From contig DASCOT010000236.1 of NCBI GenBank assembly GCA_036012155.1, positions 40,655 through 104,654 of the forward strand: DNA of 64,000 bases, in the 5' to 3' direction. A model generated the notes under the pieces. That model was not told the DNA's origin. It searched no databases and was given only the letters and a program-made list of their open reading frames with translations. Both the position numbers and the translations under genes were made by a program. The stretch comes from Acidobacteriota bacterium. GTDB lineage: Bacteria; Acidobacteriota; UBA890; WLXD01. Positions 1 through 64,000 of this stretch are shown one piece after another; positions within the stretch are counted from its first letter, which is position 1, and the number at the start of each line of letters is the position of its first letter.

Positions 1-673
1 GGTCGTGCGCACCCTTGTAGCACGGAACCGTGCCGAGTCGCAGGGAAGCGCAATCTATATCGGTGGCAAGGCGAATCCGCTCATCTACAACAACCTGATC
101 ATCTACAACACCAACAACGGACGTGGAGATCCCCATGCCGTGGAGATCGTCGGTGCCTCTCCCTGGGTGATCAACAACACCATCGCGCGAAGCGACAGCA
201 ACGGCCTGATCTCGCGAGGCGGTGCACCGATCATTCGCAACAACCTGCTGGCATGGAACGGTACACAGGTGGGCGGGAACCGGCGCGGCCGGGGTATCTG
301 TGATTTCAGCGACCGGCTGGCGTCAATCCACTACAACGGATTCCACCGCAATACGATCGCGGCCATCCTGCGCGACGGACGTGACTGGAAAAAGGTCCGC
401 CATCTTCAGAATCAGCGCCCCGATGAGCGGGTACAGTGCAACATCGATGGCAACCCCCGCTTCGCCAGGCGTCCGCCGGCCAATGCCGATTCGGCCAGCT
501 ACGGCGACTTCGAGCTGGCGGGTGCCGGCAAGGCACTCGATCGTGGAGACCCGATCGCGGCGTGCAACGACCACGACGGCACGCGAAACGATCTCGGATT
601 CACGGGCGGGCCGTTCGCCGCGGGAACGGCCGAGATTCCGACCGCGGGCGCCTGCGGAACCGGGCCGAGCTAA
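1..673 (+). CDS. Right-handed parallel beta-helix repeat protein, C-terminal part (5' end outside window)
   Basis: ORF 5..673 translation shows repeated NN(T/L)I / asparagine-ladder-like beta-helix repeats; no upstream stop before window edge so likely 5'-truncated. Confidence 0.5.
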   Translation, partial: VVRTLVARNRAESQGSAIYIGGKANPLIYNNLIIYNTNNGRGDPHAVEIVGASPWVINNTIARSDSNGLISRGGAPIIRNNLLAWNGTQVGGNRRGRGICDFSDRLASIHYNGFHRNTIAAILRDGRDWKKVRHLQNQRPDERVQCNIDGNPRFARRPPANADSASYGDFELAGAGKALDRGDPIAACNDHDGTRNDLGFTGGPFAAGTAEIPTAGACGTGPS

Positions 674-711
674 CCACCAGATTACGGCGGACAACGGTAG
701 GTGGTCGAACC

Positions 712-736
712 GGGAGCTCGCGAACGACGCGGCTCC
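712..736. terminator. GC-rich hairpin (GGGAGCTCGCG-AACGA-CGCGGCTCC) between convergent genes; possible bidirectional terminator
   Basis: Imperfect 9-10 bp stem read directly; no U-tract. Confidence 0.25.
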
Positions 737-772
737 TCGCCCCTGACAGGCCATGGCGGAAGATTGGCGAGC

Positions 773-1825
773 CTACTGAGGCTCCTCGTGCTCGGCCTTA
801 CGGCGAACGACGGAAAAGGCCGTGTCGCCAACCCCCTTGGCCAGGCCGGCGACTGCTTCACCGGCGCCTTTGGCGAGGCCTGCCACGGTCCCGCCAGCGT
901 CTTTGGCCAATCCGGCGACCCCCGAGGCCGTCGCGCTCACTCCCTGGCGCGAAGCGTCCCAGACCGCCTTGGATACCTTGGCGCTACCATTCGCCACCAC
1001 CTCGCCGAGCAGGCGTGTGGCTTGGGTCACCGCCGCGCGGCGCACGACCCCGCGGGGTTGGGCCACCAACGGTGCACAGTAGCCCTTGGCCACCATTCCC
1101 ACGCGCAGGGTCAAGAAAGCGTTGGCGCTACCGATAACGATCGAGTTTGCCACTAGGCCCGCCGCAACTCTCAGTCCGGGTACCTCGCCCGCTAGCGTTG
1201 GAAGCGAGGCCGACAGGATTGGCGCTACTTGCTCACTGACATCAAGGTCCTCGAGAGAACCCGCCACGAAGGCCGTCGTCGCCACATTCGCATACAGATG
1301 GAATAGCTCACGGATGGTCGGGCGTTGGGCGTAGAGGTGCGCCAACTGCCAGACCATTCGCAGCTGGATGCCGAGCACCATGAAAGCATCGAGTCGCCCG
1401 CTCTGCGATACAGCGGTGGCAAGGAAGACTCGCCCGGCGTTTGCCTTCACCAGCCTATCGGCGCACTCACCGATCTCGGCGAGCGCCGCCTCGATCTGCT
1501 CGCGAGACTCGATCGGCCGACTCGACACCAGCGAGCTCGCCGACAATCGCCCCGCGAGCCGTCGCAGGTAGGCGTCGTATTCCGGTCCCTGGGTCGCGGT
1601 CGGCGCGATGAGGGGCTTGCGGAGCCGCAGTAACAACACCAGCGGGGTGATGGTCAGCGCAGCGTAGACGGCTACCAGACTCCAGAGCACTATCTGGCCC
1701 AGCCCCGGCCTGAGGGCCTCGGCCAGCGTCACGACGCCGGCGGTCTGATTGATCACCAGCAGCGCAAACGAGACCAGAACCAGCGCCGACACGATCACCA
1801 ACAAAGTACGCAGCCCTTTGGGCAT
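773..1825 (-). CDS. DUF697/YcjF-like membrane protein (putative)
   Basis: 350-aa ORF with N-terminal TM helices and YcjF-like middle region; C-terminus carries 11-aa VAGLAKGAGEA-type repeats. Confidence 0.45.
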   Translation of the reverse strand: MPKGLRTLLVIVSALVLVSFALLVINQTAGVVTLAEALRPGLGQIVLWSLVAVYAALTITPLVLLLRLRKPLIAPTATQGPEYDAYLRRLAGRLSASSLVSSRPIESREQIEAALAEIGECADRLVKANAGRVFLATAVSQSGRLDAFMVLGIQLRMVWQLAHLYAQRPTIRELFHLYANVATTAFVAGSLEDLDVSEQVAPILSASLPTLAGEVPGLRVAAGLVANSIVIGSANAFLTLRVGMVAKGYCAPLVAQPRGVVRRAAVTQATRLLGEVVANGSAKVSKAVWDASRQGVSATASGVAGLAKDAGGTVAGLAKGAGEAVAGLAKGVGDTAFSVVRRKAEHEEPQ

Positions 1826-1978
1826 GGGAGTCTCCGGCTAGCCGCGGAGAATGAGCTCGCCGCGATCGATCTTGCCGAGGTGCGTGCGGGGAAAGTTCTC
1901 CGGCAACTCTACCTCGCGCGCGTACTCATGCGCCTCGAAGCCACCCCCGAAGGTGATCTGGTGGGCCTCCGCCGCCGG

Positions 1979-2794
1979 TCAGCAGATCCGGTAGTCGCCG
2001 TCCGGAGCGATGGTCGGGAGCCTATAGCGCTTCCTGATCAGAAGCCGGTACAGCCTCGCATCGGTAGTCGCCAGTTTCTCCGGCGTGTTGAGCCTCCACT
2101 CGTGGCGAATCTGGTCGAACCGGCCGGGGAAGTCCTGTAAGCCAAGCAACGATGTCAGCCCCCAGTAGAAGTACTCGGTCGCCTGGCAAGAATAGTCACA
2201 GGTGACATCGTCATAGGTGTACCAGGCCGAATCCGAGTATTGCTCCGGAATCTGCAGGAGATGCCCGCCGCGGGCGATGTCCATCGCCTTGGCGAGCTTG
2301 GTTCCGGCCCGTTCTCCCCAGATCCGTGGATATGCTCGAGCCAGGCCCACGTGTGAGATCAGGTGGAGCACCTCCTCGAGGGAAGCGTCGAATCGACCCT
2401 TGGCGGCCCCTCCGGGGTACGTCTCCGCCGCCGCCACGTCCTGAAGCTCGATGGCATCCGACGTCTCGTCGTCAACCGCCTCGAAGAACGCCTCCGTCTC
2501 GCGTGAATCGGCGAACATCACCATCGAGGCGCGGGCCGCGAGCAACTTTCTCAACACTCGTTTGTTGTCCACAGCACCGTCTGCGTCGTTGTCCAGGTAC
2601 TGAGCCAGCACGTTGGCGACGTGAAGCAGCTTTCCCCTCGGGACCGGTGGGGTGGCGTAGATTCGAACTCCGAAGACGTCTACTTGGCGATCGAAAGCGG
2701 CCGCGAAGCCGGTCGGCGCGTCGTCGGACAAGGCGGTGATTTTGAAAGCACCTGCCGCTCGCACCGGAGTCGCCGACACTAGCATCGTGATCAT
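1979..2794 (-). CDS. Secreted hypothetical protein
   Basis: Long ORF 1979..2905; likely start at MITMLVSATPVRAAG signal peptide; no recognisable family. Confidence 0.4.
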   Translation of the reverse strand: MITMLVSATPVRAAGAFKITALSDDAPTGFAAAFDRQVDVFGVRIYATPPVPRGKLLHVANVLAQYLDNDADGAVDNKRVLRKLLAARASMVMFADSRETEAFFEAVDDETSDAIELQDVAAAETYPGGAAKGRFDASLEEVLHLISHVGLARAYPRIWGERAGTKLAKAMDIARGGHLLQIPEQYSDSAWYTYDDVTCDYSCQATEYFYWGLTSLLGLQDFPGRFDQIRHEWRLNTPEKLATTDARLYRLLIRKRYRLPTIAPDGDYRIC

Positions 2795-2979
2795 CACGGC
2801 GATCCATCGCGGCGCCCGATGGGCGCGGCGATCGGCGAAACTCCCGGTGGGGAAGCAAGCCGAGAATCGCCCCTGCCGACATCGGCCCCCGTTGCTGAAT
2901 GGCACCGCTCTTACTCCCTCCTTTCTCCGATGTGGACCCAGCCGATACCCGTCTTAGGGCGATACGACGTCGGAGATCA

Positions 2980-3006
2980 TTGTACGGGTCGCGGTGACCC
3001 TATAAT
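2980..3006 (+). promoter_or_regulatory. Sigma70-like promoter candidate (TTGTAC -35, about 15-nt spacer, TATAAT -10) upstream of ridA-family gene
   Basis: Perfect TATAAT at 3001-3006 and TTGTAC at 2980-2985 in a divergent intergenic region. Confidence 0.3.
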
Positions 3007-3155
3007 CGACCATTGTCCGTACGCCGCCTCGCAGAGATGGCAGCGTTACCTCAACAAGCCCGAGACGATTCTCAGATGGCATTGCTACTCCGCCAGGACG
3101 CCGGCCACCGCATCACCGGCCAGGAACTGGGGATCGATGGTGGAGAATCCATGCA

Positions 3156-3602
3156 ATGAGCTACCAAGTCATCAACCCCGAGCAGCTTGGGGTGCCAAGC
3201 GGCTGGAACCACGGCATGCTGGGGCCGGCCGGCGGACGCACGCTCTTCGTCGCCGGGCAGACAGCCCGCGATCGCACCGGCAAGGCGCCGGAGGCCGGCT
3301 TCGTGGAACAGTTCGCAAACGCCTTGGACAACACGCTCGCCGTGGTACGCGCCGCCGGTGGGGGGCCGAGCGATATTGGCCGAATGACCGTGTTCGTCAC
3401 CGACATCGACGCGTACCGTAGGAGCTTGAAGGAGCTCGGTGACCACTGGAAGCAGCGTATGGGTCGCCACTTTCCGGCCATGGCCTTGATGGAAGTCACG
3501 CGTCTGGTCGACGAGCGCGCGATGGTAGAGATCGAGGCAACGGCTTTGTTGCCGGAGCCCGCCATACAGCAGGGAGATGGCCCTGGTTCAGCGCTGGCCT
3601 GA
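3156..3602 (+). CDS. RidA/YjgF/TdcF family reactive-intermediate deaminase
   Basis: 148-aa protein with the YjgF/L-PSP family conserved core (GxxARD...VFVTDI...MEVTRL). Confidence 0.85.
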   Translation: MSYQVINPEQLGVPSGWNHGMLGPAGGRTLFVAGQTARDRTGKAPEAGFVEQFANALDNTLAVVRAAGGGPSDIGRMTVFVTDIDAYRRSLKELGDHWKQRMGRHFPAMALMEVTRLVDERAMVEIEATALLPEPAIQQGDGPGSALA

Positions 3603-3928
3603 CCAACCGTTGCAGCAGCAGATTTCAGCGGCACGGGCTAGGACGGCGGCTCGCTGTTCGGCACCGCTGACTACTGGGGAGACCATCTCAGTCGCTTCGA
3701 ATGGGTGCTGATCGCGACGGGGTCGCGTTACTCACGGCACTGTTGGCCGCCGCCAGGAGGTGGCTCTACCGCCGACACTTGGTCCGCGCCGTCTAGTGTC
3801 GCCGATGGCCAAGGCACCGGGGGTGGACCAGGGACCCCACCCCCCGGCGCCTCAGACGGAGGGTCGGCGCAGGGCCCAGGCGCCCCTCGGGCGCTCTTCT
3901 CTTCGGGTCTCCGTCTCGGAGGTCTGCA

Positions 3929-4699
3929 TCAGAGCCCGCCCCCGCCAGCGACGAAGGCGCTCACATCGTCGTCACGGGTAGCCCAGCCAGTTGGCTGGTT
4001 AAAGGCCGTGTCGACCTCCCCGTCGGCGCCGGCCGAATAGCAGACAACAGAGCTCGTGAAGGTGCCACCGTCCGCGGACGAGGGCACATACAGACCGAAT
4101 ACGTTGGCCATGTAGCGATTGCCCCATGGATCGGCCTCGACGCGGCCGCTGATATAGGGGCCTCGCCAGGCGAACAGGTTGTCCGTGCCCTGCTCACCGG
4201 AAACTCCTGGCTCACCCGCCACCGTCGTAACGCCGACGTTGCCCGCAGCCGTGAGATAGCCGCGGCTCGGCGCACCCAGTGGGGTGTTGTGCAACAGATG
4301 ATTGGCAAGCGTATCGACAGTGAAACGGTAGATTGTCCCGGTGTAGTCTGCGGGTTGCTCGAACGGGTCACCCTCAGCCAGTAGCCAGGGAGCGCCTGCA
4401 GGACCCGGCGATTGGCTGTTGAGGGTCGGCTCGTCGCCATCTCCGATCAGCAAGCCCACCGGCACGCCGGCCGGAGCGCTACTGAGGTCCGAGATACGAT
4501 GAGACACCAGATCGCCGGTGTCGAGGATCAATCGCGCCAACGCGGAGCACAAAGTCGTGACCTCGTCCTGCACGCGGGCGAAGCGCGTCAGACGGTTGAG
4601 GTCGCTGACGTTGATCACCACGATCGACAGCACCACCAGCAAGCCGACGAGGAGGACGCTGACCTCGACCAGAGTGAATCCCGCTGCCTGTCGGCTCAT
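3929..4699 (-). CDS. Prepilin-type N-terminal cleavage/methylation domain protein (pseudopilin-like), orphan
   Basis: N-terminus MSRQAAGFTLVEVSVLLVGLLVV = prepilin peptidase motif G/FTLVE followed by hydrophobic helix; 256 aa. Confidence 0.6.
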   Translation of the reverse strand: MSRQAAGFTLVEVSVLLVGLLVVLSIVVINVSDLNRLTRFARVQDEVTTLCSALARLILDTGDLVSHRISDLSSAPAGVPVGLLIGDGDEPTLNSQSPGPAGAPWLLAEGDPFEQPADYTGTIYRFTVDTLANHLLHNTPLGAPSRGYLTAAGNVGVTTVAGEPGVSGEQGTDNLFAWRGPYISGRVEADPWGNRYMANVFGLYVPSSADGGTFTSSVVCYSAGADGEVDTAFNQPTGWATRDDDVSAFVAGGGGL

Positions 4700-5031
4700 G
4701 GACTAGCTCCCTGTGGCGCGGTGCCGGGGTCCACCCTGGCACCCACAGACCAGGCTAGCGGCTCGGCGAGACCCGGCAAAACTGCCCGGGCCGAGCTTGA
4801 CCGCAGCTGCCGAGGGGCGCACGCCCGCCTCCCGAACCTCACGCCCACCGTGGTCGGATACGGCCGCTTGATTTCGGACCGCCACAGCTGCGGTCAGCCA
4901 AGCAGGTAGCGGGTACGCAGGCCGGATCGCGAGGACACCTGCCGGCGGACGCGGTCACGAATCGCGTCGCGTTGGCCCGAGCACCGTGGCCAACGCGGGA
5001 CACGATTTGCGAGGGCCGACGCTGGTACCGG

Positions 5032-5040
5032 CCCCCCCCC
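5032..5040. repeat. Poly(C)9 homopolymer tract in intergenic region
   Basis: ccccccccc at 5032-5040 between pseudopilin gene and phzF-family gene. Confidence 0.6.
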
Positions 5041-5130
5041 ACCGCGCGGCGCTCATACTACTGACCGACGATGTCCGGACCCCTTCAGTGATCACCAGTG
5101 ACTATTGCAGTGCTTTCGTATCAGCACAAA

Positions 5131-6045
5131 TCAGCCCACCGGCAGCGTCAATACACCTGTCAGCACGGTCACGGCGGCCCCCCCGACACGTACCGACTCG
5201 ATGTCCTCGGCAGGGCCGATCACCTCCACATTGGCCGTTCCGGGGCGTCCCATCGTGTGCCCCTGCTGGGCCGTGAATCGGGGCTTCTCAATCAGTCCAT
5301 GACACCAGCAGTACGCCGCCATCGCCCCGGTTGCAGATCCGGTGAACGGGTCTTCGTAGGTATCTGGCGGCAAGCCAAAGTGCCGCGCCGCGGTGTCGCC
5401 GGCATCGGTGAAGCCGCCGAGGCAGAACAGGTGTGGGCTGAAGAAATCCCCCTCTTCGAGGGCGGCTGCAAAAGCGGCCATATCGAGACGCGCTCGCCGG
5501 AGCGCGTCGCCGTCTCGAAGCGGCACCATGAGCATCGGCGTTCCGGTGCTCACCGTTTGTGGCGGCGGGGCGTCCTGATGGCCGTCCTCCTCGTCCAGCC
5601 CGAACAGTGGCAAGATCTCGGCGGCCGCGTAGGAGCGCAGGAACACTGGCCGGCGCTGCGTCATGGTGATCTCGGCAAGATCGTCAACGCCGCGCACGTC
5701 GACTGTGATCGGCCCGTCTCTCAATTCCAGTGTGAGGCGTGTTCCGCCCTCTTCCAACACCAAGCGTCCAGTGTCGATGAGTGCCCTGGTGGTCGCCAGC
5801 GTCGGATGGCCGGCCAGGGGAATCTCCGCCGCCGGCGTGAAATAGCGGGCGCGAAAGTCGGCGACCGCAGATCGCATCACGAACGCGGTCTCCGAGAGGT
5901 TCATCTCGAGGGCGATCGCCTGCATGATCGAGGGATCGAGGTCGTCCGCGTCGAGTACAACGGCGCACGGGTTGCCCTGCAACGGCTCGCGCGTGAACGC
6001 ATCGACCTGCAATACGGGCAGCCGACGCTGCCCTTCACGCGACAC
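5131..6045 (-). CDS. PhzF family phenazine-biosynthesis-like isomerase
   Basis: N-terminal LPVLQVDAFT...GNPCAVV and overall PhzF/DAP-epimerase-fold architecture. Confidence 0.85.
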   Translation of the reverse strand: MSREGQRRLPVLQVDAFTREPLQGNPCAVVLDADDLDPSIMQAIALEMNLSETAFVMRSAVADFRARYFTPAAEIPLAGHPTLATTRALIDTGRLVLEEGGTRLTLELRDGPITVDVRGVDDLAEITMTQRRPVFLRSYAAAEILPLFGLDEEDGHQDAPPPQTVSTGTPMLMVPLRDGDALRRARLDMAAFAAALEEGDFFSPHLFCLGGFTDAGDTAARHFGLPPDTYEDPFTGSATGAMAAYCWCHGLIEKPRFTAQQGHTMGRPGTANVEVIGPAEDIESVRVGGAAVTVLTGVLTLPVG

Positions 6046-6946
6046 GGATGTTCCCCTCGCTGATCATGACCGACGCGCCGCCAACCCGAGCGGCAACGAC
6101 CTCTCCATCCCCAAGCACCGCCTCGATATCCATGCGGCTCGGGCGCCCCATCTCGAAACCCTGTTCCACCACCCAGCGAAGCTCGCCGTCACCCTGACCA
6201 GACCGAGTCGCCAGGTACGCGGCCAGCCCTGTGGCCGCGGACCCGGTCGCCGGATCCTCATCGATACCCACACCGGGCCCGAACATGCGAGCGTGTAGGT
6301 CGGCACCCGGTTGCACGCCTTCCATGGCGAACAGAAACACCTGCGGCGCCCAGGTTCCCTCCAAGGAGCGGCGCCAGGCGCGATGATCCAACCGCGCCTG
6401 GCGCACTGCGTCGATACTGCGCAAAGGCACGAACAGAAAGGGCAGCCCGCACGAAACGGCGCCCAGGCTCAACTCATCGGCTCGTAGCTCGTCGACACTG
6501 AGACTCAGCACCGCCGCAATATCGGGCAACGATATGGAGACCGATCGCTCCTCGGGCGGCTGCGCCGCCGTGAGCTGCGCGAACTCCGGCATGCCATCGG
6601 TGCAGCGAACGTGGACCGGTACCGGGCCGACACCCTCCTCCAGTACCAGCGTGACCTCGGCCTTCGGCGCCGCAATCTCTCCCAACGCGGTGAGCGCGAA
6701 GGCCGTACCGACCGTCGGGTGACCGGCGAAAGGTAGCTCGGTCCGTGGTGTGAAGATGCGCACTTTGCGGGTGTTGGCAGGGTCGTCAGGCGGCAACACG
6801 AACACCGTCTCCGACAGGTTGAACTCGCGCGCGATGCGCTGCATCGTCCGTCCATCGAGGCCCCTGGCATCGGGTAAGACAGCGAGCGGATTGCCACCGA
6901 AGGCAGTGTCTGTAAAGACATCGAGAGTAACGAAGCGATAGTTCAT
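6035..6946 (-). CDS. PhzF family isomerase (second tandem paralogue)
   Basis: [27 protein letters not shown]...; 11-nt overlap with downstream paralogue. Confidence 0.85.
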
Positions 6947-6949
6947 GGC

Positions 6950-7429
6950 TCAGGCGTCGCTGCCGACCCGAAGCACCATCGAGATAGCGCTTGCCGGGCA
7001 AAGGGAACTGTACTCAATGGACTGGAGAATGGCGGCCGGCGCTTGCTCTCGAGGAGCCGCACGAAATCCGAACCTGGGAAAGAAAGCCGCGGCGGTTTCG
7101 GTAAGCAGATAGACGTCGCGGACCCGCCGCGACCGCGCCGCCTCCAGGGCCCGGTGCACCAAAGCCTCGCCGACACCTAGCCCTCGATGCGAAGCGGCGA
7201 CCGCCACCGATCGCAGCACCGCGTCCGGCTCCTGAAGCTCTAGCGCCGCCACCCCAGCCACCGCCTCCCCTGCGCAGGCGATGAAGGCCTCGGGCCAACA
7301 GTCGTCCAGCCCCTCGACCGGCAACTCGCTGGCGCGTAACAGCTCGACCATGGCTTCCCGGTCATGATGCCGCGCCTGCCTGATCCGCACACCGTCCACC
7401 ACGGCCTCCTCTGGAGCGTGCTGCTCCAT
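6950..7429 (-). CDS. GNAT family N-acetyltransferase
   Basis: Acetyl-CoA binding motif region (HRGLGVGEALVHRALEAAR); likely start at MEQHAPEE; upstream of the two phzF genes with a 4-nt gap. Confidence 0.7.
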   Translation of the reverse strand: MEQHAPEEAVVDGVRIRQARHHDREAMVELLRASELPVEGLDDCWPEAFIACAGEAVAGVAALELQEPDAVLRSVAVAASHRGLGVGEALVHRALEAARSRRVRDVYLLTETAAAFFPRFGFRAAPREQAPAAILQSIEYSSLCPASAISMVLRVGSDA

Positions 7430-7557
7430 GACAATGTAGCGTCGCGGGCGTAGCGGCGCACGCGTCGCACTCGGCCCCTCCTGACGCTTCCATTCCTTGG
7501 GTTGACCACTCCGCCGTGGGATTTGCGGCGACAGGCCCTCCGCCTGACAATCGAGCC

Positions 7558-7794
7558 ATGTCTGAGTGGATCGAGATCGCATTGCAGCGGAGCACCATTG
7601 TGCGCGGCCTCAAGTTCGCCGCTGTAGTGGGAGTGGTGCTTGTCGCCATCAACCACGGCGAAGCCATCGTCGCGGGAAACATCGACGGCAAGCGCCTGTT
7701 GAGGATGGCCCTCACCGTTGCCGTGCCGTACCTGGTGTCGACCTTCTCAACCTGCGGAGCCAAGCTAGAAGCGCGGCGCCATCAGGGCCAGTAA
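7558..7794 (+). CDS. NrtS-like small membrane protein (putative nitrate/nitrite transporter NrtS family)
   Basis: MSEWIEIALQRSTIVRGLKFAAVVGVVLVAINHGEAI...VPYLVSTF matches recalled NrtS family pattern. Confidence 0.5.
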   Translation: MSEWIEIALQRSTIVRGLKFAAVVGVVLVAINHGEAIVAGNIDGKRLLRMALTVAVPYLVSTFSTCGAKLEARRHQGQ

Positions 7795-7912
7795 GCCACC
7801 GCACGAGTCTCCGAGGCGCATATGCGAGCCTGCGGGACACCGTGCTATCGTGGATTACTCTGGCTGTCTCCCGCCTGGCCTCCATCCCTCCAAGAGCTCC
7901 CAACTTGACGCC

Positions 7913-9076
7913 ATGAGTGTGATCGAGCCCCGTACATCTGCGCTTACGCCAGCGCTCGGTGAAGCTCGCTGGCGCGCCATGGTCGGGGCCGTCGACGTCT
8001 GTTTCGGTGTTGGCGAAAGGGCTCGCCTGCCGTCGATAGTCAGTGAGCTCGGCGCCCGTCGTCCGCTCATCATCACCGACCCCGGCGTGCGGGCGACGGG
8101 CCTCATCGACGAGCTCGGCGACGCGTTGACACAACTCGGGTGCGCTTGTGCCGTCTTCGATGGTGTCGAGGCGAATCCGAGCACGGCGTGCGTCGAGTCT
8201 GGCGTGACGGCTGCCCGACGGCACGAGATCGACCTGCTTATCGGGTTCGGTGGGGGAAGTCCCATGGATACGGCGAAGGGAGTCAACTTCGTATACAGCA
8301 ACGGCGGCTGTATGGAGGACTATGAGGGAACAGGGAAGGCGCATGCTGAGATGCTGCCGTCGATCGGCGTGCCGACCACCGCCGGAACCGGCAGCGAGGC
8401 GCAATCGTACGCGCTGATCTCGCGGCTGGACGACCATCGAAAGATGGCATGCGGCGATCCGGGAGCCCGTTTTCGAGCCACCGTTCTCGATCCTGGCGTC
8501 ACCGGAACGGTCCCTCGCGACGTACGGGTTGCCACCGGTATCGACGCCATCTCGCATGCCGTCGAAAGCCTTGTCAGCACGCGAGCCAACCCGATCTCGC
8601 GACTCTATAGCCGTGAGGCGTGGCACCTGCTATCGGAGGGCTTCGAGCCGGCGGTGAGCGCACCGGACGAGCTCGAGGCACGGGGCCAGATGCTGCTCGG
8701 CGCGCACCTGGCGGGGGCGGCAATCGAGCGTTCCATGCTCGGCGCCGCACACGCCTGCGCCAACCCGTTGACCGCCCGCTTCGACATCACCCACGGCATC
8801 GCCGTCGGGATCATGCTGCCGCACGTGGTGCGCTACAACCTGGCGAGTGATGCGGCCGCTGCCGAGTACGATGTGCTCGAGGTCAACGACCTTCCCGGAC
8901 TCCTCACCGCAATGCAGGAAAGCAGCGGCGTGGCACTACGGCTTCGCGCCCACGGCGTGCCGCAGGCGAGCCTCGGCAAGCTCGCGGAGGAGGCTGCACA
9001 ACAATGGACCGCCAACTACAACCCGCGTCCGGTGGACGCCCCCGAGCTGTTGAGCATCTATGAGTCGGCATACTGA
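7913..9076 (+). CDS. Iron-containing (group III) alcohol dehydrogenase
   Basis: GGGSPMDTAKG NAD-binding motif and Fe-ADH His-rich region (HAVESL...HACANPL...HG). Confidence 0.85.
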   Translation: MSVIEPRTSALTPALGEARWRAMVGAVDVCFGVGERARLPSIVSELGARRPLIITDPGVRATGLIDELGDALTQLGCACAVFDGVEANPSTACVESGVTAARRHEIDLLIGFGGGSPMDTAKGVNFVYSNGGCMEDYEGTGKAHAEMLPSIGVPTTAGTGSEAQSYALISRLDDHRKMACGDPGARFRATVLDPGVTGTVPRDVRVATGIDAISHAVESLVSTRANPISRLYSREAWHLLSEGFEPAVSAPDELEARGQMLLGAHLAGAAIERSMLGAAHACANPLTARFDITHGIAVGIMLPHVVRYNLASDAAAAEYDVLEVNDLPGLLTAMQESSGVALRLRAHGVPQASLGKLAEEAAQQWTANYNPRPVDAPELLSIYESAY

Positions 9077-10202
9077 GTCCATGAATCGCGCCCGACGCCG
9101 GCGCACGATCAGCTGGATTGCCTGCGCCTGTAGCGTCGTGATGGCGAGCGGCATCGCGCACGGCCGGGCCGACGACGCGTGGCGTGTATTCCGCGGCAAC
9201 GCCGAGCTCACGGGCACGGCCAATATCGAGATTCCGTCGGCGCCGGAGCCACGATGGGTCTTCTCGGCCGAGGACAGCATCGAGTCGAGCGCCGCGATTG
9301 CCGATGGCCGGGTCTTCGTGGGCTCACTCGATGGCCGTTTGTACGCACTGGATCTCGACAGCGGCGCCGAGCTGTGGCGCTTCGAGACCGACATCGAGAT
9401 CCGATCGTCGCCTTCAGTCTTCGGCGACACCGTCTACTTCGGCGATGAATCGGGAACGTTCCACGCGCTCGATGTCGAGAGCGGCGCCGAGCGGTGGTCG
9501 TACCAGACGGGTGGTGGAATCGTCTCGGCAGCAAACTACGCGGACGGGCTGCTGATCTTCGGTTCGTACGACAACCACCTGTACGCTGTGGCGGCCACAG
9601 ACGGCACGCTGGTCTGGAGCATCGAGACCGGCGGCTACGTGAACGGGACACCGGCGATCGTCGGCGACACGGTGATCTCGGTCGGATGCGACGGTGTGCT
9701 GCGGCTCGTGTCATTGCGCGACGGCGCGTTGCTCGGCAGCATCGAGATCGGTGCATACGTCGCCGCGAGCCCGGCAATTAGCCAGGGCGTAGCCTATTTC
9801 GGCACCTATGAGAACCAGGTTCTCGCAGTGAGCCTGGCGGGCGAGCGACGCTGGGCCTACGAGCACCCGAAGCGCAAGTTTCCGTACTATTCATCGGCAG
9901 CGATTACGGATGGCGTGCTGGTGGTCGGCGGGCGCGACAAGATGGTGCACGGGATCGATCCGGCTACGGGAGGGCCACTCTGGACCCACACGAGCGGAGC
10001 GCGCGTCGACTCCTCGCCCGTCATCGTCGGTGATCGGGTCTTTGTAGGCGGAAGCTCCGGCGACCTGGTGGCGCTCGACGTGCGGTCGGGCGAGGTCTTG
10101 TGGCAATTCGAGACCGGGTCGTCGATCGTCGCGTCACCAAGCTTGGCCTCGGGGCGCCTCATAATCGGAACAGAGGACGGCGACCTCTACTGCTTCGGGT
10201 GA
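9060..10202 (+). CDS. Secreted PQQ-repeat (BamB-like) beta-propeller protein
   Basis: Signal peptide then repeated 'DG-LYALD---G-ELWRF-T' PQQ-type blades. Confidence 0.75.
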   Translation: MSRHTESMNRARRRRTISWIACACSVVMASGIAHGRADDAWRVFRGNAELTGTANIEIPSAPEPRWVFSAEDSIESSAAIADGRVFVGSLDGRLYALDLDSGAELWRFETDIEIRSSPSVFGDTVYFGDESGTFHALDVESGAERWSYQTGGGIVSAANYADGLLIFGSYDNHLYAVAATDGTLVWSIETGGYVNGTPAIVGDTVISVGCDGVLRLVSLRDGALLGSIEIGAYVAASPAISQGVAYFGTYENQVLAVSLAGERRWAYEHPKRKFPYYSSAAITDGVLVVGGRDKMVHGIDPATGGPLWTHTSGARVDSSPVIVGDRVFVGGSSGDLVALDVRSGEVLWQFETGSSIVASPSLASGRLIIGTEDGDLYCFG

Positions 10203-10207
10203 GATCG

Positions 10208-11581
10208 ATGGGCCAGGAAGCTCTGCCTGAGACCGACTCTTCGCCCGAGTTCCACGCCGAGCCGGCGACATCCCGGGCACAGCGAGAGGCGACCGACGTC
10301 GGCAGTGTCTTCGTGTCCAACTATCCGCCGTTCTCACAGTGGACGGCCGATCAATTGCCGGCGTACCGGAAGGCACTAGATACTCCTGCCTCCGGCGACG
10401 CCCCGCCCCTGGGGCTGTATCTGCATATCCCGTTCTGCCGCAAGCGCTGTAAGTTCTGCTATTTCCGTGTCTATACGGACAAGAACGCTGATGAGGTCGA
10501 GGTTTACTGCGATGCGATCGCCCAAGAGATCGATCGCTACGCCGGCGCCGCGGCGATCGCCGGACGCCCCTTACGGTTCGTGTACTTCGGCGGCGGAACC
10601 CCGTCCTACGTTGCCGCGAAGCACCTGCGAGAGCTCGTGACCCGGGTGCGGGCGTCGCTACCCTGGGACCAAGTCGACGAAGTCACCTTCGAGTGTGAGC
10701 CCGGCACCCTCAGTCGCACCAAGCTCGAGACCGTTCGCGAGCTCGGGATCACCCGGCTGAGCCTCGGCGTGGAGAACTTCAACGACGAGATTCTGCAGCT
10801 CAATGGCCGCGCTCACGTGAGCAAGGAGATCTTCCGTGTCCTGCCCTGGATTCGGGACCTGGCGTTCGATCAGCTCAACATCGACCTCATCGCCGGAATG
10901 ATCGGCGAGACTTGGGAGAGCTGGCGCGACACCGTGCAGCAGGCGATCGACACCCACCCGGACTCGGTAACCGTCTATCAGTTGGAGTTGCCCTACAACA
11001 CCCGCTTCTCGAAGCAGTTCCTGGAGGGCAGGTTAGCGGTGCCGCTGGCCGACTGGGCGCAGAAACGCGCATGGCACGACTATGCCATCGAGCAGCTGCA
11101 CGCAGCCGGATTCGAGATCTCGAGCGCCTACACCATGGTACGTGCCGACAAGCGATGCGACTTCGTCTATCGCGACGCCTTGTGGCAGGGGGCCGACATG
11201 TTGGGCACCGGCGTGTCCTCGTTCGGACATCTGAGCGGCATCCACGTGCAGAACACCGCGAGCTGGGGCGACTACCTCGAATCGGTAGACAGCGGCAGGC
11301 TGCCGCTCGAGCGCGCCTTTGTCACGAGCCCCGAGGACCGATTGATCCGCGAGACCATCTTGCAACTCAAGCGGGGAGCGCTCAGCCGGGCGCATTTCCT
11401 GGAAAAGTTCGGCGTCGATATTCTGGAGCGCTTCGCCCCGGCATGGGAGCGACTGCGGTCGCACCAGATGTTGCGCGTCAGCGACGACGGTGTCGAGCTG
11501 ACGCGGCAAGGATTGCTGCAGGCTGACGCCTTGTTGCCGGAGCTCTACGACGAGCGTTATCGCGACGCTCGGTACACGTAG
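10208..11581 (+). CDS. Radical SAM HemN/HemW/ChuW-family protein (coproporphyrinogen III oxidase-like)
   Basis: CRKRCKFC (CxxxCxxC) radical SAM cluster motif, GGGTPS, HemN-like C-terminal domain; 457 aa from ATG 10208. Confidence 0.8.
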   Translation: MGQEALPETDSSPEFHAEPATSRAQREATDVGSVFVSNYPPFSQWTADQLPAYRKALDTPASGDAPPLGLYLHIPFCRKRCKFCYFRVYTDKNADEVEVYCDAIAQEIDRYAGAAAIAGRPLRFVYFGGGTPSYVAAKHLRELVTRVRASLPWDQVDEVTFECEPGTLSRTKLETVRELGITRLSLGVENFNDEILQLNGRAHVSKEIFRVLPWIRDLAFDQLNIDLIAGMIGETWESWRDTVQQAIDTHPDSVTVYQLELPYNTRFSKQFLEGRLAVPLADWAQKRAWHDYAIEQLHAAGFEISSAYTMVRADKRCDFVYRDALWQGADMLGTGVSSFGHLSGIHVQNTASWGDYLESVDSGRLPLERAFVTSPEDRLIRETILQLKRGALSRAHFLEKFGVDILERFAPAWERLRSHQMLRVSDDGVELTRQGLLQADALLPELYDERYRDARYT

Positions 11582-11594
11582 TCGGGGCGAACCG

Positions 11595-12890
11595 ATGAGC
11601 CGCCGCGCGACCGGCAATGCCGCTGCGATGGTCATCATGCCGGTGGCCGCACTGCTGACGACTCTGACCGGCACGACGCCGCGACACCAGCCGGGTTACC
11701 TGGCCGAGGCCGCCGCGCAGAGGTCGGGCCCGGCGCACGACTGGCCCCAGTTGCGAGGTCCGAATGCCGACGGCATCTCGCCACAGACCGGCCTCCTGAC
11801 CACCTGGCCCGAGTCGGGGCCGCGCGAGATCTGGCGAGTGCCCCTCGGCAAGGGGTTTTCAGGGATCTCCGTTGTCGGCGAGCGCGCCTTCACGATGTTC
11901 GGGCGAGGCGGCACGTACCTGGGGACCTTCGATACGGCGACCGGCGACGAGTTGTGGCAGCTTCGCATCGACGAGATGTACCGCAACAGCTCGGGCGATG
12001 GGCCGCGATCCACTCCGACAGTCGACGACGGCACCGTCTACGTGATCAGCGGACGGGGGATCATCGCCGCAGTGGACGCCGAGACAGGTGCCACGAGGTG
12101 GCGGCACAATCTGCGCGAGGAGTATCGTGCGGCAGGGCCGAACTGGGGTTTCTCCGCCTCGCCCAAGGTGTACGGCAACCTAATCCTCGTCGAGGCCGGT
12201 GCGCCCGACGCAGCGTTGTTGGCGTTTGACAAGCGTACAGGCGAGGAAGTTTGGCGAGCCACGGGAGATCCGCCAGGGTATTCAACGCCACTGCTGGTGC
12301 AGATCGGCGGTCTACCACAAGCGGTCTTCTTCACCGGCCGTCGCATCGCCGGTGTGAATCCCAGTAGTGGTGCGCTCCTGTGGGATATGCCTTGGGAAAC
12401 TACATTCGGCGTCAACGCGGCAACGCCGGTCTTCGTACCGCCCGATAAGATCTTCGTTTCCTCCGGCTACGGCGTCGGCGCGGCTTTGCTTCGCGTCGTC
12501 CCGGGTAGCGCCGGCGGGGTGGAAACCGTGTGGCGCACCCGCGAGATGAAGAACCAGTTCAGCAGCTCCGTGCTGGTCGACGACTATATCTACGGCTTCG
12601 ACAACTCTATGCTGGAGTGCATCGAGTTGAGCCGGGGTGAGAGGATGTGGCGGGCACGCGGGCACGGACAAGGCTCATTGCTGTACGCAGATGATCACCT
12701 GATTGTCTTGGGTGACCGCGGCTCATTGGCGCTCGTCAAGCTCAGTCCCGGGGAGTACCTCCAGGTCTCAAGGGCGCAGGTGTTCCGCGGCCGGACTTGG
12801 ACTGCACCTACACTGGCAAACGGAGTCCTGTACCTACGCGATGAGCAGGAGCTCGTGGCTCTCGAGATCACCGAGGCGACGATTTCCTGA
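11595..12890 (+). CDS. Secreted PQQ-repeat (BamB-like) beta-propeller protein
   Basis: Signal peptide; repeated PQQ-like blades (GTVYVISGRGIIAAVDAETGATRWRH etc.). Confidence 0.75.
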   Translation: MSRRATGNAAAMVIMPVAALLTTLTGTTPRHQPGYLAEAAAQRSGPAHDWPQLRGPNADGISPQTGLLTTWPESGPREIWRVPLGKGFSGISVVGERAFTMFGRGGTYLGTFDTATGDELWQLRIDEMYRNSSGDGPRSTPTVDDGTVYVISGRGIIAAVDAETGATRWRHNLREEYRAAGPNWGFSASPKVYGNLILVEAGAPDAALLAFDKRTGEEVWRATGDPPGYSTPLLVQIGGLPQAVFFTGRRIAGVNPSSGALLWDMPWETTFGVNAATPVFVPPDKIFVSSGYGVGAALLRVVPGSAGGVETVWRTREMKNQFSSSVLVDDYIYGFDNSMLECIELSRGERMWRARGHGQGSLLYADDHLIVLGDRGSLALVKLSPGEYLQVSRAQVFRGRTWTAPTLANGVLYLRDEQELVALEITEATIS

Positions 12891-12983
12891 ACGAAACAAC
12901 CGAGAGAAAACGGCGGTGCGTTGCGCACCGTCACCGGCGAAGCTGATCCCCGACCCTGGAATCCGATCGTGCGCATCTTGAAG

Positions 12984-15095
12984 ATGACCCTGTGTGCCCT
13001 GTTCTTGGCGGTTCCGATGGCCGCTGTCGCCCAGGCCCCGTCGGCGGACGAGCCAGAGCAGCTGCTGCCGCTCCGCGCTACGGAGTTCATCTTCGTGGAG
13101 GGAAGCCTGCCGCTGGTGCCAACCGCCAATACGATCGCGTCGAAGCTCCCACTGCCGCTTCGCCTGACCCCGAACAACGTCGGCATGGTCACCGCGGCGC
13201 TCTTCGGTGAACAGCAGGCAAACGTTCTCGGCGACGCGCTGATCAACGTCAGCGGTATCAACACCCAGCCCGGGTTCGGCGGCGTCCACGATTTCTTCGT
13301 CGCGCGCGGCTTCGATTCCATCAGCAGCAGCCTGATACTCACCGACGGAGCCCCCGAGCCCGAGGCCACGTTTTACCAGCTCTACAACGTCGAGTTGGTC
13401 GAGGTTCTGAAGGGTCCCGGCGGTTTTCTGTACGGCAGCAACCCGTTGGCCGGGACGGTGAACCTGGTACGCAAGCAGCCGTTTGCCAACAGCGGGCTCC
13501 GTATCAGCACATCGGGAGGCAGCTTCTCGACCTTCGACGGTACGATCGACGCCAACCATGGCACCGCCGATGGGCGCGTCGCGTTCCGCGTCAACGCCCT
13601 GGTGCGTGGTTCCTCCGGGTACCGCGACAATCGTGATAGCAACGCGACGGCGGTCAACCCGGCGCTGACCTGGCAGCTGGCAGATGGGCACTCGCTCAAC
13701 GCCAACTTCGAGTACGCCCGCGCCGACTTCAGCCCCGAGGCCGGAATCCCTCTGCTGTTCAACGAAGCACCGCCCGTACGGCTGGAGAACGACTACAACG
13801 CCGCCAGCGACCGGTCGGAGCAGAATGTCTACCGCTTCCAGCTCGACTACGAAGGTCGTCTCAGCGATAGCGTGCGGATCCGCAACAAGCTCTACTACCG
13901 TGGCCTCGACTGGCTGTCGGACGGCACCTTGCTGGTCGGCGCCTTTCCCGAGGTCTCGCCGGCGTTCGTGCCCACCGGCCGAACGATCGTGGCGCGCTCG
14001 CAGATCCAGCTCGACGATCAGCAGTCGCTGTTGGGTAACCAGTTCGAAGCTATCTTCGACTTCGATACCGGCGACGTGCACCACAGCCTGCTGACCGGCA
14101 TCGAGACCTCGCGCTACGCCGACGAGTTCGCGCTCGATGCTTTCCTGCTCGCCTCGGTAGACCTGTTCGAACCGGTTGAGCCGGGCTCGATGCCGATTCC
14201 CCTGGGAAGCCAGGGCGCTGGAGATGCACGCAGCATCGTGATCGCTCCCTGCGCGATCGACCAGATCACCTTCGCGGACCGGCTGCAAGTTCTCGCTGGC
14301 GCCCGCCTCGACAACATCGATTTTGACGATCAGCGAACCGGACGGTCGAGCAACAGCAGCAAGCTGTCGCCGATGCTTGGAGCAGCGTGGGCAGCGAACG
14401 ATGAGGTATCGATCTACGGCAACTACTCGCGCTCCTATGCGCCGCCGTCACCGCGGGCCTTCGAGGATCTCGTACCCGAAGAAAGCGAACAGGTGGAGCT
14501 TGGCATCAAGCTACGCATCCTCGACGGTCGCGCGCAGGCGACCGCCGCAGTCTATCGCCTAGTCCGCGACAATATCGCGATTCCCGACGACAACGGGTTC
14601 ACACAGCAGATCGGCAATCAGCGCTCGTCGGGCTTCGAGCTCGAACTCGCCGCCGAGCCAGGACGCGGCTTCCGCGGCGTCGTATCGTACGCGTACAACG
14701 ACGCCGAGCTGACAGAGTTCGCCGAGCGTATTACTGGTTTTAGTCCGTTCGGTGTGCCCTTCGAACAAACGCTGGACCACTCGGGCAACCGCCCGGCATT
14801 CGCTCCCGAGCACCTGCTCAACGTCTGGGTCAGCAAGACTCTCGATAGTGGGCTCGGGATCAGCCTCGGCGCCCGCTACATCGGCAACCAGTTCATCGCC
14901 GAAGACAATGCCTTCAACATCGACGAGGCGCTCATCGTCTCGGGCGCGCTGGCCTACGACTGGTCGCGCTACCGGATCAGCGTCAACGTGCAGAACCTCG
15001 CCGACTCAGCCTATTTCGTTCGTGGCTTTGGATCTCAATCGATCACGCCGGGGACCCCGGTAGCTGCGACCCTGCGTCTTGGCTACGAGTTTTGA
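12984..15095 (+). CDS. TonB-dependent outer-membrane receptor
   Basis: Signal peptide, plug domain (GV...VARGF, LKGPGGFLYGSNPLAGTVNLV), long beta-barrel, C-terminal aromatic residue; ORF 12921..15095 with likely start MTLCALFLAV. Confidence 0.85.
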   Translation: MTLCALFLAVPMAAVAQAPSADEPEQLLPLRATEFIFVEGSLPLVPTANTIASKLPLPLRLTPNNVGMVTAALFGEQQANVLGDALINVSGINTQPGFGGVHDFFVARGFDSISSSLILTDGAPEPEATFYQLYNVELVEVLKGPGGFLYGSNPLAGTVNLVRKQPFANSGLRISTSGGSFSTFDGTIDANHGTADGRVAFRVNALVRGSSGYRDNRDSNATAVNPALTWQLADGHSLNANFEYARADFSPEAGIPLLFNEAPPVRLENDYNAASDRSEQNVYRFQLDYEGRLSDSVRIRNKLYYRGLDWLSDGTLLVGAFPEVSPAFVPTGRTIVARSQIQLDDQQSLLGNQFEAIFDFDTGDVHHSLLTGIETSRYADEFALDAFLLASVDLFEPVEPGSMPIPLGSQGAGDARSIVIAPCAIDQITFADRLQVLAGARLDNIDFDDQRTGRSSNSSKLSPMLGAAWAANDEVSIYGNYSRSYAPPSPRAFEDLVPEESEQVELGIKLRILDGRAQATAAVYRLVRDNIAIPDDNGFTQQIGNQRSSGFELELAAEPGRGFRGVVSYAYNDAELTEFAERITGFSPFGVPFEQTLDHSGNRPAFAPEHLLNVWVSKTLDSGLGISLGARYIGNQFIAEDNAFNIDEALIVSGALAYDWSRYRISVNVQNLADSAYFVRGFGSQSITPGTPVAATLRLGYEF

Positions 15096-16369
15096 TGTCT
15101 CCCAAGGCTGATGCCTACGACGTCATCGTCGTTGGTGGTGGCCCGGCAGGTTCGACAACTGCAACGTTGACGGCGGACGGTGGGCGCCGCGTGTTGCTAC
15201 TCGAGCGCGAGCAGTTCCCCCGTTTTCGCATCGGCGAATCGCTCATGCCGGCCACGTACTGGACGCTCGAGCGCCTCGGAGTACTGGAGCAAATGAAGCG
15301 CAGCTACTTCCCCCATAAGCACTCGGTGCAGTTCTTCGCCAGGAGCGGTCGCGCATCGGTGCCCTTCTACTTCTCCGAGACGGAGCCGGGGCCGAGTGCC
15401 CAGACCTGGCAAGTGGACCGTAGCGACTTCGACCAGATGCTGTTGAACAACGCCCGTGAGCACGGCGTGGAAGTGCACGAGCGAGCTCGCGTCACGGATG
15501 TGTTGTTCGACGGCGCGCGCGCCCGTGGTGTCGAGGCGCGCTTCGCTGACGGATCGACCCATCGCCTCGATGCCACCGTTGTGGTCGACGCCACCGGACA
15601 ATCCGCCCTGCTGGCCAAGCGCCTCAAGCTCCGGCAGGTGGATACGAACCTGATGAACTGCTCTTTCTTCACGCGCTACAGAGGTGGATGGCGCGGCGAG
15701 GGCGTTGACGAAGGCGCCACCCTGATCTTCTACACGAGCCAGCCGCGCACGTGGTTCTGGTACATCCCGCTGCCGGACGGGGTTGTCAGCGCCGGCGTCG
15801 TGGGACCGATCGAACGACTCACCAAGGGCCGCGCTAACACCCCGCAGCAGGTCTACGATGAGGAGGCTGCCGATTGTCCGGCGCTCCTGGAGAGAATCGC
15901 CGGCGCCGAGCAACTGCACGACGTACGAGTTCTCAAGGATTTCTCATACGCTAGCCATCGGGTAGCAGGAGACGGCTGGCTGCTGGTCGGCGACGCCTTC
16001 GGCTTCATCGATCCGATCTACTCCTCGGGGGTGTTCCTGGCACTCAAAGGTGCCGAGTTCGCCGCCGAGTCGATCCTCGACGCGTTCAATCACGAGGACA
16101 TCTCGGCCGAACGGCTCGGGCAACACGGCAAGGAGTTCCTTCAGGGCGTCGAAGCGATGCGCAAGCTCGTCTACGCCTACTACTCGGAAGAGTTCAGCTT
16201 CCCGGAGTTCCTGGAGCATTACCCCGACATGAAGGACGACCTGGTGAACCTGTTCATCGGCAACGTATACAGAAAAAATGTCGGCCGACTGCTAGAGTCG
16301 ATGGAGGAATTCTGCGCGTTGCCGGCGTATGAGCCCTTCACACTTCAGGAAACTACCAGCGACCGTTAG
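15092..16369 (+). CDS. FAD-dependent oxidoreductase, flavin-dependent halogenase-like (tryptophan-halogenase family)
   Basis: GGGPAGS dinucleotide-binding motif, GDAFGFIDPIYSSGV, and WFWYIP (WxWxIP) halogenase hallmark; 4-nt overlap with TBDR gene. Confidence 0.75.
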   Translation: MMSPKADAYDVIVVGGGPAGSTTATLTADGGRRVLLLEREQFPRFRIGESLMPATYWTLERLGVLEQMKRSYFPHKHSVQFFARSGRASVPFYFSETEPGPSAQTWQVDRSDFDQMLLNNAREHGVEVHERARVTDVLFDGARARGVEARFADGSTHRLDATVVVDATGQSALLAKRLKLRQVDTNLMNCSFFTRYRGGWRGEGVDEGATLIFYTSQPRTWFWYIPLPDGVVSAGVVGPIERLTKGRANTPQQVYDEEAADCPALLERIAGAEQLHDVRVLKDFSYASHRVAGDGWLLVGDAFGFIDPIYSSGVFLALKGAEFAAESILDAFNHEDISAERLGQHGKEFLQGVEAMRKLVYAYYSEEFSFPEFLEHYPDMKDDLVNLFIGNVYRKNVGRLLESMEEFCALPAYEPFTLQETTSDR

Positions 16370-16419
16370 GGCCACCCGGAGCAACAAGCGCCAAAGCCAT
16401 TGAGAAACGGTCCGACGAG

Positions 16420-16647
16420 GTGCGCATGAGTGGCAACCGCTTGAAACTGTACGGCCTCCTGGTGCTCCTCTATGTGCTCCACACAGATTGGTGGCTCTGG
16501 AGTGACGGTCGTGTCCGGTTCGGGCTCCCCATGGGGCTGCTGTACCACCTTGCCTACATGTTGGCGACAGCGGTGGTGATGTACATGCTCGTCAAGCAAG
16601 CATGGCCAAGCCACCTCGAAATCGATGATGCCGGAGACGATCGATGA
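16420..16647 (+). CDS. DUF3311-like small membrane protein (SSS-symporter-associated)
   Basis: 75-aa two-TM protein immediately upstream of and overlapping an SSS symporter, the typical DUF3311/SSS pairing. Confidence 0.5.
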   Translation: MRMSGNRLKLYGLLVLLYVLHTDWWLWSDGRVRFGLPMGLLYHLAYMLATAVVMYMLVKQAWPSHLEIDDAGDDR

Positions 16648-18113
16648 CACTGGCCATCATCGCTGCCTACATGGTGGTCGTGCTGTCGATCGGAGCCTTC
16701 AGCCACCGTCTGTTCCAACGTACCGGCGAGGACTACTTCCTCGCCACGCGAAGCATTGGTCCGTTTGTTCTGCTGATGTCGCTGTTCGGGACCAATATGA
16801 CGGCATTCGCCCTGCTCGGAGCGTCCGGCGAGGCTTACCATGCGGGAATCGGCGTGTTCGGCTTCATGCCGGCGATATCCGGCCTGGTGATCCCGGCGAT
16901 CTTCTTCTTCATCGGCACGCGTGCTTGGGCGATCGGCAAGCGCCACGGCTACGTCACCCAGGTGCAATTCTTTCGCGACCGTTGGGAATCGGATGCCCTC
17001 GGCCTGCTGCTGTTCGTGGTGCTGGTCGGTCTGGTCATCCCCTACCTGCTCATTGGCGTGATGGCAGGCGGGGTGACGCTCAACCAGGTGACCGGAGGCG
17101 ACGTTCCCGAGTGGGTCGGCGGGCTGGTCATCTGTATCGTCGTGCTGAGCTACGTGACCTTCGGGGGCCTGCGTGGAACCGCTTGGGTAAACACCTTTCA
17201 GACCATCGTCTTCATGATCCTCGGCGCCGCCACCGTCCTCGTCGTATTTCGCAACATGGGTGGCCTTGGCGTGGTGATGAGCAGGATCGGCGCCGAGGCA
17301 CCAGAGCTGTTGGTACGCGAAGGCAACTTCTCGCCGATACGCTGGCTCACCTACTCGTTGATCCCCCTCTCGCCGGCAATGTTCCCGCACATGTTCATGC
17401 ACTGGCTGAGCGCCAAGCGCTTGGAGAACTTCCGGCTCACGGTGATGGTGTACCCACTCTGCATCGCGGCAGTTTGGCTGCCACCGGTGTTGCTCGGAAT
17501 CGCCGGCAGGCTCGACTTTCCGGGCCTGGTCGGTGGGCAATCGAACTCCATCCTCGTGCGGATGATCACCATGCACGCACCGGGGGTCCTCGCTGGGCTC
17601 CTCGCTGCCGGCGTGTTCGCCGCGGTGATGTCGTCGCTCGACTCGCAGGTGTTGTCGCTGGGGACGATGTTCACCGAGGACATCGTGCGCCACTACGGCC
17701 ATGCCGACGGCCTCACGGATCGGCAGCAGATCCTCTCCGGCCGGTTGTTCGTGGCAGGAATCCTGGCGTTTACCTACACGCTGTTCTTGTTCTCGAACCG
17801 GAGCATCTTCGACCTGGCGACATGGTCGTTCACCGGTTTCGCGGCGTTGGCACCGATCGCGGTCAGCGCGCTGTTTTGGCGGCGCAGCACCAAACAGGGC
17901 GCCACCGCCTGCGTTGGCACGGTAGTGGTCCTGTGGAGCTACTTCTTCTACCAGGGATGGGGCGACCGGACCTACACCGTCGGCGGAAGCGGTGTCATGG
18001 CCGTGGCGGTCATTCTGGCGGCATCCAGCGTGGCGATGGTGGTCGTATCTTTGCTGACCAAGCCTCCCGACGATGAGCACGTCAACCGCTTCATCGCGCC
18101 ACCGGCCGGCTAG
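16644..18113 (+). CDS. Sodium:solute symporter (SSS) family transporter
   Basis: 489-aa polytopic membrane protein with SSS family features (DYFLATRSIGPF..., GG-GTAWVNTFQ). Confidence 0.85.
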   Translation: MTLAIIAAYMVVVLSIGAFSHRLFQRTGEDYFLATRSIGPFVLLMSLFGTNMTAFALLGASGEAYHAGIGVFGFMPAISGLVIPAIFFFIGTRAWAIGKRHGYVTQVQFFRDRWESDALGLLLFVVLVGLVIPYLLIGVMAGGVTLNQVTGGDVPEWVGGLVICIVVLSYVTFGGLRGTAWVNTFQTIVFMILGAATVLVVFRNMGGLGVVMSRIGAEAPELLVREGNFSPIRWLTYSLIPLSPAMFPHMFMHWLSAKRLENFRLTVMVYPLCIAAVWLPPVLLGIAGRLDFPGLVGGQSNSILVRMITMHAPGVLAGLLAAGVFAAVMSSLDSQVLSLGTMFTEDIVRHYGHADGLTDRQQILSGRLFVAGILAFTYTLFLFSNRSIFDLATWSFTGFAALAPIAVSALFWRRSTKQGATACVGTVVVLWSYFFYQGWGDRTYTVGGSGVMAVAVILAASSVAMVVVSLLTKPPDDEHVNRFIAPPAG

Positions 18114-18140
18114 CCGATCGTGTACCGCGCGGCACACTAG

Positions 18141-19439
18141 ATGCGGATCGCCTACATAACGGCCGGCGCGGCAGGGATGTACTGCGGCAGCTGTCTGCAT
18201 GACAACACGTTGGCGGCGGCGTTGCAGAAGGACGGACACGAGGCCGCGCTGGTCCCCATGTACACCCCCATCCGTACCGACGAGGACGACGTGAGTATCG
18301 ACCGCGTCTTCTATGGTGCGGTCAACGTATACTTGGAGCAGCGCTGGAAGTTCTTCCGGCACAGCCCCGCCATCCTGCACTGGCTACTCGATCGACCGGC
18401 CCTGCTCAGAAACGTCTCGCGCCTGGCGGGATCAAGCGCCACCCAGGGTAAAGAGCTCGGGGCACTGGCCTTGTCGGTGCTACGCGGCGAAGACGGCCGT
18501 CAGCGAAGCGAGCTCGAACGTCTGGTCGCGTGGCTACGCGATGACTTCAAGCCGCAGATCGTTCACATTACCAACGCTTTGTTGCTGGGCTTGGCGCGGA
18601 CGCTCAAGCGCGAGCTTCAGGTGCCAGTGCTATGCGGCGTGCAGGGGGAGGACCTCTTCATCGACGAGATGGTGGAGCCTTACAGGACGCGTTTCGTAGC
18701 GGAGCTGCGAACGCACGCCATCGATGTCGACGGGTTTCTGGCACCGAATCGCTACTACGCCGACCATGTGCGGAGCTACCTGGCGACGTCAGCCGAGAAA
18801 ATTCGCGTAGTGCCCCTGGGGATCACCCTGCCGGGGCACGAGATGCGGATTCGGTCTGCCGACGAGCCGTACACGATCGGCTTCCTTGCCAGGCTCTGTC
18901 CGGAAAAAGGACTGCATCGGCTGGTTTCGGCCTTCAGCCAGTTGGCGGGACGCGAGACACACCCAGACGTGCGCTTGCGTGTTGCCGGGTACATGGCTGC
19001 GCGCGACGCCGCGTACGTCGACGAGCAGCAACGTCTTATAGCCGACTGGGGGCTGGCCGACCGTGTCGATTGGATCGGCGAGGTCGATCGCGATGCCAAG
19101 ATGCGATTCCTGAGCTCGATCGACGTGCTGTGCCTTCCGACAGTCTACCGAGAGTCGAAGGGGTTGCCCGTGCTGGAGGCAATGGCCAGCGCCGTGCCGG
19201 TGATCGTACCGGCACACGGCAGTTTTCCGGAGTTGATCGAATGGACCGGCGGCGGGGTACTGGTGGATCCGGAGGGGAATGAGGCGCTGGTAGATGCGCT
19301 CAGCGCGTTGATGCGCGATCCTGAGCGAGGCCAGGAGCTCGGCCGGACTGGCCGCCAGGCAGTCCACCGTGAGTTCTCGGCCGAGGCCATGGCTGCAGCA
19401 ACGCTGCGCGAGTACGAGCGCTGGGTATGCACGAGCTGA
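18141..19439 (+). CDS. Glycosyltransferase family 4
   Basis: C-terminal GT4 core (ESKGLPVLEAMASAVPVIVPAHGSFPELIE) with the conserved E-x7-E region. Confidence 0.8.
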   Translation: MRIAYITAGAAGMYCGSCLHDNTLAAALQKDGHEAALVPMYTPIRTDEDDVSIDRVFYGAVNVYLEQRWKFFRHSPAILHWLLDRPALLRNVSRLAGSSATQGKELGALALSVLRGEDGRQRSELERLVAWLRDDFKPQIVHITNALLLGLARTLKRELQVPVLCGVQGEDLFIDEMVEPYRTRFVAELRTHAIDVDGFLAPNRYYADHVRSYLATSAEKIRVVPLGITLPGHEMRIRSADEPYTIGFLARLCPEKGLHRLVSAFSQLAGRETHPDVRLRVAGYMAARDAAYVDEQQRLIADWGLADRVDWIGEVDRDAKMRFLSSIDVLCLPTVYRESKGLPVLEAMASAVPVIVPAHGSFPELIEWTGGGVLVDPEGNEALVDALSALMRDPERGQELGRTGRQAVHREFSAEAMAAATLREYERWVCTS

Positions 19440-19846
19440 CGATTCAACGAAAAGTCGAGTTCTCAGACACCGACATGGCCGGTATCGTGCATTTCTCTCG
19501 GCTGATCGTGTTCATGGAGAATGCCGAGCACGCCTTCATCGAGGCCCTCGGTGCGAGCGTCCACATGGACCACGACGGCATTCGTCTCGGCTGGCCGCGG
19601 GTCGCAGTCGAGGCACAGTTCAAGTCGCCGGCGCGCTTCAACGACGTGGTCGACATCCACCTGCGCGTGCTGAGCAAGAAGAGCAAGGCAATAACGTACG
19701 GGTTCTCGATTCGCGTTGGCGAGCGTCTCGTCGGCACGGGCTCGATGACCTCGGTGTGCTGCGCAATGGAGGAATCGGGTCCACGGGCCATCGAGATCCC
19801 GGCGTTCATTGCGGATCAAATCCAGGAAGCCGGGAGCATCGAATAG
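19427..19846 (+). CDS. Hotdog-fold acyl-CoA thioesterase (4HBT/YbgC-like)
   Basis: 139-aa protein, EFSDTDMAGIVHFSRL N-terminal catalytic region typical of 4HBT thioesterases; overlaps GT4 stop. Confidence 0.7.
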   Translation: MHELTIQRKVEFSDTDMAGIVHFSRLIVFMENAEHAFIEALGASVHMDHDGIRLGWPRVAVEAQFKSPARFNDVVDIHLRVLSKKSKAITYGFSIRVGERLVGTGSMTSVCCAMEESGPRAIEIPAFIADQIQEAGSIE

Positions 19847-19884
19847 AAGTCCACCAGCCCGGCACGAGGGTACGGAGAGGTCGG

Positions 19885-20553
19885 TTGGACCTGCAGGTCG
19901 CACACGTCGCAAAGGAGTTCGAGATCGCTGGCACGGCCGTGCCAGTGCTCGAAGACGTGTCGTTCGACGTCGCGGCCGGGAGCTCGATCGCGATCATGGG
20001 CCCGTCCGGCTCGGGCAAGAGCACGGTGCTGCACATCATCGGCACGCTCGAGCCACCGACTGACGGCGATGTGAGGATCGGCAGCCACGACCCGTTTGCG
20101 CTGAGCGAGCCGGCGATGGCGCGCTTCCGCAACGAATCAATCGGCTTCGTGTTTCAAGATCATCACCTGCTACCACAGTACAGCGTGCTCGAGAACACGC
20201 TGATCCCGACGCTGGCGTTCTCCGGCAAGCCCGCAGGCGAGGAGCGCGCTCGGCAACTGCTGGAGCGCGTCGGGCTGGCGCACCGGCTCGATCATCGACC
20301 GGCGCAGCTGTCGGGTGGGGAGCGTCAGCGGGTAGCGATTGCCCGAGCGCTGATCAACCGACCAGCGCTGCTGCTATGCGATGAGCCCACCGGAAATCTC
20401 GATCATCGAACCGCCGACGCGGCAGCGGAATTGTTGCTCGAACTGCACGAGCAGGAATCCAACGTTCTGGTAGTGGTCACCCATAGCGCGGAGCTGGCGC
20501 AACGCTTCGGACGCCGGCTGGAGTTGCGGGAAGGTCGATGCTACGAGGCCTGA
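19885..20553 (+). CDS. ABC transporter ATP-binding protein (LolD/MacB-type)
   Basis: Walker A GPSGSGKST, signature LSGGERQRVAIARAL, Walker B LLLCDEPTGNLD; probable TTG start at 19885. Confidence 0.85.
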   Translation: MDLQVAHVAKEFEIAGTAVPVLEDVSFDVAAGSSIAIMGPSGSGKSTVLHIIGTLEPPTDGDVRIGSHDPFALSEPAMARFRNESIGFVFQDHHLLPQYSVLENTLIPTLAFSGKPAGEERARQLLERVGLAHRLDHRPAQLSGGERQRVAIARALINRPALLLCDEPTGNLDHRTADAAAELLLELHEQESNVLVVVTHSAELAQRFGRRLELREGRCYEA

Positions 20554-23500
20554 TCCACCATTGGCGCGTCAACGTTGCTGTGGCGCTGGCCGTAGCGGTA
20601 TGCACCGCAGTGCTGACCGGAGCTCTGCTGGTGGGCGATTCGGTTCGCGCCAGCCTCCGTGACCTCACCCTTGACCGGCTGGGGCACATCGACACGTCGC
20701 TGGTCGCGGAGCGTTTCTTCCGCGCCGAGATCGTCGACGAGCTCGTGGCGCTCCCTGCGTTCACCACTGAGTTCGAACGCGTGGCGGGCGCCATTCTGCT
20801 CCGCGGCAACGCCGTCCATGCCGACAGCCGCGCCCGAGCGTCGCAGATCAATGTGTTTGGCATCGACGACACCTTCATCGATTTGTTCGACGAACCGACG
20901 ACCTCGGCGGTCTTCCATAGCCAGGCAGGCTCGGGCCGGCCGGTGATGAGCTTCTCTCGCACCGGCGGGCAGCTGTTCCCGTCCATCGTCATCAACACAT
21001 CGCTGCAGCGCGAACTCGGCGCCGAGGTTGGCGACCAGCTGCTGGTGCGCTTCCGGCTCGGCAGCGAGGTGCCTCGCGACACGCTGTTGGGTAGCCGTGA
21101 GGCGGAGGACATCGTCGGCACGATACGTACGAGTCTCGTCGAGATCGTTCCCGATCGCGGAATCGGCCGCTTCGACCTCAATCCACATCAGGCCTCGCCG
21201 CTGAGCGCCTTCTTGTCACTCGGCGACCTGCAGCGTGCCGTCGAGCAGCAGGGACACATCAACTCCCTGTTGCTGGATCGCCGCGACGACAGCGGTACCG
21301 ACCCCCTGCCGCTGCTGGCCACCGCACTGAGCCTCGCCGACTTCGGCATCGAGCTACGCTCGATCGAGGGTCCCGCGAATGCCGAGCTCATCGAGATCGA
21401 GAGCCAGGAGTTCGTCCTTCGACCAGCGCTCGTCGAGACCATCGAGGCCACGGCGCGCGATCTCCAGGCGCCGGTACAGCGCCTGCAGGCTTATATGTCG
21501 AACGGCTTGCATCTCGACGGTCGCCAAGTTCCCTACTCGATGGTACTGGCCGCAGACGTCGTCGGTGGTGCGGACGGCTCCATGCCGTTCGGACGCCTGG
21601 AGCTGCTCGACGGAACGACGGCGCCTAGGTTGGCCGCAGACGAGATTCTGCTCAACGAGTGGACCGCGACCGAGCTCGACGCATCGGCGGGCGATGAGCT
21701 TCGCATGAGCTACTACGTCGTCGGAATCGATGAGCAGCTGCACACCGAGGAGGCCCTCTTCCGGGTGGCCGGAACCGTTGCGATGCGCGGGCTCGCGGTC
21801 GACGCCGATCTCACTCCGGACTATCCGGGCATCGAGGGTGTCGACAACATCGCCGACTGGGAGCCGCCCTTCCCGGTCGACTTGAACTCCATCCGAGACG
21901 TCGACGAAGAGTACTGGGATGCCTACCGAGGCACTCCGAAGTCCTTCGTCGCTGCGGATACTGGCCGCCGCTTGTGGAGCACGCGCTATGGCGCCACCAC
22001 TTCGGTTCGGGTGGCGGGGCCCGTGAATTCCGACGTGACGACCTTCACCTCTGAGCTGGGCTCGATGCTCCTGGAGCAACTCGATCCAAGCGACTATGGG
22101 TTCCGGTTTGTCGACATCAAGAGCCAGGGCCTCGATGCGGCGGCCGGGGCAACCGATTTCGGTCAGCTGTTCGTCGCATTCAGCTTCTTCCTCATCGTGT
22201 CGGCATTGATGATCGTCAGCCTGCTGTTCAGCCTCGGCATCGAGCAGCGCGGCCGGGAGATCGGGCTGCTTCTGGCGGTTGGTTACCCGCCCGCGCAGGT
22301 ACGCGGCGGGTTCCTCGCCGAGGGGGCACTGGTGGCGGCGGTGGGCGGCGCTGTCGGACTGGTGGCCGCGGTGGTGTATGGAAACCTGATGCTCTGGGGC
22401 TTGCGCACAATCTGGCTAGCTGCCGTCGGCTCGCCGTTGCTGTACCTGCACGTGTTGCCGGCCACTCTGGCGATCGGCCTCGCTATCTCGGCCATTGCAG
22501 CAGTCGGGTCGATTTGGATGACGGTGCGGCGCCTGCGGCGCATGCCGCCAACTCGACTGCTGGCGGGGCTGACTCGGATGCCCGACGCGGCCCGAGAGCA
22601 ACCGCGCCGCCGTTGGTTGGCGCCGACCTGCTTCGCTGCCGCCATCGCCCTACTCGCCTACGCGCTCGCCAGCGACCAGGCGTCCAATCCGGGGATCGCA
22701 TTCGGGATCGGCGCGCTGCTGCTCACCGCGGGACTGGCGGCGTTCGCGACCTGGTGTCGGCGGGCGCGAGGGCGCCTGCGCAGCCCCCGCTTCGCGGCGG
22801 TCAACATGGCTGTTCGAAGCAGCTCATGGAGCCCGAGCCGAAGCATCCTGAGCGTGGCGCTCGTCGCATCGGCATGCTTCGTCATCGTCACCGTGGCCGG
22901 CAACACGCGCGACCCCTCCCGCGAGACACACGTCATCGAGGAAGGCGCCGGCGGTTACGAGCTCATGGCGATTGCCGACGTACCGTTGCACCAGAATCTC
23001 AACGATGCCAGCGGGCGATTCGACCTGGGCTTCGACGCCACCGCCGAGACGCAACTGGAAGATGTGGGAATCTCCCAGCTTCGGCTCGTTCCTGGAGACG
23101 ACGCCAGCTGCCTGAACCTCTATCAGCCGCGTCGACCACGGCTGCTCGGCGTCACGGACGCGCTCATCGACCGCGGTGGCTTCCGCTTCGCAGCCACCAG
23201 CAGCACGCTGACGGTGAATGCCAACCCCTGGGAGCTACTGCGCACCGACCTGGGCCCGGGAGTCGTTCCGGCGATCGGTGATGCCAACTCGATGCAGTGG
23301 ATTCTCAAGTTACCCGTCGACAGCGAGCTGACCATCGAGGACGAGCGTGGCGAGCCACTCACGCTACGACTGGTGGGGACCGTTCAAGAGAGCATCTTTC
23401 AGAGTGAGCTGCTGATCTCGGAGGCCAACCTGCTGCGTTACTTCCCCAGCCGAAGTGGCTTTTCGTATTTCCTCATCGACGCGCCCGAGGGGAGCGACCT

Positions 23501-23981
23501 CGAGGTTGCAGCGGCGCTCGAGGACCGGCTCGAACGGTTTGGTTTCGACGTCACGCGCACGGCAGATCGGATCGCCGGGTTCCTCGTAGTGCAGAACACA
23601 TACCTATCGACCTTTCAGGCACTGGGCGGGTTGGGGCTACTTCTCGGTACCATCGGGCTCGGCCTCGTTCTGGTACGCAACGTGATCGAGCGGCGCGGCG
23701 AGCTCGCCACGCTGCGCGCCTTCGGGTTCCGGCGCTCGTTTCTGTCGCGAATGGTGCTCGCCGAGAGCGCCTTCCTGCTCGCCGTTGGCACGATGATCGG
23801 TAGCGTATCGGCGCTGCTGGCAATCGCTCCGCGGTTTGCGCTGGCTGCAGCCGAGCTGCCGTGGAATACGCTGTTGCCGACGCTTGGCGCGGTGCTGGTG
23901 GTCGGCATGACGGCAAGCCTGGTCGCGGTGATCGGTACCTTGCGTGTCCCGCTCTTGCCAGCGCTCAAGGCCGAGCGCTAG
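20538..23981 (+). CDS. ABC transporter permease, FtsX/MacB-like, unusually large (1147 aa) with extended extracytoplasmic domains
   Basis: N-terminal TM then MacB-like periplasmic domain, FtsX four-helix bundles mid-protein and at C-terminus; overlaps ATPase gene. Confidence 0.8.
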   Translation: MLRGLIHHWRVNVAVALAVAVCTAVLTGALLVGDSVRASLRDLTLDRLGHIDTSLVAERFFRAEIVDELVALPAFTTEFERVAGAILLRGNAVHADSRARASQINVFGIDDTFIDLFDEPTTSAVFHSQAGSGRPVMSFSRTGGQLFPSIVINTSLQRELGAEVGDQLLVRFRLGSEVPRDTLLGSREAEDIVGTIRTSLVEIVPDRGIGRFDLNPHQASPLSAFLSLGDLQRAVEQQGHINSLLLDRRDDSGTDPLPLLATALSLADFGIELRSIEGPANAELIEIESQEFVLRPALVETIEATARDLQAPVQRLQAYMSNGLHLDGRQVPYSMVLAADVVGGADGSMPFGRLELLDGTTAPRLAADEILLNEWTATELDASAGDELRMSYYVVGIDEQLHTEEALFRVAGTVAMRGLAVDADLTPDYPGIEGVDNIADWEPPFPVDLNSIRDVDEEYWDAYRGTPKSFVAADTGRRLWSTRYGATTSVRVAGPVNSDVTTFTSELGSMLLEQLDPSDYGFRFVDIKSQGLDAAAGATDFGQLFVAFSFFLIVSALMIVSLLFSLGIEQRGREIGLLLAVGYPPAQVRGGFLAEGALVAAVGGAVGLVAAVVYGNLMLWGLRTIWLAAVGSPLLYLHVLPATLAIGLAISAIAAVGSIWMTVRRLRRMPPTRLLAGLTRMPDAAREQPRRRWLAPTCFAAAIALLAYALASDQASNPGIAFGIGALLLTAGLAAFATWCRRARGRLRSPRFAAVNMAVRSSSWSPSRSILSVALVASACFVIVTVAGNTRDPSRETHVIEEGAGGYELMAIADVPLHQNLNDASGRFDLGFDATAETQLEDVGISQLRLVPGDDASCLNLYQPRRPRLLGVTDALIDRGGFRFAATSSTLTVNANPWELLRTDLGPGVVPAIGDANSMQWILKLPVDSELTIEDERGEPLTLRLVGTVQESIFQSELLISEANLLRYFPSRSGFSYFLIDAPEGSDLEVAAALEDRLERFGFDVTRTADRIAGFLVVQNTYLSTFQALGGLGLLLGTIGLGLVLVRNVIERRGELATLRAFGFRRSFLSRMVLAESAFLLAVGTMIGSVSALLAIAPRFALAAAELPWNTLLPTLGAVLVVGMTASLVAVIGTLRVPLLPALKAER

Positions 23982-24015
23982 TGGCCGGTAGCACAGTCGG
24001 CAGCAGTGGCGGCCG

Positions 24016-24345
24016 GTGAACGAGGGCGAGCAGAGTGCCTGGCACGAGGTATGGGAGATCGTGCGCCAGATCCCCGCCGGACGGGTGATGAACTACGGGC
24101 AAGTAGCGGTGCTTCACTCCCGGCCGCTGACCGCGCGTGCCGTCGGCTGGGCCATGCACGATTGTCCGGACGATGTGCCGTGGCACCGCGTGGTGAACGT
24201 ACGCGGAGAATGCTCGGCGGATCGCGTAACGGGAGCGACAGGTGGACTCCAGCGGCGTCGGCTCGAGGCAGAGAGTGTGTGCTTCGGGAGCGACGGGCGG
24301 GTAGACATGGCCCGCTACCGGTGGCTACCGGACGAGGAGATCTAG
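24016..24345 (+). CDS. Alkyltransferase-like (ATL) protein, MGMT DNA-binding domain lacking the active-site cysteine
   Basis: 109 aa; Ogt C-domain fold with PWHRVVN in place of PCHRV (Cys to Trp), as in recalled ATL proteins. Confidence 0.7.
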   Translation: MNEGEQSAWHEVWEIVRQIPAGRVMNYGQVAVLHSRPLTARAVGWAMHDCPDDVPWHRVVNVRGECSADRVTGATGGLQRRRLEAESVCFGSDGRVDMARYRWLPDEEI

Positions 24346-24381
24346 GTCGCCAGGCGCCTAGCCAGGCGGAAGGGACAGGCG

Positions 24382-25800
24382 CTACGGGCCCGAGCTGCCG
24401 GCCGCAGACAGCGCCGTGTCGAACGTACGAACCAAGGCATCGATGTCGTCGGGACCGGTGCGATAGTTGCAGACGCAAGCTCGAACAACCTCCGACCCCG
24501 AGGGTAGGCGAATCGTCGAGGCCCAGGCTTGTCCAGAAGCAATCACCCGCGCTACCAGCTCGGAAGCCGTGGCGCCGCCGGATTCGATCCGCGGATGGCT
24601 GAAGCAGACAAGCGGTAGTGGCGTGCGATTGCACAACAGCCACCCTGATTCCCGCAGTCGTTCTCGCAGGCGATCACCCATGGCAGCCTGATGCTCGACG
24701 CGCTCGGCGTAGCCTGGCAGCCCGACCTCGGCCAGAGCCATGAACACCTTGAGCCCGATGAACCGACGACTCCACTGCCACGACACCGTATACGGGTCGT
24801 CGGCTCCCGCAGGGCTGGGCGGCACATACGTCGCCTGAACGTCGAATGCGGCGCGCACCGCTTCGGGCCGGCGACTGAAGAACATACCCGCGGCCATCGG
24901 CACCGACAGCCATTTGTGGGCGTCCCAGGTCATCGAATCGGCCCGTTCGATGCCGACAAGCGCCGGGCGCAGGCGCTCCGACAACAGCGCGCCTCCTCCC
25001 CAGGCGGCGTCGGCGTGCATCCAAACATGCTGCTCACGCGCCACCTCGAGGATCGATTCCAGCGGATCGATGACCCCCGTCGAGGTGGTGCCGGCGGTCG
25101 CGACCACCAGAAACGGTTGCTCGCCCCGTGCTCGGTCGCGCCGCAGCTGGTCACGCAACGCCGCGACGTCCATCCGGAAATCATCGTCTACCGGTACCCG
25201 GCGCACCGCCCTCCGACCCAGCCCGGAGGCCACGGCGATCTTCACGAAGGTGTCGTGCGCCTGCCCGGAGAGATAGAGCGTGGGTTGCGCCGGCAGCGCT
25301 CGCAGCCCCGTCTCCGGAAGGTCCGGGAACGCCGCAACCAACGCCGCCAGCGTGGCGGTGCCGTTGGCCTCGGCGCCGCCGCTGGTGAAGTGGGCCATGC
25401 CGCCGTCCAGGTCCAGACCGACCAGGCCGCCCAGCGCGCCGAGCACCAGACGTTCCATCTCCTGCGCCGCCGGCGAGTGCTCCCAGGCAGCAAGCTGTGG
25501 ATTGAACATCGCCACCAACGCGTCGGCGACCACCGTGATCGGGGGCACGGCGGGATTGAACAGCCCGAAGTAGCGTGGGTGGGTTACCTGCACGGTGTCC
25601 GCGGCCAGCCGCTCGACGATCCGTTCGACGAGCTCGTCCGGCGAGCTCGGCCTCGAGAGGTCGAAGAGACCGCTGATCCGTGCGCGCACCTCGGCGACAG
25701 TTTGCGGCTCGGAAACCGGCCCGGCGGCAATCTGCTCGCCCATTGCCGATACCACCTGACGCAAGCGTAGGAGCGTCGCCAGCACCTCGCTGTCAGGCAT
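24382..25800 (-). CDS. PLP-dependent decarboxylase (fold-type I, group II amino-acid decarboxylase family)
   Basis: SMTWDAHKWLSVP lysine motif, HVWMHADAAWGGG, 472 aa. Confidence 0.85.
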   Translation of the reverse strand: MPDSEVLATLLRLRQVVSAMGEQIAAGPVSEPQTVAEVRARISGLFDLSRPSSPDELVERIVERLAADTVQVTHPRYFGLFNPAVPPITVVADALVAMFNPQLAAWEHSPAAQEMERLVLGALGGLVGLDLDGGMAHFTSGGAEANGTATLAALVAAFPDLPETGLRALPAQPTLYLSGQAHDTFVKIAVASGLGRRAVRRVPVDDDFRMDVAALRDQLRRDRARGEQPFLVVATAGTTSTGVIDPLESILEVAREQHVWMHADAAWGGGALLSERLRPALVGIERADSMTWDAHKWLSVPMAAGMFFSRRPEAVRAAFDVQATYVPPSPAGADDPYTVSWQWSRRFIGLKVFMALAEVGLPGYAERVEHQAAMGDRLRERLRESGWLLCNRTPLPLVCFSHPRIESGGATASELVARVIASGQAWASTIRLPSGSEVVRACVCNYRTGPDDIDALVRTFDTALSAAGSSGP

Positions 25801-26635
25801 GCACAGCAGCCCTCAGGTGCGCCGCCTCCCATGCGAGCATCGCGACCTTGCGCACCGGATCCCAGCGATAGTCACCAAAGTCACCACTGGCGCGCAGCAC
25901 ACGATGACAGGGAATCAGACGCGCAATTCGGTTGTTGCCGACAGCGCTGGCCACGGCGCGATGCGCACCGGGCCTACCGATCGCTGTTGCCACGTCGCCG
26001 TACGAAACGGCGGATCCTTGCGGTATCTCCAGCAGCGCCCGCCATACCTGAATCTGGAAATTGGTGCCGCGCAGCAGCAATCGAAGCGGCGCGTCGTGGC
26101 GATCGAAAGCAAACGCCAGGTGCGCCGCCATCGCCGTGCCGGCATCGTCTCGTAGCAACGCCGCCGCGTACCAGTCGGCGGCAAGATCGTCCACCGCCGC
26201 ATCGCTTCCCCGGTCGTCGATGAACGCCAGCGCCGCAATCCCACGATCGCTCGCGGCGATCAGGAACTCGCCGAAGGTGGAGTCGTGCAATCCATATCGC
26301 AGTTCCAAACCGGCACCGCCCGACTTGTACTCACCGGGAGTCACCGCCTCGGCACTAACGAACAGGTCGTGGAGTCTGGACGGCCCCGAAAGTCCGGTCT
26401 CGAACGATGCCTCGAGCACCGAGGCCGATTCACGCAACACCCTCTTGGCGTGCTGCACCGTGACGAACTGCAGAAACCGCTTCGGTGACACACCGGCCCA
26501 GCGCCGGAACAGGCGCTGAAAATGGAACTTGCTCAACCCGACGTGGCCTGCCACGTCGTCTAGCTGCGGCTGATCATAGGCATGAAACCGCAGGTATCGG
26601 ATGGCCTCCTGGATGCGACGATAGTCTGCGCTCAT
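25793..26635 (-). CDS. AraC-family HTH fused to methylated-DNA-protein-cysteine methyltransferase (Ada-like regulator)
   Basis: N-terminal AraC HTH (DVAGHVGLSKFHFQRLFRRWAGVSP), C-terminal MGMT domain with IPCHRVL active site; start at MSADYRRIQ. Confidence 0.8.
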   Translation of the reverse strand: MSADYRRIQEAIRYLRFHAYDQPQLDDVAGHVGLSKFHFQRLFRRWAGVSPKRFLQFVTVQHAKRVLRESASVLEASFETGLSGPSRLHDLFVSAEAVTPGEYKSGGAGLELRYGLHDSTFGEFLIAASDRGIAALAFIDDRGSDAAVDDLAADWYAAALLRDDAGTAMAAHLAFAFDRHDAPLRLLLRGTNFQIQVWRALLEIPQGSAVSYGDVATAIGRPGAHRAVASAVGNNRIARLIPCHRVLRASGDFGDYRWDPVRKVAMLAWEAAHLRAAVHA

Positions 26636-26848
26636 CGGGTTCCTCTCGGATCTTGTTGTCAGCGAGAAGCCTACGCTACGACCGACCTGAACAGGTCGCG
26701 ACCCGATAGTTGCGCTTGTCGAAAGTTCATCGAAACACGAAATGCTGAAACTTCTTGCGCCATTTTGGCGAATAAATAGGTGACGGGGGCAACCGAACCC
26801 GGTGGTCGCGCGTCTAACAAAGGGAAGAAGGCAAACGGCAACTACGAA

Positions 26849-26891
26849 GCCCGGGTCGTCGGGCCGGAGCACGGGGGGCTCGACGACCCGG
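26849..26891 (+). other. Perfect 12-bp stem / 19-nt loop hairpin (CCCGGGTCGTCG...CGACGACCCGGG) in leader before small ORF
   Basis: Exact inverted repeat read directly; lies 18 nt upstream of ATG 26910. Confidence 0.6.
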
Positions 26892-26909
26892 GAATTGAAA
26901 GGCAAGCAG

Positions 26910-27056
26910 ATGCTGAACCAAATCTTCCCGCTGTCGCTCGCCGCACTGGCGCTCTGGTCGGGCTGGACAGTCATCCGAACGGCGGTCGAGTTGCGTCGCG
27001 AGCTCGCTGTCGCGGTCGTTCGTCGCTCGCCCCGGGGCGCCAGCAGATCCCGCTAG
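26910..27056 (+). CDS. Small putative membrane protein (48 aa)
   Basis: GAAAGG RBS-like then ATG; hydrophobic segment IFPLSLAALALWSGWTVI; no homology recognised. Confidence 0.25.
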   Translation: MLNQIFPLSLAALALWSGWTVIRTAVELRRELAVAVVRRSPRGASRSR

Positions 27057-27164
27057 CATCGCCGCTCGTAACGCTGCCCGTCTGCAGCTCGTCGAGCCGA
27101 TCCACCAGCGTCGCCACCGCCACCTTGATGGCGTTGATGGGCTCGCCTGCTAAAGTCTCGCCCC

Positions 27165-27416
27165 ATGGCGCGCTACGAGGTTGAGCTCTGCGACGACACG
27201 GTCATCGAGGCGGACGACGCACGCTTTCTCTGCGACGGCAAGTTTGTGGAGCTCTTACCGCGCAAAGCCGCCTCGATCGACGGTGAGCCGGCCACGGTAG
27301 TGATCAACAGCTCACAGGTGCTCGCAATCGAACACAAGAAGATCGGCTTCAGCGGCGGCTATCGGTTTGGCGGCGACAAGGACTCCTCCTTCGCCAAGAC
27401 CGAAGGATCGATCTGA
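27165..27416 (+). CDS. Hypothetical small protein (83 aa)
   Basis: ORF only; no family recognised. Confidence 0.3.
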   Translation: MARYEVELCDDTVIEADDARFLCDGKFVELLPRKAASIDGEPATVVINSSQVLAIEHKKIGFSGGYRFGGDKDSSFAKTEGSI

Positions 27417-27468
27417 GCCGCGCGCCGCAGATAGTGCGCGACCCAGCCTGCCGGTCAATTGCCACAGA

Positions 27469-28422
27469 TCAGCGCTGGCTGACGAACCGCACCTCGAACA
27501 GTCGTGGCCAGAGCTTGCCGGTCACGAATGTGCGTCCGCTTGCCGCGTCGTAGGCAATACCGTTGAGCACCGCTTCGGGATCGCGAACCAGCGCATCATC
27601 GATAATGCCCGACATGTCGATCCTGCCCAGCACCTCACCCGTGCGCGGAGAGATCCGCAGGATATCGTCGCTATGCCAGACGTTGGCGTAGATTTCTCCG
27701 TCGATGTATTCGAGCTCGTTGATCTGGTCTATCGGGCGCCCTTGGTCACGCACCTCGATCTGGCGCACTGGGGCGACGGTCTCGGGATCGAGGAAATAGA
27801 TCTGCGCGCTCCCGTCGCTCAGGATGAGCTGTACACCGTCGTGGGTCAGGCCCCACCCCTGCGTGAACTGCCGGAACTGCCCCAACACGGTGAGGCTCTC
27901 GAGGTCGTATACGAAACCCGTGCCCGACTGCCATGTGAGCTGGTAGATGCGCTGCCCGAAGATGACGATCCCTTCCCCGAAGAACATCGGGGCCAGATCG
28001 ACCGACTCGACCACCCGGCCGCTCTCCAGCTCGACCTTACGCAGCGACGATTCACCACGCCGGCCGGTACCTTCGTAGAGATAACCGTTGTGAAACACTA
28101 GACCCTGAGTAAACGCTCCCGGATCGTGCGGGTAAGTCCTCACTACCTCATAGGTCTGTCGGCGCGTGCCGCCGGCCGCTTGGGCGCCCGAGGTGGTCTC
28201 TGCATCGACAGGGGCCGCCGGCCGCGCGCTTGCAGCGGGCGCCGACGCATCGACGCCTGCCAACATCGGCTCGTCACCGCTGCCCGCGGCGCTTGAACAG
28301 CCCGCGGCAGCGGCGCTGATCGCGAGGAGCAGGCCGCAGGCGCGCCAGGGGCGACCCTTCCCGAGTGGGCCTATCTCTCCGGTCGAAGATGCCCGGCTCA
28401 CGTCAGTGCGACACAGATTCAT
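27469..28422 (-). CDS. Glutaminyl-peptide cyclotransferase (plant/bacterial beta-propeller type), lipoprotein
   Basis: YEVVRTYPHDPGAFTQGL...YEGTG core of glutamine cyclotransferase; lipobox LLLAISAAAAGC; start likely MNLC. Confidence 0.8.
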   Translation of the reverse strand: MNLCRTDVSRASSTGEIGPLGKGRPWRACGLLLAISAAAAGCSSAAGSGDEPMLAGVDASAPAASARPAAPVDAETTSGAQAAGGTRRQTYEVVRTYPHDPGAFTQGLVFHNGYLYEGTGRRGESSLRKVELESGRVVESVDLAPMFFGEGIVIFGQRIYQLTWQSGTGFVYDLESLTVLGQFRQFTQGWGLTHDGVQLILSDGSAQIYFLDPETVAPVRQIEVRDQGRPIDQINELEYIDGEIYANVWHSDDILRISPRTGEVLGRIDMSGIIDDALVRDPEAVLNGIAYDAASGRTFVTGKLWPRLFEVRFVSQR

Positions 28423-28480
28423 GAAGCCCAGTATGCCGCCTCGATCAACGGCTTGCCTAACCATCCGAGCCGAGTCTCGG

Positions 28481-28846
28481 CTAGGCGACTCGCTCTAGAC
28501 GCGCCCAAAGATGCTCCCTGAGGCCAACGGCACGGGCGCCGAGGCGATCGGCAACCCGGCATAGAGCCCGCGGGGAACGCTCCGTGTACATGGCGCGGAA
28601 CATTCCCTGCGTCAGCAACAAGCACTCGCCAACAAACTGCTCGACGAATCGCTCCTCCCCATCCAGACGGGCGCCCGCGGCTTCGATTTCCACGCTCGCC
28701 TCGTCGAGGACTCTTGCCACGGCCACATAGCAACCGTCGACGTCGAGCTGCGCCGTTGCCGGAATAATCCCCGAGCTTGCATCGCGCTCCAGGCATATGC
28801 GGCACTGCGCGATGCGCCAATGGGCGCCTGAGAACAAGCTCGCCAT
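28481..28846 (-). CDS. Hypothetical protein
   Basis: 121-aa ORF in otherwise empty interval; no family recognised. Confidence 0.2.
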   Translation of the reverse strand: MASLFSGAHWRIAQCRICLERDASSGIIPATAQLDVDGCYVAVARVLDEASVEIEAAGARLDGEERFVEQFVGECLLLTQGMFRAMYTERSPRALCRVADRLGARAVGLREHLWARLERVA

Positions 28847-29011
28847 GGACCAAGTCCGTCACTCGGGCGGGCGGATCATGACCTGATCGCCCGTACGCAG
28901 CAGATGAGACGGGCCGCCCTGCTTGATTTCCGCTGGCGGCAGGCGAGAATTGCGTGAACGCGCATCCGCAGCGTAGGGTGCCTGGCGTCAGCCGACACTC
29001 GGAGGAAACTC

Positions 29012-30061
29012 ATGCCCAGTCAGCCGGCCGCAGCAATAAAGACCCCCATCGTCACGCGGCCCAACCAGATCGTCACGATCGAGCGACACATTCTCGATCA
29101 CCAGGCACAGCACCCCGACGCCAGCGGCGCCCTGTCGCGATTGCTCTATGACATTGCGCTCACCGGCAAGCTCATTGCCCGCGAGGTCAACAAAGCAGGG
29201 CTGGTCGACATCCTCGGCGAGACCGGCACGACCAACGTGCAGGGTGAACGGGTGCAGAAGCTCGACGAGTTCGCCAACGAGTGCTTTATCAAGAACTTCG
29301 ATCACGGTGGCATGCTGTGTCTCATGGGCTCGGAAGAAGTGGACGACCCCATTGCCATTCCTGACAAGTTCGCCACCGGTGAGTACGTGTTGTTGTTCGA
29401 TCCGTTGGACGGGTCTTCGAACATCGATGCCAATGTATCGATTGGCTCGATCTGGTCGATCTACCGCCGTACCACGGAGCCCGGACACGGCAGCTTGGTG
29501 GACCTGTTGCGCAAGGGATCCGAACAGGTAGCAGCCGGGTACATCCTCTATGGCTCGAGCACCATGCTGATCTACACCACGGGTGACGGAGTATACGGCT
29601 TCACGCTCGATCCGAGCATTGGCGAGTTCTTGCTCTCGCATCCGCGAATCCAGATTCCGAAAAAGGGCAAAACCTACAGCGTCAACGAGGGCTACCGGAA
29701 CGTCTTCTTCGAATCGACCCGGCGCTTCCTCGACTACCTGCAAGAGGAGGACGAGGCAACGGGGCGGCCCTATTCGGGTCGTTACATCGGCTCGATGGTG
29801 GCCGACGTGCATCGCACGCTTCTGTACGGCGGGCTGTTCATGTACCCGGCCACGCAAAAGGCACCGGGCGGCAAGCTGCGCCTGATGTACGAGGCCAACC
29901 CCATGGGGCTGGTCATCGAACGAGCCGGCGGCATGGCGTCGACCGGGACAGAGCGCATCCTGGACGTGCAATCCACCGAGTTGCATGAGCGCGTACCGCT
30001 CTACATGGGGTCGGAGGAGGACGTAAAGCTGGCGGTCGAGTTCGAGACCGGAGTTCGCTAG
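29012..30061 (+). CDS. fbp: Fructose-1,6-bisphosphatase class 1
   Basis: FBPase class I fold throughout ([13 protein letters not shown] metal-binding motif, [11 protein letters not shown]); GGAGGA RBS. Confidence 0.9.
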
Positions 30062-30245
30062 CCGGCCCGGCAAGAACTCGCATGGGGCTGGGCTCGGCGC
30101 GGGTCACCTATTGACAGCCAGGCGTAAAGGGTAGGACCCTCCACGCCATACCTAATATTTCCTGACCTCCTATTCATCCGCGCAATGCTCTCATCCCGCG
30201 CGGTAACCAACCGAGGGTGCGCGTACGCCCCGGTTACAGGCCGAC

Positions 30246-31289
30246 ATGAAGCCGGATCTGCCCATCGGCTACGTAGGCTTCGGTGCCTACGTGCCGCCGA
30301 CGGTCCTCACCAACAACGACCTCGAGCGGATCGTCGACACCAGCGACGAGTGGATCCAGCGGCGCACCGGTATCCGTGAGCGCCACATTCTGGCGCAGGA
30401 TGAGACCATCCTCGACATGGCGGTGGCTGCTGCGCGGCAGGCGCTCGACGACGCACAGATAGCGCCAGAGCAGATCGGCGACATCCGAGTCGGGGTAAAC
30501 ACCTGGGCACGCTTCCCCAGTCTTGCAACGCAGGTACAGGCCGCCATCGGCGCCTTCAACGCATCGGCCGCCGACGTCTCTGCTGGCTGCGCCGGCTTTA
30601 TCTACGCGGTCGAAGAAGCGTACAACAAGATCTGGGTCTCGAAGGTACGCGACGGGGAGGACCTGATCTCGCTGGTGATCGGCGTGGATGGCCTCTCGCA
30701 CATCACCAACTGGACAGACCGCGGCACGTGCGTGTTGCTCGGCGACGGTGCCGGCGCCGTGGTTCTCCGCCAAGTAGATCGCGGCGGGATCCTGGCGATT
30801 CACACCCACGCCGACGGACGCTACGGTGACTACCTCTATTCCGACTCGGTGCTCGAGACACAATGGGACCCGCGTGTCCCTGAGTCGTTCTCGAACAAAC
30901 AGAGCGGCGTTCGACCCTACCTGCACATGAGCGGCCGCAAGGTGTACGGCGTGGCGGTGCGCACGATGGTCAACGACATCCACACCGTGGTGGACAAGTA
31001 CAACCGCGACAACCCCGACCCGGTGAGCCTCGAGGACATCAACTTCGTCTACCCTCATCAGGCCAACCTGCGCATTATCGAGAGCGTGGCCAGCAAACTC
31101 GGGTTGCCGCTCGACCGCGTCTACACGAATGGCATCGTCCACTTCGGCAACACGTCGACAGCATCGATTCCGCTCGGATACCTCGATCCCGCCGCGCGAG
31201 CCAACGGCGCGCCGCAACACGGGATCGAGATCGACGTCGCCTTCGGCGCCGGGTTCGCCTCCGGAGCGATCCTCCGCGAGGTCGCCTAG
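30246..31289 (+). CDS. 3-oxoacyl-ACP synthase III (KAS III/FabH-like)
   Basis: Thiolase-fold KAS III: active-site Cys in GCAGFIYA, His/Asn region HQANLRII...NTSTASIP. Confidence 0.8.
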   Translation: MKPDLPIGYVGFGAYVPPTVLTNNDLERIVDTSDEWIQRRTGIRERHILAQDETILDMAVAAARQALDDAQIAPEQIGDIRVGVNTWARFPSLATQVQAAIGAFNASAADVSAGCAGFIYAVEEAYNKIWVSKVRDGEDLISLVIGVDGLSHITNWTDRGTCVLLGDGAGAVVLRQVDRGGILAIHTHADGRYGDYLYSDSVLETQWDPRVPESFSNKQSGVRPYLHMSGRKVYGVAVRTMVNDIHTVVDKYNRDNPDPVSLEDINFVYPHQANLRIIESVASKLGLPLDRVYTNGIVHFGNTSTASIPLGYLDPAARANGAPQHGIEIDVAFGAGFASGAILREVA

Positions 31290-31327
31290 GGCTCGTATCG
31301 ACAGGACCCTCCAACCGCGGGTGCCTC

Positions 31328-31371
31328 GGCTATATAGAATGCTAGATTGAAACCTAGGATCCTATATAGCC
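31328..31371. promoter_or_regulatory. Perfect 10-bp inverted repeat GGCTATATAG-N24-CTATATAGCC in AT-rich patch; candidate PadR operator/promoter
   Basis: Read directly; 31 nt upstream of padR start; contains TAGAAT/TATATA -10-like hexamers. Confidence 0.45.
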
Positions 31372-31401
31372 GTAGACAAGGTCATCGAGGAACACCGACC
31401 C

Positions 31402-31719
31402 ATGAAGATCATGTTCACCTATCCCACGGCGATGGCCCTTGCAGCCATCTCCCATGGCCATCGCTACGGCTTCGACATCATGGACGCCACCGGACTTCCG
31501 GACGGCACCGTGTACCCGATCCTGCGGCGCCTGGAGACACGAGGATTCCTTGTGGGGCTCTGGGAGGACGAGGAAGCAGCCTACGGCGACGGCAGGCCGC
31601 CACGACGCTACTACGAGCTCACCGCAGCGGGTCTGGAGGCACTGAGCGCGGCGCTGCAACGGTTCCCGCGCGTCGTCGAGCTATTCCCTGGCGCCGCCAA
31701 GCACCGCGCCACGATCTGA
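31402..31719 (+). CDS. PadR family transcriptional regulator
   Basis: 105 aa winged-helix PadR with the YPILRRLE recognition-helix motif. Confidence 0.85.
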
Positions 31720-31730
31720 GGAGATCGCCC

Positions 31731-34421
31731 GTGACTTCCCCACCCCATCGGTACCGCGCTGTCGAACTGCCGACCGTCTATCGGCACGTGCTGTGGTGGG
31801 CTGCTCGGTTGGTTCCACGCCTGCGGCGTCCCAGCTGGAGGCGCGAGTGGGAGGCCGAGATGACCTACGCCTACAGCCGCGCGGTGGCCGATGAGCGTGG
31901 CACGAAGCACCTGTTCGCCCGCGCCTTGTGGGCACACATCGACGCCCTCTGGGTATGGAAAGAGGAGTTCACCATGAGACGCGCGCTCGCCGATGTACGC
32001 CTTGCCCTGCGCAGCCTCCGTCACAGTCCGCTGTTCGCCGGCGCCGCAGTTCTCACACTGGCCCTCGGTATTGGCGCCAACACGGCGATCTTCTCAGTGG
32101 TCAACGCGGTCTTGCTGAAGCCGTTGCCGTTCCCGGAACCGGACAGGCTGGTGATGGTGCTGTACGAGGCGCCCGGCATCGGCTTCCCGAGGGTGCCGTT
32201 TTCGGAAGGTTCGTACGTTTTCGTGAATGACAACCAGCAGGCGTTCGAGTCACTCGGAATGCACACCGAGGAGCGCGTGAACATCGTTGGAGATGAGGAG
32301 CCGGAGCAGGTAGCAGGCGCGCGGATCACGCCTTCGGTGCTGCACGCGCTGCGGGTGTTGCCGTCGATCGGCCGCCCGTTTACCGACGCCGACGCCGCTC
32401 CTGGAGCAGAGCCTGTCGCCCTACTCGCGCGCCAGCTGTGGGAGCGCCGATACGGTGCGGACGAGTCGATCGTCGGCCAAACCGTGGAGCTCGACGGCAT
32501 CATGCGCCGCATCGTCGGCATCATGCCGGAAGGGTTCATGTATCCGTCCGAGGAGACCCGTGTGTGGCGACCGCTCGAGCTCGACCCCGCCAACCTCGAC
32601 GAGGGATCATTCAACGTACCCGGCATCGGCCGCCTGGCGCCCGGGGTGACCCTCGAGATGGCTTTCGAAGAATAGGCTGCCCTGGTAGCTCGGTTCAGCG
32701 AGGCGCTGCCCGACACCTTCTCGGAGGCGACACTCGAGCAGGCGCGCTTCGCGCCACTGCTCACGCCACTCAAGGAAATGGTCGTTGGTGATATCAGGCG
32801 GGCACTGTGGGTCGTTCTGGGCACCGTCGGCCTTGTCCTGTTGATCGCCTGCGCCAACGTTGCCAACCTCTTCCTGGTACGAGCTGAATCCAGACGGCGT
32901 GAGGTAACGCTGCGAGCCGCTCTGGGCGCCCGCCGAGTCGACTTGGCACGGTTCTTCCTGACCGAGAGCATGTTGCTGTCGTGCGGCGGCGGTATCGTCG
33001 GGCTTGGCGCGGCGCTGGCAGCGGTGCGCGGCTTCTCCAGCGCCACCCCGGTATCGATCCCGCGAGTCAACGCGATCACTGTCGATACCACGGTCTTGTT
33101 GTTCACTCTCAGCACGTCGTTGATTGCCGGCCTGCTATTTGGCTGCGTGCCCTTGCTTCGCAGCCGCAGCGGCGACATTGCCATGCGGCTTCGAGAGGGC
33201 AGCCGCGGTGCCACGACGGGAAGCCGAGCGCTTGGAATGCGCAATGTGCTGGTCGTGGCGCAAGTGGCACTCGCACTGGTGCTGTTGGTTGGATCAGGCC
33301 TCATGATCCGCAGCTTCCGCGCGTTGCGCAGCGTGGATCCTGGTTTCGAGTCCGCGGACGTGCTGACGGTGCGGCTCGCTCCGCCGGGCGCCGAATACCC
33401 GCACGCGGAGCAGCGGGCCGTTTTCTGGGAAGCGATCCTCGAGCGCGTCGCGACGATACCGCGCGTCGTATCCGTATCGGCAACGTCTCACTTGCCGCTC
33501 AGTGGCAGGATCTCGTCAGGCGACATCAGCATTGAAGATCATCCGAGACAAGACGATGCACTGCCGCCGCTCGCCGACCGCCGAGCCGTTCCCCCCGACT
33601 TCTTCGCCACCCTGGGTATCCCGGTGCTCGAGGGTCGCGAGTTCGTCGCCACGGACGCCGCCGACAACTACCGTGCCGCGGTTGTGAGCGAGTCACTGGC
33701 GCGCCACTGGTGGCCCAACGAGAGTGCCCTGGGCAAGCGCATTGGCGAGAGTGAAGAGGAGGAGTGGTATCAGATCGTCGGTGTGGTGGGGGACGTGCGA
33801 CACGAATCCCTCGAGAAGCCGACGGCAGAGACCGCGTACTTCCCTTTGCGGTCGGGGCCTATCGATGAGATCAGCGTCCCGGGCGGGATGGATCTGGTAG
33901 TGAGAGCCGTTGGCGATCCTGACGCGCTCGCGACGGCCGTCCGCAACGCGATATGGGAAATCGATCCACGGCTGCCGATCGCCAACATGCAACCATTGGA
34001 TCGAATCGTCAGCGATTCGCTGTCGCGTACCTCGTTCACCCTGCTGATGCTCGGCATCGCCGCCGGAGTGGCCCTGCTGCTCGGAGCCATAGGGATCTAC
34101 GGCGTGATCTCCTACATCGTCAGCCAGCGCACTCAGGAGATTGGCGTGCGCATCGCGCTGGGATCCTCGCGAGGCGGCGTTCAGGCGATGGTCGTTCGTC
34201 GGGGCCTCGTTCTGGCCGCCGTCGGGATTGTCATCGGCCTGGGGGCGGCAGTCGCGGTAAGTCGTGTGTTGACGTCGCTGCTGTACGAGGTCAATAGCAA
34301 CGACCCGACGACCTACGCCGGCGTCGCAGCGGTCCTCGGACTGGTGGCGCTGGTCGCCAGCTGGCTGCCGGCAATTCGTGCCTCGAGCGTCGACCCGGTC
34401 GTTGCATTGCGGGCCGATTGA
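31731..34421 (+). pseudogene. ADOP-family (duplicated FtsX/MacB-like) ABC permease with permease-prefix domain, interrupted by in-frame TAG at 32673-32675
   Basis: Two same-frame ORFs (31347..32675, 32778..34421) with continuous ADOP homology across the stop ([32 protein letters not shown]...; ...[31 protein letters not shown]...); AGGAGA-N6-GTG start at 31731. Confidence 0.65.
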
Positions 34422-34431
34422 GGGCAGCTCT

Positions 34432-35883
34432 TCAGCTCAGACCGAAGGCATACAGCGTGCCTCGAGTGCGTACGTAGATTCGACCGTCAGCTATCGCTGG
34501 AGTGGCGTAGCAAAGGTCGTCAAGATCCGACACGGTGATCGGATCGAGGCCGCCATCCGGCTCGAGCACCGAGAGCATCCCGAGCTCCGACAGCATAAAG
34601 ACCTTGCCGTCGGCGGCGATCGGCGACGCATAGTACTGGTCTACAGCACCCTTGAGGCGACCCTGCTTGATCACCTCGCCGGTCTGCGGATCGAACGACG
34701 TGACGATGCCGCCATCGTTCACCATGTACAGCACGTTGTTGTAGATGAGCGGCGAGGGTAGCTGCGGGACGGCGCGGTTGTACTCCCAGATCAGGTTCTC
34801 ATCGGTCATGTCACCGCGACCGCCCATGCGGATCGCCAACATGCCGTTGCGACTTTCCAGAGCGGCTCGCAGGTAGGCCCATTCCTCCGAATCGAGCGAG
34901 CCGTCGACGTCCAGGTCGGCCAGACCGAACCAATTCCGAGCGCGGTTCTGGGGCATTTCCTCGGGGTTGATCACGCCGTCGCCATCGACGTCACGTTCTG
35001 CGACAACCTCGCCGAATGGGCGCAGAAACACCTGATTGCCCGGCTGGTTGATCGGCGCCCCGTAGCCGTTGATGTATGCGATGTCATCGAGGATTACCGG
35101 CGTCGACTTCATCTCGAACGAGAGTCCGCGTACCCACCAGATCTTCTCGCCGGTGTCCGGATCATAGGAGTCGAGCAGGAAGGAGCCTGGCAAGATCAGC
35201 TGCGTTTCGCCCTCCGGCGACTCCCATAGCACTGGCGTGGAGTGGCCGCTCTTGGCCTCGGGCCGCTGAACTTCCCAGAGGACCTCGCCGGTGTCCTTAT
35301 GTACGGCGACCATGAACGACCCTACGTTCTGGTCGCATACGAGGATCACTTTGTCCCCAACGAGTACTGGTGAGGCGCCCATTCCGTAGATGTTGTTGAA
35401 CGGACCGAGCGGCACGTGCCAGCGCTCCTCGCCCTCGAACGTGTACGACATCAGGCCGAAGTCGGGAAAGAACACGTAGATCGAGCCATCACCAACGGCG
35501 GGGCTCGGCGCGGCGGCGTTGCTTCGGTAGTCGTAAAACTCGGTTCGAGGTCGCGGAGCCTGGCGTTGCCAGAGCACCTCACCGCTCTCGCGATCGAGCG
35601 CTATGGTCATCAGGTGGTCATTGTCGGTAGCCGTCAGGAAGATGCGCCGCTCCGAGAGGATCGGCGACGAGTGGCCCGGGGCCAGCTCGGTCTTCCAAAT
35701 AACGTTGGTGTCGGGCCCGAAGCTGGTGGGAAGCGCGCCGGTGTCGACAACGCCGGAGCCGTTCGGACCGCGGAACCGAGTCCAGGCCTCGGTCTCGTCC
35801 ATCTGCGCCGGACCGGCGCTGGTCTCGAATGGGAGGGTAGCCAACAGCAGCAGCGCTGCGAGAGTCGTGCGCATCGAGGTCAT
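34432..35883 (-). CDS. Secreted PQQ-repeat beta-propeller protein with EF-hand-like calcium-binding insertion
   Basis: Signal peptide MTSMRTTLAALLLLATLP; PQQ-like blades; DVDGDGVINPEE and DLDVDGSLDSEE EF-hand loops. Confidence 0.7.
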   Translation of the reverse strand: MTSMRTTLAALLLLATLPFETSAGPAQMDETEAWTRFRGPNGSGVVDTGALPTSFGPDTNVIWKTELAPGHSSPILSERRIFLTATDNDHLMTIALDRESGEVLWQRQAPRPRTEFYDYRSNAAAPSPAVGDGSIYVFFPDFGLMSYTFEGEERWHVPLGPFNNIYGMGASPVLVGDKVILVCDQNVGSFMVAVHKDTGEVLWEVQRPEAKSGHSTPVLWESPEGETQLILPGSFLLDSYDPDTGEKIWWVRGLSFEMKSTPVILDDIAYINGYGAPINQPGNQVFLRPFGEVVAERDVDGDGVINPEEMPQNRARNWFGLADLDVDGSLDSEEWAYLRAALESRNGMLAIRMGGRGDMTDENLIWEYNRAVPQLPSPLIYNNVLYMVNDGGIVTSFDPQTGEVIKQGRLKGAVDQYYASPIAADGKVFMLSELGMLSVLEPDGGLDPITVSDLDDLCYATPAIADGRIYVRTRGTLYAFGLS

Positions 35884-35966
35884 CCGTTGTTGCCAGAGAC
35901 GCCGGCAGCGGTGCGCGCCGAAGACACCAGCCGTTGCTGGGAGCAGGTTGACTGTATCATCGTGCA

Positions 35967-36245
35967 ATGGGTAGCCGCAGGATGCTGTTTGTGGCGGTCG
36001 GAGCGCTCGTCGCCGGCCTGTTGGCGCTGATCGTGTACTCGAGCCTGGGCCTCGCACGGGTCACGGGCGAGATCTGCTTTACCTTCAACGGACGCACCGA
36101 GTGCCGTGTGGCCTCGGGATCGACCCGCGAAGAGGCGATCCGCACAGCGGCCGAGATGGCCTGCTCGACGATGGCGGCGGGCATGACCGATCGCATCAAC
36201 TGCACGCAGTCGCGACCAACCCGCACCAGCTGGAACGTCGAGTAG
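35967..36245 (+). CDS. Small membrane-anchored Cys-containing hypothetical protein
   Basis: 92 aa, single TM, 4 Cys; no family recognised. Confidence 0.3.
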   Translation: MGSRRMLFVAVGALVAGLLALIVYSSLGLARVTGEICFTFNGRTECRVASGSTREEAIRTAAEMACSTMAAGMTDRINCTQSRPTRTSWNVE

Positions 36246-36282
36246 GCAACCAGCAGGCCGTGCAGTGACTGTGGCGGGGCTG

Positions 36283-37917
36283 CTACTGGCCCCCGCCGGT
36301 GCGCAGTAGCGCGCTGAGGTCGCGGCCGTCGAGGTCGGCGGGGGCATCGATTCCAAGCAAGCCGGCCAGGGTCGGGGCGATGTCAACGGTGGCGGCGCGC
36401 TCGTGGTGCTCGCCAGCCGCCACACCGGGCCCGGCGACGATCATCGGCACGTGGGAGTCGTAGTCGAACACCGTTCCGTGGGTCGTACCCATCGATTGAT
36501 CGTCCAAGAAGTAATCGTGGAACTGGACAACCAGGTCGGGACTCCGACCCGGAAAGTAGTTGTTCCGATATCGCTGCGTCTGCAGATCGGCGGACGGGGC
36601 CTCGTCCATCAGCTCGGCCGACGTCCAAACACGCTCGACCATCGGACAGGCGCTCAGAATCGCGGCCAACTCCGCCTCCACGTCCGCCTTGTCGAGCTCC
36701 TGCGCGGCGATCACCGCTTCGTCGAGGTAGTAGCTCGACTCGATCCACGCATGGTCGCCGAGCCGCTCGCGTAATCGCGCGCCCGCCTGCTGGACGCAGA
36801 GAAGGTCGGCACCGTCGAGTCGCTCCCCCTCCACCCCGCGGCGCGCAACGTATTCCGGCATCACCTGAACGCCATGATCAGCACTCAGCGCGAACAGCAC
36901 GTGGTCAAGACCGACGCGCTCGTCGATGAACTCCAGGAGCTCGGCGAGACGGCGATCGAGATTCACCAGGATGTCGAGGGTCTCCGGGGCGTTGGGCCCG
37001 TACGAATGTCCCACGTAGTCGAGCGAGGAGAACGACAGGCCAAGAAGATCGACACTGCCATCGGCCCCGAGATCCTCGTTGACGATCAAGGCTTGAGCCA
37101 GCTCGGCCAGATACCAGTCGCCCCACGGACTGTTCGGAATCCGCCCGTAGAAAGATGCGCCCGGTATCGGACTCGACCAACCGAGCACGTGCGGGAAAGC
37201 GCGTGCAAAGGCCCCGGTGTCGACATGCTCGACATCGACCTCGGGCCAGAGGCGCGCGTCGGTGAGTGGCTCCCAGGGGGTACCGTAGAAGCGGTTGAGC
37301 CGTTCCTCCCGGTTGAACTGGACCAGCCAATCAGGGAGCGAGGTCCCGTAGAAGCTGCTGCTCGTCCAGAAACCGTAGGTGCCGTCATACCAGAAGGCAC
37401 CGTCGGCGCCCTGCCCCCCCAGCATGATCGCCGAGCGATCCTTGATGCTGGCCGTGAGCACCTTCGAGCGTGGGTCCGCCGCCTTCATCCAGTCGCCAAT
37501 CGCCGTCCCCTCCAGCAACAGCGGCGAGCGCTGGCCCGCCGGCCCGCCAGAGTAAACTGAGACGTTCTGCAGCCGGTCGTACCAGTCGTTGCCGACGATA
37601 CCCGAGCGCGCCGGCTCGAGACCCGTCGAGATCGTCGCGTGCCCCGGAGCGGTCGCGGTCATCGAGTGGTTCTGATGCGCGTCGGTGAACACGGCGCCGG
37701 AATCGAGCAGGTGAGCTAGACCGCCGGTGAATAGCGATCGGAATCGCACCAGATAGTCGTACCGCGCCTGGTCGATGGAGATGATCACCACCAGCGAGGG
37801 ATCATCGCCGCGCGGCAGCGGCGCCAGTACAGGCGCCGCCGTCGACGCACAGTGCGCCACTGAGAGTGGCAGCACACAGGCGAGCAAGCAGCGCAGGGCT
37901 AGCGGTTTTCGACGCAA
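36283..37917 (-). CDS. Alkaline phosphatase superfamily protein (nucleotide pyrophosphatase/phosphodiesterase-like), secreted
   Basis: Signal peptide; VVIISIDQARYDY metal-binding N-terminal motif typical of type I phosphodiesterase/NPP family. Confidence 0.8.
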   Translation of the reverse strand: MRRKPLALRCLLACVLPLSVAHCASTAAPVLAPLPRGDDPSLVVIISIDQARYDYLVRFRSLFTGGLAHLLDSGAVFTDAHQNHSMTATAPGHATISTGLEPARSGIVGNDWYDRLQNVSVYSGGPAGQRSPLLLEGTAIGDWMKAADPRSKVLTASIKDRSAIMLGGQGADGAFWYDGTYGFWTSSSFYGTSLPDWLVQFNREERLNRFYGTPWEPLTDARLWPEVDVEHVDTGAFARAFPHVLGWSSPIPGASFYGRIPNSPWGDWYLAELAQALIVNEDLGADGSVDLLGLSFSSLDYVGHSYGPNAPETLDILVNLDRRLAELLEFIDERVGLDHVLFALSADHGVQVMPEYVARRGVEGERLDGADLLCVQQAGARLRERLGDHAWIESSYYLDEAVIAAQELDKADVEAELAAILSACPMVERVWTSAELMDEAPSADLQTQRYRNNYFPGRSPDLVVQFHDYFLDDQSMGTTHGTVFDYDSHVPMIVAGPGVAAGEHHERAATVDIAPTLAGLLGIDAPADLDGRDLSALLRTGGGQ

Positions 37918-37951
37918 GGAGACAGCTTCGCGAGTCTGGATCGGGATGCGG

Positions 37952-40276
37952 CTAGAAGTCGAACGACCGTGTCATCTTGGCGATCACGGCCTGGTCCAGT
38001 AGACCATAGAACTCCGGATCGTAGCGCACCGTCGACTTGTAGACCAGAAACAGATCGTCGCCAGTGCGGTGGATGAAGTTCAGCCGCGCGAAGATCGAGA
38101 GCCGCTCGGCAATGCTGTTGTATTGCACCAGGGCGCTCGTCAGCCAGCGCTCAGTGAAGTTATACGATGCCCCCATGCTGGCCACGTGGGTGTCAAAGGC
38201 GTCTGTGGGCAGCTCGATGCGGTTGAAGTCGTAGCGCGGCGACAGCGACAGCTTCTCGTTGAACCGCATGCTCATGCTACCGCCGTAGGAACTCCGCGTG
38301 CCGCCGAAGAAGCCGCCGCCGCTGGCGTTGACGCGACCGCTTAGCCGTCTCGCCCGGTACGACTCGAACGACACGCGCCACTCATTGCTGAGGTAGTCGC
38401 CGGCGCCGATCTCCGCCTGATCCGATACCTCGAACGGCTCTCGGATACGCTCGAAGGAGCGCTGTACCATGACGCTTGCCGAATCGCCCGACTCCAGTTG
38501 ATAGCGGGTCCAGAGAGTATGTTCCCGGGTCTCGGGGTTGCCGTTGATGTCGGTGACGTACTCGAGCACGGTGAAGAACATCATCTGCCGCATCCACGAC
38601 CAGCTTGGTCGAGGCTTCCAGCCAAGGCGATAGCTCTGCCGCACCATGTCGTGCCGCCGGACAAAGCCCATGTCGGTGGCGAAGTCGGGATCGACGTAAC
38701 TAACGCTCGCCTGGGCGCTCCACAGATCGCTGTCCCAACCCGCGTCAAGAGCGCCCACGTACTGCACTTTGTCGACTTCGGAATCGCGCGCCTGCGCAAC
38801 GTAACCACGCACGCTCATGTGGTCGAAGAACCGGAAGCTGGCGTCGATACCACCGACACGATTGTGCTCACCGCCACCCTGAACGTTGGTCAGGATCACG
38901 CCAACCGACGAGCGATCGAAGATGTCCTGCTTGAGCCGCAACGTGGTGTGGTTGTTTCCGGTGTAGCCGATCTCGCGGTTGTCGCCCGTCTGAGCGTTGA
39001 TGAAGCCGATGCTCGTGTTGCCGATCTTTCCGGTCAATTTCGCGCCGTACCGCATGGCGACCGGAGTTCCATCGAATAGCCCGATATTGCGCGAGTGATA
39101 GAGCAGCGCTCCGCTGTCCCCGCCCCCTCCTCGACCTCCGCTGCTGCCAAGAGCGAACTTGTCCGACCCCTCCAGAAAGAACTCCCGTCGCTCCGGGAAG
39201 AACAACGGGAAGCGGGTGAGATTGACGCGCTCCTCGTCGTCCTCGACCTGGGCGAAGTCGGTGTTGACCGTCAAGTCGGCGGTCAAGTTCGGGGACAGCT
39301 GGACCTTGAAATCCTCGATGCCGTAGTCGCCGGAGCGCTCGGTGAGCGGTAGGTCGGTGGCGTTGAGAGCTGAATAGCCGCCGGTCAGGTAGGGCTTCAC
39401 CCGATAGCGACCGGTGAGCCTGAGCCCCTTCAGACCGAGCAAATGGCCGCCCTGCGAAACATTGCGGAAGTTGAAGCCGCGGCGGTAGTTGCTCCAGTTG
39501 ACCTCCTCGTTCGTCCTCCGAATCTCACGGCTGAAATCGATGCCCCAGACATGCCCGCCGGCGGCAAACCGCATCGCCTTGAAGGGGATCTGCAACTCCG
39601 CTTCCCAGCCGTTCGGCGTGATCCTGGCTGCAGCCTCCCACCTCTCGTCCCACCGCGAATTGATGCTGCGCTCGCCCTGCAGCGTAGCGTCGTACTTGGT
39701 GCCGAGAGGGTTGACGCGAAACAGGAACCCATTGCGATGGTCGTGGAACGTGTCGATCAACACGGCGATGCTGTCGTCGGTTTCCAGGCGGCTATCACGG
39801 CGTAGGTCGGAGGCAACGACGCGATCTGGCTCGTCGTACATCACGAAGCCCAGATAGAGGTTGTCGTCGTCGAACAGAATGCGAACCTCGGTGCGCTGCG
39901 AGGGCACTCCACCCTCGACCGGCTCACGTTGTAGAAAGTCGGTCACCACCTCCGCCAGCGCCCACACGTCGTCATCGACCAGACCGTCGATAAGGGGGGC
40001 CACCGGCGCTTCCGTCGCCGCCATTCGTTTGCCGCCCGGGCCGATCTCCGCTTCCTCCTCGGGCGTCGGTGCACGCGCTGACTCGACCGCAGCCGGATCG
40101 GCGGCAGCTTCGAGGGCTTCGCGTAGCTCGCGCTTGGAGTCGTCACGCTGCTGCTTGCCTCGCTCCTGCGACTCAGCTAGAGCGCCAGCGGGCATTGCCA
40201 ATAGGATCACTGCTGCGCTCGCCAGCATGACCATCACCAGCCCGAGATCGCGGCGCAACCTATGCGTAATCGTCAA
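37952..40276 (-). CDS. DUF5916/carbohydrate-binding family 9-like domain outer-membrane-associated protein
   Basis: 774 aa; CBM9-like N-terminal region (PLIDG-LDD--W) followed by long beta-rich region characteristic of DUF5916. Confidence 0.7.
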   Translation of the reverse strand: MTITHRLRRDLGLVMVMLASAAVILLAMPAGALAESQERGKQQRDDSKRELREALEAAADPAAVESARAPTPEEEAEIGPGGKRMAATEAPVAPLIDGLVDDDVWALAEVVTDFLQREPVEGGVPSQRTEVRILFDDDNLYLGFVMYDEPDRVVASDLRRDSRLETDDSIAVLIDTFHDHRNGFLFRVNPLGTKYDATLQGERSINSRWDERWEAAARITPNGWEAELQIPFKAMRFAAGGHVWGIDFSREIRRTNEEVNWSNYRRGFNFRNVSQGGHLLGLKGLRLTGRYRVKPYLTGGYSALNATDLPLTERSGDYGIEDFKVQLSPNLTADLTVNTDFAQVEDDEERVNLTRFPLFFPERREFFLEGSDKFALGSSGGRGGGGDSGALLYHSRNIGLFDGTPVAMRYGAKLTGKIGNTSIGFINAQTGDNREIGYTGNNHTTLRLKQDIFDRSSVGVILTNVQGGGEHNRVGGIDASFRFFDHMSVRGYVAQARDSEVDKVQYVGALDAGWDSDLWSAQASVSYVDPDFATDMGFVRRHDMVRQSYRLGWKPRPSWSWMRQMMFFTVLEYVTDINGNPETREHTLWTRYQLESGDSASVMVQRSFERIREPFEVSDQAEIGAGDYLSNEWRVSFESYRARRLSGRVNASGGGFFGGTRSSYGGSMSMRFNEKLSLSPRYDFNRIELPTDAFDTHVASMGASYNFTERWLTSALVQYNSIAERLSIFARLNFIHRTGDDLFLVYKSTVRYDPEFYGLLDQAVIAKMTRSFDF

Positions 40277-40529
40277 GCGTCTTCACGGCCTCTGGCGGGG
40301 GCTGACGGCGACCTGGGAGCAGCGCCTGCGTCCAATCAACTCTAGCGATCTGCCAACGGGCGGACAATGCAAAAAGCGCCGACTGGCATGTTCTTTCCCT
40401 CGTCTTGACGCTTCTTTACATGACCACGACTCGGCACGCCTGCGAACGACTGCCGTTCCGCGACTTTGGGGCTCGGGCGTGGCAGAGTCTAGGCAGCAAC
40501 TATCCGTCTGTCACAAACCGGATCAAGCG

Positions 40530-42584
40530 ATGAACCGCACCCCACTAGCCACCCTTTCATTGGTCATTGCCCTGCTCTCGTTGACCGCGTCGATGCCGGC
40601 CAACGAGCAAACGGCGACGCCGCCACCGGCAAGCATCGAGCTCAACCCCGAGCACGTAACGATCGAAGTCGGGGGCGAAGCTCAGGTGACCGCGGTAGTG
40701 CGCGATAGCGACGGCAACGTGTTGGAAGACGTGCAGATCGTCTACCTGTCACGCGCGCGGCGCAGCGTCGGCGTCAACCCGGCCGGCAAGATCGAGGCCT
40801 ACAAGCCGGGCGATGCCGAGGTGGTAGCCATCGTTCCGAGCTCGCCGGATGCTGATCCGCGCGGCGACGACAATGCGCTGCGCGCTGTGGTCGCCGTCCA
40901 CGTACCGGTCCCACCGCTCGCGTCCATCGCCTTCGCCGATATGCCCGGGCGATATTACGCCGGGACGACCGTGCGTCCGGGGTTCGACGCGGTGGACGTT
41001 TCGGGTGCCAACCGCGCCGATGTCTCGCCGGCGCTAGACAGCAGCGACCCGTCGATCGTCGAGATCGATCACGTCGGATCGATGCGCCTCGTCGGTCATG
41101 GCACGGCCGTCATCACCGCCCGTGCCGAGGAGATTAGCGACCGTCTGGAAGTAACGGTCGCCGCGGACCCGACGGCATCGTTACGGCTGACGTCGAGCGC
41201 CAGCGAGGTTCGCACCGGCGAAGTCGTGCACCTCGAGGCCACGCCACTCGGCAGCGACGGCCAGCCCGTTCCGGAAATGCCAGTGATCTACGCGTTCCGA
41301 GCTCGTACGGATCAGCACGGCATCGGAGAGCCGTCCTCTGGGTTGGTCACCGCCGACGGGCGTTTCGTCGCCGACCTCCCAGGCGAGTACACGATCCTTG
41401 CGAGCGCAGGCCAACACTGGGCTTCGACAGCCGTGGTAGCAACGCCACGCAACGTCAAACGAGAGATCGAGCTAGTCGGCCACGGGCGCGTTGCAGACCG
41501 CAAGACCTCCGACCTGTGGGTCTGGGAGGCGCCGGACGGCGGTGACTACGCGCTCACCGGGACCTGGGGCGCGGCGGGGCACGCCTACGTTTGGGACGTC
41601 ACCGACCCAGGCAATATCCAGCTCATCGACATGGTCAAGGTCGACGCCCGCACCGTCAACGACGTCAAGGTCTCCGAGGATGGAAGGATCGCGGTGATCA
41701 GCCGGGAAGGCGCCTCGAACCGGCGCAACGGGTTGGTCATTCTCGACGTTTCGAGCCCGCGCGACGGGGTCAAGGTGCTGGCACGCTACGACGACCAGAT
41801 GACCGGCGGTGTACACAACGTCTACATCTACGACGATCACATCTACGCCCTTTCGAGTGGGCGTCGTTATGACGTTCTCAACATCGAAGATCCTCGCAAC
41901 CCGTATCGTGTCGGACGCTTCGAGCTCGACTCACCCGGCCGGTCAATTCATGACGTTTGGGTGATCGACGGAGTCGCGGTGTCGTCGAACTGGGACGACG
42001 GTGTGGTCCTCGTCGACGTCGGTGGCGGCGGCAAGGGAGGCTCTCCCACGAACCCGGTGGAAATGGCCCGGTACGCGTATCCGAGCGGCTGGAACCACGC
42101 CGCCTGGCCGTTCAAGAGCTCGAGCGGCAAGTTCTACGTCATTGCCGGCGACGAGGCCTTCCCGCGGGAGCTGAACCCGATGGGCCTGGATCGCTTCGAA
42201 GGGCCGCCGGTACAAGCTGCTGGATGGATCCACTTCATCGAGTTCGACGATCTCGAAAACCCGCGCGAGGTGGCCCGATACCAAGTACCGTTCGGCGGCA
42301 CCCACAATTTCTGGGTCGACGGCGACACTCTCTACGTCGCCTATTACAACGCCGGACTACGGGTCGTCGACATCTCCGGTGAGCTACTCGGCGACCTGTA
42401 CCGTCAGGGGCGCGAGATCGGTTACTTCCTGGCTGACGATCCCCAAGGCTTCAAGCCCAACGCGCGGCGTACCTGGGGCACGATGACCCACAAGGGGAAC
42501 ATCTTCTTCGCGGACAACAACTCCGGGCTGTGGGCGGTGCGGTTGAAGCCCGATGACGACGCAACCACAGCCGGGCCAGAGTGA
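40530..42584 (+). CDS. Secreted Big-2 Ig-like domains + LVIVD-repeat beta-propeller protein
   Basis: Signal peptide MNRTPLATLSLVIALLSLTA; Ig-like repeats; LVILDVSSP / LRVVDISG LVIVD-type repeats. Confidence 0.7.
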   Translation: MNRTPLATLSLVIALLSLTASMPANEQTATPPPASIELNPEHVTIEVGGEAQVTAVVRDSDGNVLEDVQIVYLSRARRSVGVNPAGKIEAYKPGDAEVVAIVPSSPDADPRGDDNALRAVVAVHVPVPPLASIAFADMPGRYYAGTTVRPGFDAVDVSGANRADVSPALDSSDPSIVEIDHVGSMRLVGHGTAVITARAEEISDRLEVTVAADPTASLRLTSSASEVRTGEVVHLEATPLGSDGQPVPEMPVIYAFRARTDQHGIGEPSSGLVTADGRFVADLPGEYTILASAGQHWASTAVVATPRNVKREIELVGHGRVADRKTSDLWVWEAPDGGDYALTGTWGAAGHAYVWDVTDPGNIQLIDMVKVDARTVNDVKVSEDGRIAVISREGASNRRNGLVILDVSSPRDGVKVLARYDDQMTGGVHNVYIYDDHIYALSSGRRYDVLNIEDPRNPYRVGRFELDSPGRSIHDVWVIDGVAVSSNWDDGVVLVDVGGGGKGGSPTNPVEMARYAYPSGWNHAAWPFKSSSGKFYVIAGDEAFPRELNPMGLDRFEGPPVQAAGWIHFIEFDDLENPREVARYQVPFGGTHNFWVDGDTLYVAYYNAGLRVVDISGELLGDLYRQGREIGYFLADDPQGFKPNARRTWGTMTHKGNIFFADNNSGLWAVRLKPDDDATTAGPE

Positions 42585-42639
42585 GCCGCACCAACCGGCA
42601 CCACTTCGCCGGTAGCCGGACGAGTACGAGCGCGTGTGC

Positions 42640-43818
42640 TCAGACCGTTCCGGCGCGCTTCAGATCATCCAGCCGATAGAACGTTCCGCGCCAGTAGATA
42701 CCGCCACGCCACAGCGCCAGCGCAGCAGCCCTGGCAAAGCACACCTGCGCCAGGAGCACCCCCAGCGGCAACAACGGAACGGTCCATAGTCGCAGGCTGG
42801 TCTCTCTCAACATGCCGATCTGCACCGCCATGATGGTGGCCATGGCGGTGACGTTGAGCCATCTCGTCGCACCGTCGGTGACCAACGGGGCGACGAACGG
42901 CCACGCCACCATGACGATCTGCGCCAATCCGCCCGCGACAAGTAAGAGCAGCGAGTAGTTGACCGCCCCCATCGTGTTCTTCTCCAGACCGCGGAACGCT
43001 TCCGTCAGGCTCGAGTACCACTCGACGTGGAGAAACGGCCCGGCGACAGCGCAATGCGGCGCCGCTCCGCCGGCCTTCAGGTTGGCTGCCAGCCGCACAT
43101 CGTCGAGCGGATCCATCGCCAGCGCCGTATGCTCTCCGGCACGCTCGTAGGACGCTCGACGGACCAGGTTGAAGCTGCCGAACCCTACTGCCGCAGAGCT
43201 CTGCGGGTCGCCGACGCGCCAGGGTCGAAAGTAGCCGTTGAACAGCAGCGCGAACGCGGCCACGAACAACTCCAGAGCCGGGCTCGTCACGCGGACATCG
43301 GCCGGCATGGTCAGGTGATCGTAGCCTTGGGCGACGAGATGGGCGACGGCGCGAGCAACCACGGTACGCTCGAAGACGACGTCCGCGTCGGTGAACAGCA
43401 GCAGCTCTCCCGCCGCCATCTCGGCACCTCGCTGCAGCGCGTGGCTCTTGCCGATCCATCCGGCCGGCAGCTCGACAACATGGATGACGTGGAGTTGGGG
43501 ATGCAACGCGGCCAAGTTGTCGAGCACGTCACCGGTATCGTCGTCCGACCGATCATCGACGGCGATCACCTCGAGGTTCGGGTAGTCGAGTTCCAACACC
43601 GAGCTCAGGGCAGGCTCGATCGTCGTGCCCTCGTTGCGCGCCGCAACCACCACGCTGACGCGCGGCAATGCGGTCAGCGCCCCTGTCTCGGGCACCGGCA
43701 TGTCACGCACGAAGCTCATGGTGGCGCGGCCACGGAGCGCGTCGATCGTGAAGGCGGCCCAGGCCACGCAGGTCGCCAACGCAAGAGCTAGGAGGCCCAG
43801 ATCGATGGGCGACGACAT
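42640..43818 (-). CDS. Membrane-bound glycosyltransferase family 2 (HpnI/ceramide-glucosyltransferase-like)
   Basis: VSVVVAARNE...IAVDDRSDDDT...LLFTDADV GT2 DxD-type motifs flanked by TM helices. Confidence 0.7.
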   Translation of the reverse strand: MSSPIDLGLLALALATCVAWAAFTIDALRGRATMSFVRDMPVPETGALTALPRVSVVVAARNEGTTIEPALSSVLELDYPNLEVIAVDDRSDDDTGDVLDNLAALHPQLHVIHVVELPAGWIGKSHALQRGAEMAAGELLLFTDADVVFERTVVARAVAHLVAQGYDHLTMPADVRVTSPALELFVAAFALLFNGYFRPWRVGDPQSSAAVGFGSFNLVRRASYERAGEHTALAMDPLDDVRLAANLKAGGAAPHCAVAGPFLHVEWYSSLTEAFRGLEKNTMGAVNYSLLLLVAGGLAQIVMVAWPFVAPLVTDGATRWLNVTAMATIMAVQIGMLRETSLRLWTVPLLPLGVLLAQVCFARAAALALWRGGIYWRGTFYRLDDLKRAGTV

Positions 43819-43820
43819 CG

Positions 43821-44789
43821 TTAGTCGACGCCGCGCCAGTCGCGTAGAAACTGCAGCAGGACGGCCGCAGAGTTGTCGGCGGCCAGCCGCCCGAAGGTGC
43901 GGATCTGGTTGGCTCCGGCACCGCCGCCAGCCAGGTCAGACAGTGAGCGAAAGGCCAGAAACCTCGTACCGTTGATCGCCGCCACCTGGGCCACGGCCGC
44001 CGTCTCCATGTCCACCGCGTCGGCTTCGAACGTATCCCATATCCACTCGCGAAACGCCGTGTTGTCGAGGAACGTGGGTCCCGAAACGCCGTTGCCGCCG
44101 ACGACCAGATGCGGTGTCCTCTCGAGGCACTCACCGGAGTCGGCACAACGTCTGAGCGTCAGCTCGCCAGCGAGCTCGCGAGCCCGCGCCAGCATGCGCT
44201 CGTCGACCGCGAACCAAAACTGCCGCGAACGACGTTGGGAGTCGATTCGTGCTCCCGGCATGAGTTGTCCGCGAGGGAACATCATGCCGAAATTGGTGAA
44301 CTCCTGGGCACGACCGCCGGTATCCCAGCCGCCGTTCGTCTGGCGAGCGAACACCATTTCCTGATGCTGGCCCCAGCGCGACGGAACGGTCACATCGCCA
44401 ATGTTCAGCCCCGGGTTTGCTCCACCGGCGATACCCGAAAAGACAATCGCTCCGACCTCGAAGTGGTCGACGACCGCCTGCGTCGCCGCCGCCGCATTCA
44501 CCATGCTGACGCCGGCCAGCAACATCACCACGGGGTGCCCTTCGAGGCTCCCCACATGGTGGGTCCGCCCGGCGATCTCGATCCTGCTGTCGATGCGCGA
44601 CGCCGCCAGCAGCTTCTCGAGCTCCGGCTCGACAGCGCACATGATCACGATGCGGACCGGCTCCCGGGCAACGAAGGACGACCGGGCGCCACTCGGCCCA
44701 CCAGTCGGCGGCTCGGCTACTCGTACGTTGGCGCAAGACGTGCCCGCGCACGCCAGCAAGAGCCACGCGACAGCGAGCCGACTGCGCAC
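43821..44789 (-). CDS. PNP/UDP/MTAN-family nucleoside phosphorylase-fold protein, predicted lipoprotein
   Basis: VRIVIMCAVEPELE...FSGIAGG phosphorylase family 1 fold; candidate GTG start with lipobox LLLAC; 3-nt gap to GT2 gene. Confidence 0.6.
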   Translation of the reverse strand: MRSRLAVAWLLLACAGTSCANVRVAEPPTGGPSGARSSFVAREPVRIVIMCAVEPELEKLLAASRIDSRIEIAGRTHHVGSLEGHPVVMLLAGVSMVNAAAATQAVVDHFEVGAIVFSGIAGGANPGLNIGDVTVPSRWGQHQEMVFARQTNGGWDTGGRAQEFTNFGMMFPRGQLMPGARIDSQRRSRQFWFAVDERMLARARELAGELTLRRCADSGECLERTPHLVVGGNGVSGPTFLDNTAFREWIWDTFEADAVDMETAAVAQVAAINGTRFLAFRSLSDLAGGGAGANQIRTFGRLAADNSAAVLLQFLRDWRGVD

Positions 44790-44839
44790 CAGAACAGGCC
44801 TCCTGGCCGTCGCCACCCCGGCGAACGAGGCGGGCTGAA

Positions 44840-45766
44840 CTACTGCGCCGTTACTGAATCGCCTTCGGCAGCAGATCCCTCGACGAGTCGGCAAATCGCC
44901 GACTGCCCGAGTACACGGGTGACTTCGAGCAGGCCAACGCGATCGGTGATCCGGTCGAGGACGTTGCCCTGCGCGTCCTTGATCTCGTCGACGACGCTCA
45001 TGACGGCGAACCGTTGGCCGACCGCAATACCGAAGTTCTGACCGCGATCGATGTAGTAGTCGTCGCCGCGATTTCCGACGATGCTGGCCGGCGGCATCAC
45101 CGGCTTGAGACCCTCGAAGCTACTCGCCTGATCGACGATCTCTTCGACGGCTTCTTCGATCGCCGGGCGAAGAGCCTCTTGCGCCAAACCCTCGTCGAAA
45201 TTTTGTTCGAAGTCGACGTTGTTGATCTGAATGCCAACGAGGCGCTTCTTTCCCTCGCCTTCGGCCACCACCAGGATCTCGGCAGTCACCGTGTTCACCA
45301 CGCGCACGTCGACAATGCTCTCGGCCTCGGTGAAACGCCCGCCGATTCCGCCGATTCCGACACGCTTGCTCTCGACCGAGAACTGGGTGATCGAGCCCGT
45401 CACCATGAGCTGGACACCGAGAACCTTGCCGAGCTCTGCAGCCGTCGATGCGTTGACGGGTCCGCTAGCCCCGAGGTCCTGCTCGGCCAGTATCGCCTCG
45501 AGCTCTCGGCGTTCGATCACCGAGAACCGCCCTGAGCGCACCAGTTGGGTGGCGAGCTCGTCGGCAGCGGCCGCCCCGAGACGGTCACCCCAGTACCCCC
45601 GAGTGCTGTTGTTGTAGAAGTTCATCACCGCGACACGCACCTTGCTCTGGGCCTGGACGGGAGCAGGAGCGACAACAGAAAACGCGATAAGGAACGCGAC
45701 GGCGACGGCGGCGAGTCGGGACAAGTGATTGCTCACGGGTGCCTCTCTGGTTGGAGCGGATCTCAT
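44840..45766 (-). CDS. CsgG/HfaB family outer-membrane lipoprotein
   Basis: Signal peptide, KVRVAVMNF...ELATQLVRSGRFSVIERRELEAIL hallmark of CsgG family. Confidence 0.8.
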   Translation of the reverse strand: MRSAPTREAPVSNHLSRLAAVAVAFLIAFSVVAPAPVQAQSKVRVAVMNFYNNSTRGYWGDRLGAAAADELATQLVRSGRFSVIERRELEAILAEQDLGASGPVNASTAAELGKVLGVQLMVTGSITQFSVESKRVGIGGIGGRFTEAESIVDVRVVNTVTAEILVVAEGEGKKRLVGIQINNVDFEQNFDEGLAQEALRPAIEEAVEEIVDQASSFEGLKPVMPPASIVGNRGDDYYIDRGQNFGIAVGQRFAVMSVVDEIKDAQGNVLDRITDRVGLLEVTRVLGQSAICRLVEGSAAEGDSVTAQ

Positions 45767-45852
45767 GAGCTCAGTGTATTGCAGATAGTCGCCCCGTTGC
45801 AGCTATGTCGAGGCACCGAGTATGTCGAGGCACCAGGCCACCGGCGCCGCGC

Positions 45853-46275
45853 TCAGCGAGCCGCGGACGTGCTAAACGGAATCGTGCCGCGGATCGGATG
45901 GCCGTCACCGCTCGAAGTTCGCCAGGTAACGGCGTGGTCACCCGGTTCCAGATCGCTCAGAACTTCGGCATAGAGCGAGTTCTCGTCGCCAGCCTGCAGC
46001 TCGCCGAGCTCCTCGGCATCGTGGCAACTCAGGACAATCCGGCTAACCGCCAGCTCCGGCGCCAGCGAGAACCAGAGACGGATCTCCGCGGGCCGCTCGT
46101 CGAGCACAGTGTCCTGCTCGGGTGCACTGCCGGTCAGGCGTAAGTGCGGGGCGGTCGGAGCTGCTGCGAGCAGGGTCGGGATAGCGAACGCTACTAGCAG
46201 AGCCAGGATGCGGCTATCCCAGCGCCCATGATCGCTGCGGCGCTCATTCTCGGAGTGTTCGTGCGTGTGAGTCAT
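45853..46275 (-). CDS. CopC-domain copper-binding protein (His-rich N-terminus)
   Basis: HTHEHSE His-rich leader, TM/signal, CopC-like beta-sandwich region; start uncertain (46275 or 46404). Confidence 0.55.
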   Translation of the reverse strand: MTHTHEHSENERRSDHGRWDSRILALLVAFAIPTLLAAAPTAPHLRLTGSAPEQDTVLDERPAEIRLWFSLAPELAVSRIVLSCHDAEELGELQAGDENSLYAEVLSDLEPGDHAVTWRTSSGDGHPIRGTIPFSTSAAR

Positions 46276-46400
46276 CGGTAATCTCTCGGCGCACATTGCA
46301 TTCGTCCTCAGTGTCGAAACGTACGGCGGTGCATAGATGAAACGTACGGCGCCGGCTAGAAGGACACAACCCGGCTGCCTCTGGCAACGTGTGCGGGTCG

Positions 46401-47810
46401 TCACTGAATACCGACGCGCCCGCGCACCGACTCAATCAACTTGGCGGAGTCGTAGCCGACTCCCCCCTTGAACACCAGCTTCACGTTGCGAATATCGCGC
46501 GGGTTGGCGACGGGATTGCCATCAAGCACCACCAGGTCCGCTTGCTTTCCGACTTCGACGGAGCCGACCTCGTCGTAGATACCGAGCACCTTGGCGCCGT
46601 TGGCGCTGACGATCCGTATCGCCTCGACGGGCGTGAAGTCGGTCTCGAGCAGGAGCTCGAAATTTCGCTGGTCACCGAAGCCTGGGAGCGCCGCTCCGTA
46701 CCCGGTCGGATCGACGCCCGCCGCCAGCACGCCACCGGACTCAACGAACATGTAGTCGTACTGCAGCGCCTTGAGGAACAGCTCGGGCGCTATCGACCCG
46801 CTCTCCTCGATGCGCGCCGCCCCCGCCACGACCTCCTCGAGCGCCCCGGGCGCCAGCGCCTCGCGGGCCCGCGGGTCGAGCTCCGTGCGACCCTTGACGA
46901 ACATCTCGTACACCACCGGCGTGGTGGTCATCGGAACGCCAGCCGCAACCATCTCCCTGAAGGTAGTCTTCACCTGCTGGCTCGAGAGATCGAGCTCGGT
47001 AACACTCTGCATCAGGTTCCGGGAGCAGGCGTCAGGGGAGCGCGTCTCGTCGTAGTCGCTGTTAGTCAGGAGACCGTGCTCGATGTTGTCGATACCTGCC
47101 TCGACCGCCTCTCGAAAGCTGACCGAGCAGAGGTGAGCGGTCACCTTGATGCCATGCTTGTGCGCCTCGTCGATCGCTGCGGCGAGCTCGTCGCGACTGA
47201 TCCAGGTGTAGGCCTTGAACCAGTCGACGCCCTCCTCGGCCCAGTAACTCACGACGCGGCGTGCATGCTCCGGGTCAGAAAGCCGCGCCATCGTCATCGA
47301 GCCCTGGTCCCCCGTCAGGTAGGGGCCGGTCACGAACATCCGCGGGCCCGGGACCTCACCCGCCTCGATCGCCTTCTTGAGGTTGATCTCCGCATAGGGA
47401 TACTCGCTGCCGGTCGTACGAATCGTCGTTACTCCCGCGGCCAGGTACAGACGGGGGCCTGTAAAGCTCATCTGCACGGCGCGTCGCGACGTCGTGTAGT
47501 AGCTGTGGTCGTGCAACCCGACAAGGCCGGGAATCACGGTGTGACCGTCCAGCTCCACCACCTCGATGGCAGCTCCCAGGTCGACGGAATCGGCATCATC
47601 GATCCTGGCGATGAGCCCGTCGCGGATGAGGATCGTCTGATCCTCCATCGCCGGCGCACCGGTGCCATCGACCACTCGCACATGGGTCAGCGCCACTCCA
47701 CGGGCCTGCACGGCGCCGTACTCGAGGACTTCCTCTGAGAGCTCCTGCGGCATCGACGCCGCGGCGATGAGGGCGACTGTTGCTCCGGCAACGACGAGTA
47801 ATTTCTTCAT
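46401..47810 (-). CDS. Amidohydrolase family protein (metal-dependent hydrolase), secreted
   Basis: Signal peptide; HxH metal-binding HDHS, TIM-barrel amidohydrolase layout. Confidence 0.8.
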   Translation of the reverse strand: MKKLLVVAGATVALIAAASMPQELSEEVLEYGAVQARGVALTHVRVVDGTGAPAMEDQTILIRDGLIARIDDADSVDLGAAIEVVELDGHTVIPGLVGLHDHSYYTTSRRAVQMSFTGPRLYLAAGVTTIRTTGSEYPYAEINLKKAIEAGEVPGPRMFVTGPYLTGDQGSMTMARLSDPEHARRVVSYWAEEGVDWFKAYTWISRDELAAAIDEAHKHGIKVTAHLCSVSFREAVEAGIDNIEHGLLTNSDYDETRSPDACSRNLMQSVTELDLSSQQVKTTFREMVAAGVPMTTTPVVYEMFVKGRTELDPRAREALAPGALEEVVAGAARIEESGSIAPELFLKALQYDYMFVESGGVLAAGVDPTGYGAALPGFGDQRNFELLLETDFTPVEAIRIVSANGAKVLGIYDEVGSVEVGKQADLVVLDGNPVANPRDIRNVKLVFKGGVGYDSAKLIESVRGRVGIQ

Positions 47811-47828
47811 GGCTCCTACCGTATTGGC

Positions 47829-50129
47829 TCAGTGGCGATCGTGTGGGGCCTGCGGGGCCGAGCTCACCGGGGCGTCGTCCTCGACCGTGAAAACCATCTT
47901 CATGCCCGATTCGAGGTGCTCGGCGATATGGCAGTAAACCATCCATCGTCCCGGATTGGACAGCTCCAATAGCAGATCGGTAGTGGAGGCCACCGGTAGC
48001 AGCACGGTGTCTTTCCACGCCAGGTTGTCATTGGCCACCCCGTCCTGCTGCAAGACAAGGAAACGCTGCCCGTGAAAGTGCATCGGATGCTGCATGGCGT
48101 GGAACGACCCCCGGTCGTTGGTGATGCGAATCTTGACCACATCGCCGACCCGAAACTTCCAGTCGTCGATGTCGGTATTGTGGTTGCCGGTCACGGGGTC
48201 GATCAACTGCCACTCGATCTGCTCGCCGGTGCTCACCCAGTTCATCATCGGCATGGTTCCGGCCCACTCCGCAGGGTTGAAATACACGCGGTCCAGGGCC
48301 ATCAGTTGATCGACGACAAGGGGCAGCTCTCCCGCCTCGAGCCGCAAGACAAGCTGGCGATCCGGCGGACGCTCGAAATGGTCGCGGTAGGCACCGATTT
48401 CCGCTGCAACCTCGGCATGGGCGCGCAGCGTAGCGTGGCTCGAGGCGAGGTCGACGTCGACCGGATCGTCACCCACCCGAACGAATCCGACCTCCTTGGA
48501 CTCCGTGAAGAATGCTCCGGCGCGGTGGTTGATCCCCTGAACGGTATTGACCACGCGCACGAGACCGCTTTCCGCGAAGCGCACTTCGACAACGTAGCGC
48601 TCGGCCGGCGCGATAACCAAGGAGTCGGCCCACACCTGGCGCTCGAATCGCGACACATCGGTGGCGATTACCTTCATCGGCAGCGTGGTGCTTCCGCCTT
48701 CCGGGCGGAAGCTCAGGTTGAACGTCCGCGTGTTGGCCACATTGGTAAAAAAGAAGCGCACTACTTCGCCACGTCTTGCTTCGAGCTCGTAGCGTGGCTC
48801 GCCGTTGACCAGCGGCAGGTTGCCGAATCGGCCCATGAGCATGAAGTTGGCCGACTCGGTGCCATAGGGGACGAACCCCTGCTCACCGAGAAGAAGATCG
48901 TCGAGCATGAGCACCTGTTCGGTGTTCACCGGCCCATATGCGTCGCTCGCCGGCGGGTCGACAAGCATGTTTCCGTAGAGCCCCAGATCCTGGGCGATGT
49001 CCTCGCGGTGATGCGGGTGGTACCAGTAGATTCCGGCATCGCGAAAGTACACTTGATAGCGAAAGCCCTCGCCGGGAAGAACAGCATCCTGGGTCACCCC
49101 CGGTACACCGTCGAACCGGTTGTCGAGCCGCACGCCGTGCCAATGGATTGCCGTCGGCAACGCGGTCCGATTCTCGAAATTGACGAAAATCGTCGCCTTC
49201 TCCGGAACGTGGATCAACGGGCCGGGCGATTGACCATTGAAGCCGTACATGAAATAGGTTCGGCTGCCCAGCTGTCGGCGAACGAGGCCAGCCTCGAGAT
49301 CGAGGGTGCCACCATCACCAAGACGAACGATCTGGGTGGGCGTGGCCAGCGGCACCGCTCGAGGATCGGCTACCGGAGGGAGCCACGGCGCCACCTCAGG
49401 GCGCAATCCCGCTACGCCCGGCACCATCGGAACCACAGGGTGCATCGGCGGCACCACCGACTCCATACGCATTGCATCCGGGTGCTCGCCGCCAGCAGCG
49501 TGGTCGGCAGCTCCTTCCGCCATTGCCAACGCCAGTGGCGCCTGGGTGATCAGGTCTTCGGGGCCCATGCGCGAGCTCGGCGATCTGCCGCGCAGAACCA
49601 GTCGTCCACTGCGGGTCGCGGCATCGGCCGACGATTCCGCACTGACCCAGATCGAGAACTTATTGTGCGTGACTTCACCGAGATCGGTCAGCCCGTTGCG
49701 TACCTCGCCTAGTCGGGTCACCGGATCCAACATCGGCGTCGTGACCCAGGCGATATAGGCCACCGCGCCGAGCTCGGCGGGATCCGGGAGCCCTTCTGCC
49801 AGAAGTGTGAGGTGGTAGCGTTGCCGACCCTCGGCGGTTACCGCGATACCGAACGGTGAGAGCACCCGCCCCAGCTCGACCAGGCCACGAGCATCGCCGG
49901 CTCGCAACGTCGGAAAGAGCTCCATACAGTGCAGCTCCGCCGAGGTGGCGATGGTGGTTTCGACGAAATCGCATCGCAGCCCGGTTGCCGACGCCGCGGC
50001 GGCGTCTGCGTCTAGCGGCCTAGCCTGTTGCGTGGCGGCGCTACCCGTAGCCGACGTCGAGATCGTCCCGGTCGTCGCCACGAGGATAACTGCCGCCGCC
50101 AACCACGCCCGTATGCGGTACGGCTTCAT
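47829..50129 (-). CDS. Multicopper oxidase (CopA/CueO-like) with about 250-aa N-terminal extension
   Basis: HWHG, HPHH, HPMHFHG, and C-terminal HCHIAEHLESGM copper-ligand motifs; signal peptide. Confidence 0.8.
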   Translation of the reverse strand: MKPYRIRAWLAAAVILVATTGTISTSATGSAATQQARPLDADAAAASATGLRCDFVETTIATSAELHCMELFPTLRAGDARGLVELGRVLSPFGIAVTAEGRQRYHLTLLAEGLPDPAELGAVAYIAWVTTPMLDPVTRLGEVRNGLTDLGEVTHNKFSIWVSAESSADAATRSGRLVLRGRSPSSRMGPEDLITQAPLALAMAEGAADHAAGGEHPDAMRMESVVPPMHPVVPMVPGVAGLRPEVAPWLPPVADPRAVPLATPTQIVRLGDGGTLDLEAGLVRRQLGSRTYFMYGFNGQSPGPLIHVPEKATIFVNFENRTALPTAIHWHGVRLDNRFDGVPGVTQDAVLPGEGFRYQVYFRDAGIYWYHPHHREDIAQDLGLYGNMLVDPPASDAYGPVNTEQVLMLDDLLLGEQGFVPYGTESANFMLMGRFGNLPLVNGEPRYELEARRGEVVRFFFTNVANTRTFNLSFRPEGGSTTLPMKVIATDVSRFERQVWADSLVIAPAERYVVEVRFAESGLVRVVNTVQGINHRAGAFFTESKEVGFVRVGDDPVDVDLASSHATLRAHAEVAAEIGAYRDHFERPPDRQLVLRLEAGELPLVVDQLMALDRVYFNPAEWAGTMPMMNWVSTGEQIEWQLIDPVTGNHNTDIDDWKFRVGDVVKIRITNDRGSFHAMQHPMHFHGQRFLVLQQDGVANDNLAWKDTVLLPVASTTDLLLELSNPGRWMVYCHIAEHLESGMKMVFTVEDDAPVSSAPQAPHDRH

Positions 50130-50445
50130 GGAGGCACCTTACGTGGCATCGAGCCCATATCGCAATTCCGCCCGCTGCCGAGACCGCCTCGATGTACCGT
50201 GTCAGCGTCGTCGCTCACCGCCCGAAGGACAGTCGGCCATCTTCATGCCGCGCATTGGCCTAAATGGGGCAGCAACAAGCCGTGGCGCGGCCTCGGCGCG
50301 CGGGGAGACCGTCTGCAATTCGCCGCCGGGTGCCGCGCTCTGAGCAGCCGCTGTGGCATCGCCAGCGCCGATCTCGTCGGCTCTCGTCGGCCCGTCGAGG
50401 GTGGCGCGCGGCCCACTCCATACCTCCTGAGGCGGAACCGTTACG

Positions 50446-50637
50446 GTGATGTGCACCGACCCATGGGGCACGGCTTGGGTCTACCACACCGACGGCAAGC
50501 ACTTCGTCCTCGCGTCACTCGGTTCCGATGGCGCCCGCGGCCCCAAGCCGCCGCAGAACTGGAGGAACGACGTCTTCGAGCCGGATTTGATCCTACGTGA
50601 TGGCAGCCTCATCCAGGCTCCGCAGACCAGATCGTAG
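50446..50637 (+). pseudogene. Type II secretion pseudopilin GspG C-terminal remnant (N-terminal prepilin helix absent)
   Basis: DPWGTAWVYHTDGKHFVLASLGSDGARG resembles GspG C-terminus (DPWGNPY-Y-----F-L-SLGADG-EGG); in-frame stop 18 nt upstream, no prepilin motif found in any frame nearby. Confidence 0.35.
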
Positions 50638-50659
50638 CAAGGCGCTCCGATGCGACCGG

Positions 50660-51454
50660 CTAGGAGACAGGTTCTGCCGCCCCCGCCGCCGGCTCGACGA
50701 CCCGTCCGTCGAAGAGGTGAACGGTCCGACGGGTAACTTCCCGCCACCGCGGATCGTGCGTCACAAGGCAGATCGTCGACCCGGCCTCGTGCAGCTCGGC
50801 GAGCATCTGGATCACCACACTGGCCTGGTCCGAATTGAGATTGCCGGTGGGCTCGTCGGCGAGCAAGATCTGCGGCCCCCCAACCACCGCGCGCGCGACG
50901 GCGACCCGCTGTTGATGGCCGCCTGAGAGCTGACTCGGATAGGAACCGGCCTTCGCCGCCATACCGACGCGCTCCAAGGCCTCCGTTACACGGTCCCGCC
51001 GCTCACCACCGGGCAATCCGAGGTAGCTCAAGGGCAGGTCGACGTTCTCGAACGCCGTCATGTCGCCGATCAAGTTAAAGCTCTGGAAGATGAAGCCGAT
51101 CTCTCGATTGCGCGTACGCGCCCGCTGGGAGGCCGGCATTTCCTCTACGGCACGCCCATTCAGCAAGTAGCTACCCGCTGTGGGCGTGTCCAGGAGGCCG
51201 AGAATTGACAGCAGCGTCGTCTTGCCGCTCCCGGAGGGTCCGTCTACACCGATGAATTCGCCGCGCTCAATCTCCAAATCGACCCCTTGCAGGGCGATGT
51301 TGCGCGATACCCCCCGACCGAATGCTCGGTCGACTCCGCGGAGTCGAATCAAGGCGCCGCCGTCGGCGTCGCCGGCTGGCCCGCCGGAAGATACGGTAAA
51401 GTCCGCCTGCGCGGATCGCCCCCGGCCGAAGAGTCGCGCAAGACGAGCGAGCAT
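50660..51454 (-). CDS. ABC transporter ATP-binding protein (MacB/LolD-type), no adjacent permease
   Basis: GPSGSGKTT Walker A, LSGGHQQRVAVARA signature, LLADEPTGNL Walker B. Confidence 0.8.
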   Translation of the reverse strand: MLARLARLFGRGRSAQADFTVSSGGPAGDADGGALIRLRGVDRAFGRGVSRNIALQGVDLEIERGEFIGVDGPSGSGKTTLLSILGLLDTPTAGSYLLNGRAVEEMPASQRARTRNREIGFIFQSFNLIGDMTAFENVDLPLSYLGLPGGERRDRVTEALERVGMAAKAGSYPSQLSGGHQQRVAVARAVVGGPQILLADEPTGNLNSDQASVVIQMLAELHEAGSTICLVTHDPRWREVTRRTVHLFDGRVVEPAAGAAEPVS

Positions 51455-51698
51455 CGGATCCTCCTGTGAAGAACTGCGGTTCGCCGGCTGGCTAGGTCGG
51501 AAAGCGCGAACCGCGCGCGACCCTCCCTAGTTAGACGCAGCTTCGAGGGCCAGCGTTTCGTTTGGCTTTGCCTACCACCCGCGTCGACCCGCCGCCCCGC
51601 AAGCTCCCATCCGCTGAGCAGCACACCGTTCACAGCGGCATCGGCCTCCGCGTCGCTCTGGCCGATCGCACGAAGGGGCAACTTGCCAGCAGATCGTG

Positions 51699-51717
51699 TC
51701 ATACGTATGATTCATAC
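51699..51717. promoter_or_regulatory. Overlapping AT-rich palindromes TCATACGTATGA / GTATGATTCATAC; candidate TetR operator
   Basis: Perfect 12-bp palindrome read directly, 87 nt upstream of tetR-family gene start. Confidence 0.4.
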
Positions 51718-51803
51718 GAACGTTTGACTTCCGATGGCAGATTCACCAACGGAGACGCCGCCGAGCGACCCCCTGCAGGATAGCCGGCGCACCCACGCAC
51801 GCG

Positions 51804-52493
51804 ATGAGCACCGCCGCACCGACCACGAAGGACCGCCTGCTCGATGCCGCCGAGCAACTGTTTGGTGACAAGGGCATCACCGCGACATCGCTGCGCGACG
51901 TCACGGCCCTGGCCAACGCCAACCTGGCGTCGGTCAACTATCACTTCGGCAGCAAGGACTCGCTACTGGCCGCAGTCTTCGAGCGTCGGTTCGGACCCAT
52001 GAACGACCGCCGATTGGAGATCCTCTCTGAGTTCCAGGCCGAGGCCGACGATCGTCAGGTGCCGCTCGAGAAGATTCTCTGGGCTTGGCTGGAGCCACCG
52101 TTCCACATGCGCCACGAGGCCGGCGACGCGGGCGAACGCTACATGCGCGTGGTCAGCCGCGTCTATGCCGACCCCACTCACTCGATCCACGAACTCTTCT
52201 TGCGACAGTTCGAGACGGTGCGGGAGCGCTTCCACGACGCCCTCGCCGCTGCCCTGCCGACCATCAGCCCATACGAGATCACGCGCCGTATGCACTACTG
52301 CATCGGTTCCCTGGCACACACGTTTTGCTGGTGCCAGCAGATTCCCAGTCTATGCTCGACCGCAGGGCCTCAGACCGATGAGGTGCTCCACTCACTCGTC
52401 GCCTTCGCCGCCGCAGGAATGCGGGCTCCTGCGGACTCCGACGTACTCCACGAGCTCATCGGCAGCGCCAACGCGACGGAGTCTTCCCGGTGA
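51804..52493 (+). CDS. TetR/AcrR family transcriptional regulator
   Basis: N-terminal HTH LLDAAEQLFGDKGITATSLRDVTALANANLASVNYHFGSKDSLL. Confidence 0.85.
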   Translation: MSTAAPTTKDRLLDAAEQLFGDKGITATSLRDVTALANANLASVNYHFGSKDSLLAAVFERRFGPMNDRRLEILSEFQAEADDRQVPLEKILWAWLEPPFHMRHEAGDAGERYMRVVSRVYADPTHSIHELFLRQFETVRERFHDALAAALPTISPYEITRRMHYCIGSLAHTFCWCQQIPSLCSTAGPQTDEVLHSLVAFAAAGMRAPADSDVLHELIGSANATESSR

Positions 52494-53953
52494 TTCGAGT
52501 CGCCCTTGCCGCGGCCTTGCTGGTGCCCGGCATCAGCTGCGTTTCCGCTCCCCCCACGACGCAGCCCACCACCGACATTGCCGTGCCGGCGGAGTTCGGC
52601 CAGCCAGCCGCCGCTGAATCCACCGGTGTCCGTGCCAATTGGTGGAACGACTTCGGCGAGCATGGCTTGGCTGCCGCGGTGGACCAAGCGCTGCAGTACA
52701 ACACCGATCTTCTGGCAGCCGCGGCGCGCGTGGCGGGAGCGGAGGCCAGCGCACGAATCGCTGGCGCTGATCTAGGCCCACAGCTCGGAGCCAGTGCCCT
52801 GGGCACCCGCCGCAAACAGAACTTCGTCGGATTCCCCATTCCCGGCAACAACGACCGCGTGCTCAGCACCACATCGACGAATTACGGCGTGTCGCTCGAG
52901 CTCTCCTGGGAAGCCGACCTCTGGGGCCGTCTCGGCGCCCAGGCTCGCGAGGGCCTGGCCAACTACCAGGCGAGTGAGGCGGAGTATGCCGGGGCACTGC
53001 TCTCGATCGCCGCCCAGACAACCAAGGCGTGGTTCGCGGTGGCCGAGGCCCAGCAGCAGGTCGCTCTCGCGGAGCGCACGGTTGCCAGCTTCACGCGCTC
53101 GTCGGAGCAGGTTCGCGCGCGGTTCGAGCGCGGCGTCCGCCCGGCACTTGATCTGCGGTTGGCGATGGCACAGGCGTCAGCGGCTGGCGCAACGCTACTG
53201 GCCCGGCGTCAGCAGGTCGACGCCGCCGGCCGCCAGCTACAGGTACTGCTTGGCGTCTATCCTGGCGGCGAGTACGAGTTCCCGGCAACGCTCATCGGCA
53301 CTCCCGCCCCCGTGCCATCCGGGCTGCCAGCGGATCTGGTGGCGCGCCGGCCCGACCTCGCCGCCGCCGAGCGGCGTCTCGTCGCAGCGGACCAGCGCCT
53401 CCGCGGAGCGCGCGCCGCGCTCTATCCACGACTCAGCCTCACTACCTCCGGCGGCACGTCGAGCAACCAGTTGGGTGACCTCGTGAAGGGAGATTTCTCG
53501 GTGTGGAGCCTCATCGGCAACCTCGTGGCCCCCCTGCTCCAGGGCGGTAGGCTGCGCGCCGGAGTCGACCTCGCACAGGCCGGCATCGACGAGGCGACCG
53601 CGACCTACGTGGGCACCGCACTGCGTGCCTATGCAGAAGTCGAATCCGCATTGGCGGCAGAGACACTACTTGCCGATCAGGTGCGCCAACTGGCGGCGGC
53701 GTCGGAGCAATCGGGCTCCGCCGAGCGGCTCGCTGGCGAGCGCTATCGAAACGGATTGGAGGGCTACGTAACAGTGCTCGAGGCACAGCGTCGGACCTTC
53801 GATGCCGAGAGCGCGGTGCTCTCCGGGCACCGCCAACGTCTCGACAACCGCGTTGATCTATACCTGGCGCTGGGCGGCGGATTCCACGTCGAGCGCTCCC
53901 GCGCCTCGACCACATCCACTCCGCCCGAGCTCCCCTCGGAGAATCAGCGATGA
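52490..53953 (+). CDS. RND efflux outer-membrane factor (NodT/TolC family)
   Basis: Lipoprotein-like signal, repeated coiled-coil/beta-barrel halves typical of OMF. Confidence 0.85.
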   Translation: MIRVALAAALLVPGISCVSAPPTTQPTTDIAVPAEFGQPAAAESTGVRANWWNDFGEHGLAAAVDQALQYNTDLLAAAARVAGAEASARIAGADLGPQLGASALGTRRKQNFVGFPIPGNNDRVLSTTSTNYGVSLELSWEADLWGRLGAQAREGLANYQASEAEYAGALLSIAAQTTKAWFAVAEAQQQVALAERTVASFTRSSEQVRARFERGVRPALDLRLAMAQASAAGATLLARRQQVDAAGRQLQVLLGVYPGGEYEFPATLIGTPAPVPSGLPADLVARRPDLAAAERRLVAADQRLRGARAALYPRLSLTTSGGTSSNQLGDLVKGDFSVWSLIGNLVAPLLQGGRLRAGVDLAQAGIDEATATYVGTALRAYAEVESALAAETLLADQVRQLAAASEQSGSAERLAGERYRNGLEGYVTVLEAQRRTFDAESAVLSGHRQRLDNRVDLYLALGGGFHVERSRASTTSTPPELPSENQR

Positions 53954-55161
53954 GCCGCCGGATCGTCATCGGATTGAAGATCACCCTGCCCATCCTCGTG
54001 CTCGCGATCGCCGGTGCGACGGCGGCCAGCCTGGCAGGAATGCGCGCTCAACCCGAGCAACGAGCCTCGGCGCCGCTGCCGCCCCTTGTCCGCGTCCATA
54101 CGGTTGCGTCGCAGGAGCACCGCATGGTGGTGGAGAGCCAGGGCACCGTACGCCCGCGCACCGAGAGCCGGGTCGTGCCCGAGGTTTCCGGGCAGGTGGT
54201 GTGGGTCGCCCCGGACTTCGTGTCCGGCGGCTTCTTCGAGGCCGACTCGCCGCTGCTGCGTATCGATGCCCACGACTACGAGCAGGCCCGAATTCGTGCT
54301 CGCGCCGAGGTCGCGGCATCCAGGCTGCGTCAGGCGCAGGCACAAGCGGAGGCCGAGATCGCCGTGCGCGAATGGAGGGACCTGGGCGAGGGAGAGCCGC
54401 CGGCGCTGACCGCCCATGTGCCGCAGCTGGAGAACGCCCGCGCCGCGCTAGCGGCCGCCGAGGCCAACCTGGTGCAGGCGGAGCGCAATCTCGAGCGCAC
54501 CGAGCTCCGCGCTCCGTTCGCTGGGCGGGTGCGTGAGAAGACCGTCGACGTCGGCCAGTTTGTTACTGCCGGGGCCGCGGTCGGGTCGATCTACGCGATC
54601 GACTTTGCCGAGATTCGATTGCCCCTGCCTGACGACGAGCTGGCCTTCCTCGCGGAGCTTCCGTTGGTCTACCGGGGCGAGTCGCAGCGCCTCGGTCCCC
54701 GGGTGACCATACGGGCGGATTTCGCCGGCCGGACCCACGAGTGGCAGGGCCGCCTGGTGCGGACGGAGGGCGAGATCGACCCCGCGAGCCGCATGGTCCA
54801 CGCGGTCGCCCAGGTAAGGAATCCCTACGGCCGCGGCACGGATCCCCAGCGGCCGCCGCTCGCCGTCGGCATGTATGTTCGTGCCGAGATCGAAGGCGCG
54901 ACCGCCAACGGTGTCGTCCTGCTACCGCGCTCCGCGGTGCGTGTTGACGGCCGGGTGCTCGTCGTCGATGCGCAGCATCGCTTGCGATTCCGCCAGATCG
55001 AGATCCTGCGAGCGACACGGGACACCCTCGTGGTGGCCTCCGGGTTGCGCGATGGCGAGCGGGTCGTGCTGTCGGCGCTGGACGCCGTGACCAACGGCAT
55101 GGTGGTACGCGTCGAGGCAGCGGCCGCCGAGGGGTCGCGCCCCGGGCAGACGGGCCAGTGA
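53950..55161 (+). CDS. RND efflux periplasmic adaptor (membrane fusion protein)
   Basis: N-terminal TM, coiled-coil hairpin, beta-barrel and MP domains; stop-start overlap with neighbours. Confidence 0.85.
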   Translation: MSRRIVIGLKITLPILVLAIAGATAASLAGMRAQPEQRASAPLPPLVRVHTVASQEHRMVVESQGTVRPRTESRVVPEVSGQVVWVAPDFVSGGFFEADSPLLRIDAHDYEQARIRARAEVAASRLRQAQAQAEAEIAVREWRDLGEGEPPALTAHVPQLENARAALAAAEANLVQAERNLERTELRAPFAGRVREKTVDVGQFVTAGAAVGSIYAIDFAEIRLPLPDDELAFLAELPLVYRGESQRLGPRVTIRADFAGRTHEWQGRLVRTEGEIDPASRMVHAVAQVRNPYGRGTDPQRPPLAVGMYVRAEIEGATANGVVLLPRSAVRVDGRVLVVDAQHRLRFRQIEILRATRDTLVVASGLRDGERVVLSALDAVTNGMVVRVEAAAAEGSRPGQTGQ

Positions 55162-58100
55162 GCGGCGCGATCGCCTGGTTCGCCCGCAACCGCGTCGCTG
55201 CGAACCTGCTCATGGCGTTCGTTCTCGGCGCCGGTGTGATGACGGTCAGCAGGGTGCCGCAGGAGGTCTTCCCGGAGTTCGCCCTCGACCTTATCCAGGT
55301 AACCGTGCCCTATCTGGGCGCCGCCCCCGAAGAGGTCGAGCAGGGGGTCAACGTAAGGATCGAGGAGGCAGTCCAGGGCATCGACGGCATCAAGAAAGTG
55401 ACCTCCACGGCCGCGGAGGGCAACGGCACCGTGATGATCGAGCTCGAAATCGACGCCGATGCGCGCAAGGTTCTCGACGACATCAAGACCAACGTCGATG
55501 CTATCGAGACCTTCCCGCAGGAGACCGAGAAGCCGATCATCCGCGAGCTCACCAACCGTCGGCAGGTGGTCGATGTGGCGATCTTCGGCGACACCGATGA
55601 GCTCTCGCTCAAGCACCTCGCCGAGCGCGTGCGCGACGAGATCGCGGCATTGCCCGAGATCACGCAGGTAGAGGTCGCCAACGCGCGCCCCTACGAGGTA
55701 ACGATCGAGATCTCTGAGGACGCGCTGCGCCGCCACGGCATCACCTTCGATTTCGTAGCCAACGCGGTGCGACGATCGTCGATGGATCTGCCCGGCGGGT
55801 CGGTCAAGACCGACGGTGGCGAGATTCTGCTGCGCACCATGGGCCAGGCCTATACGGGGGATGAGTTCGACAGGCTGGTGCTGTTGACGAGGCCGGATGG
55901 CACACACCTTCAGCTGGGCGATATCGCCAGGGTGGTTGACGGATTCGCCGACACCGACCAGATCTCACGCTTCGACGGCAAGCCGGCGATGCTGGTGAAG
56001 GTCTACCGTACCGGTCGCCAACGGGCTCTCGACGTGGCGGGCGCGGTCAACGGCTACGTCGAGGGAGCACGCGACCGGATGCCAGCGGGCATTGCGCTGA
56101 CCACCTGGCAGGACCAGTCGCGGGTGCTGCGAGATCGTCTCGATATGCTGCTCCGGAATGGCCGCGTCGGGTTCGCGCTCGTCTTCCTGTCGCTGGCTCT
56201 GTTCCTGCGACTGCGACTGGCGTTCTGGGTGAGCCTGGGCATACCGGTCAGCTTCCTGGGGGCGATCTGGCTGATGCCGGGGTTGGACGTGTCGGTGAAC
56301 CTGATGTCGTTGTTCGCTTTCATCCTCGTGCTCGGAATGGTCGTTGATGACGCCATCGTGGTGGGCGAGAACATCTACACGCATCAGCAACGGCACGACG
56401 ATCCCCTTCGCGCGGCGATCGAGGGCACGCGCGAGGTTTCCAAACCGGTGGTTTTCGCGATTCTCACCAGCATGGCTGCGTTCGCACCGCTGCTCGCGGT
56501 GCCCGGTGTGATCGGCAAGATCATGGTGACTGCGCCGCTCATCGTGATCTCGTGCCTGACGTTCTCGTTGGTCGAGTCGCTGTTCATCTTGCCGGCGCAT
56601 CTGTCGCACCGACGGCGCCGCCCGGCAAAGGAGCGCGGCCTCTGGTTTCGCTTGCAGCGCAAGATCTCGGGGGGATTGCACTGGCTCATCGAGAATGTCT
56701 ACGAGCCGGCTCTTCAGGTGGGGTTGCGTTGGCGCTATCTCACTGTTGCGATCGGCGTAGCGACGCTGCTCGTCACGCTGGGTCTAGTTAGCGCCGGCTT
56801 CGTGCGCTTCATCTTCATGCCCGACATCGAGGCCGACTTCGTCATCATGTCGCTGACGATGCCGCAGGGCACACCGGTAGAGGTCACGTCCTCGACCGTC
56901 CGACATATCGAGGAAAGCTCCGAGCGCTTGCGGCAGGAGATCATCGACGACTTCGGCAACGACGCCTTCGTGCACACGTTCGCGGCGATCGGTGCCCAGC
57001 CGATGCAGGCGGCCCAACGCTCGGGGTTCGGCAATGTCGAGATCAGCGGCTCGACGGCCCACCTCGCTGAGGTAACCATCGAGCTCACCCCCGCCGAAAG
57101 CCGCGAAACGGTGTCCAGTGAGTGGGTCGCCAACCGATGGCGCGACCTCACCGGGACCATTCCGGACGCCGTCAGGGTCAACGTCACCGCGTCGTTGTTC
57201 ACAGTCGGAGACGACATCAACATCCAGTTCACCGGCCTCGATCTCGACGCCCTCACCGCTGCGGCGGACATGCTCAAGGATCGTCTCGGCGACTACGACG
57301 GCGTTTACGAGATCAGCGATACCTTCGTGGAAGGCAAGCGCGAGCTGAAGCTCGACATCAAGCCGCAGGCCGAGATCCTCGGATTGACGCTGTCTGACCT
57401 CGGTCGGCAGGTGCGCCAGGCGTTCTACGGCGAAGAAGCGCAGCGCATCCAGCGCGGCCGCGATGACGTTCGCGTAATGGTGCGGTATCCGCAGCAACAG
57501 CGTCGCTCGATCGGCAATCTCGAGGCGATGCGGATCCGCACACCGGGTGGCGCAGAGGTGCCATTCGGTCAGGTGGCAACGGTCGAGCAGGGTCGCGGGT
57601 ACTCGACCATCGAACGGGTGGATCGAAGTCGCGCAGTGAGCGTTACCGCGTCGGTCAACCGTGCCGTCGCTACGCCCGGAAGTATCAACACCGACCTGGC
57701 GAGTACGGTGCTGCCGCAGATCGCCGCTGCCATTCCTGACGTCCGGTTCTCGTTCGAAGGGCAAGCCGCGGAGCAGCGTGACACCACGGGAGGCTTGGTG
57801 CGGGGCTTCGCACTGGCGCTGATCGCCATCTTCGGACTGCTGGCCATCCCGCTGCGCTCCTATGTGCAACCGCTGATCATCATGGCCGCGATCCCCTTCG
57901 GGCTCGTGGGCGCGGTTTGGGGCCACATCATCGTGGGGCTCGACCTGACCATCCTGTCGATGTTCGGTGTCGTTGCTCTCGCCGGTGTCGTGGTCAACGA
58001 CAGCCTGGTCCTGGTGGACTACATCAATCGTCTACTCGAAACCGCCGACGATGTGCGGGGCGCGGTGCTGGAAGCCGGCCGAGCAAGGTTCAGGCCGATC

Positions 58101-58379
58101 CTGTTGACCTCGCTGACGACCTTCGCCGGGCTGCTACCGATGATCCTGGAGAAGAGCTTGCAGGCGCAGTTCTTGATTCCGATGGCCGTATCGCTGGCGT
58201 TCGGCGTGCTCTTTGCCACCTTTGTCATCCTCGCCCTCGTCCCGTGCAGCTACATGATCGTCGACGACGTTCAGAGGCTCCCGGAGAGGTTGCGTGACTG
58301 GCGGCAGCGGAGCGCCGCTGATCTCGGCGAGCCCAGCGAGGACGTGATCGTAGGCCGTCGAAACCCCGCCGCTGGTTGA
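55158..58379 (+). CDS. RND efflux transporter permease (AcrB/CzcA/HAE family)
   Basis: 1073 aa, 12-TM architecture with two large periplasmic loops, conserved TM4 D-containing segment. Confidence 0.9.
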   Translation: MSGAIAWFARNRVAANLLMAFVLGAGVMTVSRVPQEVFPEFALDLIQVTVPYLGAAPEEVEQGVNVRIEEAVQGIDGIKKVTSTAAEGNGTVMIELEIDADARKVLDDIKTNVDAIETFPQETEKPIIRELTNRRQVVDVAIFGDTDELSLKHLAERVRDEIAALPEITQVEVANARPYEVTIEISEDALRRHGITFDFVANAVRRSSMDLPGGSVKTDGGEILLRTMGQAYTGDEFDRLVLLTRPDGTHLQLGDIARVVDGFADTDQISRFDGKPAMLVKVYRTGRQRALDVAGAVNGYVEGARDRMPAGIALTTWQDQSRVLRDRLDMLLRNGRVGFALVFLSLALFLRLRLAFWVSLGIPVSFLGAIWLMPGLDVSVNLMSLFAFILVLGMVVDDAIVVGENIYTHQQRHDDPLRAAIEGTREVSKPVVFAILTSMAAFAPLLAVPGVIGKIMVTAPLIVISCLTFSLVESLFILPAHLSHRRRRPAKERGLWFRLQRKISGGLHWLIENVYEPALQVGLRWRYLTVAIGVATLLVTLGLVSAGFVRFIFMPDIEADFVIMSLTMPQGTPVEVTSSTVRHIEESSERLRQEIIDDFGNDAFVHTFAAIGAQPMQAAQRSGFGNVEISGSTAHLAEVTIELTPAESRETVSSEWVANRWRDLTGTIPDAVRVNVTASLFTVGDDINIQFTGLDLDALTAAADMLKDRLGDYDGVYEISDTFVEGKRELKLDIKPQAEILGLTLSDLGRQVRQAFYGEEAQRIQRGRDDVRVMVRYPQQQRRSIGNLEAMRIRTPGGAEVPFGQVATVEQGRGYSTIERVDRSRAVSVTASVNRAVATPGSINTDLASTVLPQIAAAIPDVRFSFEGQAAEQRDTTGGLVRGFALALIAIFGLLAIPLRSYVQPLIIMAAIPFGLVGAVWGHIIVGLDLTILSMFGVVALAGVVVNDSLVLVDYINRLLETADDVRGAVLEAGRARFRPILLTSLTTFAGLLPMILEKSLQAQFLIPMAVSLAFGVLFATFVILALVPCSYMIVDDVQRLPERLRDWRQRSAADLGEPSEDVIVGRRNPAAG

Positions 58380-58414
58380 GTCTCGGTCTTGTCCCGCGGG
58401 TTCCAGCGCTAGCG

Positions 58415-59332
58415 TCAGCAACCACGCAGAGCCAACAGCAGGATCGCCAGCACCACGACGATACCGCCGACAATGAGAGTCGTCCGGTTCCGCGCCGTAG
58501 CTTGCACGCGCGCGGCGGCTCCTTCGCCGATCCTTCCCTGCAGAGCGGGCACCCGCAGCTCGAGGTCATCCAGCGCTGCAACCAAAGCGCGTGGGTCAGC
58601 GAAGCGCTCGCGCGGGTTCTCTGCGAGACAACGCAGAATCAACGGGTCGATCTCGGGCGGCACTTCGCCGCGTACCTGACTCGGAATACGAAACCCGCCA
58701 ACCGGCAGAGTTCCGGTGAGCAGCTCGTAGCCAACGACACCCAACGAGTACACGATCGATTGTTGATCCGGCGCAGCGTCAGGGGTAGCCATGCGCTCGG
58801 GCGCCAGGTAGCGCACCGCTCCGAGCGAGTGCAGCGTTGCGGTGGAGCCTGCATCCATTCCCGCCGGCGCCATCGGCATGCCGACGTCGATGACCTTCAC
58901 AGCGTGACCTTCGCCGTGGACGAGGATGCGATCCGGATCGACGCCTTCACAAGGCAAGCCCTTGCCGTGCGCATGTCCAAGGGCTCTGGCGGTGCCACGC
59001 AGCACGTCGATCACGTCGTGCGTGTCGAGGCGCCGGTGCGCCAGTACCTTGCGAAGCGACGAGCCCTTCACGAACTCCATCGCGGCGTAGGCGCGGTCCT
59101 CGTGCTCACCGCAATCGAGCACGTCGACGACGTTCTCGTGGTCGAGATCTCTGGTAGCCGTCAGGATCTCGAGACGTCGAGCGCGCACGGCTTCCGGCTC
59201 GCCGGCCGGTTACAGCAGGATGGCAACGGCGCCTCCGCCATCGCCAGCCGCCTTATAGACCTCGCTCTGCCCGCCTTCGTCGAGCCTCGCCTCGACCTTG
59301 TAGCCACCGATCCTCTCGGGTATCTCAGTCAT
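58415..59332 (-). pseudogene. Ser/Thr protein kinase-like gene with in-frame TAA at 59210-59212 and degenerate catalytic motifs (pseudokinase-like)
   Basis: Minus-strand translation MTEIPERIGGYKVEARLDEGGQSEVYKA...AVAILL*PAGEPEAV..HENVV...YAAMEFVKG...DVG...APE: kinase N-lobe and C-lobe in one frame split by TAA; HRD replaced, DFG is DVG; start ATG overlaps FHA gene stop. Confidence 0.6.
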
Positions 59333-60629
59333 CGATCTCGATCACCAGGGTCACAGCACCGACCCGCAGCTTGTCGAAGTCATTCAAGACGACGCTATCG
59401 CTATCCACGGGCTCATCGTTGAGCCGCGTCCCGTGAGTGCTGCCGAGGTCTCGAACGCGGAATTCATCATCTTCCTACAGGATGGACAAATGTCGCTTGC
59501 TGGCAGCCGGGTCGGAGAGGACGAGGTCACATTCGGGATCGCGCCCCACCACGAGGTCGCCGGCACCGAGCTCGAGTGAGTCCTCGCGACCGGTTCCCTC
59601 ACTAACGACAAGTCGAGCCGGCGGCGGAGAGCCTGGGTCGCGAGTCGAGCGATCGGGCGGCGAGATCTCGAGGGTGCGGATCGGGAACGGAATGACGATG
59701 TCGTTGCGACGGAACTGTTCCCAGATTTGGGTGCGCAGAGCGCTCTCGATCCGCCGCAGCGGGCCCATGTCGTCCACCCAGGAGCGCAGCTCATAGGTGA
59801 TCGAGCTCTCGTCGAAGTTGTTCACGTAGACCTCGGCGCTCGGTCGCGCCAGCACACCGTCTACCTGACCGGCGGCCGCGAGCATCGCCGCCTTGACCTT
59901 GTGGGGCGGGGTGAGGAAATGCGCCCCGACATAGATCCGAGACATGTGTAGCGGATGTGGATACAGATAGTTGGTGAGGGTCTCCCTCGCCATGTTGGCG
60001 TTGGGGAAGATCACCGTGTCGTTCTGGCGCGTACGGATCGACGTGGTGCGCCAGGTGATCTGCGTTACCCGTCCCTCGTGCTCCCCCACCTGAATCCAAT
60101 CGTTGATACGGAACGGCCGCTCGAGCGCGATCACGACCCCGGCAAAGAAGTTTGTCAGGATCGGCTGCAGCGCCAGACCCAGGACCAAGGAGGTAACGGC
60201 GCTGGTGGCGAGCAGCGGCCCGACATTCGTATCCGGAAACGCCACCGTCACGATGGCCGCTCCGGAAACGGCGTAGATAAAGAAGCGCGTGACCCGCGGC
60301 AACAGCGGCGGCACCTCGATGTCCCATTGGCGCCTCAGCAGGACCTCGTAGCCGAGGTAGGTAACACCGCGGATCACCATCACGATGAGGAAGAACCAGA
60401 TGATCGCTGCCAACACGCCGACGCCGCGATCCATGTCGCCGACTCCCGCCACGTTGGCAATCGCAACGCCGAGAGCAAACGCCACTAGCGAGACGGGCAG
60501 TCCGAGCGCTCGCATGGCCGGGTAGCGGCGGCGCAGAGCAAGAAGCGCGACGTAGACCACCGCTGCGGGCACGCCTCCGGCGACCAACGTCGCCGCCAGG
60601 CTCCCACTGAAGTCGCTCGGCATGAGCAC
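59325..60629 (-). pseudogene. MscS-family mechanosensitive channel fused to C-terminal FHA domain, interrupted by in-frame TAG at 59475-59477
   Basis: MscS core (TM helices, beta domain) then FHA start LVVGRDPECDLVLSDPAASKRHLSIL, TAG, then same-frame FRVRDLGSTHGTRLNDEPV...VTLVIEIDD completing the FHA domain. Confidence 0.65.
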
Positions 60630-60701
60630 CTTCCCTCGCAGGCCGTGGTGGATGTGGTGGACGTGTAGCGGCGCGATTCTAGAGCGTCCGGCGTCTGGAC
60701 A

Positions 60702-60733
60702 CTACTCGCTGCGCGACGCTACTCGCTGTGCGA
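60702..60733. repeat. Tandem 17-bp direct repeat CTACTCGCTG(C/T)GCGA x2 upstream of MscS-FHA operon
   Basis: Read directly in 117-nt intergenic region 60630-60745. Confidence 0.5.
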
Positions 60734-60745
60734 GGACAGCTCGGC

Positions 60746-61720
60746 TCAGTCGAGCAGGCCGTGCTCGCCCATCCAAGACTCGTTGAGCTTCGACAGGTAA
60801 CGCTCACCGGAGTCAGGCAGCAAGGTCACCACCAGTGCGTCATCGGCGGCGCCGCGCGCTACGCGCCGTGCCCCGACGACCGCCGCCCCGCCTGACGAAC
60901 CGGTAAAGATCGCCTCGGTACGGGCCAACTCGAGGACAGCACGATAGGCGTCCGGATCGTCCACCGTGATCACCTCGTCGATGTAATCCCACCACACGGT
61001 CTCGGGCATGAAGTCCTCGCCGATACCGTCGATCAGATACTGGTGGATCTGCTCCTCCGGCGGCATCTCACCGTGGTCTTTGTAGTAGGCGTAGATCGAA
61101 CCCACGGTGTCCACACCCACGACTCGGACATCGGCGTTCTGCTCCTTCAGATACTTGGCCGTGCCGCTGATCGTGCCGCCGGTTCCCATCCCGGTGACCC
61201 AGTGGGTGATGCGCCCCTCGGTCTGTCGCCAGATCTCCGGGCCGGTCGTGAGGTAGTGAGCCTGTGGATTCGCCTGGTTGTAGTACTGGTAGGGCAGATA
61301 GGCGCCCTCTTCGTCGCGCAGCCGCTCGGCGACCTTGTAGTAGGAACGCGGATCGTCGGCGTCCACCTCGGTAGGACAGAGGATCACCTCCACACCGAAA
61401 GCCTGCAGCAGCGCCACCTTCTCCTTGGGAATCTTGTCGGCCGCGGTACAGACCATCCGGTAGCCCTTGAGGATGGCGGCCATGGCCAGGCCCAGGCCGG
61501 TATTGCCGGAGGTCGGCTCGACGATCGTGCCGCCCGGCTGTAGCTGCCCGGATTCTTCCCCGGCGGCGATCAGCGGCGGCCCGATACGGTCCTTGACGCT
61601 CGATCCCGGGTTGAACGATTCGATCTTGGCGACGAGCTCCGCACCTTGCGGCCAGAAGCGCCGCAGGCGCACCAACGGCGTGTCACCGAGCGCTCCCAGG
61701 ATGTCGTCGAGAATCTCCAC
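60746..61720 (-). CDS. Cysteine synthase / cystathionine beta-synthase family PLP enzyme (CysK/CysM-like)
   Basis: PLP-lysine motif NPGSSVKDRIG, glycine-rich loop PTSGNTGLGLAM; probable GTG start at 61720 giving 324 aa. Confidence 0.75.
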   Translation of the reverse strand: MEILDDILGALGDTPLVRLRRFWPQGAELVAKIESFNPGSSVKDRIGPPLIAAGEESGQLQPGGTIVEPTSGNTGLGLAMAAILKGYRMVCTAADKIPKEKVALLQAFGVEVILCPTEVDADDPRSYYKVAERLRDEEGAYLPYQYYNQANPQAHYLTTGPEIWRQTEGRITHWVTGMGTGGTISGTAKYLKEQNADVRVVGVDTVGSIYAYYKDHGEMPPEEQIHQYLIDGIGEDFMPETVWWDYIDEVITVDDPDAYRAVLELARTEAIFTGSSGGAAVVGARRVARGAADDALVVTLLPDSGERYLSKLNESWMGEHGLLD

Positions 61721-61806
61721 CAGCTCGCTGCTCCAAGTACCGCCGGCGGCGGAAGTTGCGGGTATAGTGGCCCCCTGACCACACTCCCGCCAGGCAACGG
61801 CCAGGG

Positions 61807-62175
61807 TTGGGGGCAAGTTACCACGTCAGCCGGGAGCGCATTGTCGTGCGCAACCCACCGAGCGACATCGGTCCGGCGGAGTTGATCGAGCGCCTTGGCG
61901 GACCAAAGGAGACGATCATTCTCGACGTGCGCTCCGCCTGGGAATATCGTCGGGGGCACCTGCCCGGAGCCCGGCGCACCCCGCTCTGGAAGGCACTCCT
62001 GGCATCAACCGCTGCGTCGTTGCGAGGCTCCACCGAGATCGTCGCCTATTGCGATCTGGGTCCACGAGCCTGGCTGGCGCGCGCGTTCCTGGAGCGCCGT
62101 GGCATCGGCGTTCGACTGTTGCGCGGCCACATGTCGCGCTGGCGACGGCGGCGGTTACCGCTCGCGGACAAGTAG
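61807..62175 (+). CDS. Rhodanese-like domain sulfurtransferase
   Basis: ILDVRSAWEYRRGHLPGA and active-site loop CDLGPRA (Cys-containing CX4-5R loop). Confidence 0.6.
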   Translation: MGASYHVSRERIVVRNPPSDIGPAELIERLGGPKETIILDVRSAWEYRRGHLPGARRTPLWKALLASTAASLRGSTEIVAYCDLGPRAWLARAFLERRGIGVRLLRGHMSRWRRRRLPLADK

Positions 62176-62185
62176 CCGGTGGCGG

Positions 62186-62797
62186 CTAGTCGAGCAGCCC
62201 GAGGTTGCGAAGTTGTTCCGGCGGGCAGCCTCTCCAGCGCGAGACGTACTCGTTGCCCATGTACTCGAGGTCCTCGATGCCCATCTTGCTGGTCCAGAAC
62301 CCAGTCGCCGTAAGATCGCGGAAGGCGTTGAAGAAGGCCACGCCGTGGCGCAGCTCGTGTGGCGCACCGGCCGGCCAGGCGATGGCATCGAGCAGTTGCT
62401 CCCGCTGCGTCGCGCCGCAGGCGACAAGGCGCTCCCCGTAGCGATCATGCGCCTGGCGGTCGAGCCAGGCGAGCCCGCCGCGCATTGCTACCTGGCGCTC
62501 CGGCTGGTCGGCCATCATGAAATCCATGAACTCCGGCACGCCCGCCTCTGTGGCGCTTCCAGAGCGCTCATCAGCGGGAATGATGATGTCGACCAGCTGC
62601 TCCACCGTAGCGTACTCGTGCGCCGTGAAGAACTGCGGCACGTAGCTGTCCCCGCGCTGCGCGGCCTCCTGCAGGGCGGCCGCCGCGCGCTCGCTCGCCA
62701 GCACGGCCTGGGCCGGTGACCATGCCAAGCTGGCCGTCGCGGATGCGAGCAGGCCGAGTGCCTCGCGGCGGCTCAGGTCAGGCGTCCGTCGACCCAT
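62186..62797 (-). CDS. Gluconate 2-dehydrogenase subunit 3-like protein with Tat signal
   Basis: Twin-arginine motif SRREALGLLASATASLAWSP; family-typical small subunit preceding a GMC flavoprotein. Confidence 0.65.
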   Translation of the reverse strand: MGRRTPDLSRREALGLLASATASLAWSPAQAVLASERAAAALQEAAQRGDSYVPQFFTAHEYATVEQLVDIIIPADERSGSATEAGVPEFMDFMMADQPERQVAMRGGLAWLDRQAHDRYGERLVACGATQREQLLDAIAWPAGAPHELRHGVAFFNAFRDLTATGFWTSKMGIEDLEYMGNEYVSRWRGCPPEQLRNLGLLD

Positions 62798-64000
62798 CAG
62801 AGATTGCCTCGCTGCATCTCATCGGCAATGTACTCGCCAGTGCGCATGGCGAGGGCGAGAATCGTCCACGTGGGGTTCTTGTTGGCCTGCGACACGAATG
62901 GCCCGCCGTCGGCGACAAACACGTTCGGCGCGTCGTGTGCCTGGCAGAACGCATTGAGTGCCGAGGTGCCCGGATCATCGCCCATGCGCACAACCCCGAG
63001 CTCGTGGATGATGCGGCCTCCCGGCTCGATCCCGTAGCCTTCCGACGCATCCGGCATCGGCGTCAACGGCGTGCCGCCCATAGTGTGGATGATCTCGCGG
63101 AAGGTCTCCTGCATGTGCCGTACTTGGCGGATCTCGTGCTCGCTCCACTGGAAGTGAAACTTCAACACCGGGATACCCCAGCGATCGACCGCCTCCGGGT
63201 CGATCTCGCAGTAGCAATCGTCGTTGGTGACCATCTCGCCGCGACCCGCGAAACCGATCGTAGCGCCGTAGTACTCGCGATACATGTTCTTCAGGTCTCG
63301 TCCGTAGCCGCCACCCCCCGGATAACGGTGAATGCCGGACATGAACCCGTACCTGGGCAGCGCGCGACCACCGCCCATCTCGACGTGATAGCCGCGCGGA
63401 AAGTCGAGCCGACGGTTATCGAGCCACCAGGGCATGTACAGGTGCGAGCCCGCGGCACCGTCCTCGTTGTGCGGGACACCTCCCGCAAGCGCTGGAATGA
63501 ACCCCCGTACGCTAGTGCCCGTGCTGTCGGTAAGGTACTTGCCAACGACGCCACTGGAGTTAGCCAGACCGTTGGGAAACAGACCCGACTTCGAGTTCAG
63601 CAACAGCCGCGCCGACTCACAGGCGCTCGCCGCAAGCACCACGATGCGGGCGCGGACTTGCTCGTCGCGCCCGGTGCGCTTGTCGACATATGCGACCCCG
63701 CTCGCCCGTCCCTGTCCGTCGACCGTCACCTCACGTGCCATTGCGTCGGTGATCACCTGGAGCCGACCGGTGGCCAGCGCCGGAGGCAGCAAGACCGAAG
63801 GTGTGGAGAAGTTGGAGCCCGTCGCGCAGTCGCGACGACATTGGCCACAGTAGTGGCACGCCGGGCGGCCATTGAGTGGCCGCGTCAAGATCGACTTCCG
63901 AGACGCAACGCACGGGATGTTGAGCCCGACGCAGGCGCGCTGAACGAGCTGTTCCCAGCAACGGGGCTCGGGAGGTGGCTGGAAGATCCCGTCAGGATCG
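62797..64000 (-). CDS. GMC family FAD-dependent oxidoreductase (5' end beyond window)
   Basis: GMC C-terminal signature HELGVVRMGDDPGTSALNAFCQAHDAPNVFVADGGPFVSQANKNPTWT; upstream frame stays open to position 64000. Confidence 0.8.
   Translation of the reverse strand, partial: DPDGIFQPPPEPRCWEQLVQRACVGLNIPCVASRKSILTRPLNGRPACHYCGQCRRDCATGSNFSTPSVLLPPALATGRLQVITDAMAREVTVDGQGRASGVAYVDKRTGRDEQVRARIVVLAASACESARLLLNSKSGLFPNGLANSSGVVGKYLTDSTGTSVRGFIPALAGGVPHNEDGAAGSHLYMPWWLDNRRLDFPRGYHVEMGGGRALPRYGFMSGIHRYPGGGGYGRDLKNMYREYYGATIGFAGRGEMVTNDDCYCEIDPEAVDRWGIPVLKFHFQWSEHEIRQVRHMQETFREIIHTMGGTPLTPMPDASEGYGIEPGGRIIHELGVVRMGDDPGTSALNAFCQAHDAPNVFVADGGPFVSQANKNPTWTILALAMRTGEYIADEMQRGNL

What the first reader, a model, noticed from the sequence alone, without database searches (positions are those of the whole stretch)
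7558..24345. Fourteen co-directional, tightly packed genes forming a putative uptake/modification supercluster
From the NrtS-like gene through the ATL gene, every gene is on the + strand. Gaps are about -17 to +60 nt and several stop/start overlaps occur (9060/9076, 15092/15095, 16644/16647, 19427/19439, 20538/20553). The encoded functions read like a transport-and-processing pathway: Fe-ADH, two periplasmic beta-propellers, a radical SAM enzyme, a TBDR, a halogenase-like flavoenzyme, DUF3311-SSS symporter, GT4, thioesterase, and an ABC exporter with a giant FtsX permease. I do not recognise this gene order as a described system.
Basis: partly seen in the sequence, partly recalled or inferred. 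Interest (0 to 1): 0.6.

Follow-up and report, generated by a model that had tools for sequence, protein, structure and literature searches.

The report
Conserved halogenase-centred twelve-gene transport operon
A real operon-like block of twelve genes, built around a halogenating enzyme and flanked by import and export machinery, is kept in the same order in several bacterial phyla, yet nobody knows what molecule it makes or moves.

Summary
Fourteen + strand genes run from 7558 to 24345, with the stated stop/start overlaps, and − strand genes bound the run on both sides.

Only twelve of them form a conserved unit: Fe-ADH, propeller 1, HemN-like radical SAM, propeller 2, TonB receptor, flavin-dependent halogenase, DUF3311, SSS symporter, GT4, hotdog thioesterase, LolD-like ATPase and a 1147-aa double-FtsX permease (7913-23981). 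NrtS and ATL are neighbours found only in close relatives.

Of 52 halogenase-anchored loci with full flanks, 30 carry at least 8 of the 12 genes, always colinear and with tight junctions. They come from Acidobacteriota, Latescibacterota, Gemmatimonadota and Poribacteria. Five of six radical-SAM-anchored loci also contain the halogenase.

Versions in other phyla add a PaaK-like aryl-CoA ligase and, in three lineages, a chorismate pyruvate-lyase directly upstream of the halogenase. Many also add an AMP-binding-like/ALDH-like pair.

My best reading, which is inferred, is a non-canonical pathway. It halogenates, C-methylates, redox-tailors and glycosylates a small phenolic carboxylic acid, exports it through a MacB-type pump, and captures precursor or product through the TonB receptor and an MctP-like symporter.

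No characterised system matches. A 2026 preprint lists related "Halo_AMP" clusters as orphan.

The parts
7913..9076 (+). Group III iron-containing alcohol dehydrogenase (387 aa, cytoplasmic); first gene of the conserved core
   Evidence: Pfam Fe-ADH 150 bits and ADH_Fe_C 108 bits. All NCBIfam equivalogs score below cut-off; the best is ErcA, 240 against 550. The GGGS.mD and DA..H motifs are conserved in 31 orthologues. Present in 29 of 52 full-flank loci.
9060..10202 (+). Periplasmic PQQ_2/BamB-like beta-propeller 1 (380 aa, Sec signal peptide)
   Evidence: Pfam Beta-prop_ACSF4 189 bits (cut-off 133) and PQQ_2 164 bits. Orthologues have Sec-type signal peptides, and the twin-arginine is not conserved. 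Its start overlaps the Fe-ADH stop by 17 nt.
10208..11581 (+). HemN-like (class C type) radical SAM enzyme (457 aa, cytoplasmic)
   Evidence: Pfam Radical_SAM 85 bits and HemN_C 30 bits. The CRKRCKFC and YFGGGTPS motifs are invariant in 38 orthologues. Best NCBIfam hits are ChuW/HutW at 198 bits (cut-off 400) and HemN at 186 (cut-off 325), so it is no equivalog. PDB hits are HemN 1olt and NocN 9p2u.
11595..12890 (+). Periplasmic PQQ_2/BamB-like beta-propeller 2 (431 aa, signal peptide, DWPQxRGP motif); optional in some lineages
   Evidence: Pfam PQQ_2 145 bits. Signal peptides in orthologues. Present in 25 of 52 full-flank loci.
12984..15095 (+). TonB-dependent outer-membrane receptor (703 aa)
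   Evidence: Pfam Plug and TonB_dep_Rec_b-barrel. NCBIfam TonB-siderophore subfamily scores 213.8 against cut-off 223.5; the best equivalog-type hit is Fiu at 156 bits. Preceded by the largest internal gap (93 nt), which holds a GC-rich palindrome at 12914-12930.
15095..16369 (+). Flavin-dependent halogenase (424 aa, cytoplasmic); centre of the cluster
   Evidence: Pfam Trp_halogenase 97 bits (cut-off 21). PDB best hits are all halogenases: 8zop 1.7e-65, CndH, Mpy16, Bmp2, PltA, ChlB4, CmlS. GGGPAG, Lys76 (aligned with the Lys of CndH's 'PIKRGGTF'), WFWYIP and FIDPIYSSG are invariant in a 15-sequence alignment reaching 57% identity.
16426..16647 (+). DUF3311 small membrane protein, partner of the symporter
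   Evidence: Pfam DUF3311 40.5 bits (cut-off 30). An ATGA stop/start overlap joins it to the SSS gene. The same pairing accompanies the MctP pyruvate symporter of S. fredii (PMC9100948).
16644..18113 (+). Sodium:solute symporter family permease (489 aa); optional module in some lineages
   Evidence: Pfam SSF 126 bits. The closest NCBIfam models are PutP, PanF and MctP, all below cut-off. It lies directly downstream of the halogenase in 41 loci and is absent in, for example, L025, L071 and L072.
18141..19439 (+). GT4 retaining glycosyltransferase (432 aa) with an unusual conserved N-terminal M-x-C-G-x-C-x-H-D-N motif
   Evidence: Pfam Glycos_transf_1 111 bits and Glyco_transf_4. No NCBIfam equivalog. 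PDB hits cover only the donor-binding C-terminal half: sucrose-phosphate synthase-like, MshA, BshA, PimA. The motif is conserved in 45 orthologues.
19427..19846 (+). YbgC/4HBT-class hotdog acyl-CoA thioesterase (139 aa)
   Evidence: Pfam 4HBT_2 41 bits. PDB hits include 4-hydroxybenzoyl-CoA thioesterases and DHNA-CoA hydrolase. The DTD..GIVHF catalytic-Asp motif is conserved. Its start overlaps the GT4 stop by 13 nt.
19885..20553 (+). LolD/MacB-type ABC ATPase (222 aa; TTG start with GGAGAGG upstream)
   Evidence: Pfam ABC_tran 125 bits. NCBIfam LolD scores 246.5 against cut-off 307.75; YbbA, MacB and DevA also score below cut-off. Start choice.
20538..23981 (+). Fused double-FtsX permease (1147 aa, about 10 TM) with two large periplasmic domains (about residues 32-535 and 789-1027); last gene of the conserved core
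   Evidence: Pfam FtsX, two stretches. Weak LolCE, ADOP, DevC and MacB hits. PDB hits are YtrF and MacB only. Hydropathy profile. Periplasmic motifs are conserved in 28 orthologues. Its start overlaps the ATPase stop by 16 nt.
7558..7794 (+). NrtS-family small membrane protein; in the co-directional run but NOT part of the conserved unit
   Evidence: NCBIfam NrtS 46 bits (cut-off 25). Found only in L002, L005, L008 and partly L003 among the 81 loci searched. L001 keeps the cluster without it.
24016..24345 (+). Alkyltransferase-like (ATL) protein; in the co-directional run but NOT part of the conserved unit
   Evidence: Pfam DNA_binding_1 74 bits. PWHRV replaces PCHR. Found downstream of FtsX only in L001-L006 and L010. 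In L081 the cluster ends with a − strand HTH gene.

Best explanation
The twelve genes from 7913 to 23981 are one conserved operon-like unit for making and trafficking a small molecule. It is not a chance run of neighbours.

**Shown**
- The gene set, the order and the tight spacing are kept across phyla.
- The central enzyme has every sequence hallmark of a flavin-dependent halogenase, of the clade that works on thioester-tethered pyrrole or phenol substrates.
- Five enzymes lack signal peptides and transmembrane segments. Two propellers carry signal peptides.
- The transporters are two importer types (TonB receptor; DUF3311+SSS) and one exporter type (MacB/LolCDE-like ABC).

**Inferred pathway**
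1. A small phenolic or aryl monocarboxylic acid of the 4-hydroxybenzoate type is the scaffold. In other phyla it is made in situ by a chorismate pyruvate-lyase and activated by a PaaK-like CoA ligase, both encoded directly upstream of the halogenase. In this organism those two genes are missing from the cluster. The acid is then either imported (TonB receptor, then the MctP-like symporter) or activated by enzymes encoded elsewhere.
2. The halogenase chlorinates or brominates the ring of the thioester. The HemN-like radical SAM enzyme adds a carbon substituent.
3. The hotdog thioesterase releases the acid. The Fe-ADH does aldehyde/alcohol redox tailoring, together with an AMP-binding-like/ALDH-like pair in other phyla.
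4. The GT4 enzyme glycosylates the product.
5. The LolD-like ATPase and double-FtsX permease expel it to the periplasmic side. There the propellers bind or process it, and the TonB receptor allows recapture.
For: **Conservation**
- 30 of 52 full-flank loci anchored on the halogenase carry at least 8 of the 12 genes, all colinear, at 43-63% mean identity outside the closest relatives.
- Median junction gaps run from -28 to +74 nt.
- The independent radical SAM anchor gives 5 of 6 loci with the halogenase. One of them (L082/L083) has the halogenase relocated behind the ABC ATPase and, within the DNA held, lacks only the FtsX permease gene.
- Flanking genes differ between lineages.

**Halogenase identity**
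- Shown: **Aromatic-acid scaffold**
- A PaaK-family ligase lies directly upstream of the halogenase in 19-20 loci.
- An Rv2949c-like chorismate pyruvate-lyase (PF01947, above cut-off) lies directly upstream of that ligase in L062, L069 and L052/L084.
- The thioesterase is of the 4-hydroxybenzoyl-CoA class.
- The DUF3311+SSS pairing is that of a monocarboxylate symporter.
- The receptor's best equivalog-type hit is the catecholate receptor Fiu.

**Exporter type**
- FtsX/LolD/MacB/DevA-type hits.

**Localisation**
-.

**Operon structure**
- No internal promoter or terminator signal above chance, and no riboswitch.
Against: - No product, substrate or transcript has been observed. Every chemical step is inferred from family membership.
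- The window's own cluster has no CoA ligase, chorismate lyase, carrier protein or flavin reductase, and none lies elsewhere in the 64 kb.
- The chorismate lyase is present in only three lineages.
- No equivalog-level match exists for any of the twelve proteins.
- The roles of the two to four periplasmic propellers and of the TonB receptor are guesses.
- Identities of 50-65% across phyla are unusually high for a secondary-metabolite cluster. They fit a housekeeping function better.
- In most Poribacteria loci the halogenase homologue sits alone beside secretin/pilus genes. In one KSB1 locus the left half and the symporter occur without halogenase, GT4 or ABC genes nearby. The modules can therefore work apart.
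Confidence: 0.4

Rival explanations
1. Periplasmic cofactor system. The cytoplasmic enzymes build a new small redox or metal-binding cofactor from an aromatic acid. The ABC/FtsX pump delivers it to the periplasm, the PQQ-like propellers are the apo-proteins that use it, and the TonB receptor and symporter salvage it. This would parallel PQQ with its quinoproteins and the PqqU receptor.
For: Two to four signal-peptide propellers are interleaved with, and apparently translationally coupled to, the cytoplasmic enzymes in every version. Cross-phylum identity is high, as for a housekeeping function. An Fe-ADH and an ALDH-like gene travel with them. There is a weak PqqU hit for the receptor.
Against: The propellers are short BamB-like PQQ_2 proteins of 380-430 aa, not dehydrogenase-sized, and show no obvious catalytic motif beyond blade repeats. 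A glycosyltransferase is not expected for a cofactor. There is no direct evidence of any ligand.
Confidence: 0.15
2. Envelope glycolipid or surface-molecule biogenesis. The thioesterase, reductases and GT4 make a glycosylated lipid-like molecule. The Lol/Dev-like ABC-FtsX pump extracts it from the inner membrane, and the propellers and the TonB-type barrel pass it to the outer membrane.
For: The ATPase is closest to LolD, and also hits DevA, the glycolipid exporter ATPase. The permease hits LolCE and DevC weakly. The thioesterase is YbgC-like. The propellers are BamB-like. A conserved small 5-TM protein sits next to GT4 in 22 relatives. The preprint notes hits to BrtI of the halogenated glycolipid bartoloside cluster.
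Against: Flavin-dependent halogenases need electron-rich aromatic or enol substrates, not alkyl chains (established enzymology). The relatives' added genes are an aryl-CoA ligase and a chorismate lyase. No membrane-fusion or TolC-like partner is present. The symporter has no role in this model.
Confidence: 0.15
3. Small halogenated peptidic natural product, as proposed for the sponge 'Halo_AMP' clusters. The PaaK-like enzyme would form amide bonds between amino-acid-derived units, and the halogenase would brominate them.
For: The preprint groups related clusters under this idea and notes BagE/YtkN-like ligases. The nearest relatives, L001-L004, are Acidobacteriota MAGs from what appears to be the same UUID-named assembly series as the Poribacteria and Latescibacterota MAGs in the table, and those two phyla are known sponge symbionts. 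One locus has an NRPS just upstream.
Against: The window cluster has no ligase, NRPS, precursor peptide or peptidase. The cluster also occurs in MAGs not labelled as symbiont phyla, for example SMAG-series Thermoanaerobaculia and Acidobacteria bacterium Mor1. Their habitats were not checked. The cluster is far more conserved than host-specific natural-product clusters.
Confidence: 0.1
4. Uptake and catabolism or detoxification of an exogenous aromatic compound. This is the first reader's 'uptake/modification' reading: TonB receptor and symporter bring it in, the enzymes transform it, and the pump removes the conjugate.
For: Two importer types are present. Fe-ADH, ALDH-like and PaaK-like enzymes also occur in aromatic catabolism. 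Glycosylation plus efflux is a known detoxification logic (general knowledge).
Against: There are no ring-cleavage, beta-oxidation or dehalogenase genes. The halogenase motifs point to adding a halogen. The chorismate lyase in relatives means the scaffold is made, not scavenged.
Confidence: 0.1
5. No single system: two or three unrelated operons that happen to lie head-to-tail.
For: Modules can occur apart, as in KSB1 L086 and most Poribacteria loci. The SSS pair, propeller 2 and the TBDR are each dispensable in some lineages. A 93-nt gap with a hairpin precedes the TBDR.
Against: Colinearity holds in 30 of 30 multi-gene loci across at least four phyla while flanks change. A variant with the halogenase relocated retains the rest of the core set apart from the FtsX permease, which may lie beyond the end of the locus. 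Overlapping stop/start codons join cytoplasmic, periplasmic and membrane components.
Confidence: 0.05

Closest known systems
'Halo_AMP' orphan gene clusters of sponge microbiomes (bioRxiv 10.64898/2026.08.03.742642, August 2026)
   Same: Flavin-dependent halogenase together with PQQ-like, radical SAM, glycosyltransferase, thioesterase, TonB-dependent transporter and ABC genes. Reported from Acidobacteriota, Latescibacterota and Poribacteria. No MIBiG match and product unknown.
   Different: Their detection rule requires an AMP-binding gene, which the window cluster lacks. They treat the clusters as host-specific natural-product clusters for brominated peptides. Here the twelve-gene core also appears in MAGs not labelled as symbiont phyla (habitats not checked), with fixed order. 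Correspondence of individual clusters could not be checked because the figures and supplements are not held.
Chorismate-lyase + halogenase routes to halogenated phenols (bmp and ambigol pathways) and the pyrrolyl-S-carrier halogenases PltA/Mpy16/Bmp2, CndH
   Same: The halogenase is closest in sequence to this clade. In three lineages a chorismate pyruvate-lyase and an aryl-acid-activating enzyme sit directly upstream of it. A thioesterase follows. The pathway logic itself is from my own knowledge.
   Different: There is no carrier protein, P450 or decarboxylating brominase. The window version lacks the lyase and the ligase. It adds the Fe-ADH, HemN-like rSAM, propellers, TonB receptor, symporter, GT4 and MacB-type pump.
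Xanthomonadin / flexirubin (aryl-polyene) pigment clusters
   Same: A hydroxybenzoate-type starter, an aryl-CoA/ACP ligase (the relatives' ligase hits the FlxY model at 155 bits), a CndH-type halogenase, a 4HBT thioesterase, a glycosyltransferase and envelope export genes. The cluster content is from my own knowledge.
   Different: There are no ketosynthase, ACP, ketoreductase or dehydratase genes anywhere in the cluster. The exporter is MacB-type, not MMPL/LolA-like.
iroA (salmochelin) locus logic: tailoring glycosyltransferase + ABC exporter + hydrolases + TonB receptor without the scaffold synthetase
   Same: A cassette that tailors, exports and recaptures a small aromatic (catecholate) molecule whose scaffold genes lie elsewhere. 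The receptor here is nearest to siderophore/Fiu-type models.
   Different: No protein is homologous at family level: GT4 rather than the IroB type, MacB-type rather than the IroC type. No Fur box was found, and there is no evidence of metal binding.
YbbA-YbbP / LolCDE / MacB type VII ABC transporters
   Same: A LolD/YbbA-like ATPase (246 and 194 bits) with a fused double-FtsX, roughly 10-TM permease bearing large periplasmic domains.
   Different: All scores are below every equivalog cut-off. The permease is 1147 aa, with conserved periplasmic motifs not seen in solved structures. No fusion-protein or outer-membrane duct partner is present.

Membership tests
Flavin-dependent halogenase (protein 15095-16369) | Pfam Trp_halogenase domain above the gathering score | tested here: met
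   97.2 bits against cut-off 21
Flavin-dependent halogenase (protein 15095-16369) | GxGxxG FAD motif, WxWxIP motif and the catalytic lysine | tested here: met
   GGGPAG, W221-F-W-Y-I-P226 and K76 are invariant in alignment A1. K76 aligns with the Lys of CndH's 'PIKRGGTF'.
Flavin-dependent halogenase (protein 15095-16369) | Closer to halogenases than to related monooxygenases or maturases (QhpG, LodB, UbiH, GG reductase) | tested here: met
   The top 19 PDB sequences are all halogenases except 3nix, an uncharacterised flavoprotein. The first different enzyme type, GG reductase, appears at 2.6e-12. NCBIfam CmlS scores 206 bits against QhpG 147 and LodB 110, all below cut-off.
Flavin-dependent halogenase (protein 15095-16369) | Halogenating activity with a flavin reductase partner | not testable with these tools
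   No flavin reductase gene was recognised in the cluster. Activity needs an enzyme assay.
HemN-like (class C) radical SAM enzymes (protein 10208-11581) | CxxxCxxC cluster motif, GGGTP second-SAM motif and HemN_C domain | tested here: met
   The CRKRCKFC and FGGGTPS motifs are invariant. Radical_SAM scores 84.8 bits and HemN_C 30.3 bits, above cut-off 24.
HemN / HemW / ChuW-HutW equivalogs | Score above the NCBIfam equivalog cut-off | tested here: not met
   ChuW/HutW 198 against 400; HemN 186 against 325; HemW 160 against 205; STM4012 180 against 380
TonB-dependent siderophore receptor (protein 12984-15095) | Plug + 22-strand barrel domains; TIGR01783 cut-off; iron (Fur) regulation | tested here: inconclusive
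   Plug and barrel domains are present. TIGR01783 scores 213.8, just under 223.5. No Fur-box match at up to 3 mismatches.
MacB/LolCDE-type (type VII) ABC exporter | FtsX permease domains with a large periplasmic domain, plus a LolD/MacB-class ATPase | tested here: met
   Two FtsX stretches. Periplasmic loops of about 500 and 240 aa. The ATPase is nearest to LolD, YbbA and MacB.
LolCDE lipoprotein-release system / tripartite MacAB-TolC pump | Equivalog scores for LolD/LolCE; adjacent membrane-fusion protein | tested here: not met
   LolD 246.5 against 307.75; LolCE 24.8 against 362. No HlyD/MFP gene was found in the cluster in the window or in relatives.
MctP-type monocarboxylate symporter with DUF3311 partner | Adjacent DUF3311 + SSS genes; MctP equivalog score | tested here: inconclusive
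   The pair is present with an ATGA overlap, and the pairing is documented for MctP. MctP scores only 43 bits against cut-off 625; PutP 117 and PanF 98 are also below cut-off.
'Halo_AMP' cluster pseudoclass (preprint rule: halogenase + AMP-binding gene) | Both a halogenase and an AMP-binding enzyme in the cluster | tested here: not met
   The halogenase is present. There is no AMP-binding gene in the cluster, and no homologue of the relatives' ligases anywhere in the 64-kb window. The rule is met in orthologous clusters L023, L029, L038, L061, L069, L078, L084 and L088.
Canonical NRPS / PKS / RiPP biosynthetic cluster | Core synthetase or synthase, carrier protein, or precursor peptide | tested here: not met
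   No such Pfam domain occurs in any of the fourteen genes. The intergenic gaps are too short for a precursor ORF.
Aryl-polyene (xanthomonadin/flexirubin) cluster | Ketosynthase/ACP/KR/DH polyene machinery | tested here: not met
   Absent in the window and in annotated relatives

The most novel reading that the evidence does not exclude
A flavin-dependent halogenase works here in a housekeeping-like, vertically conserved pathway shared by at least four phyla. The operon would make, export and salvage a previously unknown halogenated, glycosylated aromatic small molecule. That molecule would be a cofactor or metallophore used in the periplasm by its own dedicated family of PQQ-like beta-propeller proteins, in effect a new PQQ-like cofactor-plus-apoprotein system.
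Probability: 0.15. Interest if true: 0.85.

Novelty: new variant of a known kind. Interest (0 to 1): 0.62.

Why it matters
Halogenases are normally seen as decorations of lineage-specific antibiotics. Here one sits at the centre of a twelve-gene block whose order, spacing and sequences (about 50-65% identity) are kept from Acidobacteriota to Latescibacterota, Gemmatimonadota and Poribacteria. That level of conservation points to an important, unrecognised physiological role for an organohalogen in largely uncultured phyla.

The block has no canonical scaffold enzyme, so standard genome-mining rules miss it. The only published rule that catches its relatives would miss this version.

Defining the twelve-gene core, its optional modules and the chorismate-lyase/aryl-CoA-ligase clue yields a concrete substrate hypothesis that can be tested. 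It also gives a list of loci from which to clone the cluster.

Tried and rejected
- **Promoter/terminator scan**: no promoter-like site, and terminator-like sites at chance level. It gives no information on the transcript structure.
- **Rfam at E ≤ 1 across 6500-25000**: nothing, so no riboswitch clue to the ligand.
- **Fur-box search**: nothing.
- **Literature searches on combinations of the parts**: no paper. A search for PDB code 8ZOP returned an irrelevant hit, so the best structural match remains undescribed to me.
- **Symporter as a halide (NIS-like) importer:** rejected. PDB hits are SGLT, SMVT and SiaT, not NIS, and NCBIfam points to the PutP/PanF/MctP types.
- **Flavoenzyme as a QhpG/LodB-type protein-cofactor maturase, with the rSAM, propeller and ABC genes echoing the qhp operon:** rejected. 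The halogenase motifs are invariant, halogenases dominate the PDB hits, and there is no small-subunit gene.
- **Tat export of the propellers** (suggested by RRRR in the window protein): rejected, because the twin-arginine is not conserved in orthologues.
- **The 194-aa gene upstream of the halogenase in L082 as another chorismate lyase:** not supported.
- **Poribacteria context as a functional clue:** unrelated secretin/pilus, PhyH and TPR genes.
- **Preprint supplementary tables:** not held.
- **HGT signal:** GC3 is uniform and there is only a mild GC dip at 15-19 kb.

Full report
**1. What is in the sequence**

Pfam and NCBIfam scans assign them as follows:

| Coordinates | Gene |
|---|---|
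| 7558-7794 | NrtS-family small membrane protein |
| 7913-9076 | Group III Fe-alcohol dehydrogenase |
| 9060-10202 | PQQ_2/BamB-like propeller 1 |
| 10208-11581 | HemN-like radical SAM enzyme |
| 11595-12890 | Propeller 2 |
| 12984-15095 | TonB-dependent receptor |
| 15095-16369 | Trp_halogenase-family flavoprotein |
| 16426-16647 | DUF3311 |
| 16644-18113 | Sodium:solute symporter |
| 18141-19439 | GT4 glycosyltransferase |
| 19427-19846 | YbgC/4HBT hotdog thioesterase |
| 19885-20553 | LolD-like ABC ATPase |
| 20538-23981 | 1147-aa permease with two FtsX domains |
| 24016-24345 | Alkyltransferase-like protein (PWHRV in place of PCHR) |

- The largest gaps are 118 nt (NrtS to Fe-ADH) and 93 nt (propeller 2 to TBDR). 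The second contains a GC-rich palindrome at 12914-12930.
- The one correction to the description is that the radical SAM gene lies between the two propellers.
- − strand genes bound the block on both sides.
- GC3 is 0.73-0.84 in every called frame, which supports the gene calls.
- A consensus scan finds no sigma-70-like promoter and only a chance-level number of terminator-like hairpins. Rfam finds nothing.

**2. Is the arrangement conserved?**

I aligned the flavoprotein with fourteen homologues (A1). I used that alignment to fetch 80 loci from one genome per GTDB species, with 10 kb on each side, and then searched all window proteins against them with tblastn.

- Of the 52 loci with full flanks, 30 carry at least 8 of the 12 genes from Fe-ADH to FtsX, and all 30 are colinear with the window.
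- By record title these are Acidobacteriota (several classes, including Thermoanaerobaculia, Polarisedimenticolia and Multivoradales), Latescibacterota, Gemmatimonadetes, one Poribacteria MAG, and unclassified MAGs.
- Mean identities outside the four closest relatives are 43-63%.
- Junction spacing is tight everywhere, with medians from -28 to +74 nt.
- The flanking genes PhzF, GNAT, PLP decarboxylase and Ada are kept only in the closest relatives (L001-L008). ATL is kept in L001-L006 and L010, and NrtS in three or four loci. In L081 the cluster is bounded by unrelated genes.
- The conserved unit is therefore twelve genes, 7913-23981.

To avoid anchor bias I repeated the test from the radical SAM protein.

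- Of six neighbourhoods, five contain the halogenase.
- One of these, from a 'Deferribacteres' MAG, has the halogenase moved behind the ABC ATPase. It keeps the rest of the core set except the FtsX permease gene, which may lie beyond the end of the locus. A relocated gene with the rest of the set retained is good evidence for a functional link.
- The sixth locus (KSB1) has only the Fe-ADH to TBDR part plus the symporter.
- Most Poribacteria loci have the halogenase alone, next to secretin/pilus genes.
- The unit is therefore modular. The symporter pair, propeller 2 and the TBDR are each dispensable in some lineages.

**3. What the parts are**

*Halogenase.* The flavoprotein is a halogenase by every sequence criterion I could test.
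- Trp_halogenase scores above its cut-off.
- The best solved-structure matches are all halogenases. They belong to the clade acting on carrier-tethered pyrrole or phenol substrates: 8zop, CndH, Mpy16, Bmp2, PltA, ChlB4 and CmlS.
- GxGxxG, WxWxIP, the catalytic lysine (aligned with the lysine of CndH's 'PIKRGGTF') and FxDPxxSSG are invariant across the family.

*Radical SAM enzyme.* It has the CxxxCxxC and GGGTP motifs and a HemN_C domain. It falls below the cut-offs of HemN, HemW, ChuW/HutW and STM4012. It is a separate HemN-like family. By analogy with class C radical SAM enzymes (established knowledge) it most likely transfers a methyl or methylene group to an sp2 carbon.

*Localisation.* The Fe-ADH, rSAM, halogenase, GT4 and thioesterase have no predicted membrane segments. 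Both propellers and their orthologues have Sec-type signal peptides.

*Permease.* It has about ten membrane segments and two large, well-conserved periplasmic domains. With the LolD/YbbA/MacB/DevA-like ATPase it is a MacB-type (type VII) ABC system, a class known only as exporters or extractors. No membrane-fusion partner is present.

*Symporter pair.* The DUF3311 + SSS pairing is the architecture found at the MctP pyruvate symporter locus of Sinorhizobium fredii (PMC9100948).

*TonB receptor.* It scores just below the siderophore-receptor subfamily cut-off, and its best equivalog-type hit is the catecholate receptor Fiu.

No protein reaches an equivalog-level assignment.

**4. Clues from versions in other phyla**

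Clustering all ORFs of the 80 loci and reading annotated neighbourhoods shows genes that the window lineage lacks.
- A PaaK-family aryl-CoA ligase lies directly upstream of the halogenase in 19-20 loci.
- A very conserved AMP-binding-like protein (362 aa, 70-82% identity between phyla) and an ALDH-like protein (about 477 aa) lie upstream of the Fe-ADH in 20 and 26 loci. One or two further propellers often precede them.
- A 5-TM protein with no Pfam hit lies next to GT4 in 22 loci.
- In three independent lineages (Gemmatimonadetes L062, Poribacteria L069, and L052/L084) an Rv2949c-like chorismate pyruvate-lyase lies directly upstream of the ligase-halogenase pair. It scores above the Pfam cut-off.
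- L084 also has a TPP-dependent decarboxylase.
- The fullest version (L088) has 17 co-directional genes.

Chorismate lyase makes 4-hydroxybenzoate. An aryl-CoA ligase, a thioester-type halogenase and a 4-hydroxybenzoyl-CoA-class thioesterase then form a coherent chemical sequence. The chemistry is established knowledge; its application here is inference.

**5. Most likely mechanism**

*Shown:* a conserved, operon-like, modular unit that joins five cytoplasmic tailoring enzymes, two periplasmic propellers, two importer types and one exporter type.

*Inferred:*
1. A small phenolic monocarboxylic acid is handled as a CoA thioester.
2. It is halogenated by the flavoenzyme and C-alkylated by the rSAM enzyme.
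3. It is released by the thioesterase.
4. It is redox-tailored by the Fe-ADH, with an acid-to-aldehyde reduction step supplied by the AMP-binding-like/ALDH-like pair where present.
5. It is glycosylated by GT4.
6. It is expelled by the ABC/FtsX pump.
7. The propellers bind or process it in the periplasm.
8. The TBDR and the MctP-like symporter bring precursor or product back in.

Because the window lineage has lost the lyase, the ligase and the reductase pair from the cluster, it may depend on imported precursor or on genes elsewhere. I put about 0.4 on this model as a whole. I put much more, about 0.85, on the narrower claim that the twelve genes are one functional unit.

**6. Rivals**

- *Periplasmic cofactor system with the propellers as apo-proteins.* It explains the interleaved propellers and the housekeeping-like conservation, but it has no direct support.
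- *Envelope glycolipid export (Lol/Dev-like).* It fits the pump, the thioesterase and GT4. It does not fit a halogenase that needs aromatic substrates, nor the lyase and ligase in relatives.
- *The preprint's 'small halogenated peptide' idea.* It lacks any peptide-forming gene in this version.
- *Catabolism or detoxification.* It lacks ring-cleavage genes.
- *Chance juxtaposition.* The synteny data effectively exclude it.

**7. Comparison with what is known**

No characterised system has this content.
- The nearest description is the orphan 'Halo_AMP' pseudoclass of a 2026 preprint on sponge metagenomes. It lists halogenase + AMP-ligase clusters with PQQ-like, rSAM, GT, TE, TonB and ABC genes in Acidobacteriota, Latescibacterota and Poribacteria, with no product. 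The window cluster fails that study's detection rule because it has no AMP-binding gene.
- By enzyme logic the closest are the chorismate-lyase/halogenase routes to halogenated phenols and the halogenated aryl-polyene pigment clusters. This cluster has no carrier protein, ketosynthase or P450.
- By trafficking logic it resembles the iroA salmochelin cassette (tailoring GT, exporter, TonB receptor, scaffold made elsewhere), without homology.

**8. Verdict**

I class it as a new variant of a known kind, namely halogenase-centred small-molecule clusters with dedicated transport. Its conservation across phyla is unusual and its product is unknown. Interest is 0.62.

Noticed in passing
window 6950-7582 (-): The GNAT gene directly upstream and divergent from the block scores above the NCBIfam equivalog cut-off for the arsenic-resistance N-acetyltransferase ArsN2 (138 bits, cut-off 125). 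The match starts at residue 74, so the true start is probably near 7429.
   Followed up: partly
window 24016-24345 (+) and 25793-26974 (-): Two alkyltransferase-fold genes flank a PLP-dependent decarboxylase (24382-25800, -). One is an ATL with Trp in place of the catalytic Cys (PWHRV). The other is an Ada-like AraC-HTH + MGMT protein with an intact PCHR. In L005/L006 the ATL and Ada genes are directly adjacent.
   Followed up: partly
window 12890-12984: This is the largest gap inside the conserved core (93 nt). It holds a GC-rich palindrome at 12914-12930 (CGGTGCGCAACGCACCG on the − strand). The propeller 2 to TBDR junction also has the largest median gap in relatives (74 nt). It could be a processing or attenuation site.
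   Followed up: no
L084 1973-3061; L082 4371-5438; 20 loci in all: An AMP-binding-like protein of about 362 aa, upstream of the Fe-ADH in other phyla, is 70-82% identical between Acidobacteriota, Latescibacterota, Poribacteria and a 'Deferribacteres' MAG. That is far more conserved than any other cluster protein. Its only family match is a weak Pfam AMP-binding hit, just below the gathering score in L084 (29.4 against 29.9 bits), and NCBIfam gave none for the L067 orthologue. It is absent from the window.
   Followed up: partly
L087 2462-7193: In one relative whose cluster, like the window's, starts at the Fe-ADH, two Transposase_mut genes sit directly upstream. They occupy the place where other phyla have the AMP-binding-like/ALDH-like pair, which hints at how the short version arose.
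   Followed up: no
L085 1-1400: A 2413-aa NRPS and an MFS transporter end immediately upstream of a full version of the cluster in a JGI metagenome contig. This may be coincidence or an additional module.
   Followed up: no
window 18141-19439 (GT4), residues 13-22: The usual glycine-rich N-terminal motif of GT4 enzymes is replaced by a conserved M-x-C-G-x-C-x-H-D-N motif with two conserved cysteines, seen across 45 orthologues. Only the donor-binding half matches solved structures.
   Followed up: partly
window 6035-6946 (-): A PhzF-family isomerase-like gene (218 bits) lies upstream. Close relatives L001-L003 carry a second, 35-38% identical copy next to it.
   Followed up: no
L084 3413-7710: One Poribacteria-type version inserts a TPP-dependent decarboxylase and a creatininase-family gene between the AMP-binding-like gene and the Fe-ADH. 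This is consistent with an arylpyruvate to aldehyde branch, but it was seen in a single locus.
   Followed up: no

Follow-up and report, generated by a model that had tools for sequence, protein, structure and literature searches.

HemN (CgdH; the oxygen-independent coproporphyrinogen III dehydrogenase of E. coli, structure 1OLT), ChuW/HutW, the anaerobic heme-degrading class C methyltransferases, and the class C methylases and cyclopropanases of natural-product pathways (NosN/NocN, TbtI, C10P/YtkT, Jaw5 and the coelulatin enzyme) are the described enzymes closest to the radical SAM protein analyzed here. The class C methylases and cyclopropanases are HemN-like without the fourth Cys, as is our protein; their genes lie amid clusters of tailoring enzymes, as does our gene, and aromatic sp2 substrates are typical of them (PMC10114718). 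Aromatic sp2 carbons or alkenes of natural products are the targets of known non-heme HemN-like enzymes (PMC10114718), and PCL-type ligases co-occur with class C enzymes, for example in the yatakemycin cluster (10.64898/2026.08.03.742642).

In gene content, the locus resembles the sponge-microbiome 'Halo_AMP' candidate biosynthetic clusters described in bioRxiv by Loureiro et al. (10.64898/2026.08.03.742642), whose PQQ-like domain and rSAMs match nothing characterized, according to the authors. The same phyla are involved (Acidobacteriota, Latescibacterota, Poribacteria), and the gene vocabulary matches: flavin halogenase, PCL-type AMP-binding enzyme, PQQ-like domain, rSAM, TonB receptor, GT and TE. 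The class is defined by a halogenase plus an AMP-binding enzyme; the window, i.e. the whole stretch of 64,000 nucleotides that was analyzed, has no AMP-binding enzyme, and would therefore be missed by this rule. Unlike 'Halo_AMP', the core found here (Fe-ADH, propeller and HemN-like enzyme) persists without a halogenase in Planctomycetota. Clusters of this type were thus noted, and left unexplained, in the 2026 preprint; the present analysis adds a new HemN-like radical SAM branch, paired with a secreted propeller, usually beside a halogenase and transporters.

A sequence-only reading of the window had reported a HemN-like gene between two propeller genes, with gaps of 5 and 13 nt, and all open reading frames, starts and stops were found as claimed. 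Propeller 1 spans positions 9060-10202, the radical SAM gene (457 aa, cytoplasmic; Pfam Radical_SAM and HemN_C) 10208-11581 and propeller 2 11595-12890; 5 nt separate the TGA of propeller 1 from the ATG at 10208, and 13 nt the radical SAM TAG from the ATG at 11595. This arrangement stands, but not as a self-contained unit, since the trio forms the middle part of an operon of 12 genes and about 16 kb (7913-23981), entirely on the + strand, whose junctions overlap or measure at most 55 nt, except for a spacer of about 93 nt ahead of the receptor gene. The genes beyond 23981 lie on the opposite strand.

The first conserved operon gene (7913-9076) encodes an iron-containing (group III) alcohol dehydrogenase (Pfam Fe-ADH, 150 bits; ADH_Fe_C, 108 bits), which remains below the cut-off of every NCBIfam equivalog model (top ErcA, 240/550), and whose end overlaps the start of propeller 1 by 17 nt. 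The spacer downstream of propeller 2 contains a perfect 7-bp hairpin (12914-12930, CGGTGCG nnn CGCACCG); terminator-like sites around it are no commoner than in shuffled sequence. The next gene, as had been stated, encodes a TonB-dependent receptor (12984-15095; Pfam Plug and TonB_dep_Rec_b-barrel), whose frame opens at 12921, with a probable ATG at 12984. The ATG of the following flavin-dependent halogenase, of the 'variant B' or phenol-pyrrole type (15095-16369; Pfam Trp_halogenase, 97 bits), shares one base with the receptor TGA (TGATG). A small DUF3311 membrane subunit (16426-16647; Pfam DUF3311 on the orthologues from L001, L002, L003 and L006) overlaps by 4 nt the start of a sodium:solute symporter (SSF), an importer (16644-18113; Pfam SSF, 126 bits). 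The remaining genes encode a GT4 glycosyltransferase (18141-19439; Pfam Glycos_transf_1, 111 bits), a 4HBT-fold, YbgC/FadM-like acyl/aryl-CoA thioesterase (19427-19846; Pfam 4HBT_2 on orthologues), an ABC transporter ATPase (19885-20553; ABC_tran on orthologues) and, last in the operon, an FtsX/MacB-type ABC permease of 1147 aa (20538-23981; FtsX on orthologues), with weak similarity to LolCE.

The assignment of the radical SAM enzyme to the HemN family was borne out by Foldseek, which aligned it to 1OLT over the full length (TM 0.74-0.78, 425 columns); the 1OLT profile matched residues 48-437 with 168 bits, while NocN (9p2u) matched only the radical SAM core (residues 49-267, 124 bits). The CxxxCxxC and GGGTPS motifs, the equivalents of HemN Y56, H58, F68, R184 and D209, the SAM1-binding residues and an N-terminal extension with a Ser-x-Tyr-Pro motif are all retained. 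In contrast to HemN, the fourth Cys (C71, here Phe) and the RNFQGY motif are missing, as in HemW, ChuW and the class C methylases. The NCBIfam cut-offs for HutW (198/400), HemN (TIGR00538; 186/325) and HemW (160/205) were all missed, as were those for HemZ and STM4012; HutW is nominally the top match, with HemN and STM4012 (180) nearly equal. Identity to E. coli HemN, HemW and ChuW is 27-28% in each case (28% for HemN, 27% for ChuW), the enzyme being equidistant from the three. The phylogenetic placement proposed in the sequence-only reading set it in a clade of its own, apart from HemN, HemW and ChuW, instead of a firm grouping with the housekeeping enzymes. It is thus an intact HemN-fold protein outside the named families, and represents a distinct, uncharacterized HemN-like subfamily, which is neither HemN, HemW nor ChuW. 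Over 8000 homologues were found, with a cross-phylum identity of about 55-60%; the subfamily occurs in at least 594 species genomes, and its gene tree runs largely phylum by phylum. GSVFVSNYPP, CRKRCKFCYF, GGGTPS and a C-terminal R-Y-T are invariant within it. No known natural-product methylase approaches the subfamily in conservation or spread.

Both propellers carry PQQ_2 / Beta-prop_ACSF4 matches in Pfam (PQQ_2 145 bits for propeller 2) and an N-terminal signal sequence, in agreement with their description as secreted, BamB-like PQQ propellers. Propeller 1 has a very regular 8-bladed fold (AF2 pLDDT about 90 in the mature domain), with Cake8 and BamB as top Foldseek matches (TM 0.76-0.9). 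BamB (YfgL), the propeller lipoprotein of the BAM complex, shares with it the fold (TM about 0.76-0.84; 20-24% identity) and the extracytoplasmic location, whereas propeller 1 is mostly no lipoprotein, is encoded in a metabolic operon, and scores below the cut-offs of the BamB models (153/285 and 110/423). Its orthologues, nearly all with a signal sequence, show a W.FRG motif after the signal peptide, and conserve E75, C210, R292 and D293 off the repeat pattern. Propeller 2 is 27% identical to propeller 1 (BLASTP, E = 1e-6); related loci hold 0 to 3 copies of it, and up to five propeller paralogues occur per cluster. The radical SAM/propeller pair belongs to no characterized system, as had been suspected.

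Neighbours were counted in the 56 loci with full flanks, among 84 related loci. No more than 10 kb separates propeller 1 from the radical SAM gene in 54 of these 56, and the two adjoin in 68/75 loci, the median distance between the stop codon of the propeller and the conserved radical SAM motif near the N-terminus being 92 nt (65 loci). The Fe-ADH gene is present in 48/56, and in every case immediately precedes propeller 1. Loci with Fe-ADH, propeller 1 and radical SAM in this order on one strand are found in Acidobacteriota, Poribacteria, Latescibacterota, Planctomycetota and KSB1, a recurrence far above chance; the neighbourhood is conserved in related as well as distant genomes, its core in at least four bacterial phyla and in non-sponge MAGs too. 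Other members are more variable: the flavin halogenase is found in 41/56 full-flank loci, propeller 2 in 28/56, SSF in 20/56, TAXI in 13/56, and the TonB-dependent receptor, an optional part of the cluster, in 23/56. A TAXI-TRAP system (TAXI model, 238 bits) replaces SSF in Poribacteria. GT4 (23/56) always comes with the thioesterase-ABC-FtsX block. Planctomycetota loci contain (EhpF/G)-Fe-ADH-propeller-radical SAM only, without a halogenase; halogenation therefore lies outside the ancestral core.

A small aromatic acid, and not a tetrapyrrole, is the substrate suggested by the variable partners, among them transporters (ABC/FtsX, SSF or TRAP), a GT4, the 4HBT thioesterase, aryl-CoA ligases and an acid-reductase pair like EhpF/EhpG. 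The motifs of the halogenase are intact, at least 97% of 54 orthologues keeping GxGxxG, WxWxIP and the Lys (K75) at the position of the catalytic Lys; in the PDB it matches other halogenases best (8zop, 225 bits; CndH, 193; Bmp2, 192; PltA, 180). Halogenases of the 'variant B' type usually work on tethered substrates, and the cluster encodes neither a carrier protein nor a PKS, NRPS or precursor peptide, which speaks against the reading proposed below. The operon, unlike class C natural-product clusters, has no thiopeptide, PKS or benzodipyrrole genes. A PaaK/FlxY/BagE-like aryl-CoA ligase is encoded in 29/56 full-flank loci; 24-31 of the 56 have an EhpF homologue (159 bits to 3l2k) with an ALDH-family protein after it, and chorismate-lyase-like and benzoylformate-decarboxylase-like genes are seen in some. 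The EhpF-ALDH pair mirrors EhpF/EhpG of the Pantoea D-alanylgriseoluteic acid/phenazine pathway, ehpF and ehpG being arranged side by side in phenazine clusters (PMC11278526), and in the relatives it is followed by the alcohol dehydrogenase, an order consistent with the conversion of an acid on an aromatic ring, by way of the aldehyde, to the alcohol. Since the window's own operon lacks both the aryl-CoA ligase and the EhpF/EhpG pair, the aromatic-acid argument rests partly on the relatives. A further difference from phenazine clusters is that the phzA-G core genes are missing from the operon. Two PhzF-like genes lie upstream of it, on the other strand, and are found only in close relatives.

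The best reading, to which we assign a probability of about 0.45, is that of an orphan operon tailoring and transporting a halogenated aromatic metabolite: an ancient, separate HemN-like subfamily would be the centre of a conserved operon which processes and moves a small aromatic (aryl-carboxylate-derived), probably halogenated, non-heme compound. We infer its substrate, the reaction, whether the pathway is biosynthetic with re-uptake or serves salvage, and the action of the propellers as follows. A cytoplasmic aromatic acid would be either made or imported, by SSF and DUF3311 in the window and by TAXI-TRAP in Poribacteria, the TonB-dependent receptor providing passage through the outer membrane. 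It may be held as an adenylate or CoA thioester (PCL/FlxY-like ligases in relatives, the 4HBT thioesterase here) and would be halogenated by the flavin-dependent enzyme. The HemN-like enzyme would then alter a carbon, possibly by class-C-type transfer of a SAM-derived C1 unit to an sp2 carbon or, alternatively, by decarboxylating a carboxyalkyl side chain oxidatively, as HemN does. The acid group could be reduced to the alcohol by the EhpF/EhpG-like pair in relatives and the Fe-ADH here, and in Acidobacteriota and Latescibacterota the product may be glycosylated (GT4) and exported (ABC/FtsX). In the periplasm, the secreted BamB-like propellers would bind or act on the compound.

This aromatic-metabolite reading is tentative, and the scheme gives the near-obligate propeller no defined role. 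Such a cross-phylum identity, together with synteny, is unusual for secondary-metabolite clusters, and is better fitted by a physiological role, such as that of a cofactor or an envelope component. Importers (SSF, TRAP, TonB-dependent receptor) are also a less typical feature of biosynthetic loci than of loci for salvage or catabolism.

The first alternative, which we consider unlikely, is that an aromatic acid from outside the cell is taken up and salvaged or catabolized. Receptor and propellers would capture the acid, SSF or TRAP import it, and ADH, ALDH, CoA ligases, thioesterase, flavoenzyme and radical SAM enzyme convert it, GT4-ABC/FtsX being an unrelated neighbour. The interchange of unrelated importers (SSF+DUF3311 and TAXI-TRAP) at the same position suggests selection for carboxylate import, and the receptor gene is translationally coupled to that of the flavoenzyme. 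Aromatic catabolism typically involves CoA ligase, ADH, ALDH and an enzyme like benzoylformate decarboxylase, and Sphingobium is known to take up aromatic acids derived from lignin in a TonB-dependent way. However, the flavoenzyme keeps all halogenase-specific motifs, and catabolism has no place for halogenation; in two phyla, GT4, thioesterase, ABC and FtsX have been conserved along with the cluster, and no ring-cleavage or ring-reduction genes were seen in the examined related loci.

The constancy of propeller 1, a steadier neighbour than the halogenase or any transporter, would be explained if the radical SAM enzyme served the propeller itself, either by modifying the unfolded precursor before Sec export, as with anSME/sulfatases and QhpD/QhpC, or by making an exported, propeller-bound cofactor, as with PQQ and quinoproteins. 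Propeller 1 orthologues are indeed Sec-exported; C210, which lies in a GCD turn and is matched by Ser, Asp, Thr or Gly in the other blades, is kept in at least 95% of them; the flavoenzyme resembles, though less strongly, the protein-Trp hydroxylases QhpG (147 bits), LodB and GoxB, and peptides can be substrates of HemN-like enzymes (TbtI, NosN; PMC10114718). The fold is nevertheless of the regular scaffold type of BamB and designed proteins, with no pocket-forming insertions for a cofactor, structural Gly, Trp and Asp make up nearly all of its conserved residues, and in some Planctomycetota loci (L068, L077, L084) the enzyme has no propeller nearby. The action of a HemN-like enzyme on a folded-protein precursor would also have no known precedent, and this explanation appears rather improbable.

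Less probable still is a housekeeping tetrapyrrole enzyme, placed in the operon by historical accident: an oxygen-independent coproporphyrinogen or coproheme decarboxylase, or a HemW-type chaperone. The full-length HemN architecture, the N-terminal VFVSNYPP, which parallels RYTSYPT of HemN, and the very high conservation across phyla would agree with it. Several of the phyla carrying the cluster use the coproporphyrin-dependent heme pathway, for which we know of no oxygen-independent decarboxylase of this kind. Against it stand the scores under the HemN, HemW and HemZ cut-offs and the lack of the fourth Cys, essential in HemN, and of RNFQGY; moreover, heme genes, including those of heme synthesis, never adjoin the gene in the 84 loci, where it always lies within the same non-heme operon.

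The receptor scores 213.6/223.5 with the TonB-siderophore model, 156 bits with Fiu and 78/317 with the heme-receptor model; it lacks both the FRAP and NPNL boxes, as the sequence-only reading had noted, while the ChuA control has both. The heme-degrading ChuW/HutW-like methyltransferase with an adjacent heme receptor, suggested in that reading, is largely refuted, for in spite of the nominal lead of HutW, the Phe shared with ChuW and a receptor two genes downstream of the radical SAM gene, the HutW score is half of its cut-off with HemN and STM4012 close behind, ChuW is no nearer than HemN or HemW, the siderophore-type receptor is 24% identical to ChuA and missing from more than half of the clusters, and no ChuS, ChuT, ChuX, ChuY or ChuU homologues were found in the window or in the 84 related loci. 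With these heme hallmarks absent, the gene trio is not a heme-degrading system.

Ahead of the Fe-ADH gene, an ORF on the + strand (7558-7794), of uncertain operon membership, encodes a small membrane protein of 78 aa. An NrtS-like appearance, judged by eye, found no match in Pfam, and the protein was rejected as a RiPP precursor candidate, being hydrophobic and not conserved among the other loci; a homologue lies upstream of Fe-ADH in L002 only.

The radical SAM gene (10208-11581, + strand), encoding a protein of 457 aa, lies between two genes for secreted PQQ_2-type beta-propellers, propeller 1 (9060-10202) and propeller 2 (11595-12890), from which it is separated by 5 and 13 nt respectively, just as the sequence-only reading had placed the trio. 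Propeller 1 ends in TGA and the radical SAM gene in TAG, and both the radical SAM gene and propeller 2 start with ATG. Pfam assigns PQQ_2/Beta-prop_ACSF4 to both propellers, Radical_SAM and HemN_C to the middle gene, and Plug and TonB-dependent barrel domains to the gene located 3' of propeller 2. The trio is not free-standing, being embedded in a run of 12 genes on the + strand, joined by overlapping or very short junctions. The run opens with an Fe-ADH (7913-9076), and continues, after the trio, with a TonB-dependent receptor (12984-15095), a flavin halogenase (15095-16369), a DUF3311 protein (16426-16647), an SSF symporter (16644-18113), a GT4 (18141-19439), a 4HBT thioesterase (19427-19846), an ABC ATPase (19885-20553) and an FtsX permease (20538-23981). 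The downstream neighbours, on the opposite strand, encode a PLP decarboxylase, Ada and a glutaminyl cyclase.

Searched against the database, the enzyme matches more than 8000 proteins, with about 60% identity between phyla; when one genome per species was scanned, a homologue was found in at least 594 species. The best 80 loci are MAGs of Acidobacteriota, Poribacteria, Latescibacterota and Planctomycetota, the nearest relatives of the window among them being Acidobacteriota (79-85% identical); MAGs of KSB1 and 'Deferribacteres' surfaced in the protein search. Genes were called by a greedy procedure in 84 related loci (L001 to L084), and were matched to the window proteins and to one another; neighbours were counted in the 56 loci that reach 10 kb to either side. 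Propeller 1 was found in 54 and Fe-ADH in 48 of the 56 loci, and the order Fe-ADH, propeller 1, radical SAM gene is fixed. The distance from the stop of propeller 1 to the conserved N-terminal motif of the enzyme has a median of 92 nt, which leaves essentially zero intergenic space between the two genes. Other partners are less constant: halogenase (41 loci), ALDH-family protein (31), PaaK/FlxY-like aryl-CoA ligase (f4, PCL-like; 29), propeller 2 type (28), EhpF-like adenylating enzyme (24), GT4 (23), SSF (20) and, in Poribacteria, TAXI-TRAP (13). Planctomycetota retain only Fe-ADH, propeller 1 and the radical SAM gene (with EhpF-like and ALDH-like genes). The gene tree of the enzyme mostly tracks phyla, which suggests an old family rather than a recent spread. 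A neighbourhood missing from related genomes would have counted against the sequence-only reading; it is instead kept in related and distant loci alike.

The enzyme shows the hallmarks of the radical SAM, HemN-like (class C-like) fold, namely CxxxCxxC, GGGTP and HemN_C; C77-x3-C81-x2-C84 and GGGTPS are invariant in 20 homologues. Pfam scores are 85 bits for Radical_SAM and 30 bits for HemN_C, and the enzyme retains the residues through which E. coli HemN binds the first SAM. Foldseek aligns the AlphaFold model (20 homologues) with HemN (1OLT) across 425 columns, at TM values of 0.74-0.78. By sequence and model alike, the protein is an intact HemN-fold enzyme.

The scores of the enzyme against NCBIfam models are close together and well under the curated cut-offs: 185.8 bits against 324.95 for TIGR00538 (HemN), 159.8 against 205.4 for TIGR00539 (HemW), 198.2 against 400 for TIGR04107 (ChuW/HutW), 180 against 380 for STM4012 and 153 against 321 for HemZ. 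Reference sequences were HemN and HemW of E. coli K-12, together with the ChuW of O157 Sakai; the enzyme is 27-28% identical to each, about as distant as the three are from one another. The 20 homologues fall in a single tight clade, separate from the three references, and the clustering with housekeeping HemN/HemW that would have counted against the sequence-only reading was not seen. Like HemN, the enzyme has an N-terminal extension and a full HemN-like C-terminal half, but the RYTSYPT of HemN corresponds to an invariant GSVFVSNYPP in this subfamily, a Phe occupies the position of the fourth Cys (CRKRCKFCYF, compared with CxxxCxxCxC in HemN), and RNFQGY, part of the second SAM/substrate site, has no counterpart in the alignment with E. 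coli HemN. HemW, ChuW and class C methylases likewise have neither the fourth Cys nor RNFQGY. HemW is about 380 aa long, and the conserved 65-residue N-terminal extension of the 457-aa enzyme is absent from the E. coli HemW. Among PDB structures, HemN aligns along the entire protein (168 bits), the class C methylase NocN along the core only (124 bits). The subfamily is a mosaic that falls within none of the named families. Structure prediction of enzyme and propeller confirms their folds, the functional pointers being HemN and BamB only.

The flavoprotein of the operon carries GxGxxG, WxWxIP and the catalytic Lys; G14/G16/G19, K75 and W220-x-W222-x-I224-P225 are kept in at least 97% of 54 orthologues, and the top PDB matches are all halogenases (8zop, CndH, Bmp2, PltA and CmlS; no literature match was found for PDB code 8ZOP). 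By every sequence criterion, it is a flavin-dependent halogenase. The thioesterase has the 4-hydroxybenzoyl-CoA-thioesterase fold. The ligase of Latescibacterota and Poribacteria resembles PaaK, the flexirubin ligase FlxY and BagE/FevW, and an adenylating enzyme of 366 aa, encoded 5' of the ALDH-family gene, is a clear EhpF homologue (159 bits to PDB 3l2k). EhpF and EhpG are presumed to act together in the reduction of an aromatic carboxylate. The ehp genes of phenazine clusters show a matching order, with ehpG, of the ALDH family, next after ehpF (PMC11278526). An EhpF/EhpG-like pair, together with Fe-ADH, suggests that an acid group on an aromatic ring is converted to an aldehyde and on to an alcohol; some loci hold extra chorismate-lyase-like and benzoylformate-decarboxylase-like genes. 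No carrier protein, PKS, NRPS or precursor peptide was found in the cluster; the small conserved poribacterial ORFs considered as carrier-protein (ACP/PCP) candidates are toxin-antitoxin components. The known non-heme members of the HemN-like enzymes move a C1 unit taken from SAM onto alkenes or aromatic sp2 carbons (PMC10114718). This precedent and the partner enzymes point to a small aromatic acid, and not a tetrapyrrole, as the probable substrate, although the argument leans partly on the relatives, because both adenylating enzymes and the ALDH are absent from the window.

In the reading preferred here, to which a probability somewhat below one half (about 0.45) is assigned, the orphan operon would tailor and transport a small, usually halogenated aromatic metabolite, on which the HemN-like enzyme would perform a C1 transfer or a HemN-type oxidative decarboxylation. 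SSF and TRAP importers are interchangeable, as might be expected if the cluster served the salvage or catabolism of an imported aromatic acid, but the halogenase is intact and the GT4-exporter block is co-conserved, and this alternative is rather unlikely.

A different role for the enzyme would involve propeller 1. In nearly all orthologues of this protein a Sec-type signal peptide is followed by a conserved W.FRG; the mature domain, of about 340 aa, forms eight minimal and very regular blades (pLDDT about 90 in the mature part of the AF2 model). The best structural matches are the designed 'Cake8' and BamB, with TM values of 0.76-0.9 and 20-33% identity. A genuine BamB, the lipoprotein of the BAM complex, was considered and rejected, the score on TIGR03300/PRK11138 being 152.8 bits against 285.2 (62.9 for propeller 2); the window propellers show no clear lipobox. 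A PQQ-dependent dehydrogenase was similarly discarded, at 90.3 bits against 480 for TIGR03075 (36 for propeller 2); those enzymes measure about 550-600 aa and have a PQQ/metal pocket. The conserved residues of propeller 1 are almost all structural, the exceptions being E75, C210 (in a GCD turn), R292 and D293. Propeller 2, only 27% identical to propeller 1, occurs in zero to three copies among the loci and tends to adjoin the receptor. In the periplasm, the propellers could act on the metabolite by binding or processing it; they could also assist the receptor, and propeller 1 could itself be a client of the enzyme. The enzyme might then equip it, either by covalent modification of the precursor before Sec export or with a dedicated small cofactor, by analogy with PQQ. 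This is quite improbable; if true, the 'scaffold' propeller would turn into a periplasmic catalyst or high-affinity binder, within a two-compartment system of an undescribed kind and with a new way of equipping periplasmic proteins, and halogenase, ligases and transporters would be lineage-specific add-ons to the core.

Additional secreted propeller types, LDL-receptor class B/SGL-like, Kelch-like and Vgb-lyase-like, were observed in L005 (11411-12688, 14578-15825) and in the poribacterial loci L012/L013 (5535-6233, 18555-19586), which contain up to five or six propeller genes each, some with sulfatases nearby.

A housekeeping tetrapyrrole function, for which the HemN fold might speak, is very improbable; no heme-synthesis genes were found beside the enzyme in the window or at related loci. 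The c-type heme motif CxxCH was not found in the propellers, enzyme, ADH or halogenase. The sequence-only reading had raised the possibility of heme degradation of the ChuW/HutW type, in view of the adjacent TonB-dependent receptor, and had called for a search for heme-receptor boxes, which it had not seen. The E. coli chu locus was used as positive control; FRAP (at 434) and NPNL (at 462) were found in ChuA, and neither these nor relaxed variants in the window receptor. The receptor has plug and barrel domains and is 24% identical to ChuA; it scores 78.3 bits against 316.85 and 47.1 against 323.75 on the heme-receptor models TIGR01785 and TIGR01786, its best model being TIGR01783 (TonB-siderophore), with 213.6 bits against 223.5 over the full model length. 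It is missing from more than half of the clusters (present in 23 of 56). Phmmer searches found no homologues of ChuS, ChuT, ChuX, ChuY or ChuU in the window or in the 84 related loci, the matches of Chu queries being limited to generic ABC ATPases and TonB receptors. With an enzyme at 198 of 400 bits, 27% identical to O157 ChuW and no closer to it than to HemN/HemW, and with no Chu partners, the ChuW reading is almost certainly wrong, and is refuted as far as sequence can refute it. Heme-related functions of the enzyme are, in general, unlikely.

The sequence-only reading knew the gene combination from no described system, and this proved correct. The literature search returned only one source that touches on it, a 2026 preprint on sponge metagenomes, describing 'Halo_AMP' candidate clusters (10.64898/2026.08.03.742642). 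These contain a halogenase, an AMP-binding enzyme, PQQ-like domains, an rSAM, a TonB receptor, a GT and a TE, are hosted by Acidobacteriota, Latescibacterota and Poribacteria, and are linked to no product; according to the authors, biosynthetic clusters hardly ever contain the PQQ-like domain, and the rSAMs group with nothing characterised (10.64898/2026.08.03.742642). The defining rule, a halogenase and an AMP-binding enzyme in one cluster, holds for the orthologous clusters of Latescibacterota and Poribacteria (PCL-like ligase, 29 of 56 loci), but the window cluster escapes it, because no AMP-binding enzyme is encoded anywhere in the 64 kb, where the halogenase is present. The results obtained here add to the preprint that the rSAM forms a distinct HemN-like subfamily, that it is accompanied constantly by the propeller and Fe-ADH rather than by the halogenase or the ligase, that the core reaches Planctomycetota and non-sponge genomes, and that a heme-related role is unlikely. 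What emerges is a new HemN-like subfamily in a cluster type already noticed but uncharacterised.

The annotation "coproporphyrinogen oxidase" is given to almost every HemN-like protein. To our knowledge, only a few functions have been established for them: heme synthesis, heme chaperoning, heme degradation and C1 transfer in antibiotics. The branch described here fits none of these, comprises thousands of sequences from at least four phyla, and is tied to a secreted propeller within one operon; its carriers include dominant sponge symbionts and soil Acidobacteriota. Solving its reaction would bring a new chemistry or substrate class to the family, would correct a widespread misannotation, and might also disclose what is made by a halogenase-containing cluster that ranks with the most conserved ones of sponge-associated bacteria. 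Many brominated metabolites of sponges have, as far as we know, yet to be traced to their source.

Several further features were observed around the operon. Upstream and divergent from it (- strand) are two tandem PhzF-like genes (5131-6045 and 6035-6946; 203 and 218 bits) and a GNAT acetyltransferase (6950-7582). The arrangement is also found in the close relatives L001 and L002, and not in other phyla; in these two loci a tryptophan 2,3-dioxygenase and a kynureninase-like gene lie farther out. The PhzF-like pair deserves attention in view of the EhpF/EhpG-like (phenazine-tailoring) pair seen in related clusters. Just 5' of Fe-ADH, a hydrophobic ORF of 78 aa (7558-7794, +) has no Pfam match and resembles, by eye, an NrtS-type small membrane protein. 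Small ORFs at this position in L001, L002 and L005 had suggested a mycofactocin-like system with a RiPP precursor; the idea was rejected because the window ORF is a hydrophobic membrane protein, kept only in L002, and because the operon leaves no stretch of its sequence unassigned. Nothing above chance came from the scans for Rfam families, tRNAs, promoters and terminators. A perfect 7-bp hairpin (CGGTGCG-nnn-CGCACCG, 12914-12930) falls between propeller 2 and the receptor gene, where the operon has its sole spacer of any size. Close to the N-terminus of the GT4 is an unusual CGSC motif (MYCGSCLHDN), which the L001 orthologue shares. A second MacB/FtsX-type permease pair (31347-34421, +) and a third PQQ_2 propeller, of 541 aa (34432-36057, -), are encoded 10 kb downstream of the operon, so that this genome has propellers and FtsX permeases more than once.

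Among the related loci, the conserved cluster of Poribacteria (L019-L025, L041, L049) contains toxin-antitoxin pairs (a PIN-like toxin and small antitoxin families), inserted between the halogenase and either the radical SAM gene or the ligase; such pairs are likewise reported for the sponge clusters (10.64898/2026.08.03.742642). In Planctomycetota (L076, 6263-7760; also L077, L080, L082 and L083) the radical SAM gene is followed by a gene for a glycine-cleavage-H-like protein, of the lipoyl-carrier type, and then by one for a protein with a 4Fe-4S ferredoxin domain. The two genes take the place of the halogenase/transporter block of other phyla, and the ferredoxin-domain protein could be an electron donor for the radical SAM enzyme.

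Follow-up and report, generated by a model that had tools for sequence, protein, structure and literature searches.

The duplicated FtsX-type permease gene at positions 31731-34421 of the DNA analysed here, a 64-kb stretch of an Acidobacteriota contig called the window in what follows, is interrupted by an in-frame amber codon. The question raised by this locus is whether the TAG is an error of the assembly, a codon that the organism reads as an amino acid or at least in part reads through, the seam between two working polypeptides, or the mark of a gene that was recently lost. The parts of the locus are as follows.

31402 to 31719, plus strand: PadR-family transcriptional regulator, 105 aa, intact (Pfam PF03551, E 8e-12)
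31731 to 34421, plus strand: ADOP permease frame, 896 codons plus TGA, with start GTG 31731, closing TGA 34419-34421 and one interruption
31731 to 32672, plus strand: N-terminal fragment, 314 aa, with the N-extension, TM1 and nearly all of periplasmic domain 1 (MacB_PCD)
32673 to 32675, plus strand: in-frame amber TAG, codon 315; the orthologous codon of the sister lineage is CAG (Gln)
32676 to 34421, plus strand: C-terminal remainder, 581 codons, with TM2-TM4, TM5, periplasmic domain 2 and TM6-TM8
32778 to 32780, plus strand: first ATG 3' of the stop, taken by Prodigal-type callers as the start of a 547-aa product (P0002)

Among the 897 codons of the permease frame there is a single internal stop, TAG 32673-32675 at codon 315, and the peptides on either side of it are those quoted in the first-pass annotation, which had described the permease as split by just one in-frame amber. 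The GTG start is preceded at a distance of 7 nt by the motif GAGGAG (31718-31723), and the N-terminal extension of 81 residues is kept in the 896-aa orthologue (P0001) as well as in many homologues of 870-900 aa. Between 32676 and 34421 there is no further stop or frameshift, and the permease frame as a whole holds no second stop and no indel. The TGA of the PadR gene lies only 11 nt 5' of the permease start, so that co-transcription of the two genes is probable; the same PadR-permease pairing, with the regulator 5' of the permease, is found in the sister lineage (locus L007). On its 3' side the permease is followed by a convergent PQQ-repeat gene.

The assignment of the gene to the ADOP family proved correct. 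With the stop written as X, the NCBIfam profile TIGR03434 (ADOP) is matched in one stretch over positions 2-803 of 803 with 921 bits (curated cutoff, 622.3 bits), and the homology is indeed continuous over the stop, as had been claimed; taken alone, the N-terminal fragment covers profile positions 2-230 (238 bits) and the C-terminal fragment positions 247-803 (662 bits). Pfam places a MacB_PCD domain (residues 106-309) 5' of the stop and FtsX, MacB_PCD and FtsX domains, in this order, 3' of it. Hydropathy analysis gives eight hydrophobic segments in a 1+3 and 1+3 arrangement, of which TM1 lies at approximately 32034-32114 and the other seven 3' of the stop. Both hallmarks of the ADOP family are present, namely the internal duplication, with two MacB_PCD domains, two FtsX modules and eight TM helices, and the 'orphan' character, with no fused or adjoining ABC ATPase gene; the closest ABC_tran gene (19885-20553) lies at a distance of 11 kb and has an FtsX partner of its own, a protein of 1147 aa. 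What is missing is the intact single ORF, TAG 32673-32675 being present in all population loci read. Judged by its sequence, the gene is a member of the ADOP family in every respect other than this intact frame.

The TM2-TM4 segment aligns to the FtsX domain of the solved MacB-type structures 5xu1, 5lil and 5nik, with E values of 1.7e-10 to 4e-5. The order of TM1, periplasmic domain and TM2-4 is shared with the MacB-type (type VII) permease domains (MacB, PDB 5lil and 5nik; Spr0694-0695, PDB 5xu1), but the window permease, unlike these, carries the module twice in one chain and has no ATPase fused to it or encoded next to it. In terms of the MacB-type module, the stop falls between the first module's periplasmic domain and TM2, that is, inside the first four-helix FtsX module, with TM1 and periplasmic domain 1 on one side and TM2 on the other.

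The best intact homologue (P0001; 896 aa, 81% identity) aligns without gaps over the whole frame, all 896 codons of it, which bears out the earlier reading of a single-codon nonsense substitution rather than a frameshift. It is encoded at a syntenic sister locus, L007, with the gene order FBPase-FabH-PadR-ADOP-PQQ, and the L007 codon opposite TAG 32673-32675 is CAG (Gln). Since the sister lineage has CAG at codon 315, one C>T transition, CAG to TAG, accounts for the stop and is taken here to be its origin. The comparison with orthologues that had been proposed as a check on the stop accordingly names CAG (Gln) as the ancestral codon, and the gene has what defines a nonsense pseudogene, a premature stop relative to an intact orthologue at one base change from CAG. 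In most of 119 homologues the column of codon 315 holds L or M, and Q is confined to the nearest orthologue; the second sister protein (P0124) also has Q there. Given the predominance of Leu and Met, this is a tolerant, moderately hydrophobic position. The window frame is broken at codon 315, in contrast to the close ADOP homologues retrieved, which are uninterrupted: none of the best 120 is naturally split, and all are of 810-912 aa except the window's own fragment. An intact allele of more than 81% identity was not found among 5.8 billion protein clusters, and a search of genome contigs with the C-terminal fragment returned relatives of at most 51% identity among the matches listed (Longimicrobiales, Gemmatimonadota, Acidobacteriota).

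Some further differences between L007 and the window were seen when L007 was compared with positions 24778-42555. Its FBPase and FabH genes are separated by an IS element (HTH_Tnp_1 and rve), and directly 3' of ADOP it has a gene for a carbonic anhydrase; a Lactamase_B-rhodanese gene of L007 is missing from the window at about 27004-27145.

Whether the stop exists at all in the organism can be judged from independent assemblies. Nine population loci that span it were read from ENA, Logan and NCBI assemblies (ERZ9811087, ERZ23491262, ERZ23491264, SRR4465032, SRR13782125, SRR13782123 and GCA_024711865.1). Six of these, L001-L006, were compared base by base, and all have TAG in an identical context; the other three, L008-L010, are 100% identical to the window where they span the stop. 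The 547-aa downstream ORF is found in identical form on 21 contigs altogether, which stem from several samples and assemblers, and the assembly ERZ23491134 has the same gene calls of 271 and 547 aa. The population contigs (L001-L013 and L096) match the window at 99.9-100% identity over lengths of 3-23 kb, and the few SNPs that separate them from it are mostly G>A or C>T; among the loci fetched for the comparison around the stop, where identity to the window is 99.96-100%, they include 33533 T>C, which is synonymous and lies within the permease gene, as well as 26823 and 29590. This pattern indicates a near-clonal population that was sampled repeatedly, and the handful of SNPs by which the loci differ identifies them as several haplotypes and data sets rather than one. 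An assembly or consensus error at 32673-32675, which a sense codon at this position would have betrayed, can be given virtually no weight against an identical TAG from different assemblers and runs, SNP-distinguishable haplotypes included. The stop is real, with TAG in 9 of 9 loci as read from assembled contigs, and the mutation is fixed in a natural population that is nearly clonal. JGI metagenomes were also scanned for the two alleles, with NNN at codon 315, and gave no match. In the ERZ23491262 scaffold, what looks like a deletion of 130 bp in the N-extension is a scaffolding gap filled with N.

The permease is not the only interrupted gene of the window. The first-pass annotation had counted three such events, and in substance this count is borne out, with two ambers and one ochre; the other two are found in a pair of genes near the right end.

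60629 to 59328, minus strand: MscS channel gene with a C-terminal FHA domain (MscS-FHA), in-frame TAG 59475-59477
59332 to 58415, minus strand: Ser/Thr protein-kinase ORF, in-frame TAA 59210-59212 at codon 41

A GC3-based scan for in-frame stops at 240 nt flagged the ADOP site only; it missed the FHA event, whose downstream piece is short, and the TAA of the kinase was lost among antisense noise. The two additional stops surfaced through a Pfam FHA domain that is cut at profile position 25 of 67 and then goes on in the same frame for another 49 codons. With the stops bridged, the FHA match runs over positions 2-67 of 67, and the Pkinase match of Pfam likewise runs across the TAA. In the closer relative L094 both genes are intact (MscS-FHA, 430 aa; kinase, 305 aa), with TGG (Trp) at the amber of MscS-FHA and TAT (Tyr) at the ochre of the kinase, for which L094 is the nearest orthologue; among 115 homologues, 103 have Trp in this column of the FHA domain. 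Both stops recur in L096 (SRR28208100), an independent contig from this population with 3 mismatches in 2978 bp. The truncation of MscS-FHA spares the channel part (384 aa) and removes only the phospho-threonine-binding module. As the kinase ORF overlaps the end of the MscS-FHA gene, the two probably form one operon, and loss of the kinase and loss of the FHA domain may be linked. The usual VAIK lysine seems to be missing in the window kinase and in its orthologue (AVAILL, VVAVTL), so that the protein may be a pseudokinase irrespective of the stop. The orthologous residues at the three stops (Gln, Trp and Tyr) differ, and so do the base changes, which argues for independent nonsense mutations and not for a decoding rule.

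Three further places in the window can be mentioned alongside these genes. The 1147-aa FtsX-type permease at 20538-23981 (plus strand) is recorded as 428 aa in scaffold_38 of ERZ23491216 (L013); its codon 429 in the window is TAT (21822-21824), one step from TAA or TAG, and it may be a fourth, polymorphic or segregating nonsense case. A stretch of 46 codons on the minus strand (1841-1978; GC3 0.87), which is bounded in one frame by the TGA of a 271-aa gene and the TAG just before a DUF697 gene, was considered as a further event, gave no match in Pfam and was set aside; its sequence, ...ELPENFPRTHLGKIDRGELILRG, is reminiscent of the C-terminal end of adenylate-forming enzymes, and it may be a gene relic. 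The 348-aa ORF at 58376-59422 (plus strand), with a sub-threshold match to DUF6420, probably arises as a shadow of the kinase gene on the opposite strand.

Two in-frame TAGs inside conserved domains within 64 kb would at first sight suit an organism in which TAG is recoded, as an amino acid in general or as pyrrolysine. A reassigned TAG is expected to be rare as a terminator and to stand for one consistent residue. In the window gene set, which comprises the gene calls of the public record and ORFs for the remainder, the terminators of the 52 other genes are TGA in 32 cases, TAG in 18 and TAA in 2, and the TAG-ended genes with an L007 orthologue (FBPase, FabH, a phosphodiesterase-family protein, DUF5916 and a 121-aa protein) stop at the orthologue's residue. 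With 18 of 52 genes ending in TAG, and at orthologous ends, TAG is a normal and frequent terminator in this genome. Within the interrupted genes it does not stand for one residue either; it replaces Gln in ADOP (where the family at large has Leu or Met) but Trp in FHA, and the third event is a TAA. To our knowledge, neither of the TAG-interrupted families (ADOP and FHA) is among the known pyrrolysine-containing proteins. Recoding of TAG in this organism is therefore an explanation with next to no likelihood.

Partial readthrough is a related proposal, in which a natural suppressor tRNA for amber or ochre codons, or else leaky termination, would yield some full-length protein and at the same time rescue the other two genes. 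It could draw on the fact that all three in-frame stops of the window are UAG or UAA, with no UGA, so that one ochre suppressor could read them, and on interrupted frames that are otherwise intact. On the other hand, TAG ends 35% of the genes at orthologous positions, and efficient suppression would extend many proteins as a consequence. Moreover, the codon usage of the window predicts a TAG:TAA:TGA ratio of approximately 0.6 : 0.16 : 0.24 for random single-base nonsense mutation, and the observed 2 TAG : 1 TAA : 0 TGA is the spectrum predicted from mutation alone. The 64-kb window contains no tRNA gene, and around TAG 32673 there is no notable RNA structure (z -0.39), of the readthrough type or otherwise. 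We consider readthrough to be quite unlikely.

In our judgement the interruption probably represents a recent loss-of-function mutation, that is, a young pseudogene fixed in a near-clonal population. The sequence of events can be rationalized as follows. A C>T change at the Gln315 codon (CAG) of the PadR-linked ADOP permease created the amber TAG, and ribosomes that start at GTG 31731 would terminate after residue 314. The released fragment would comprise the N-extension, TM1 and periplasmic domain 1, and the other seven TM helices together with periplasmic domain 2 would depend on re-initiation about 100 nt further 3', at a place without a good ribosome-binding site. A four-helix module of the MacB/FtsX type cannot be built with TM1 as its only helix, and the transporter is therefore most probably inactivated. 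Loss of function is what we infer here, and the same applies to the population-genetic cause considered further below.

The remaining option is a functional split, in which the 314-aa fragment and a C-terminal fragment, the latter made by re-initiation at ATG 32778 or CTG 32706, would assemble non-covalently. Both pieces are undamaged and conserved, and gene callers as well as PGAP annotate two CDS, the latter with CTG 32706 as the start of a C-terminal product of 571 aa. The ATG at 32778 lies 34 codons past the stop and just 5' of TM2, so that a fragment with seven TM helices and a short N-terminal stretch in the periplasm is conceivable. However, the only Shine-Dalgarno-like motif near this ATG is AGGA (32773-32776), which ends 1 nt before it, and with such a spacing independent initiation is doubtful; neither a promoter-like nor a terminator-like site was seen in 31200-34700. 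The Met of the restart column is also present in P0003 and P0124 and hence not specific to this lineage, a natural split is found in 0 of the 120 best homologues, and the break lies within the first four-helix FtsX module. A functional split is on balance improbable. A broader proposal, that the ADOP permease, MscS-FHA and the Ser/Thr kinase are all still expressed, through natural suppression or functional splitting, with the stops as tolerated or regulatory attenuators in a free-living Acidobacteriota/Gemmatimonadota-like lineage, has in our estimate only a slim chance of being right.

How long ago the permease gene was interrupted can be approached through the rates at which its two parts have changed. 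Between the window and L007, dN/dS is 0.12 for both permease fragments, with dS of about 1; the flanking FabH, FBPase and PadR genes have values of 0.07-0.09, somewhat below those of the fragments. A relative-rate test with P0003 as outgroup gave 46 vs 46 lineage-specific changes and hence no acceleration, and at the 164 columns that are conserved in at least 90% of the homologues the window deviates at 3, intact homologues at 2-6. A mild excess of window-specific changes in the N-terminal fragment was inconsistent between outgroups (p 0.02-0.6, uncorrected) and was discarded. By these data, the mutation is young compared with the divergence from the sister lineage; alternatively, the gene is still under selection. 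The undamaged remainder of the permease frame points to a recent mutation; an undamaged frame and a low dN/dS would, however, fit a gene that still works, by readthrough or as two polypeptides, equally well. As the carriers are almost identical, they do not record the evolution of the gene after the mutation, and the rates fit a young mutation and a gene still under selection alike.

As a case, the locus is an ordinary nonsense pseudogene, a known phenomenon, and like others of this kind it combines one transition to a premature stop with an intact orthologue in the sister lineage. It differs from them in that the permease has so far undergone no secondary decay and that the allele is fixed in all sampled assemblies. 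Three nonsense-interrupted genes among about 52, with no frameshifts seen, is somewhat high for a free-living bacterium and counts against the pseudogene explanation. At the same time, three fixed nonsense mutations within 64 kb (~52 genes) hint at drift, relaxed selection or a recent bottleneck, and mildly deleterious or neutral gene losses could have been fixed by drift or hitch-hiking in this lineage. ADOP-family genes are present in multiple copies in their host genomes.

The main value of the result concerns the quality of annotation. In the GenBank TPA metagenome-assembled genome (MAG) of this 'Acidobacteriota bacterium', the two halves are listed as two CDS, HJO05633.1 (314 aa) and HJO05634.1 (571 aa), with no pseudogene label. 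These entries, as well as the Prodigal calls of 271 and 547 aa, each correspond to one half of a single broken ADOP gene and would be better annotated as a pseudogene or disrupted gene. Along these lines, in-frame ambers in a MAG of high GC content need not mean recoding or error, TAG making up approximately 60% of the nonsense mutations expected here.

A last observation concerns the right end of the window. The minus-strand gene at 62186-62797 encodes a gluconate 2-dehydrogenase subunit 3 with a Tat signal (Pfam E 2e-34), and the 274-aa ORF on the opposite strand that overlaps it (61895-62719, plus strand; weak match to RovC) is probably not a gene. The start of the dehydrogenase subunit overlaps the stop of an upstream GMC oxidoreductase gene, which extends past the right end of the window.

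What the first reader, a model, noticed from the sequence alone, without database searches (positions are those of the whole stretch)
31731..60629. Three nonsense codons (2 TAG, 1 TAA) in otherwise intact genes within 64 kb
TAG is also used as a normal terminator by many confident genes here (e.g. at 11579, 16367, 18111, 19844, 23979, 24343), so a recoded genetic code is unlikely. Three clean single-codon nonsense substitutions without frameshifts are nonetheless more than expected in a functional region. Possibilities are strain-level pseudogenisation (MAG consensus), relaxed selection on envelope-stress genes, or suppressor-tRNA-mediated readthrough.
Basis: inference. Interest (0 to 1): 0.5.

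Follow-up and report, generated by a model that had tools for sequence, protein, structure and literature searches.

The report
Three ordinary young pseudogenes, one species
Three genes in this soil acidobacterial contig each carry one real single-base stop-codon mutation, fixed in every assembly that covers the sites, and this is ordinary recent loss of dispensable membrane genes, not a changed genetic code or a sequencing error.

Summary
Exactly three of 51 genes have one internal stop:
- TAG at 32673-32675 in an ADOP-family duplicated permease (31731-34421, +).
- TAG at 59477-59475 in the FHA domain of an MscS-FHA channel gene (60623-59325, -).
- TAA at 59212-59210 in the kinase-like gene that overlaps it by 8 bp (59332-58415, -).

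Intact orthologs in related Acidobacteriota carry CAG, TGG and TAC/TAT at these codons. Each lesion is therefore a single G:C-to-A:T-direction substitution.

The same stops are present in every independent metagenome assembly that covers them (99.96-100% identical, several haplotypes). They are not assembly errors and not minority-strain variants.

TAG is a true terminator here: 18 of 51 genes end in TAG, at the same position as their orthologs.

Two of the three hits lie in one translationally coupled gene pair. That pair is independently damaged in three further related lineages, by a deletion, a truncation and an IS insertion.

Three of 51 genes (5.9%), or two independent loci, fits the 1-5% pseudogene load typical of prokaryotes. 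No suppressor tRNA or recoding signal was found, though the whole genome could not be scanned.

Verdict: ordinary, already known.

The parts
31731..34421 (+). ADOP-family duplicated MacB/FtsX-type permease gene (897 codons including the internal stop), disrupted
   Evidence: GTG start 12 nt after the PadR stop, with GGAG upstream. TIGR03434 at 921.5 bits, profile 2-803 of 803. Pfam MacB_PCD x2 and FtsX x2. Syntenic intact 896-aa ortholog P0001 in L040.
32673..32675 (+). In-frame TAG (codon 315), near the end of the first periplasmic MacB_PCD domain and before TM2
   Evidence: The ortholog codon is CAG (Gln), so this is a C-to-T change. The other 117 aligned homologs have L, M, V, I, A or F at this column, and none has a gap or stop there. 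TAG is present in L005, L006, L007, L009, L010 and L012.
31402..31719 (+). PadR-family regulator directly upstream of the permease (intact)
   Evidence: Pfam PadR, E = 1.2e-11. Same gene order in L040.
59325..60623 (-). MscS-like mechanosensitive channel gene with a C-terminal FHA domain (432 codons plus stop), disrupted
   Evidence: Pfam MS_channel_2nd, MS_channel_3rd and FHA. 430-aa intact orthologs in L013-L016 and L042.
59475..59477 (-). In-frame TAG (codon 383) in the middle of the FHA domain; it removes the last 49 residues
   Evidence: All four aligned orthologs have TGG (Trp), so this is a G-to-A change. TAG is present in L001 and L003.
59394..59405 (-). 6-bp tandem duplication (GATAGC GATAGC) downstream of the TAG, absent from all four orthologs
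   Evidence: Nucleotide alignment. It is part of the excess of window-specific changes after the stop.
58415..59332 (-). Membrane-anchored protein-kinase-like gene (305 codons), disrupted. Its ATG overlaps the MscS-FHA stop by 8 bp (ATGACTGA).
   Evidence: Pfam Pkinase at 73.6 bits. 305-aa intact orthologs in L015, L016 and L042. The overlap is visible and in the L042 gene table.
59210..59212 (-). In-frame TAA (codon 41), two codons after the beta-3 'AIK' lysine position
   Evidence: Orthologs have TAC or TAT (Tyr). TAA is present in L001, L003 and L004.
59216..59218 (-). CTG (Leu) replacing the AAG (Lys) of the AIK motif, which is conserved in all four aligned relatives
   Evidence: Nucleotide and protein alignments.

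Best explanation
These are three independent, recent, single-base nonsense mutations. They have become fixed in one low-diversity acidobacterial population and inactivate or truncate dispensable accessory membrane genes. In short, they are ordinary young pseudogenes.

Mechanism:
- Spontaneous G:C-to-A:T-direction substitutions (CAG>TAG, TGG>TAG, TAC/TAT>TAA) created stop codons that the standard code reads as stops.
- In the ADOP permease, translation ends after TM1 and the first periplasmic domain. The gene belongs to a very large family, so its loss is plausibly cheap (inferred).
- In the MscS-FHA gene, the stop removes the C-terminal half of the FHA domain and leaves the channel part intact.
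- The kinase-like gene is translationally coupled to MscS-FHA by an 8-bp overlap. It has lost its conserved lysine and gained a TAA.
- I infer that the phospho-threonine reader (FHA) and the kinase-like partner form one signalling module. Once either part fails, the other is no longer under selection. The premature stop 150 nt upstream of the coupled start would also uncouple translation of the downstream gene.
- Fixation probably came through drift or hitch-hiking in a near-clonal population (inferred).
For: Shown:
- Frame and homology continue across each stop.
- Ancestral codons are CAG, TGG and TAC/TAT, each one substitution from the stop.
- Stops are identical in all independent assemblies covering the sites. 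These assemblies are 99.96-100% identical to the window and fall into several SNP haplotypes.
- TAG terminators coincide with ortholog gene ends.
- The same MscS-FHA/kinase locus is independently damaged in relatives. L013 has a deletion joining the acrB and kinase 3' ends. L014 has a truncated kinase. L041 has an IS3-family insertion after MscS residue ~246, with the FHA part and kinase gone. L015, L016 and L042 are intact.
- After the FHA stop, the window lineage has 5 unique replacements in 47 codons, against 2 in total for four relatives. Before the stop the counts are 12 against 36 (Fisher p = 0.024). There is also a 6-bp duplication after the stop.
- The conserved Lys codon is lost next to the TAA.
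- The ADOP family is huge: 8000 hits at the E<=1e-50 cap.
- No other broken genes appear among 51 window genes or in the flanking gene tables.
- The observed rate is compatible with the 1-5% norm.
Against: - Downstream of the ADOP stop there is no decay. dN/dS is 0.120 after the stop against 0.123 before it. The window lineage also shows no excess of changes at conserved sites (10 against 17 for the ortholog).
- The 264 codons after the kinase TAA are likewise not accelerated (15 unique replacements against 25 and 22).
- This fits a very recent lesion but equally fits continued function.
- The FHA decay signal rests on small counts.
- Expression and translation were not measured.
- The genome-wide pseudogene rate and the tRNA complement could not be examined.
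Confidence: 0.85

Rival explanations
1. Functional truncation or splitting rather than loss. The MscS channel works without its FHA tail. The ADOP permease is made as two pieces, with the 547-aa ORF restarting at ATG 32778. The kinase-like protein restarts at GTG 59188. On this view the alleles are tolerated or even favoured variants.
For: The channel domains (Pfam residues 155-311) lie wholly upstream of the TAG. The regions after the stops in ADOP and the kinase show no excess divergence and no second lesion. Long ORFs with start codons follow both stops.
Against: The ADOP restart would drop about 35 residues and separate TM1 and the periplasmic domain from TM2. No homolog in the top 120 has such a split. 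The kinase restart would lack the whole N-lobe. The absence of decay is expected anyway if the lesions are as young as the population's 0-0.04% diversity suggests. The locus is plainly being destroyed in sister lineages.
Confidence: 0.1
2. Stop-codon readthrough by an amber/ochre suppressor tRNA, or pyrrolysine at TAG, keeps the three genes full-length.
For: Only indirect: the lack of downstream decay in two of the three genes.
Against: TAG terminates 18 of 51 genes at the same residue as their orthologs. One site is TAA, which pyrrolysine cannot explain. No tRNA and no Rfam element are in the window. No relative shares any of the stops. The segment after the FHA stop is decaying. The ancestral residues (Q, W, Y) are simply those one mutation away from a stop.
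Confidence: 0.03
3. Sequencing or assembly artefact, or a MAG consensus that picked up a minority strain allele.
For: The window is evidently metagenome-derived, since identical contigs occur in several metagenome assemblies.
Against: The stops recur in all 6 (site 1), 2 (site 2) and 3 (site 3) other assemblies that cover them. These come from different runs and assemblers, and some carry 1-6 SNP differences elsewhere. No intact allele above 90% identity appeared in the 5.8-billion-protein searches.
Confidence: 0.02

Closest known systems
Ordinary bacterial pseudogenes formed by nonsense mutation (1-5% of genes in most prokaryotes; ABC transporters over-represented; Liu et al. 2004 as summarised in PMC11078800)
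   Same: Single disabling substitutions in otherwise recognisable genes. Orthologs are intact. One affected gene belongs to a very large transporter family. The same locus is independently degraded in sister lineages.
   Different: Nothing essential. All three lesions here are nonsense substitutions rather than the usual mix with frameshifts, but n = 3. All are very young, with no secondary stops or frameshifts.
ADOP family duplicated permease (NCBIfam TIGR03434), often next to a PadR regulator
   Same: End-to-end HMM match above the cutoff. The MacB_PCD-FtsX architecture is duplicated. No adjacent ABC ATPase. A PadR gene lies directly upstream.
   Different: Interrupted by TAG at codon 315. 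The PadR neighbour scores below the cutoff of the acidobacterial PadR model TIGR03433 (33.9 against 101.8 bits).
Hanks-type Ser/Thr kinase with FHA-domain partner signalling pairs
   Same: A kinase-fold protein is encoded next to, and translationally coupled with, an FHA-domain protein.
   Different: In all relatives examined the HRD catalytic Asp is replaced (the motif reads 'CEG') and DFG reads 'DVG', so the family looks like a pseudokinase. The FHA domain is fused to an MscS channel. I found no characterised example in the paper library.
Amber/ochre suppression and pyrrolysine recoding
   Same: In-frame TAG or TAA codons inside conserved domains.
   Different: TAG is demonstrably a terminator here. 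No tRNA or pyl genes are in the window. The stops are lineage-specific single mutations. One downstream segment is decaying.

Membership tests
Pseudogene (nonsense-disabled gene) | In-frame stop inside a conserved domain, with homology continuing on both sides in the same frame | tested here: met
   Pfam and NCBIfam alignments span all three stops.
Pseudogene (nonsense-disabled gene) | Orthologs in related genomes are intact and carry a sense codon at the site | tested here: met
   CAG in L040. TGG and TAC/TAT in L013-L016. Full-length orthologs in L042.
Pseudogene (nonsense-disabled gene) | Relaxed selective constraint after the lesion | tested here: inconclusive
   The FHA tail shows a window-specific excess plus a 6-bp duplication (p = 0.024). 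The ADOP and kinase regions after the stops are not accelerated, as expected if the lesions are very young.
Pseudogene (nonsense-disabled gene) | No full-length protein is produced | not testable with these tools
   Needs proteomics or ribosome profiling.
Stop-codon reassignment or genome-wide suppression | The codon no longer marks gene ends, and in-frame occurrences are common across genes | tested here: not met
   18 of 51 genes end in TAG. In the ten window-ortholog comparisons made, eight end within 0-1 residue of the ortholog's end. Only 3 of 51 genes have any internal stop.
Stop-codon reassignment or genome-wide suppression | A cognate suppressor tRNA (anticodon CUA or UUA), or pylT with pylSBCD | not testable with these tools
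   No tRNA in the 64-kb window and no Rfam hit. The rest of the genome is not available.
ADOP family (TIGR03434) | HMM score above the curated cutoff over the full profile | tested here: met
   921.5 bits against 622.3, profile 2-803 of 803.
ADOP family (TIGR03434) | Duplicated MacB_PCD-FtsX architecture without an adjacent ABC ATPase ('orphan') | tested here: met
   Two stretches each of MacB_PCD and FtsX. The neighbours are a PadR gene and a PQQ-propeller gene.
Active Hanks-type protein kinase | Beta-3 Lys (VAIK), HRD catalytic Asp and DFG Asp | tested here: not met
   In the window, Lys is replaced by Leu. HRD reads 'CEG' in the window and in all relatives. DFG reads 'DVG'. The fold match to Pkinase remains.
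MscS-type channel with FHA domain | MS_channel_2nd and MS_channel_3rd domains plus a complete FHA domain in one polypeptide | tested here: not met
   The sequence matches all the domains, but the TAG cuts the FHA domain in half. Orthologs of 430 aa are complete.

The most novel reading that the evidence does not exclude
The three stops are leaky. The organism either carries a low-efficiency amber/ochre suppressor, or it tolerates split or restarted products. The ADOP permease and the kinase-like protein would then still be made and still be under selection. That would explain why their sequences after the stops show no decay.
Probability: 0.04. Interest if true: 0.5.

Novelty: already known. 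Interest (0 to 1): 0.1.

Why it matters
It matters little beyond annotation. The three genes should be flagged as pseudogenes or truncated alleles, not merged, 'corrected', or taken as evidence of an alternative code.

Two small points of evolutionary interest:
- The MscS-FHA/pseudokinase pair is lost repeatedly by different mutational routes in closely related soil Acidobacteriota. This marks it as a dispensable, co-dependent module.
- All three lesions are G:C-to-A:T-direction changes in a 65% G+C genome. By my own recollection of the literature, that matches the AT-biased mutation reported across bacteria.

Tried and rejected
- An exact-protein look-up with the longest TTG-start PALP ORF found nothing because the start was wrong. 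AcrB and FabH worked instead.
- A possible fourth in-frame TAG at 1838-1840 (-) was checked. The 46 codons upstream of it are an orphan C-terminal fragment of an AMP-binding enzyme, not an extension of the DUF697 gene.
- Other same-frame adjacent ORF pairs are separate genes with different Pfam families: 6949/6950, 12890/12909, 18113/18147 and 47828/47829.
- Pairwise dN/dS against sister species is too coarse to date the lesions, because dS is 0.5-1.2.
- The five-taxon 'unique substitution' count for the kinase first looked accelerated (15 against 4). That reflects the window being a lone branch. The three-taxon full-length count shows no acceleration.
- The shared 'CCATCCTG' motif before sites 2 and 3 was noticed. 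It was not tested statistically and was left as a probable coincidence.
- Literature searches for the sample label (FUCH22), for MscS-FHA channels and for ADOP gave nothing useful.
Full report
**What is in the window**

The window is 62-68% G+C. A codon-usage gene finder plus Pfam annotation gives about 51 genes.

- Site 1 is TAG at 32673-32675 (+), which reads '...LEMAFEE*AALVARF...'. The ORF starts at GTG 31731, 12 nt after the stop of a PadR gene, and ends at 34421.
- Site 2 is TAG at 59477-59475 (-), which reads '...SKRHLSIL*EDDEFRVRDLGSTHGT...'. It lies in a gene running from 60623 to 59325.
- Site 3 is TAA at 59212-59210 (-), which reads '...GGAVAILL*PAGEPE...'. It lies in a gene running from 59332 to 58415.

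With X in place of each stop, the three proteins match known families across the stop.

- Gene 1 is an ADOP-family duplicated permease. It has MacB_PCD x2 and FtsX x2, and TIGR03434 scores 921.5 bits against a 622.3 cutoff over profile positions 2-803 of 803.
- Gene 2 is an MscS-type channel with a C-terminal FHA domain. The FHA profile (2-67 of 67) spans the stop.
- Gene 3 is a Pkinase-fold protein with a C-terminal membrane anchor.

Genes 2 and 3 overlap by 8 bp (ATGACTGA), so they form one translationally coupled pair (the same arrangement is in L042). A scripted check of all 51 genes found internal stops in these three only.

**Are the stops real?**

Exact-protein look-ups with neighbouring genes recovered the same contig from many public assemblies. 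These include NCBI GCA_0247118xx and GCA_0247121xx, ENA ERZ23491xxx and ERZ9811087, and Logan assemblies of SRR13782123, SRR13782126, SRR13782127 and SRR4465032. They are 99.96-100% identical to the window and fall into several haplotypes that differ by 1-6 SNPs.

Every assembly that covers a site carries the stop.

- Site 1 (TAG) is present in L005, L006, L007, L009, L010 and L012.
- Site 2 (TAG) is present in L001 and L003.
- Site 3 (TAA) is present in L001, L003 and L004.

The gene callers of those projects also split the genes in the same way: 271+547 aa, 382 aa, and 40+257 aa. No intact allele above 90% identity appeared in three searches of 5.8 billion proteins. Assembly error and minority-strain consensus are therefore excluded as far as sequence data allow. 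Some of these assemblies may derive from the same project, so I claim only several independent assemblies carrying distinct SNP haplotypes.

**Ancestral state**

Four related Acidobacteriota MAG species (L013-L016, 83-87% aa identity) and a fifth (L042, 89%) have intact 430-aa MscS-FHA genes. The four aligned at nucleotide level (L013-L016) carry TGG (Trp) where the window has TAG. Where the kinase-like gene is intact they carry TAC or TAT (Tyr) where the window has TAA.

The nearest ADOP ortholog (P0001, 81% identity, 896 aa) sits in a syntenic PadR-ADOP locus, L040. It has CAG (Gln) at codon 315. The other 117 aligned homologs are continuous through that column.

Each lesion is therefore a single substitution: C>T, G>A, and C/T>A. 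All of them replace, or can replace, a G:C pair with A:T. By my own recollection of the literature, this is the direction of the AT-biased mutation reported across bacteria.

**Is the genetic code standard?**

Terminal stops are TGA 31, TAG 18 and TAA 2. In the ten window-ortholog comparisons possible for TAG-terminated genes, eight end within 0-1 residue of the ortholog's end. Some of those orthologs use TAA or TGA at that position. The window contains no tRNA and no Rfam family at gathering threshold. One of the three sites is TAA, so pyrrolysine cannot be a common explanation.

**Signs of relaxed selection**

The strongest evidence is comparative. The MscS-FHA/kinase locus is independently damaged in other lineages.

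- In L013, a deletion joins the 3' ends of acrB and the kinase gene.
- In L014, the kinase gene is truncated at the same place.
- In L041, the closest relative (92% identity), an IS3-family element interrupts MscS after about residue 246, and the FHA part and the kinase gene are gone.
- L015, L016 and L042 are intact.

Counting the window, four of seven lineages carry lesions at this locus, produced by four different mutational routes.

Within the window lineage, the 47 alignable codons after the FHA stop carry 5 unique replacements. The four relatives together carry 2 there. Before the stop the counts are 12 against 36 (Fisher p = 0.024). There is also a 6-bp tandem duplication after the stop. 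Two codons before the TAA, the AAG (Lys) of the AIK motif, conserved in all four relatives, has become CTG.

By contrast, the ADOP gene shows no decay after its stop. dN/dS is 0.120 after the stop and 0.123 before it, against 0.07-0.19 for neighbouring genes. At conserved sites the window deviates 10 times and the ortholog 17 times. The kinase body is not accelerated either. I read this as youth of the lesions. The population's diversity is only 0-0.04%, so a neutral 1.7-kb stretch would have collected less than one substitution. It also leaves room for the rival view that truncated or split products still function.

**Is three too many?**

Three of 51 genes is 5.9%. Most prokaryotes carry 1-5% pseudogenes, with ABC transporters prominent among them (PMC11078800, citing Liu et al. 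2004). Binomial tails are 0.20 at a 3% rate and 0.47 at 5%. If the coupled pair counts as one locus, P(>=2 of 50) is 0.45 at 3%.

Gene tables for about 10 kb upstream and about 9 kb downstream of the window show no further split genes. The only other relic seen is a 46-codon orphan C-terminal fragment of an AMP-binding enzyme at 1838-1975 (-). The cluster is unremarkable.

**Mechanism (inferred steps marked)**

Shown: there are three nonsense substitutions that the standard code reads as stops. The ADOP product would end after TM1 and the first periplasmic domain. The MscS product would keep its channel domains (Pfam residues 155-311) but lose half of its FHA domain. The kinase-like product would end at residue 40.

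Inferred: FHA domains read phospho-threonine, so the FHA tail and the kinase-fold partner probably act as one module, and failure of one removes selection on the other. The premature stop lies 150 nt before the coupled start and would also uncouple translation of the downstream gene. The ADOP family is very large (8000 hits at the cap), and by my own recollection of the TIGR03434 description it is highly paralogous within acidobacterial genomes, so losing one copy is probably cheap. Fixation in a near-clonal population probably came through drift or hitch-hiking.

**Comparison with what is known, and verdict**

This matches ordinary bacterial pseudogenisation in every tested respect. It fails the tests for codon reassignment. 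The kinase-like family lacks the HRD Asp in all relatives ('CEG'), so it looks like a pseudokinase even when intact. I found no described MscS-FHA/pseudokinase pair in the paper library, which is a minor curiosity.

Novelty: already known. Interest: low (0.1). The residual unusual reading, leaky stops or functional split products, has a probability of about 0.04.

Noticed in passing
window 1838-1975 (-): A 46-codon orphan ORF ('...YAREVELPENFPRTHLGKIDRGELILRG*') resembles the C-terminal motif of AMP-binding/acyl-CoA synthetase enzymes. No enzyme body lies upstream. It is probably a gene remnant between the DUF697 gene and the gene at 1979-2905.
   Followed up: partly
L013 ~11797 and L014 ~11777 (window ~58840): Two non-sister relatives lose homology to the kinase-like gene at the same window coordinate (after 'GMD[AS]GST'). 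In L013 this is a deletion reaching into acrB, and in L014 a junction with unrelated sequence. It could be a recombination or deletion hotspot, or horizontal exchange.
   Followed up: partly
L041 10738-11963: In the closest relative found (92% aa identity), an IS3-family element (HTH_Tnp_1 plus rve ORFs) interrupts the MscS gene after about residue 246. The FHA part, the kinase gene and the RND efflux operon are absent downstream.
   Followed up: partly
window 58415-59332 (-) and orthologs in L015, L016, L042: The kinase-fold family next to MscS-FHA lacks the HRD catalytic Asp ('CEG') and has 'DVG' for DFG in every species examined, yet it keeps the AIK Lys in all four relatives aligned. It is confined to a small clade (11 database hits at E<=1e-20). 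This may be an uncharacterised pseudokinase/FHA-channel module.
   Followed up: partly
window 26641-27165, ~30068-30105 and ~34421; L040 2305-3708, 6894-7900 and 12718-13530: Relative to the window, the sister species locus L040 carries three extra segments. These are a Lactamase_B-rhodanese gene (the window has a 524-bp gap there), an IS (HTH_Tnp_1 plus rve) between FBPase and FabH, and a carbonic anhydrase gene right after the ADOP gene.
   Followed up: no
window, all genes: TAG makes up 35% of terminators (18 of 51) and TAA only 4%, in a genome of about 65% G+C. The TAG share looks fairly high for a high-GC bacterium, though I made no comparison.
   Followed up: partly
window 59213-59222 and 59478-59485 (-): Both minus-strand stops are preceded by the same octamer CCATCCTG (...CCATCCTG TAG... 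and ...CCATCCTG CTG TAA...). It is probably a coincidence and was not tested statistically.
   Followed up: no
window 5131-6946 (-): Two tandem PhzF-family paralogs (304 and 303 aa) overlap by 11 bp and sit next to a GNAT acetyltransferase gene.
   Followed up: no
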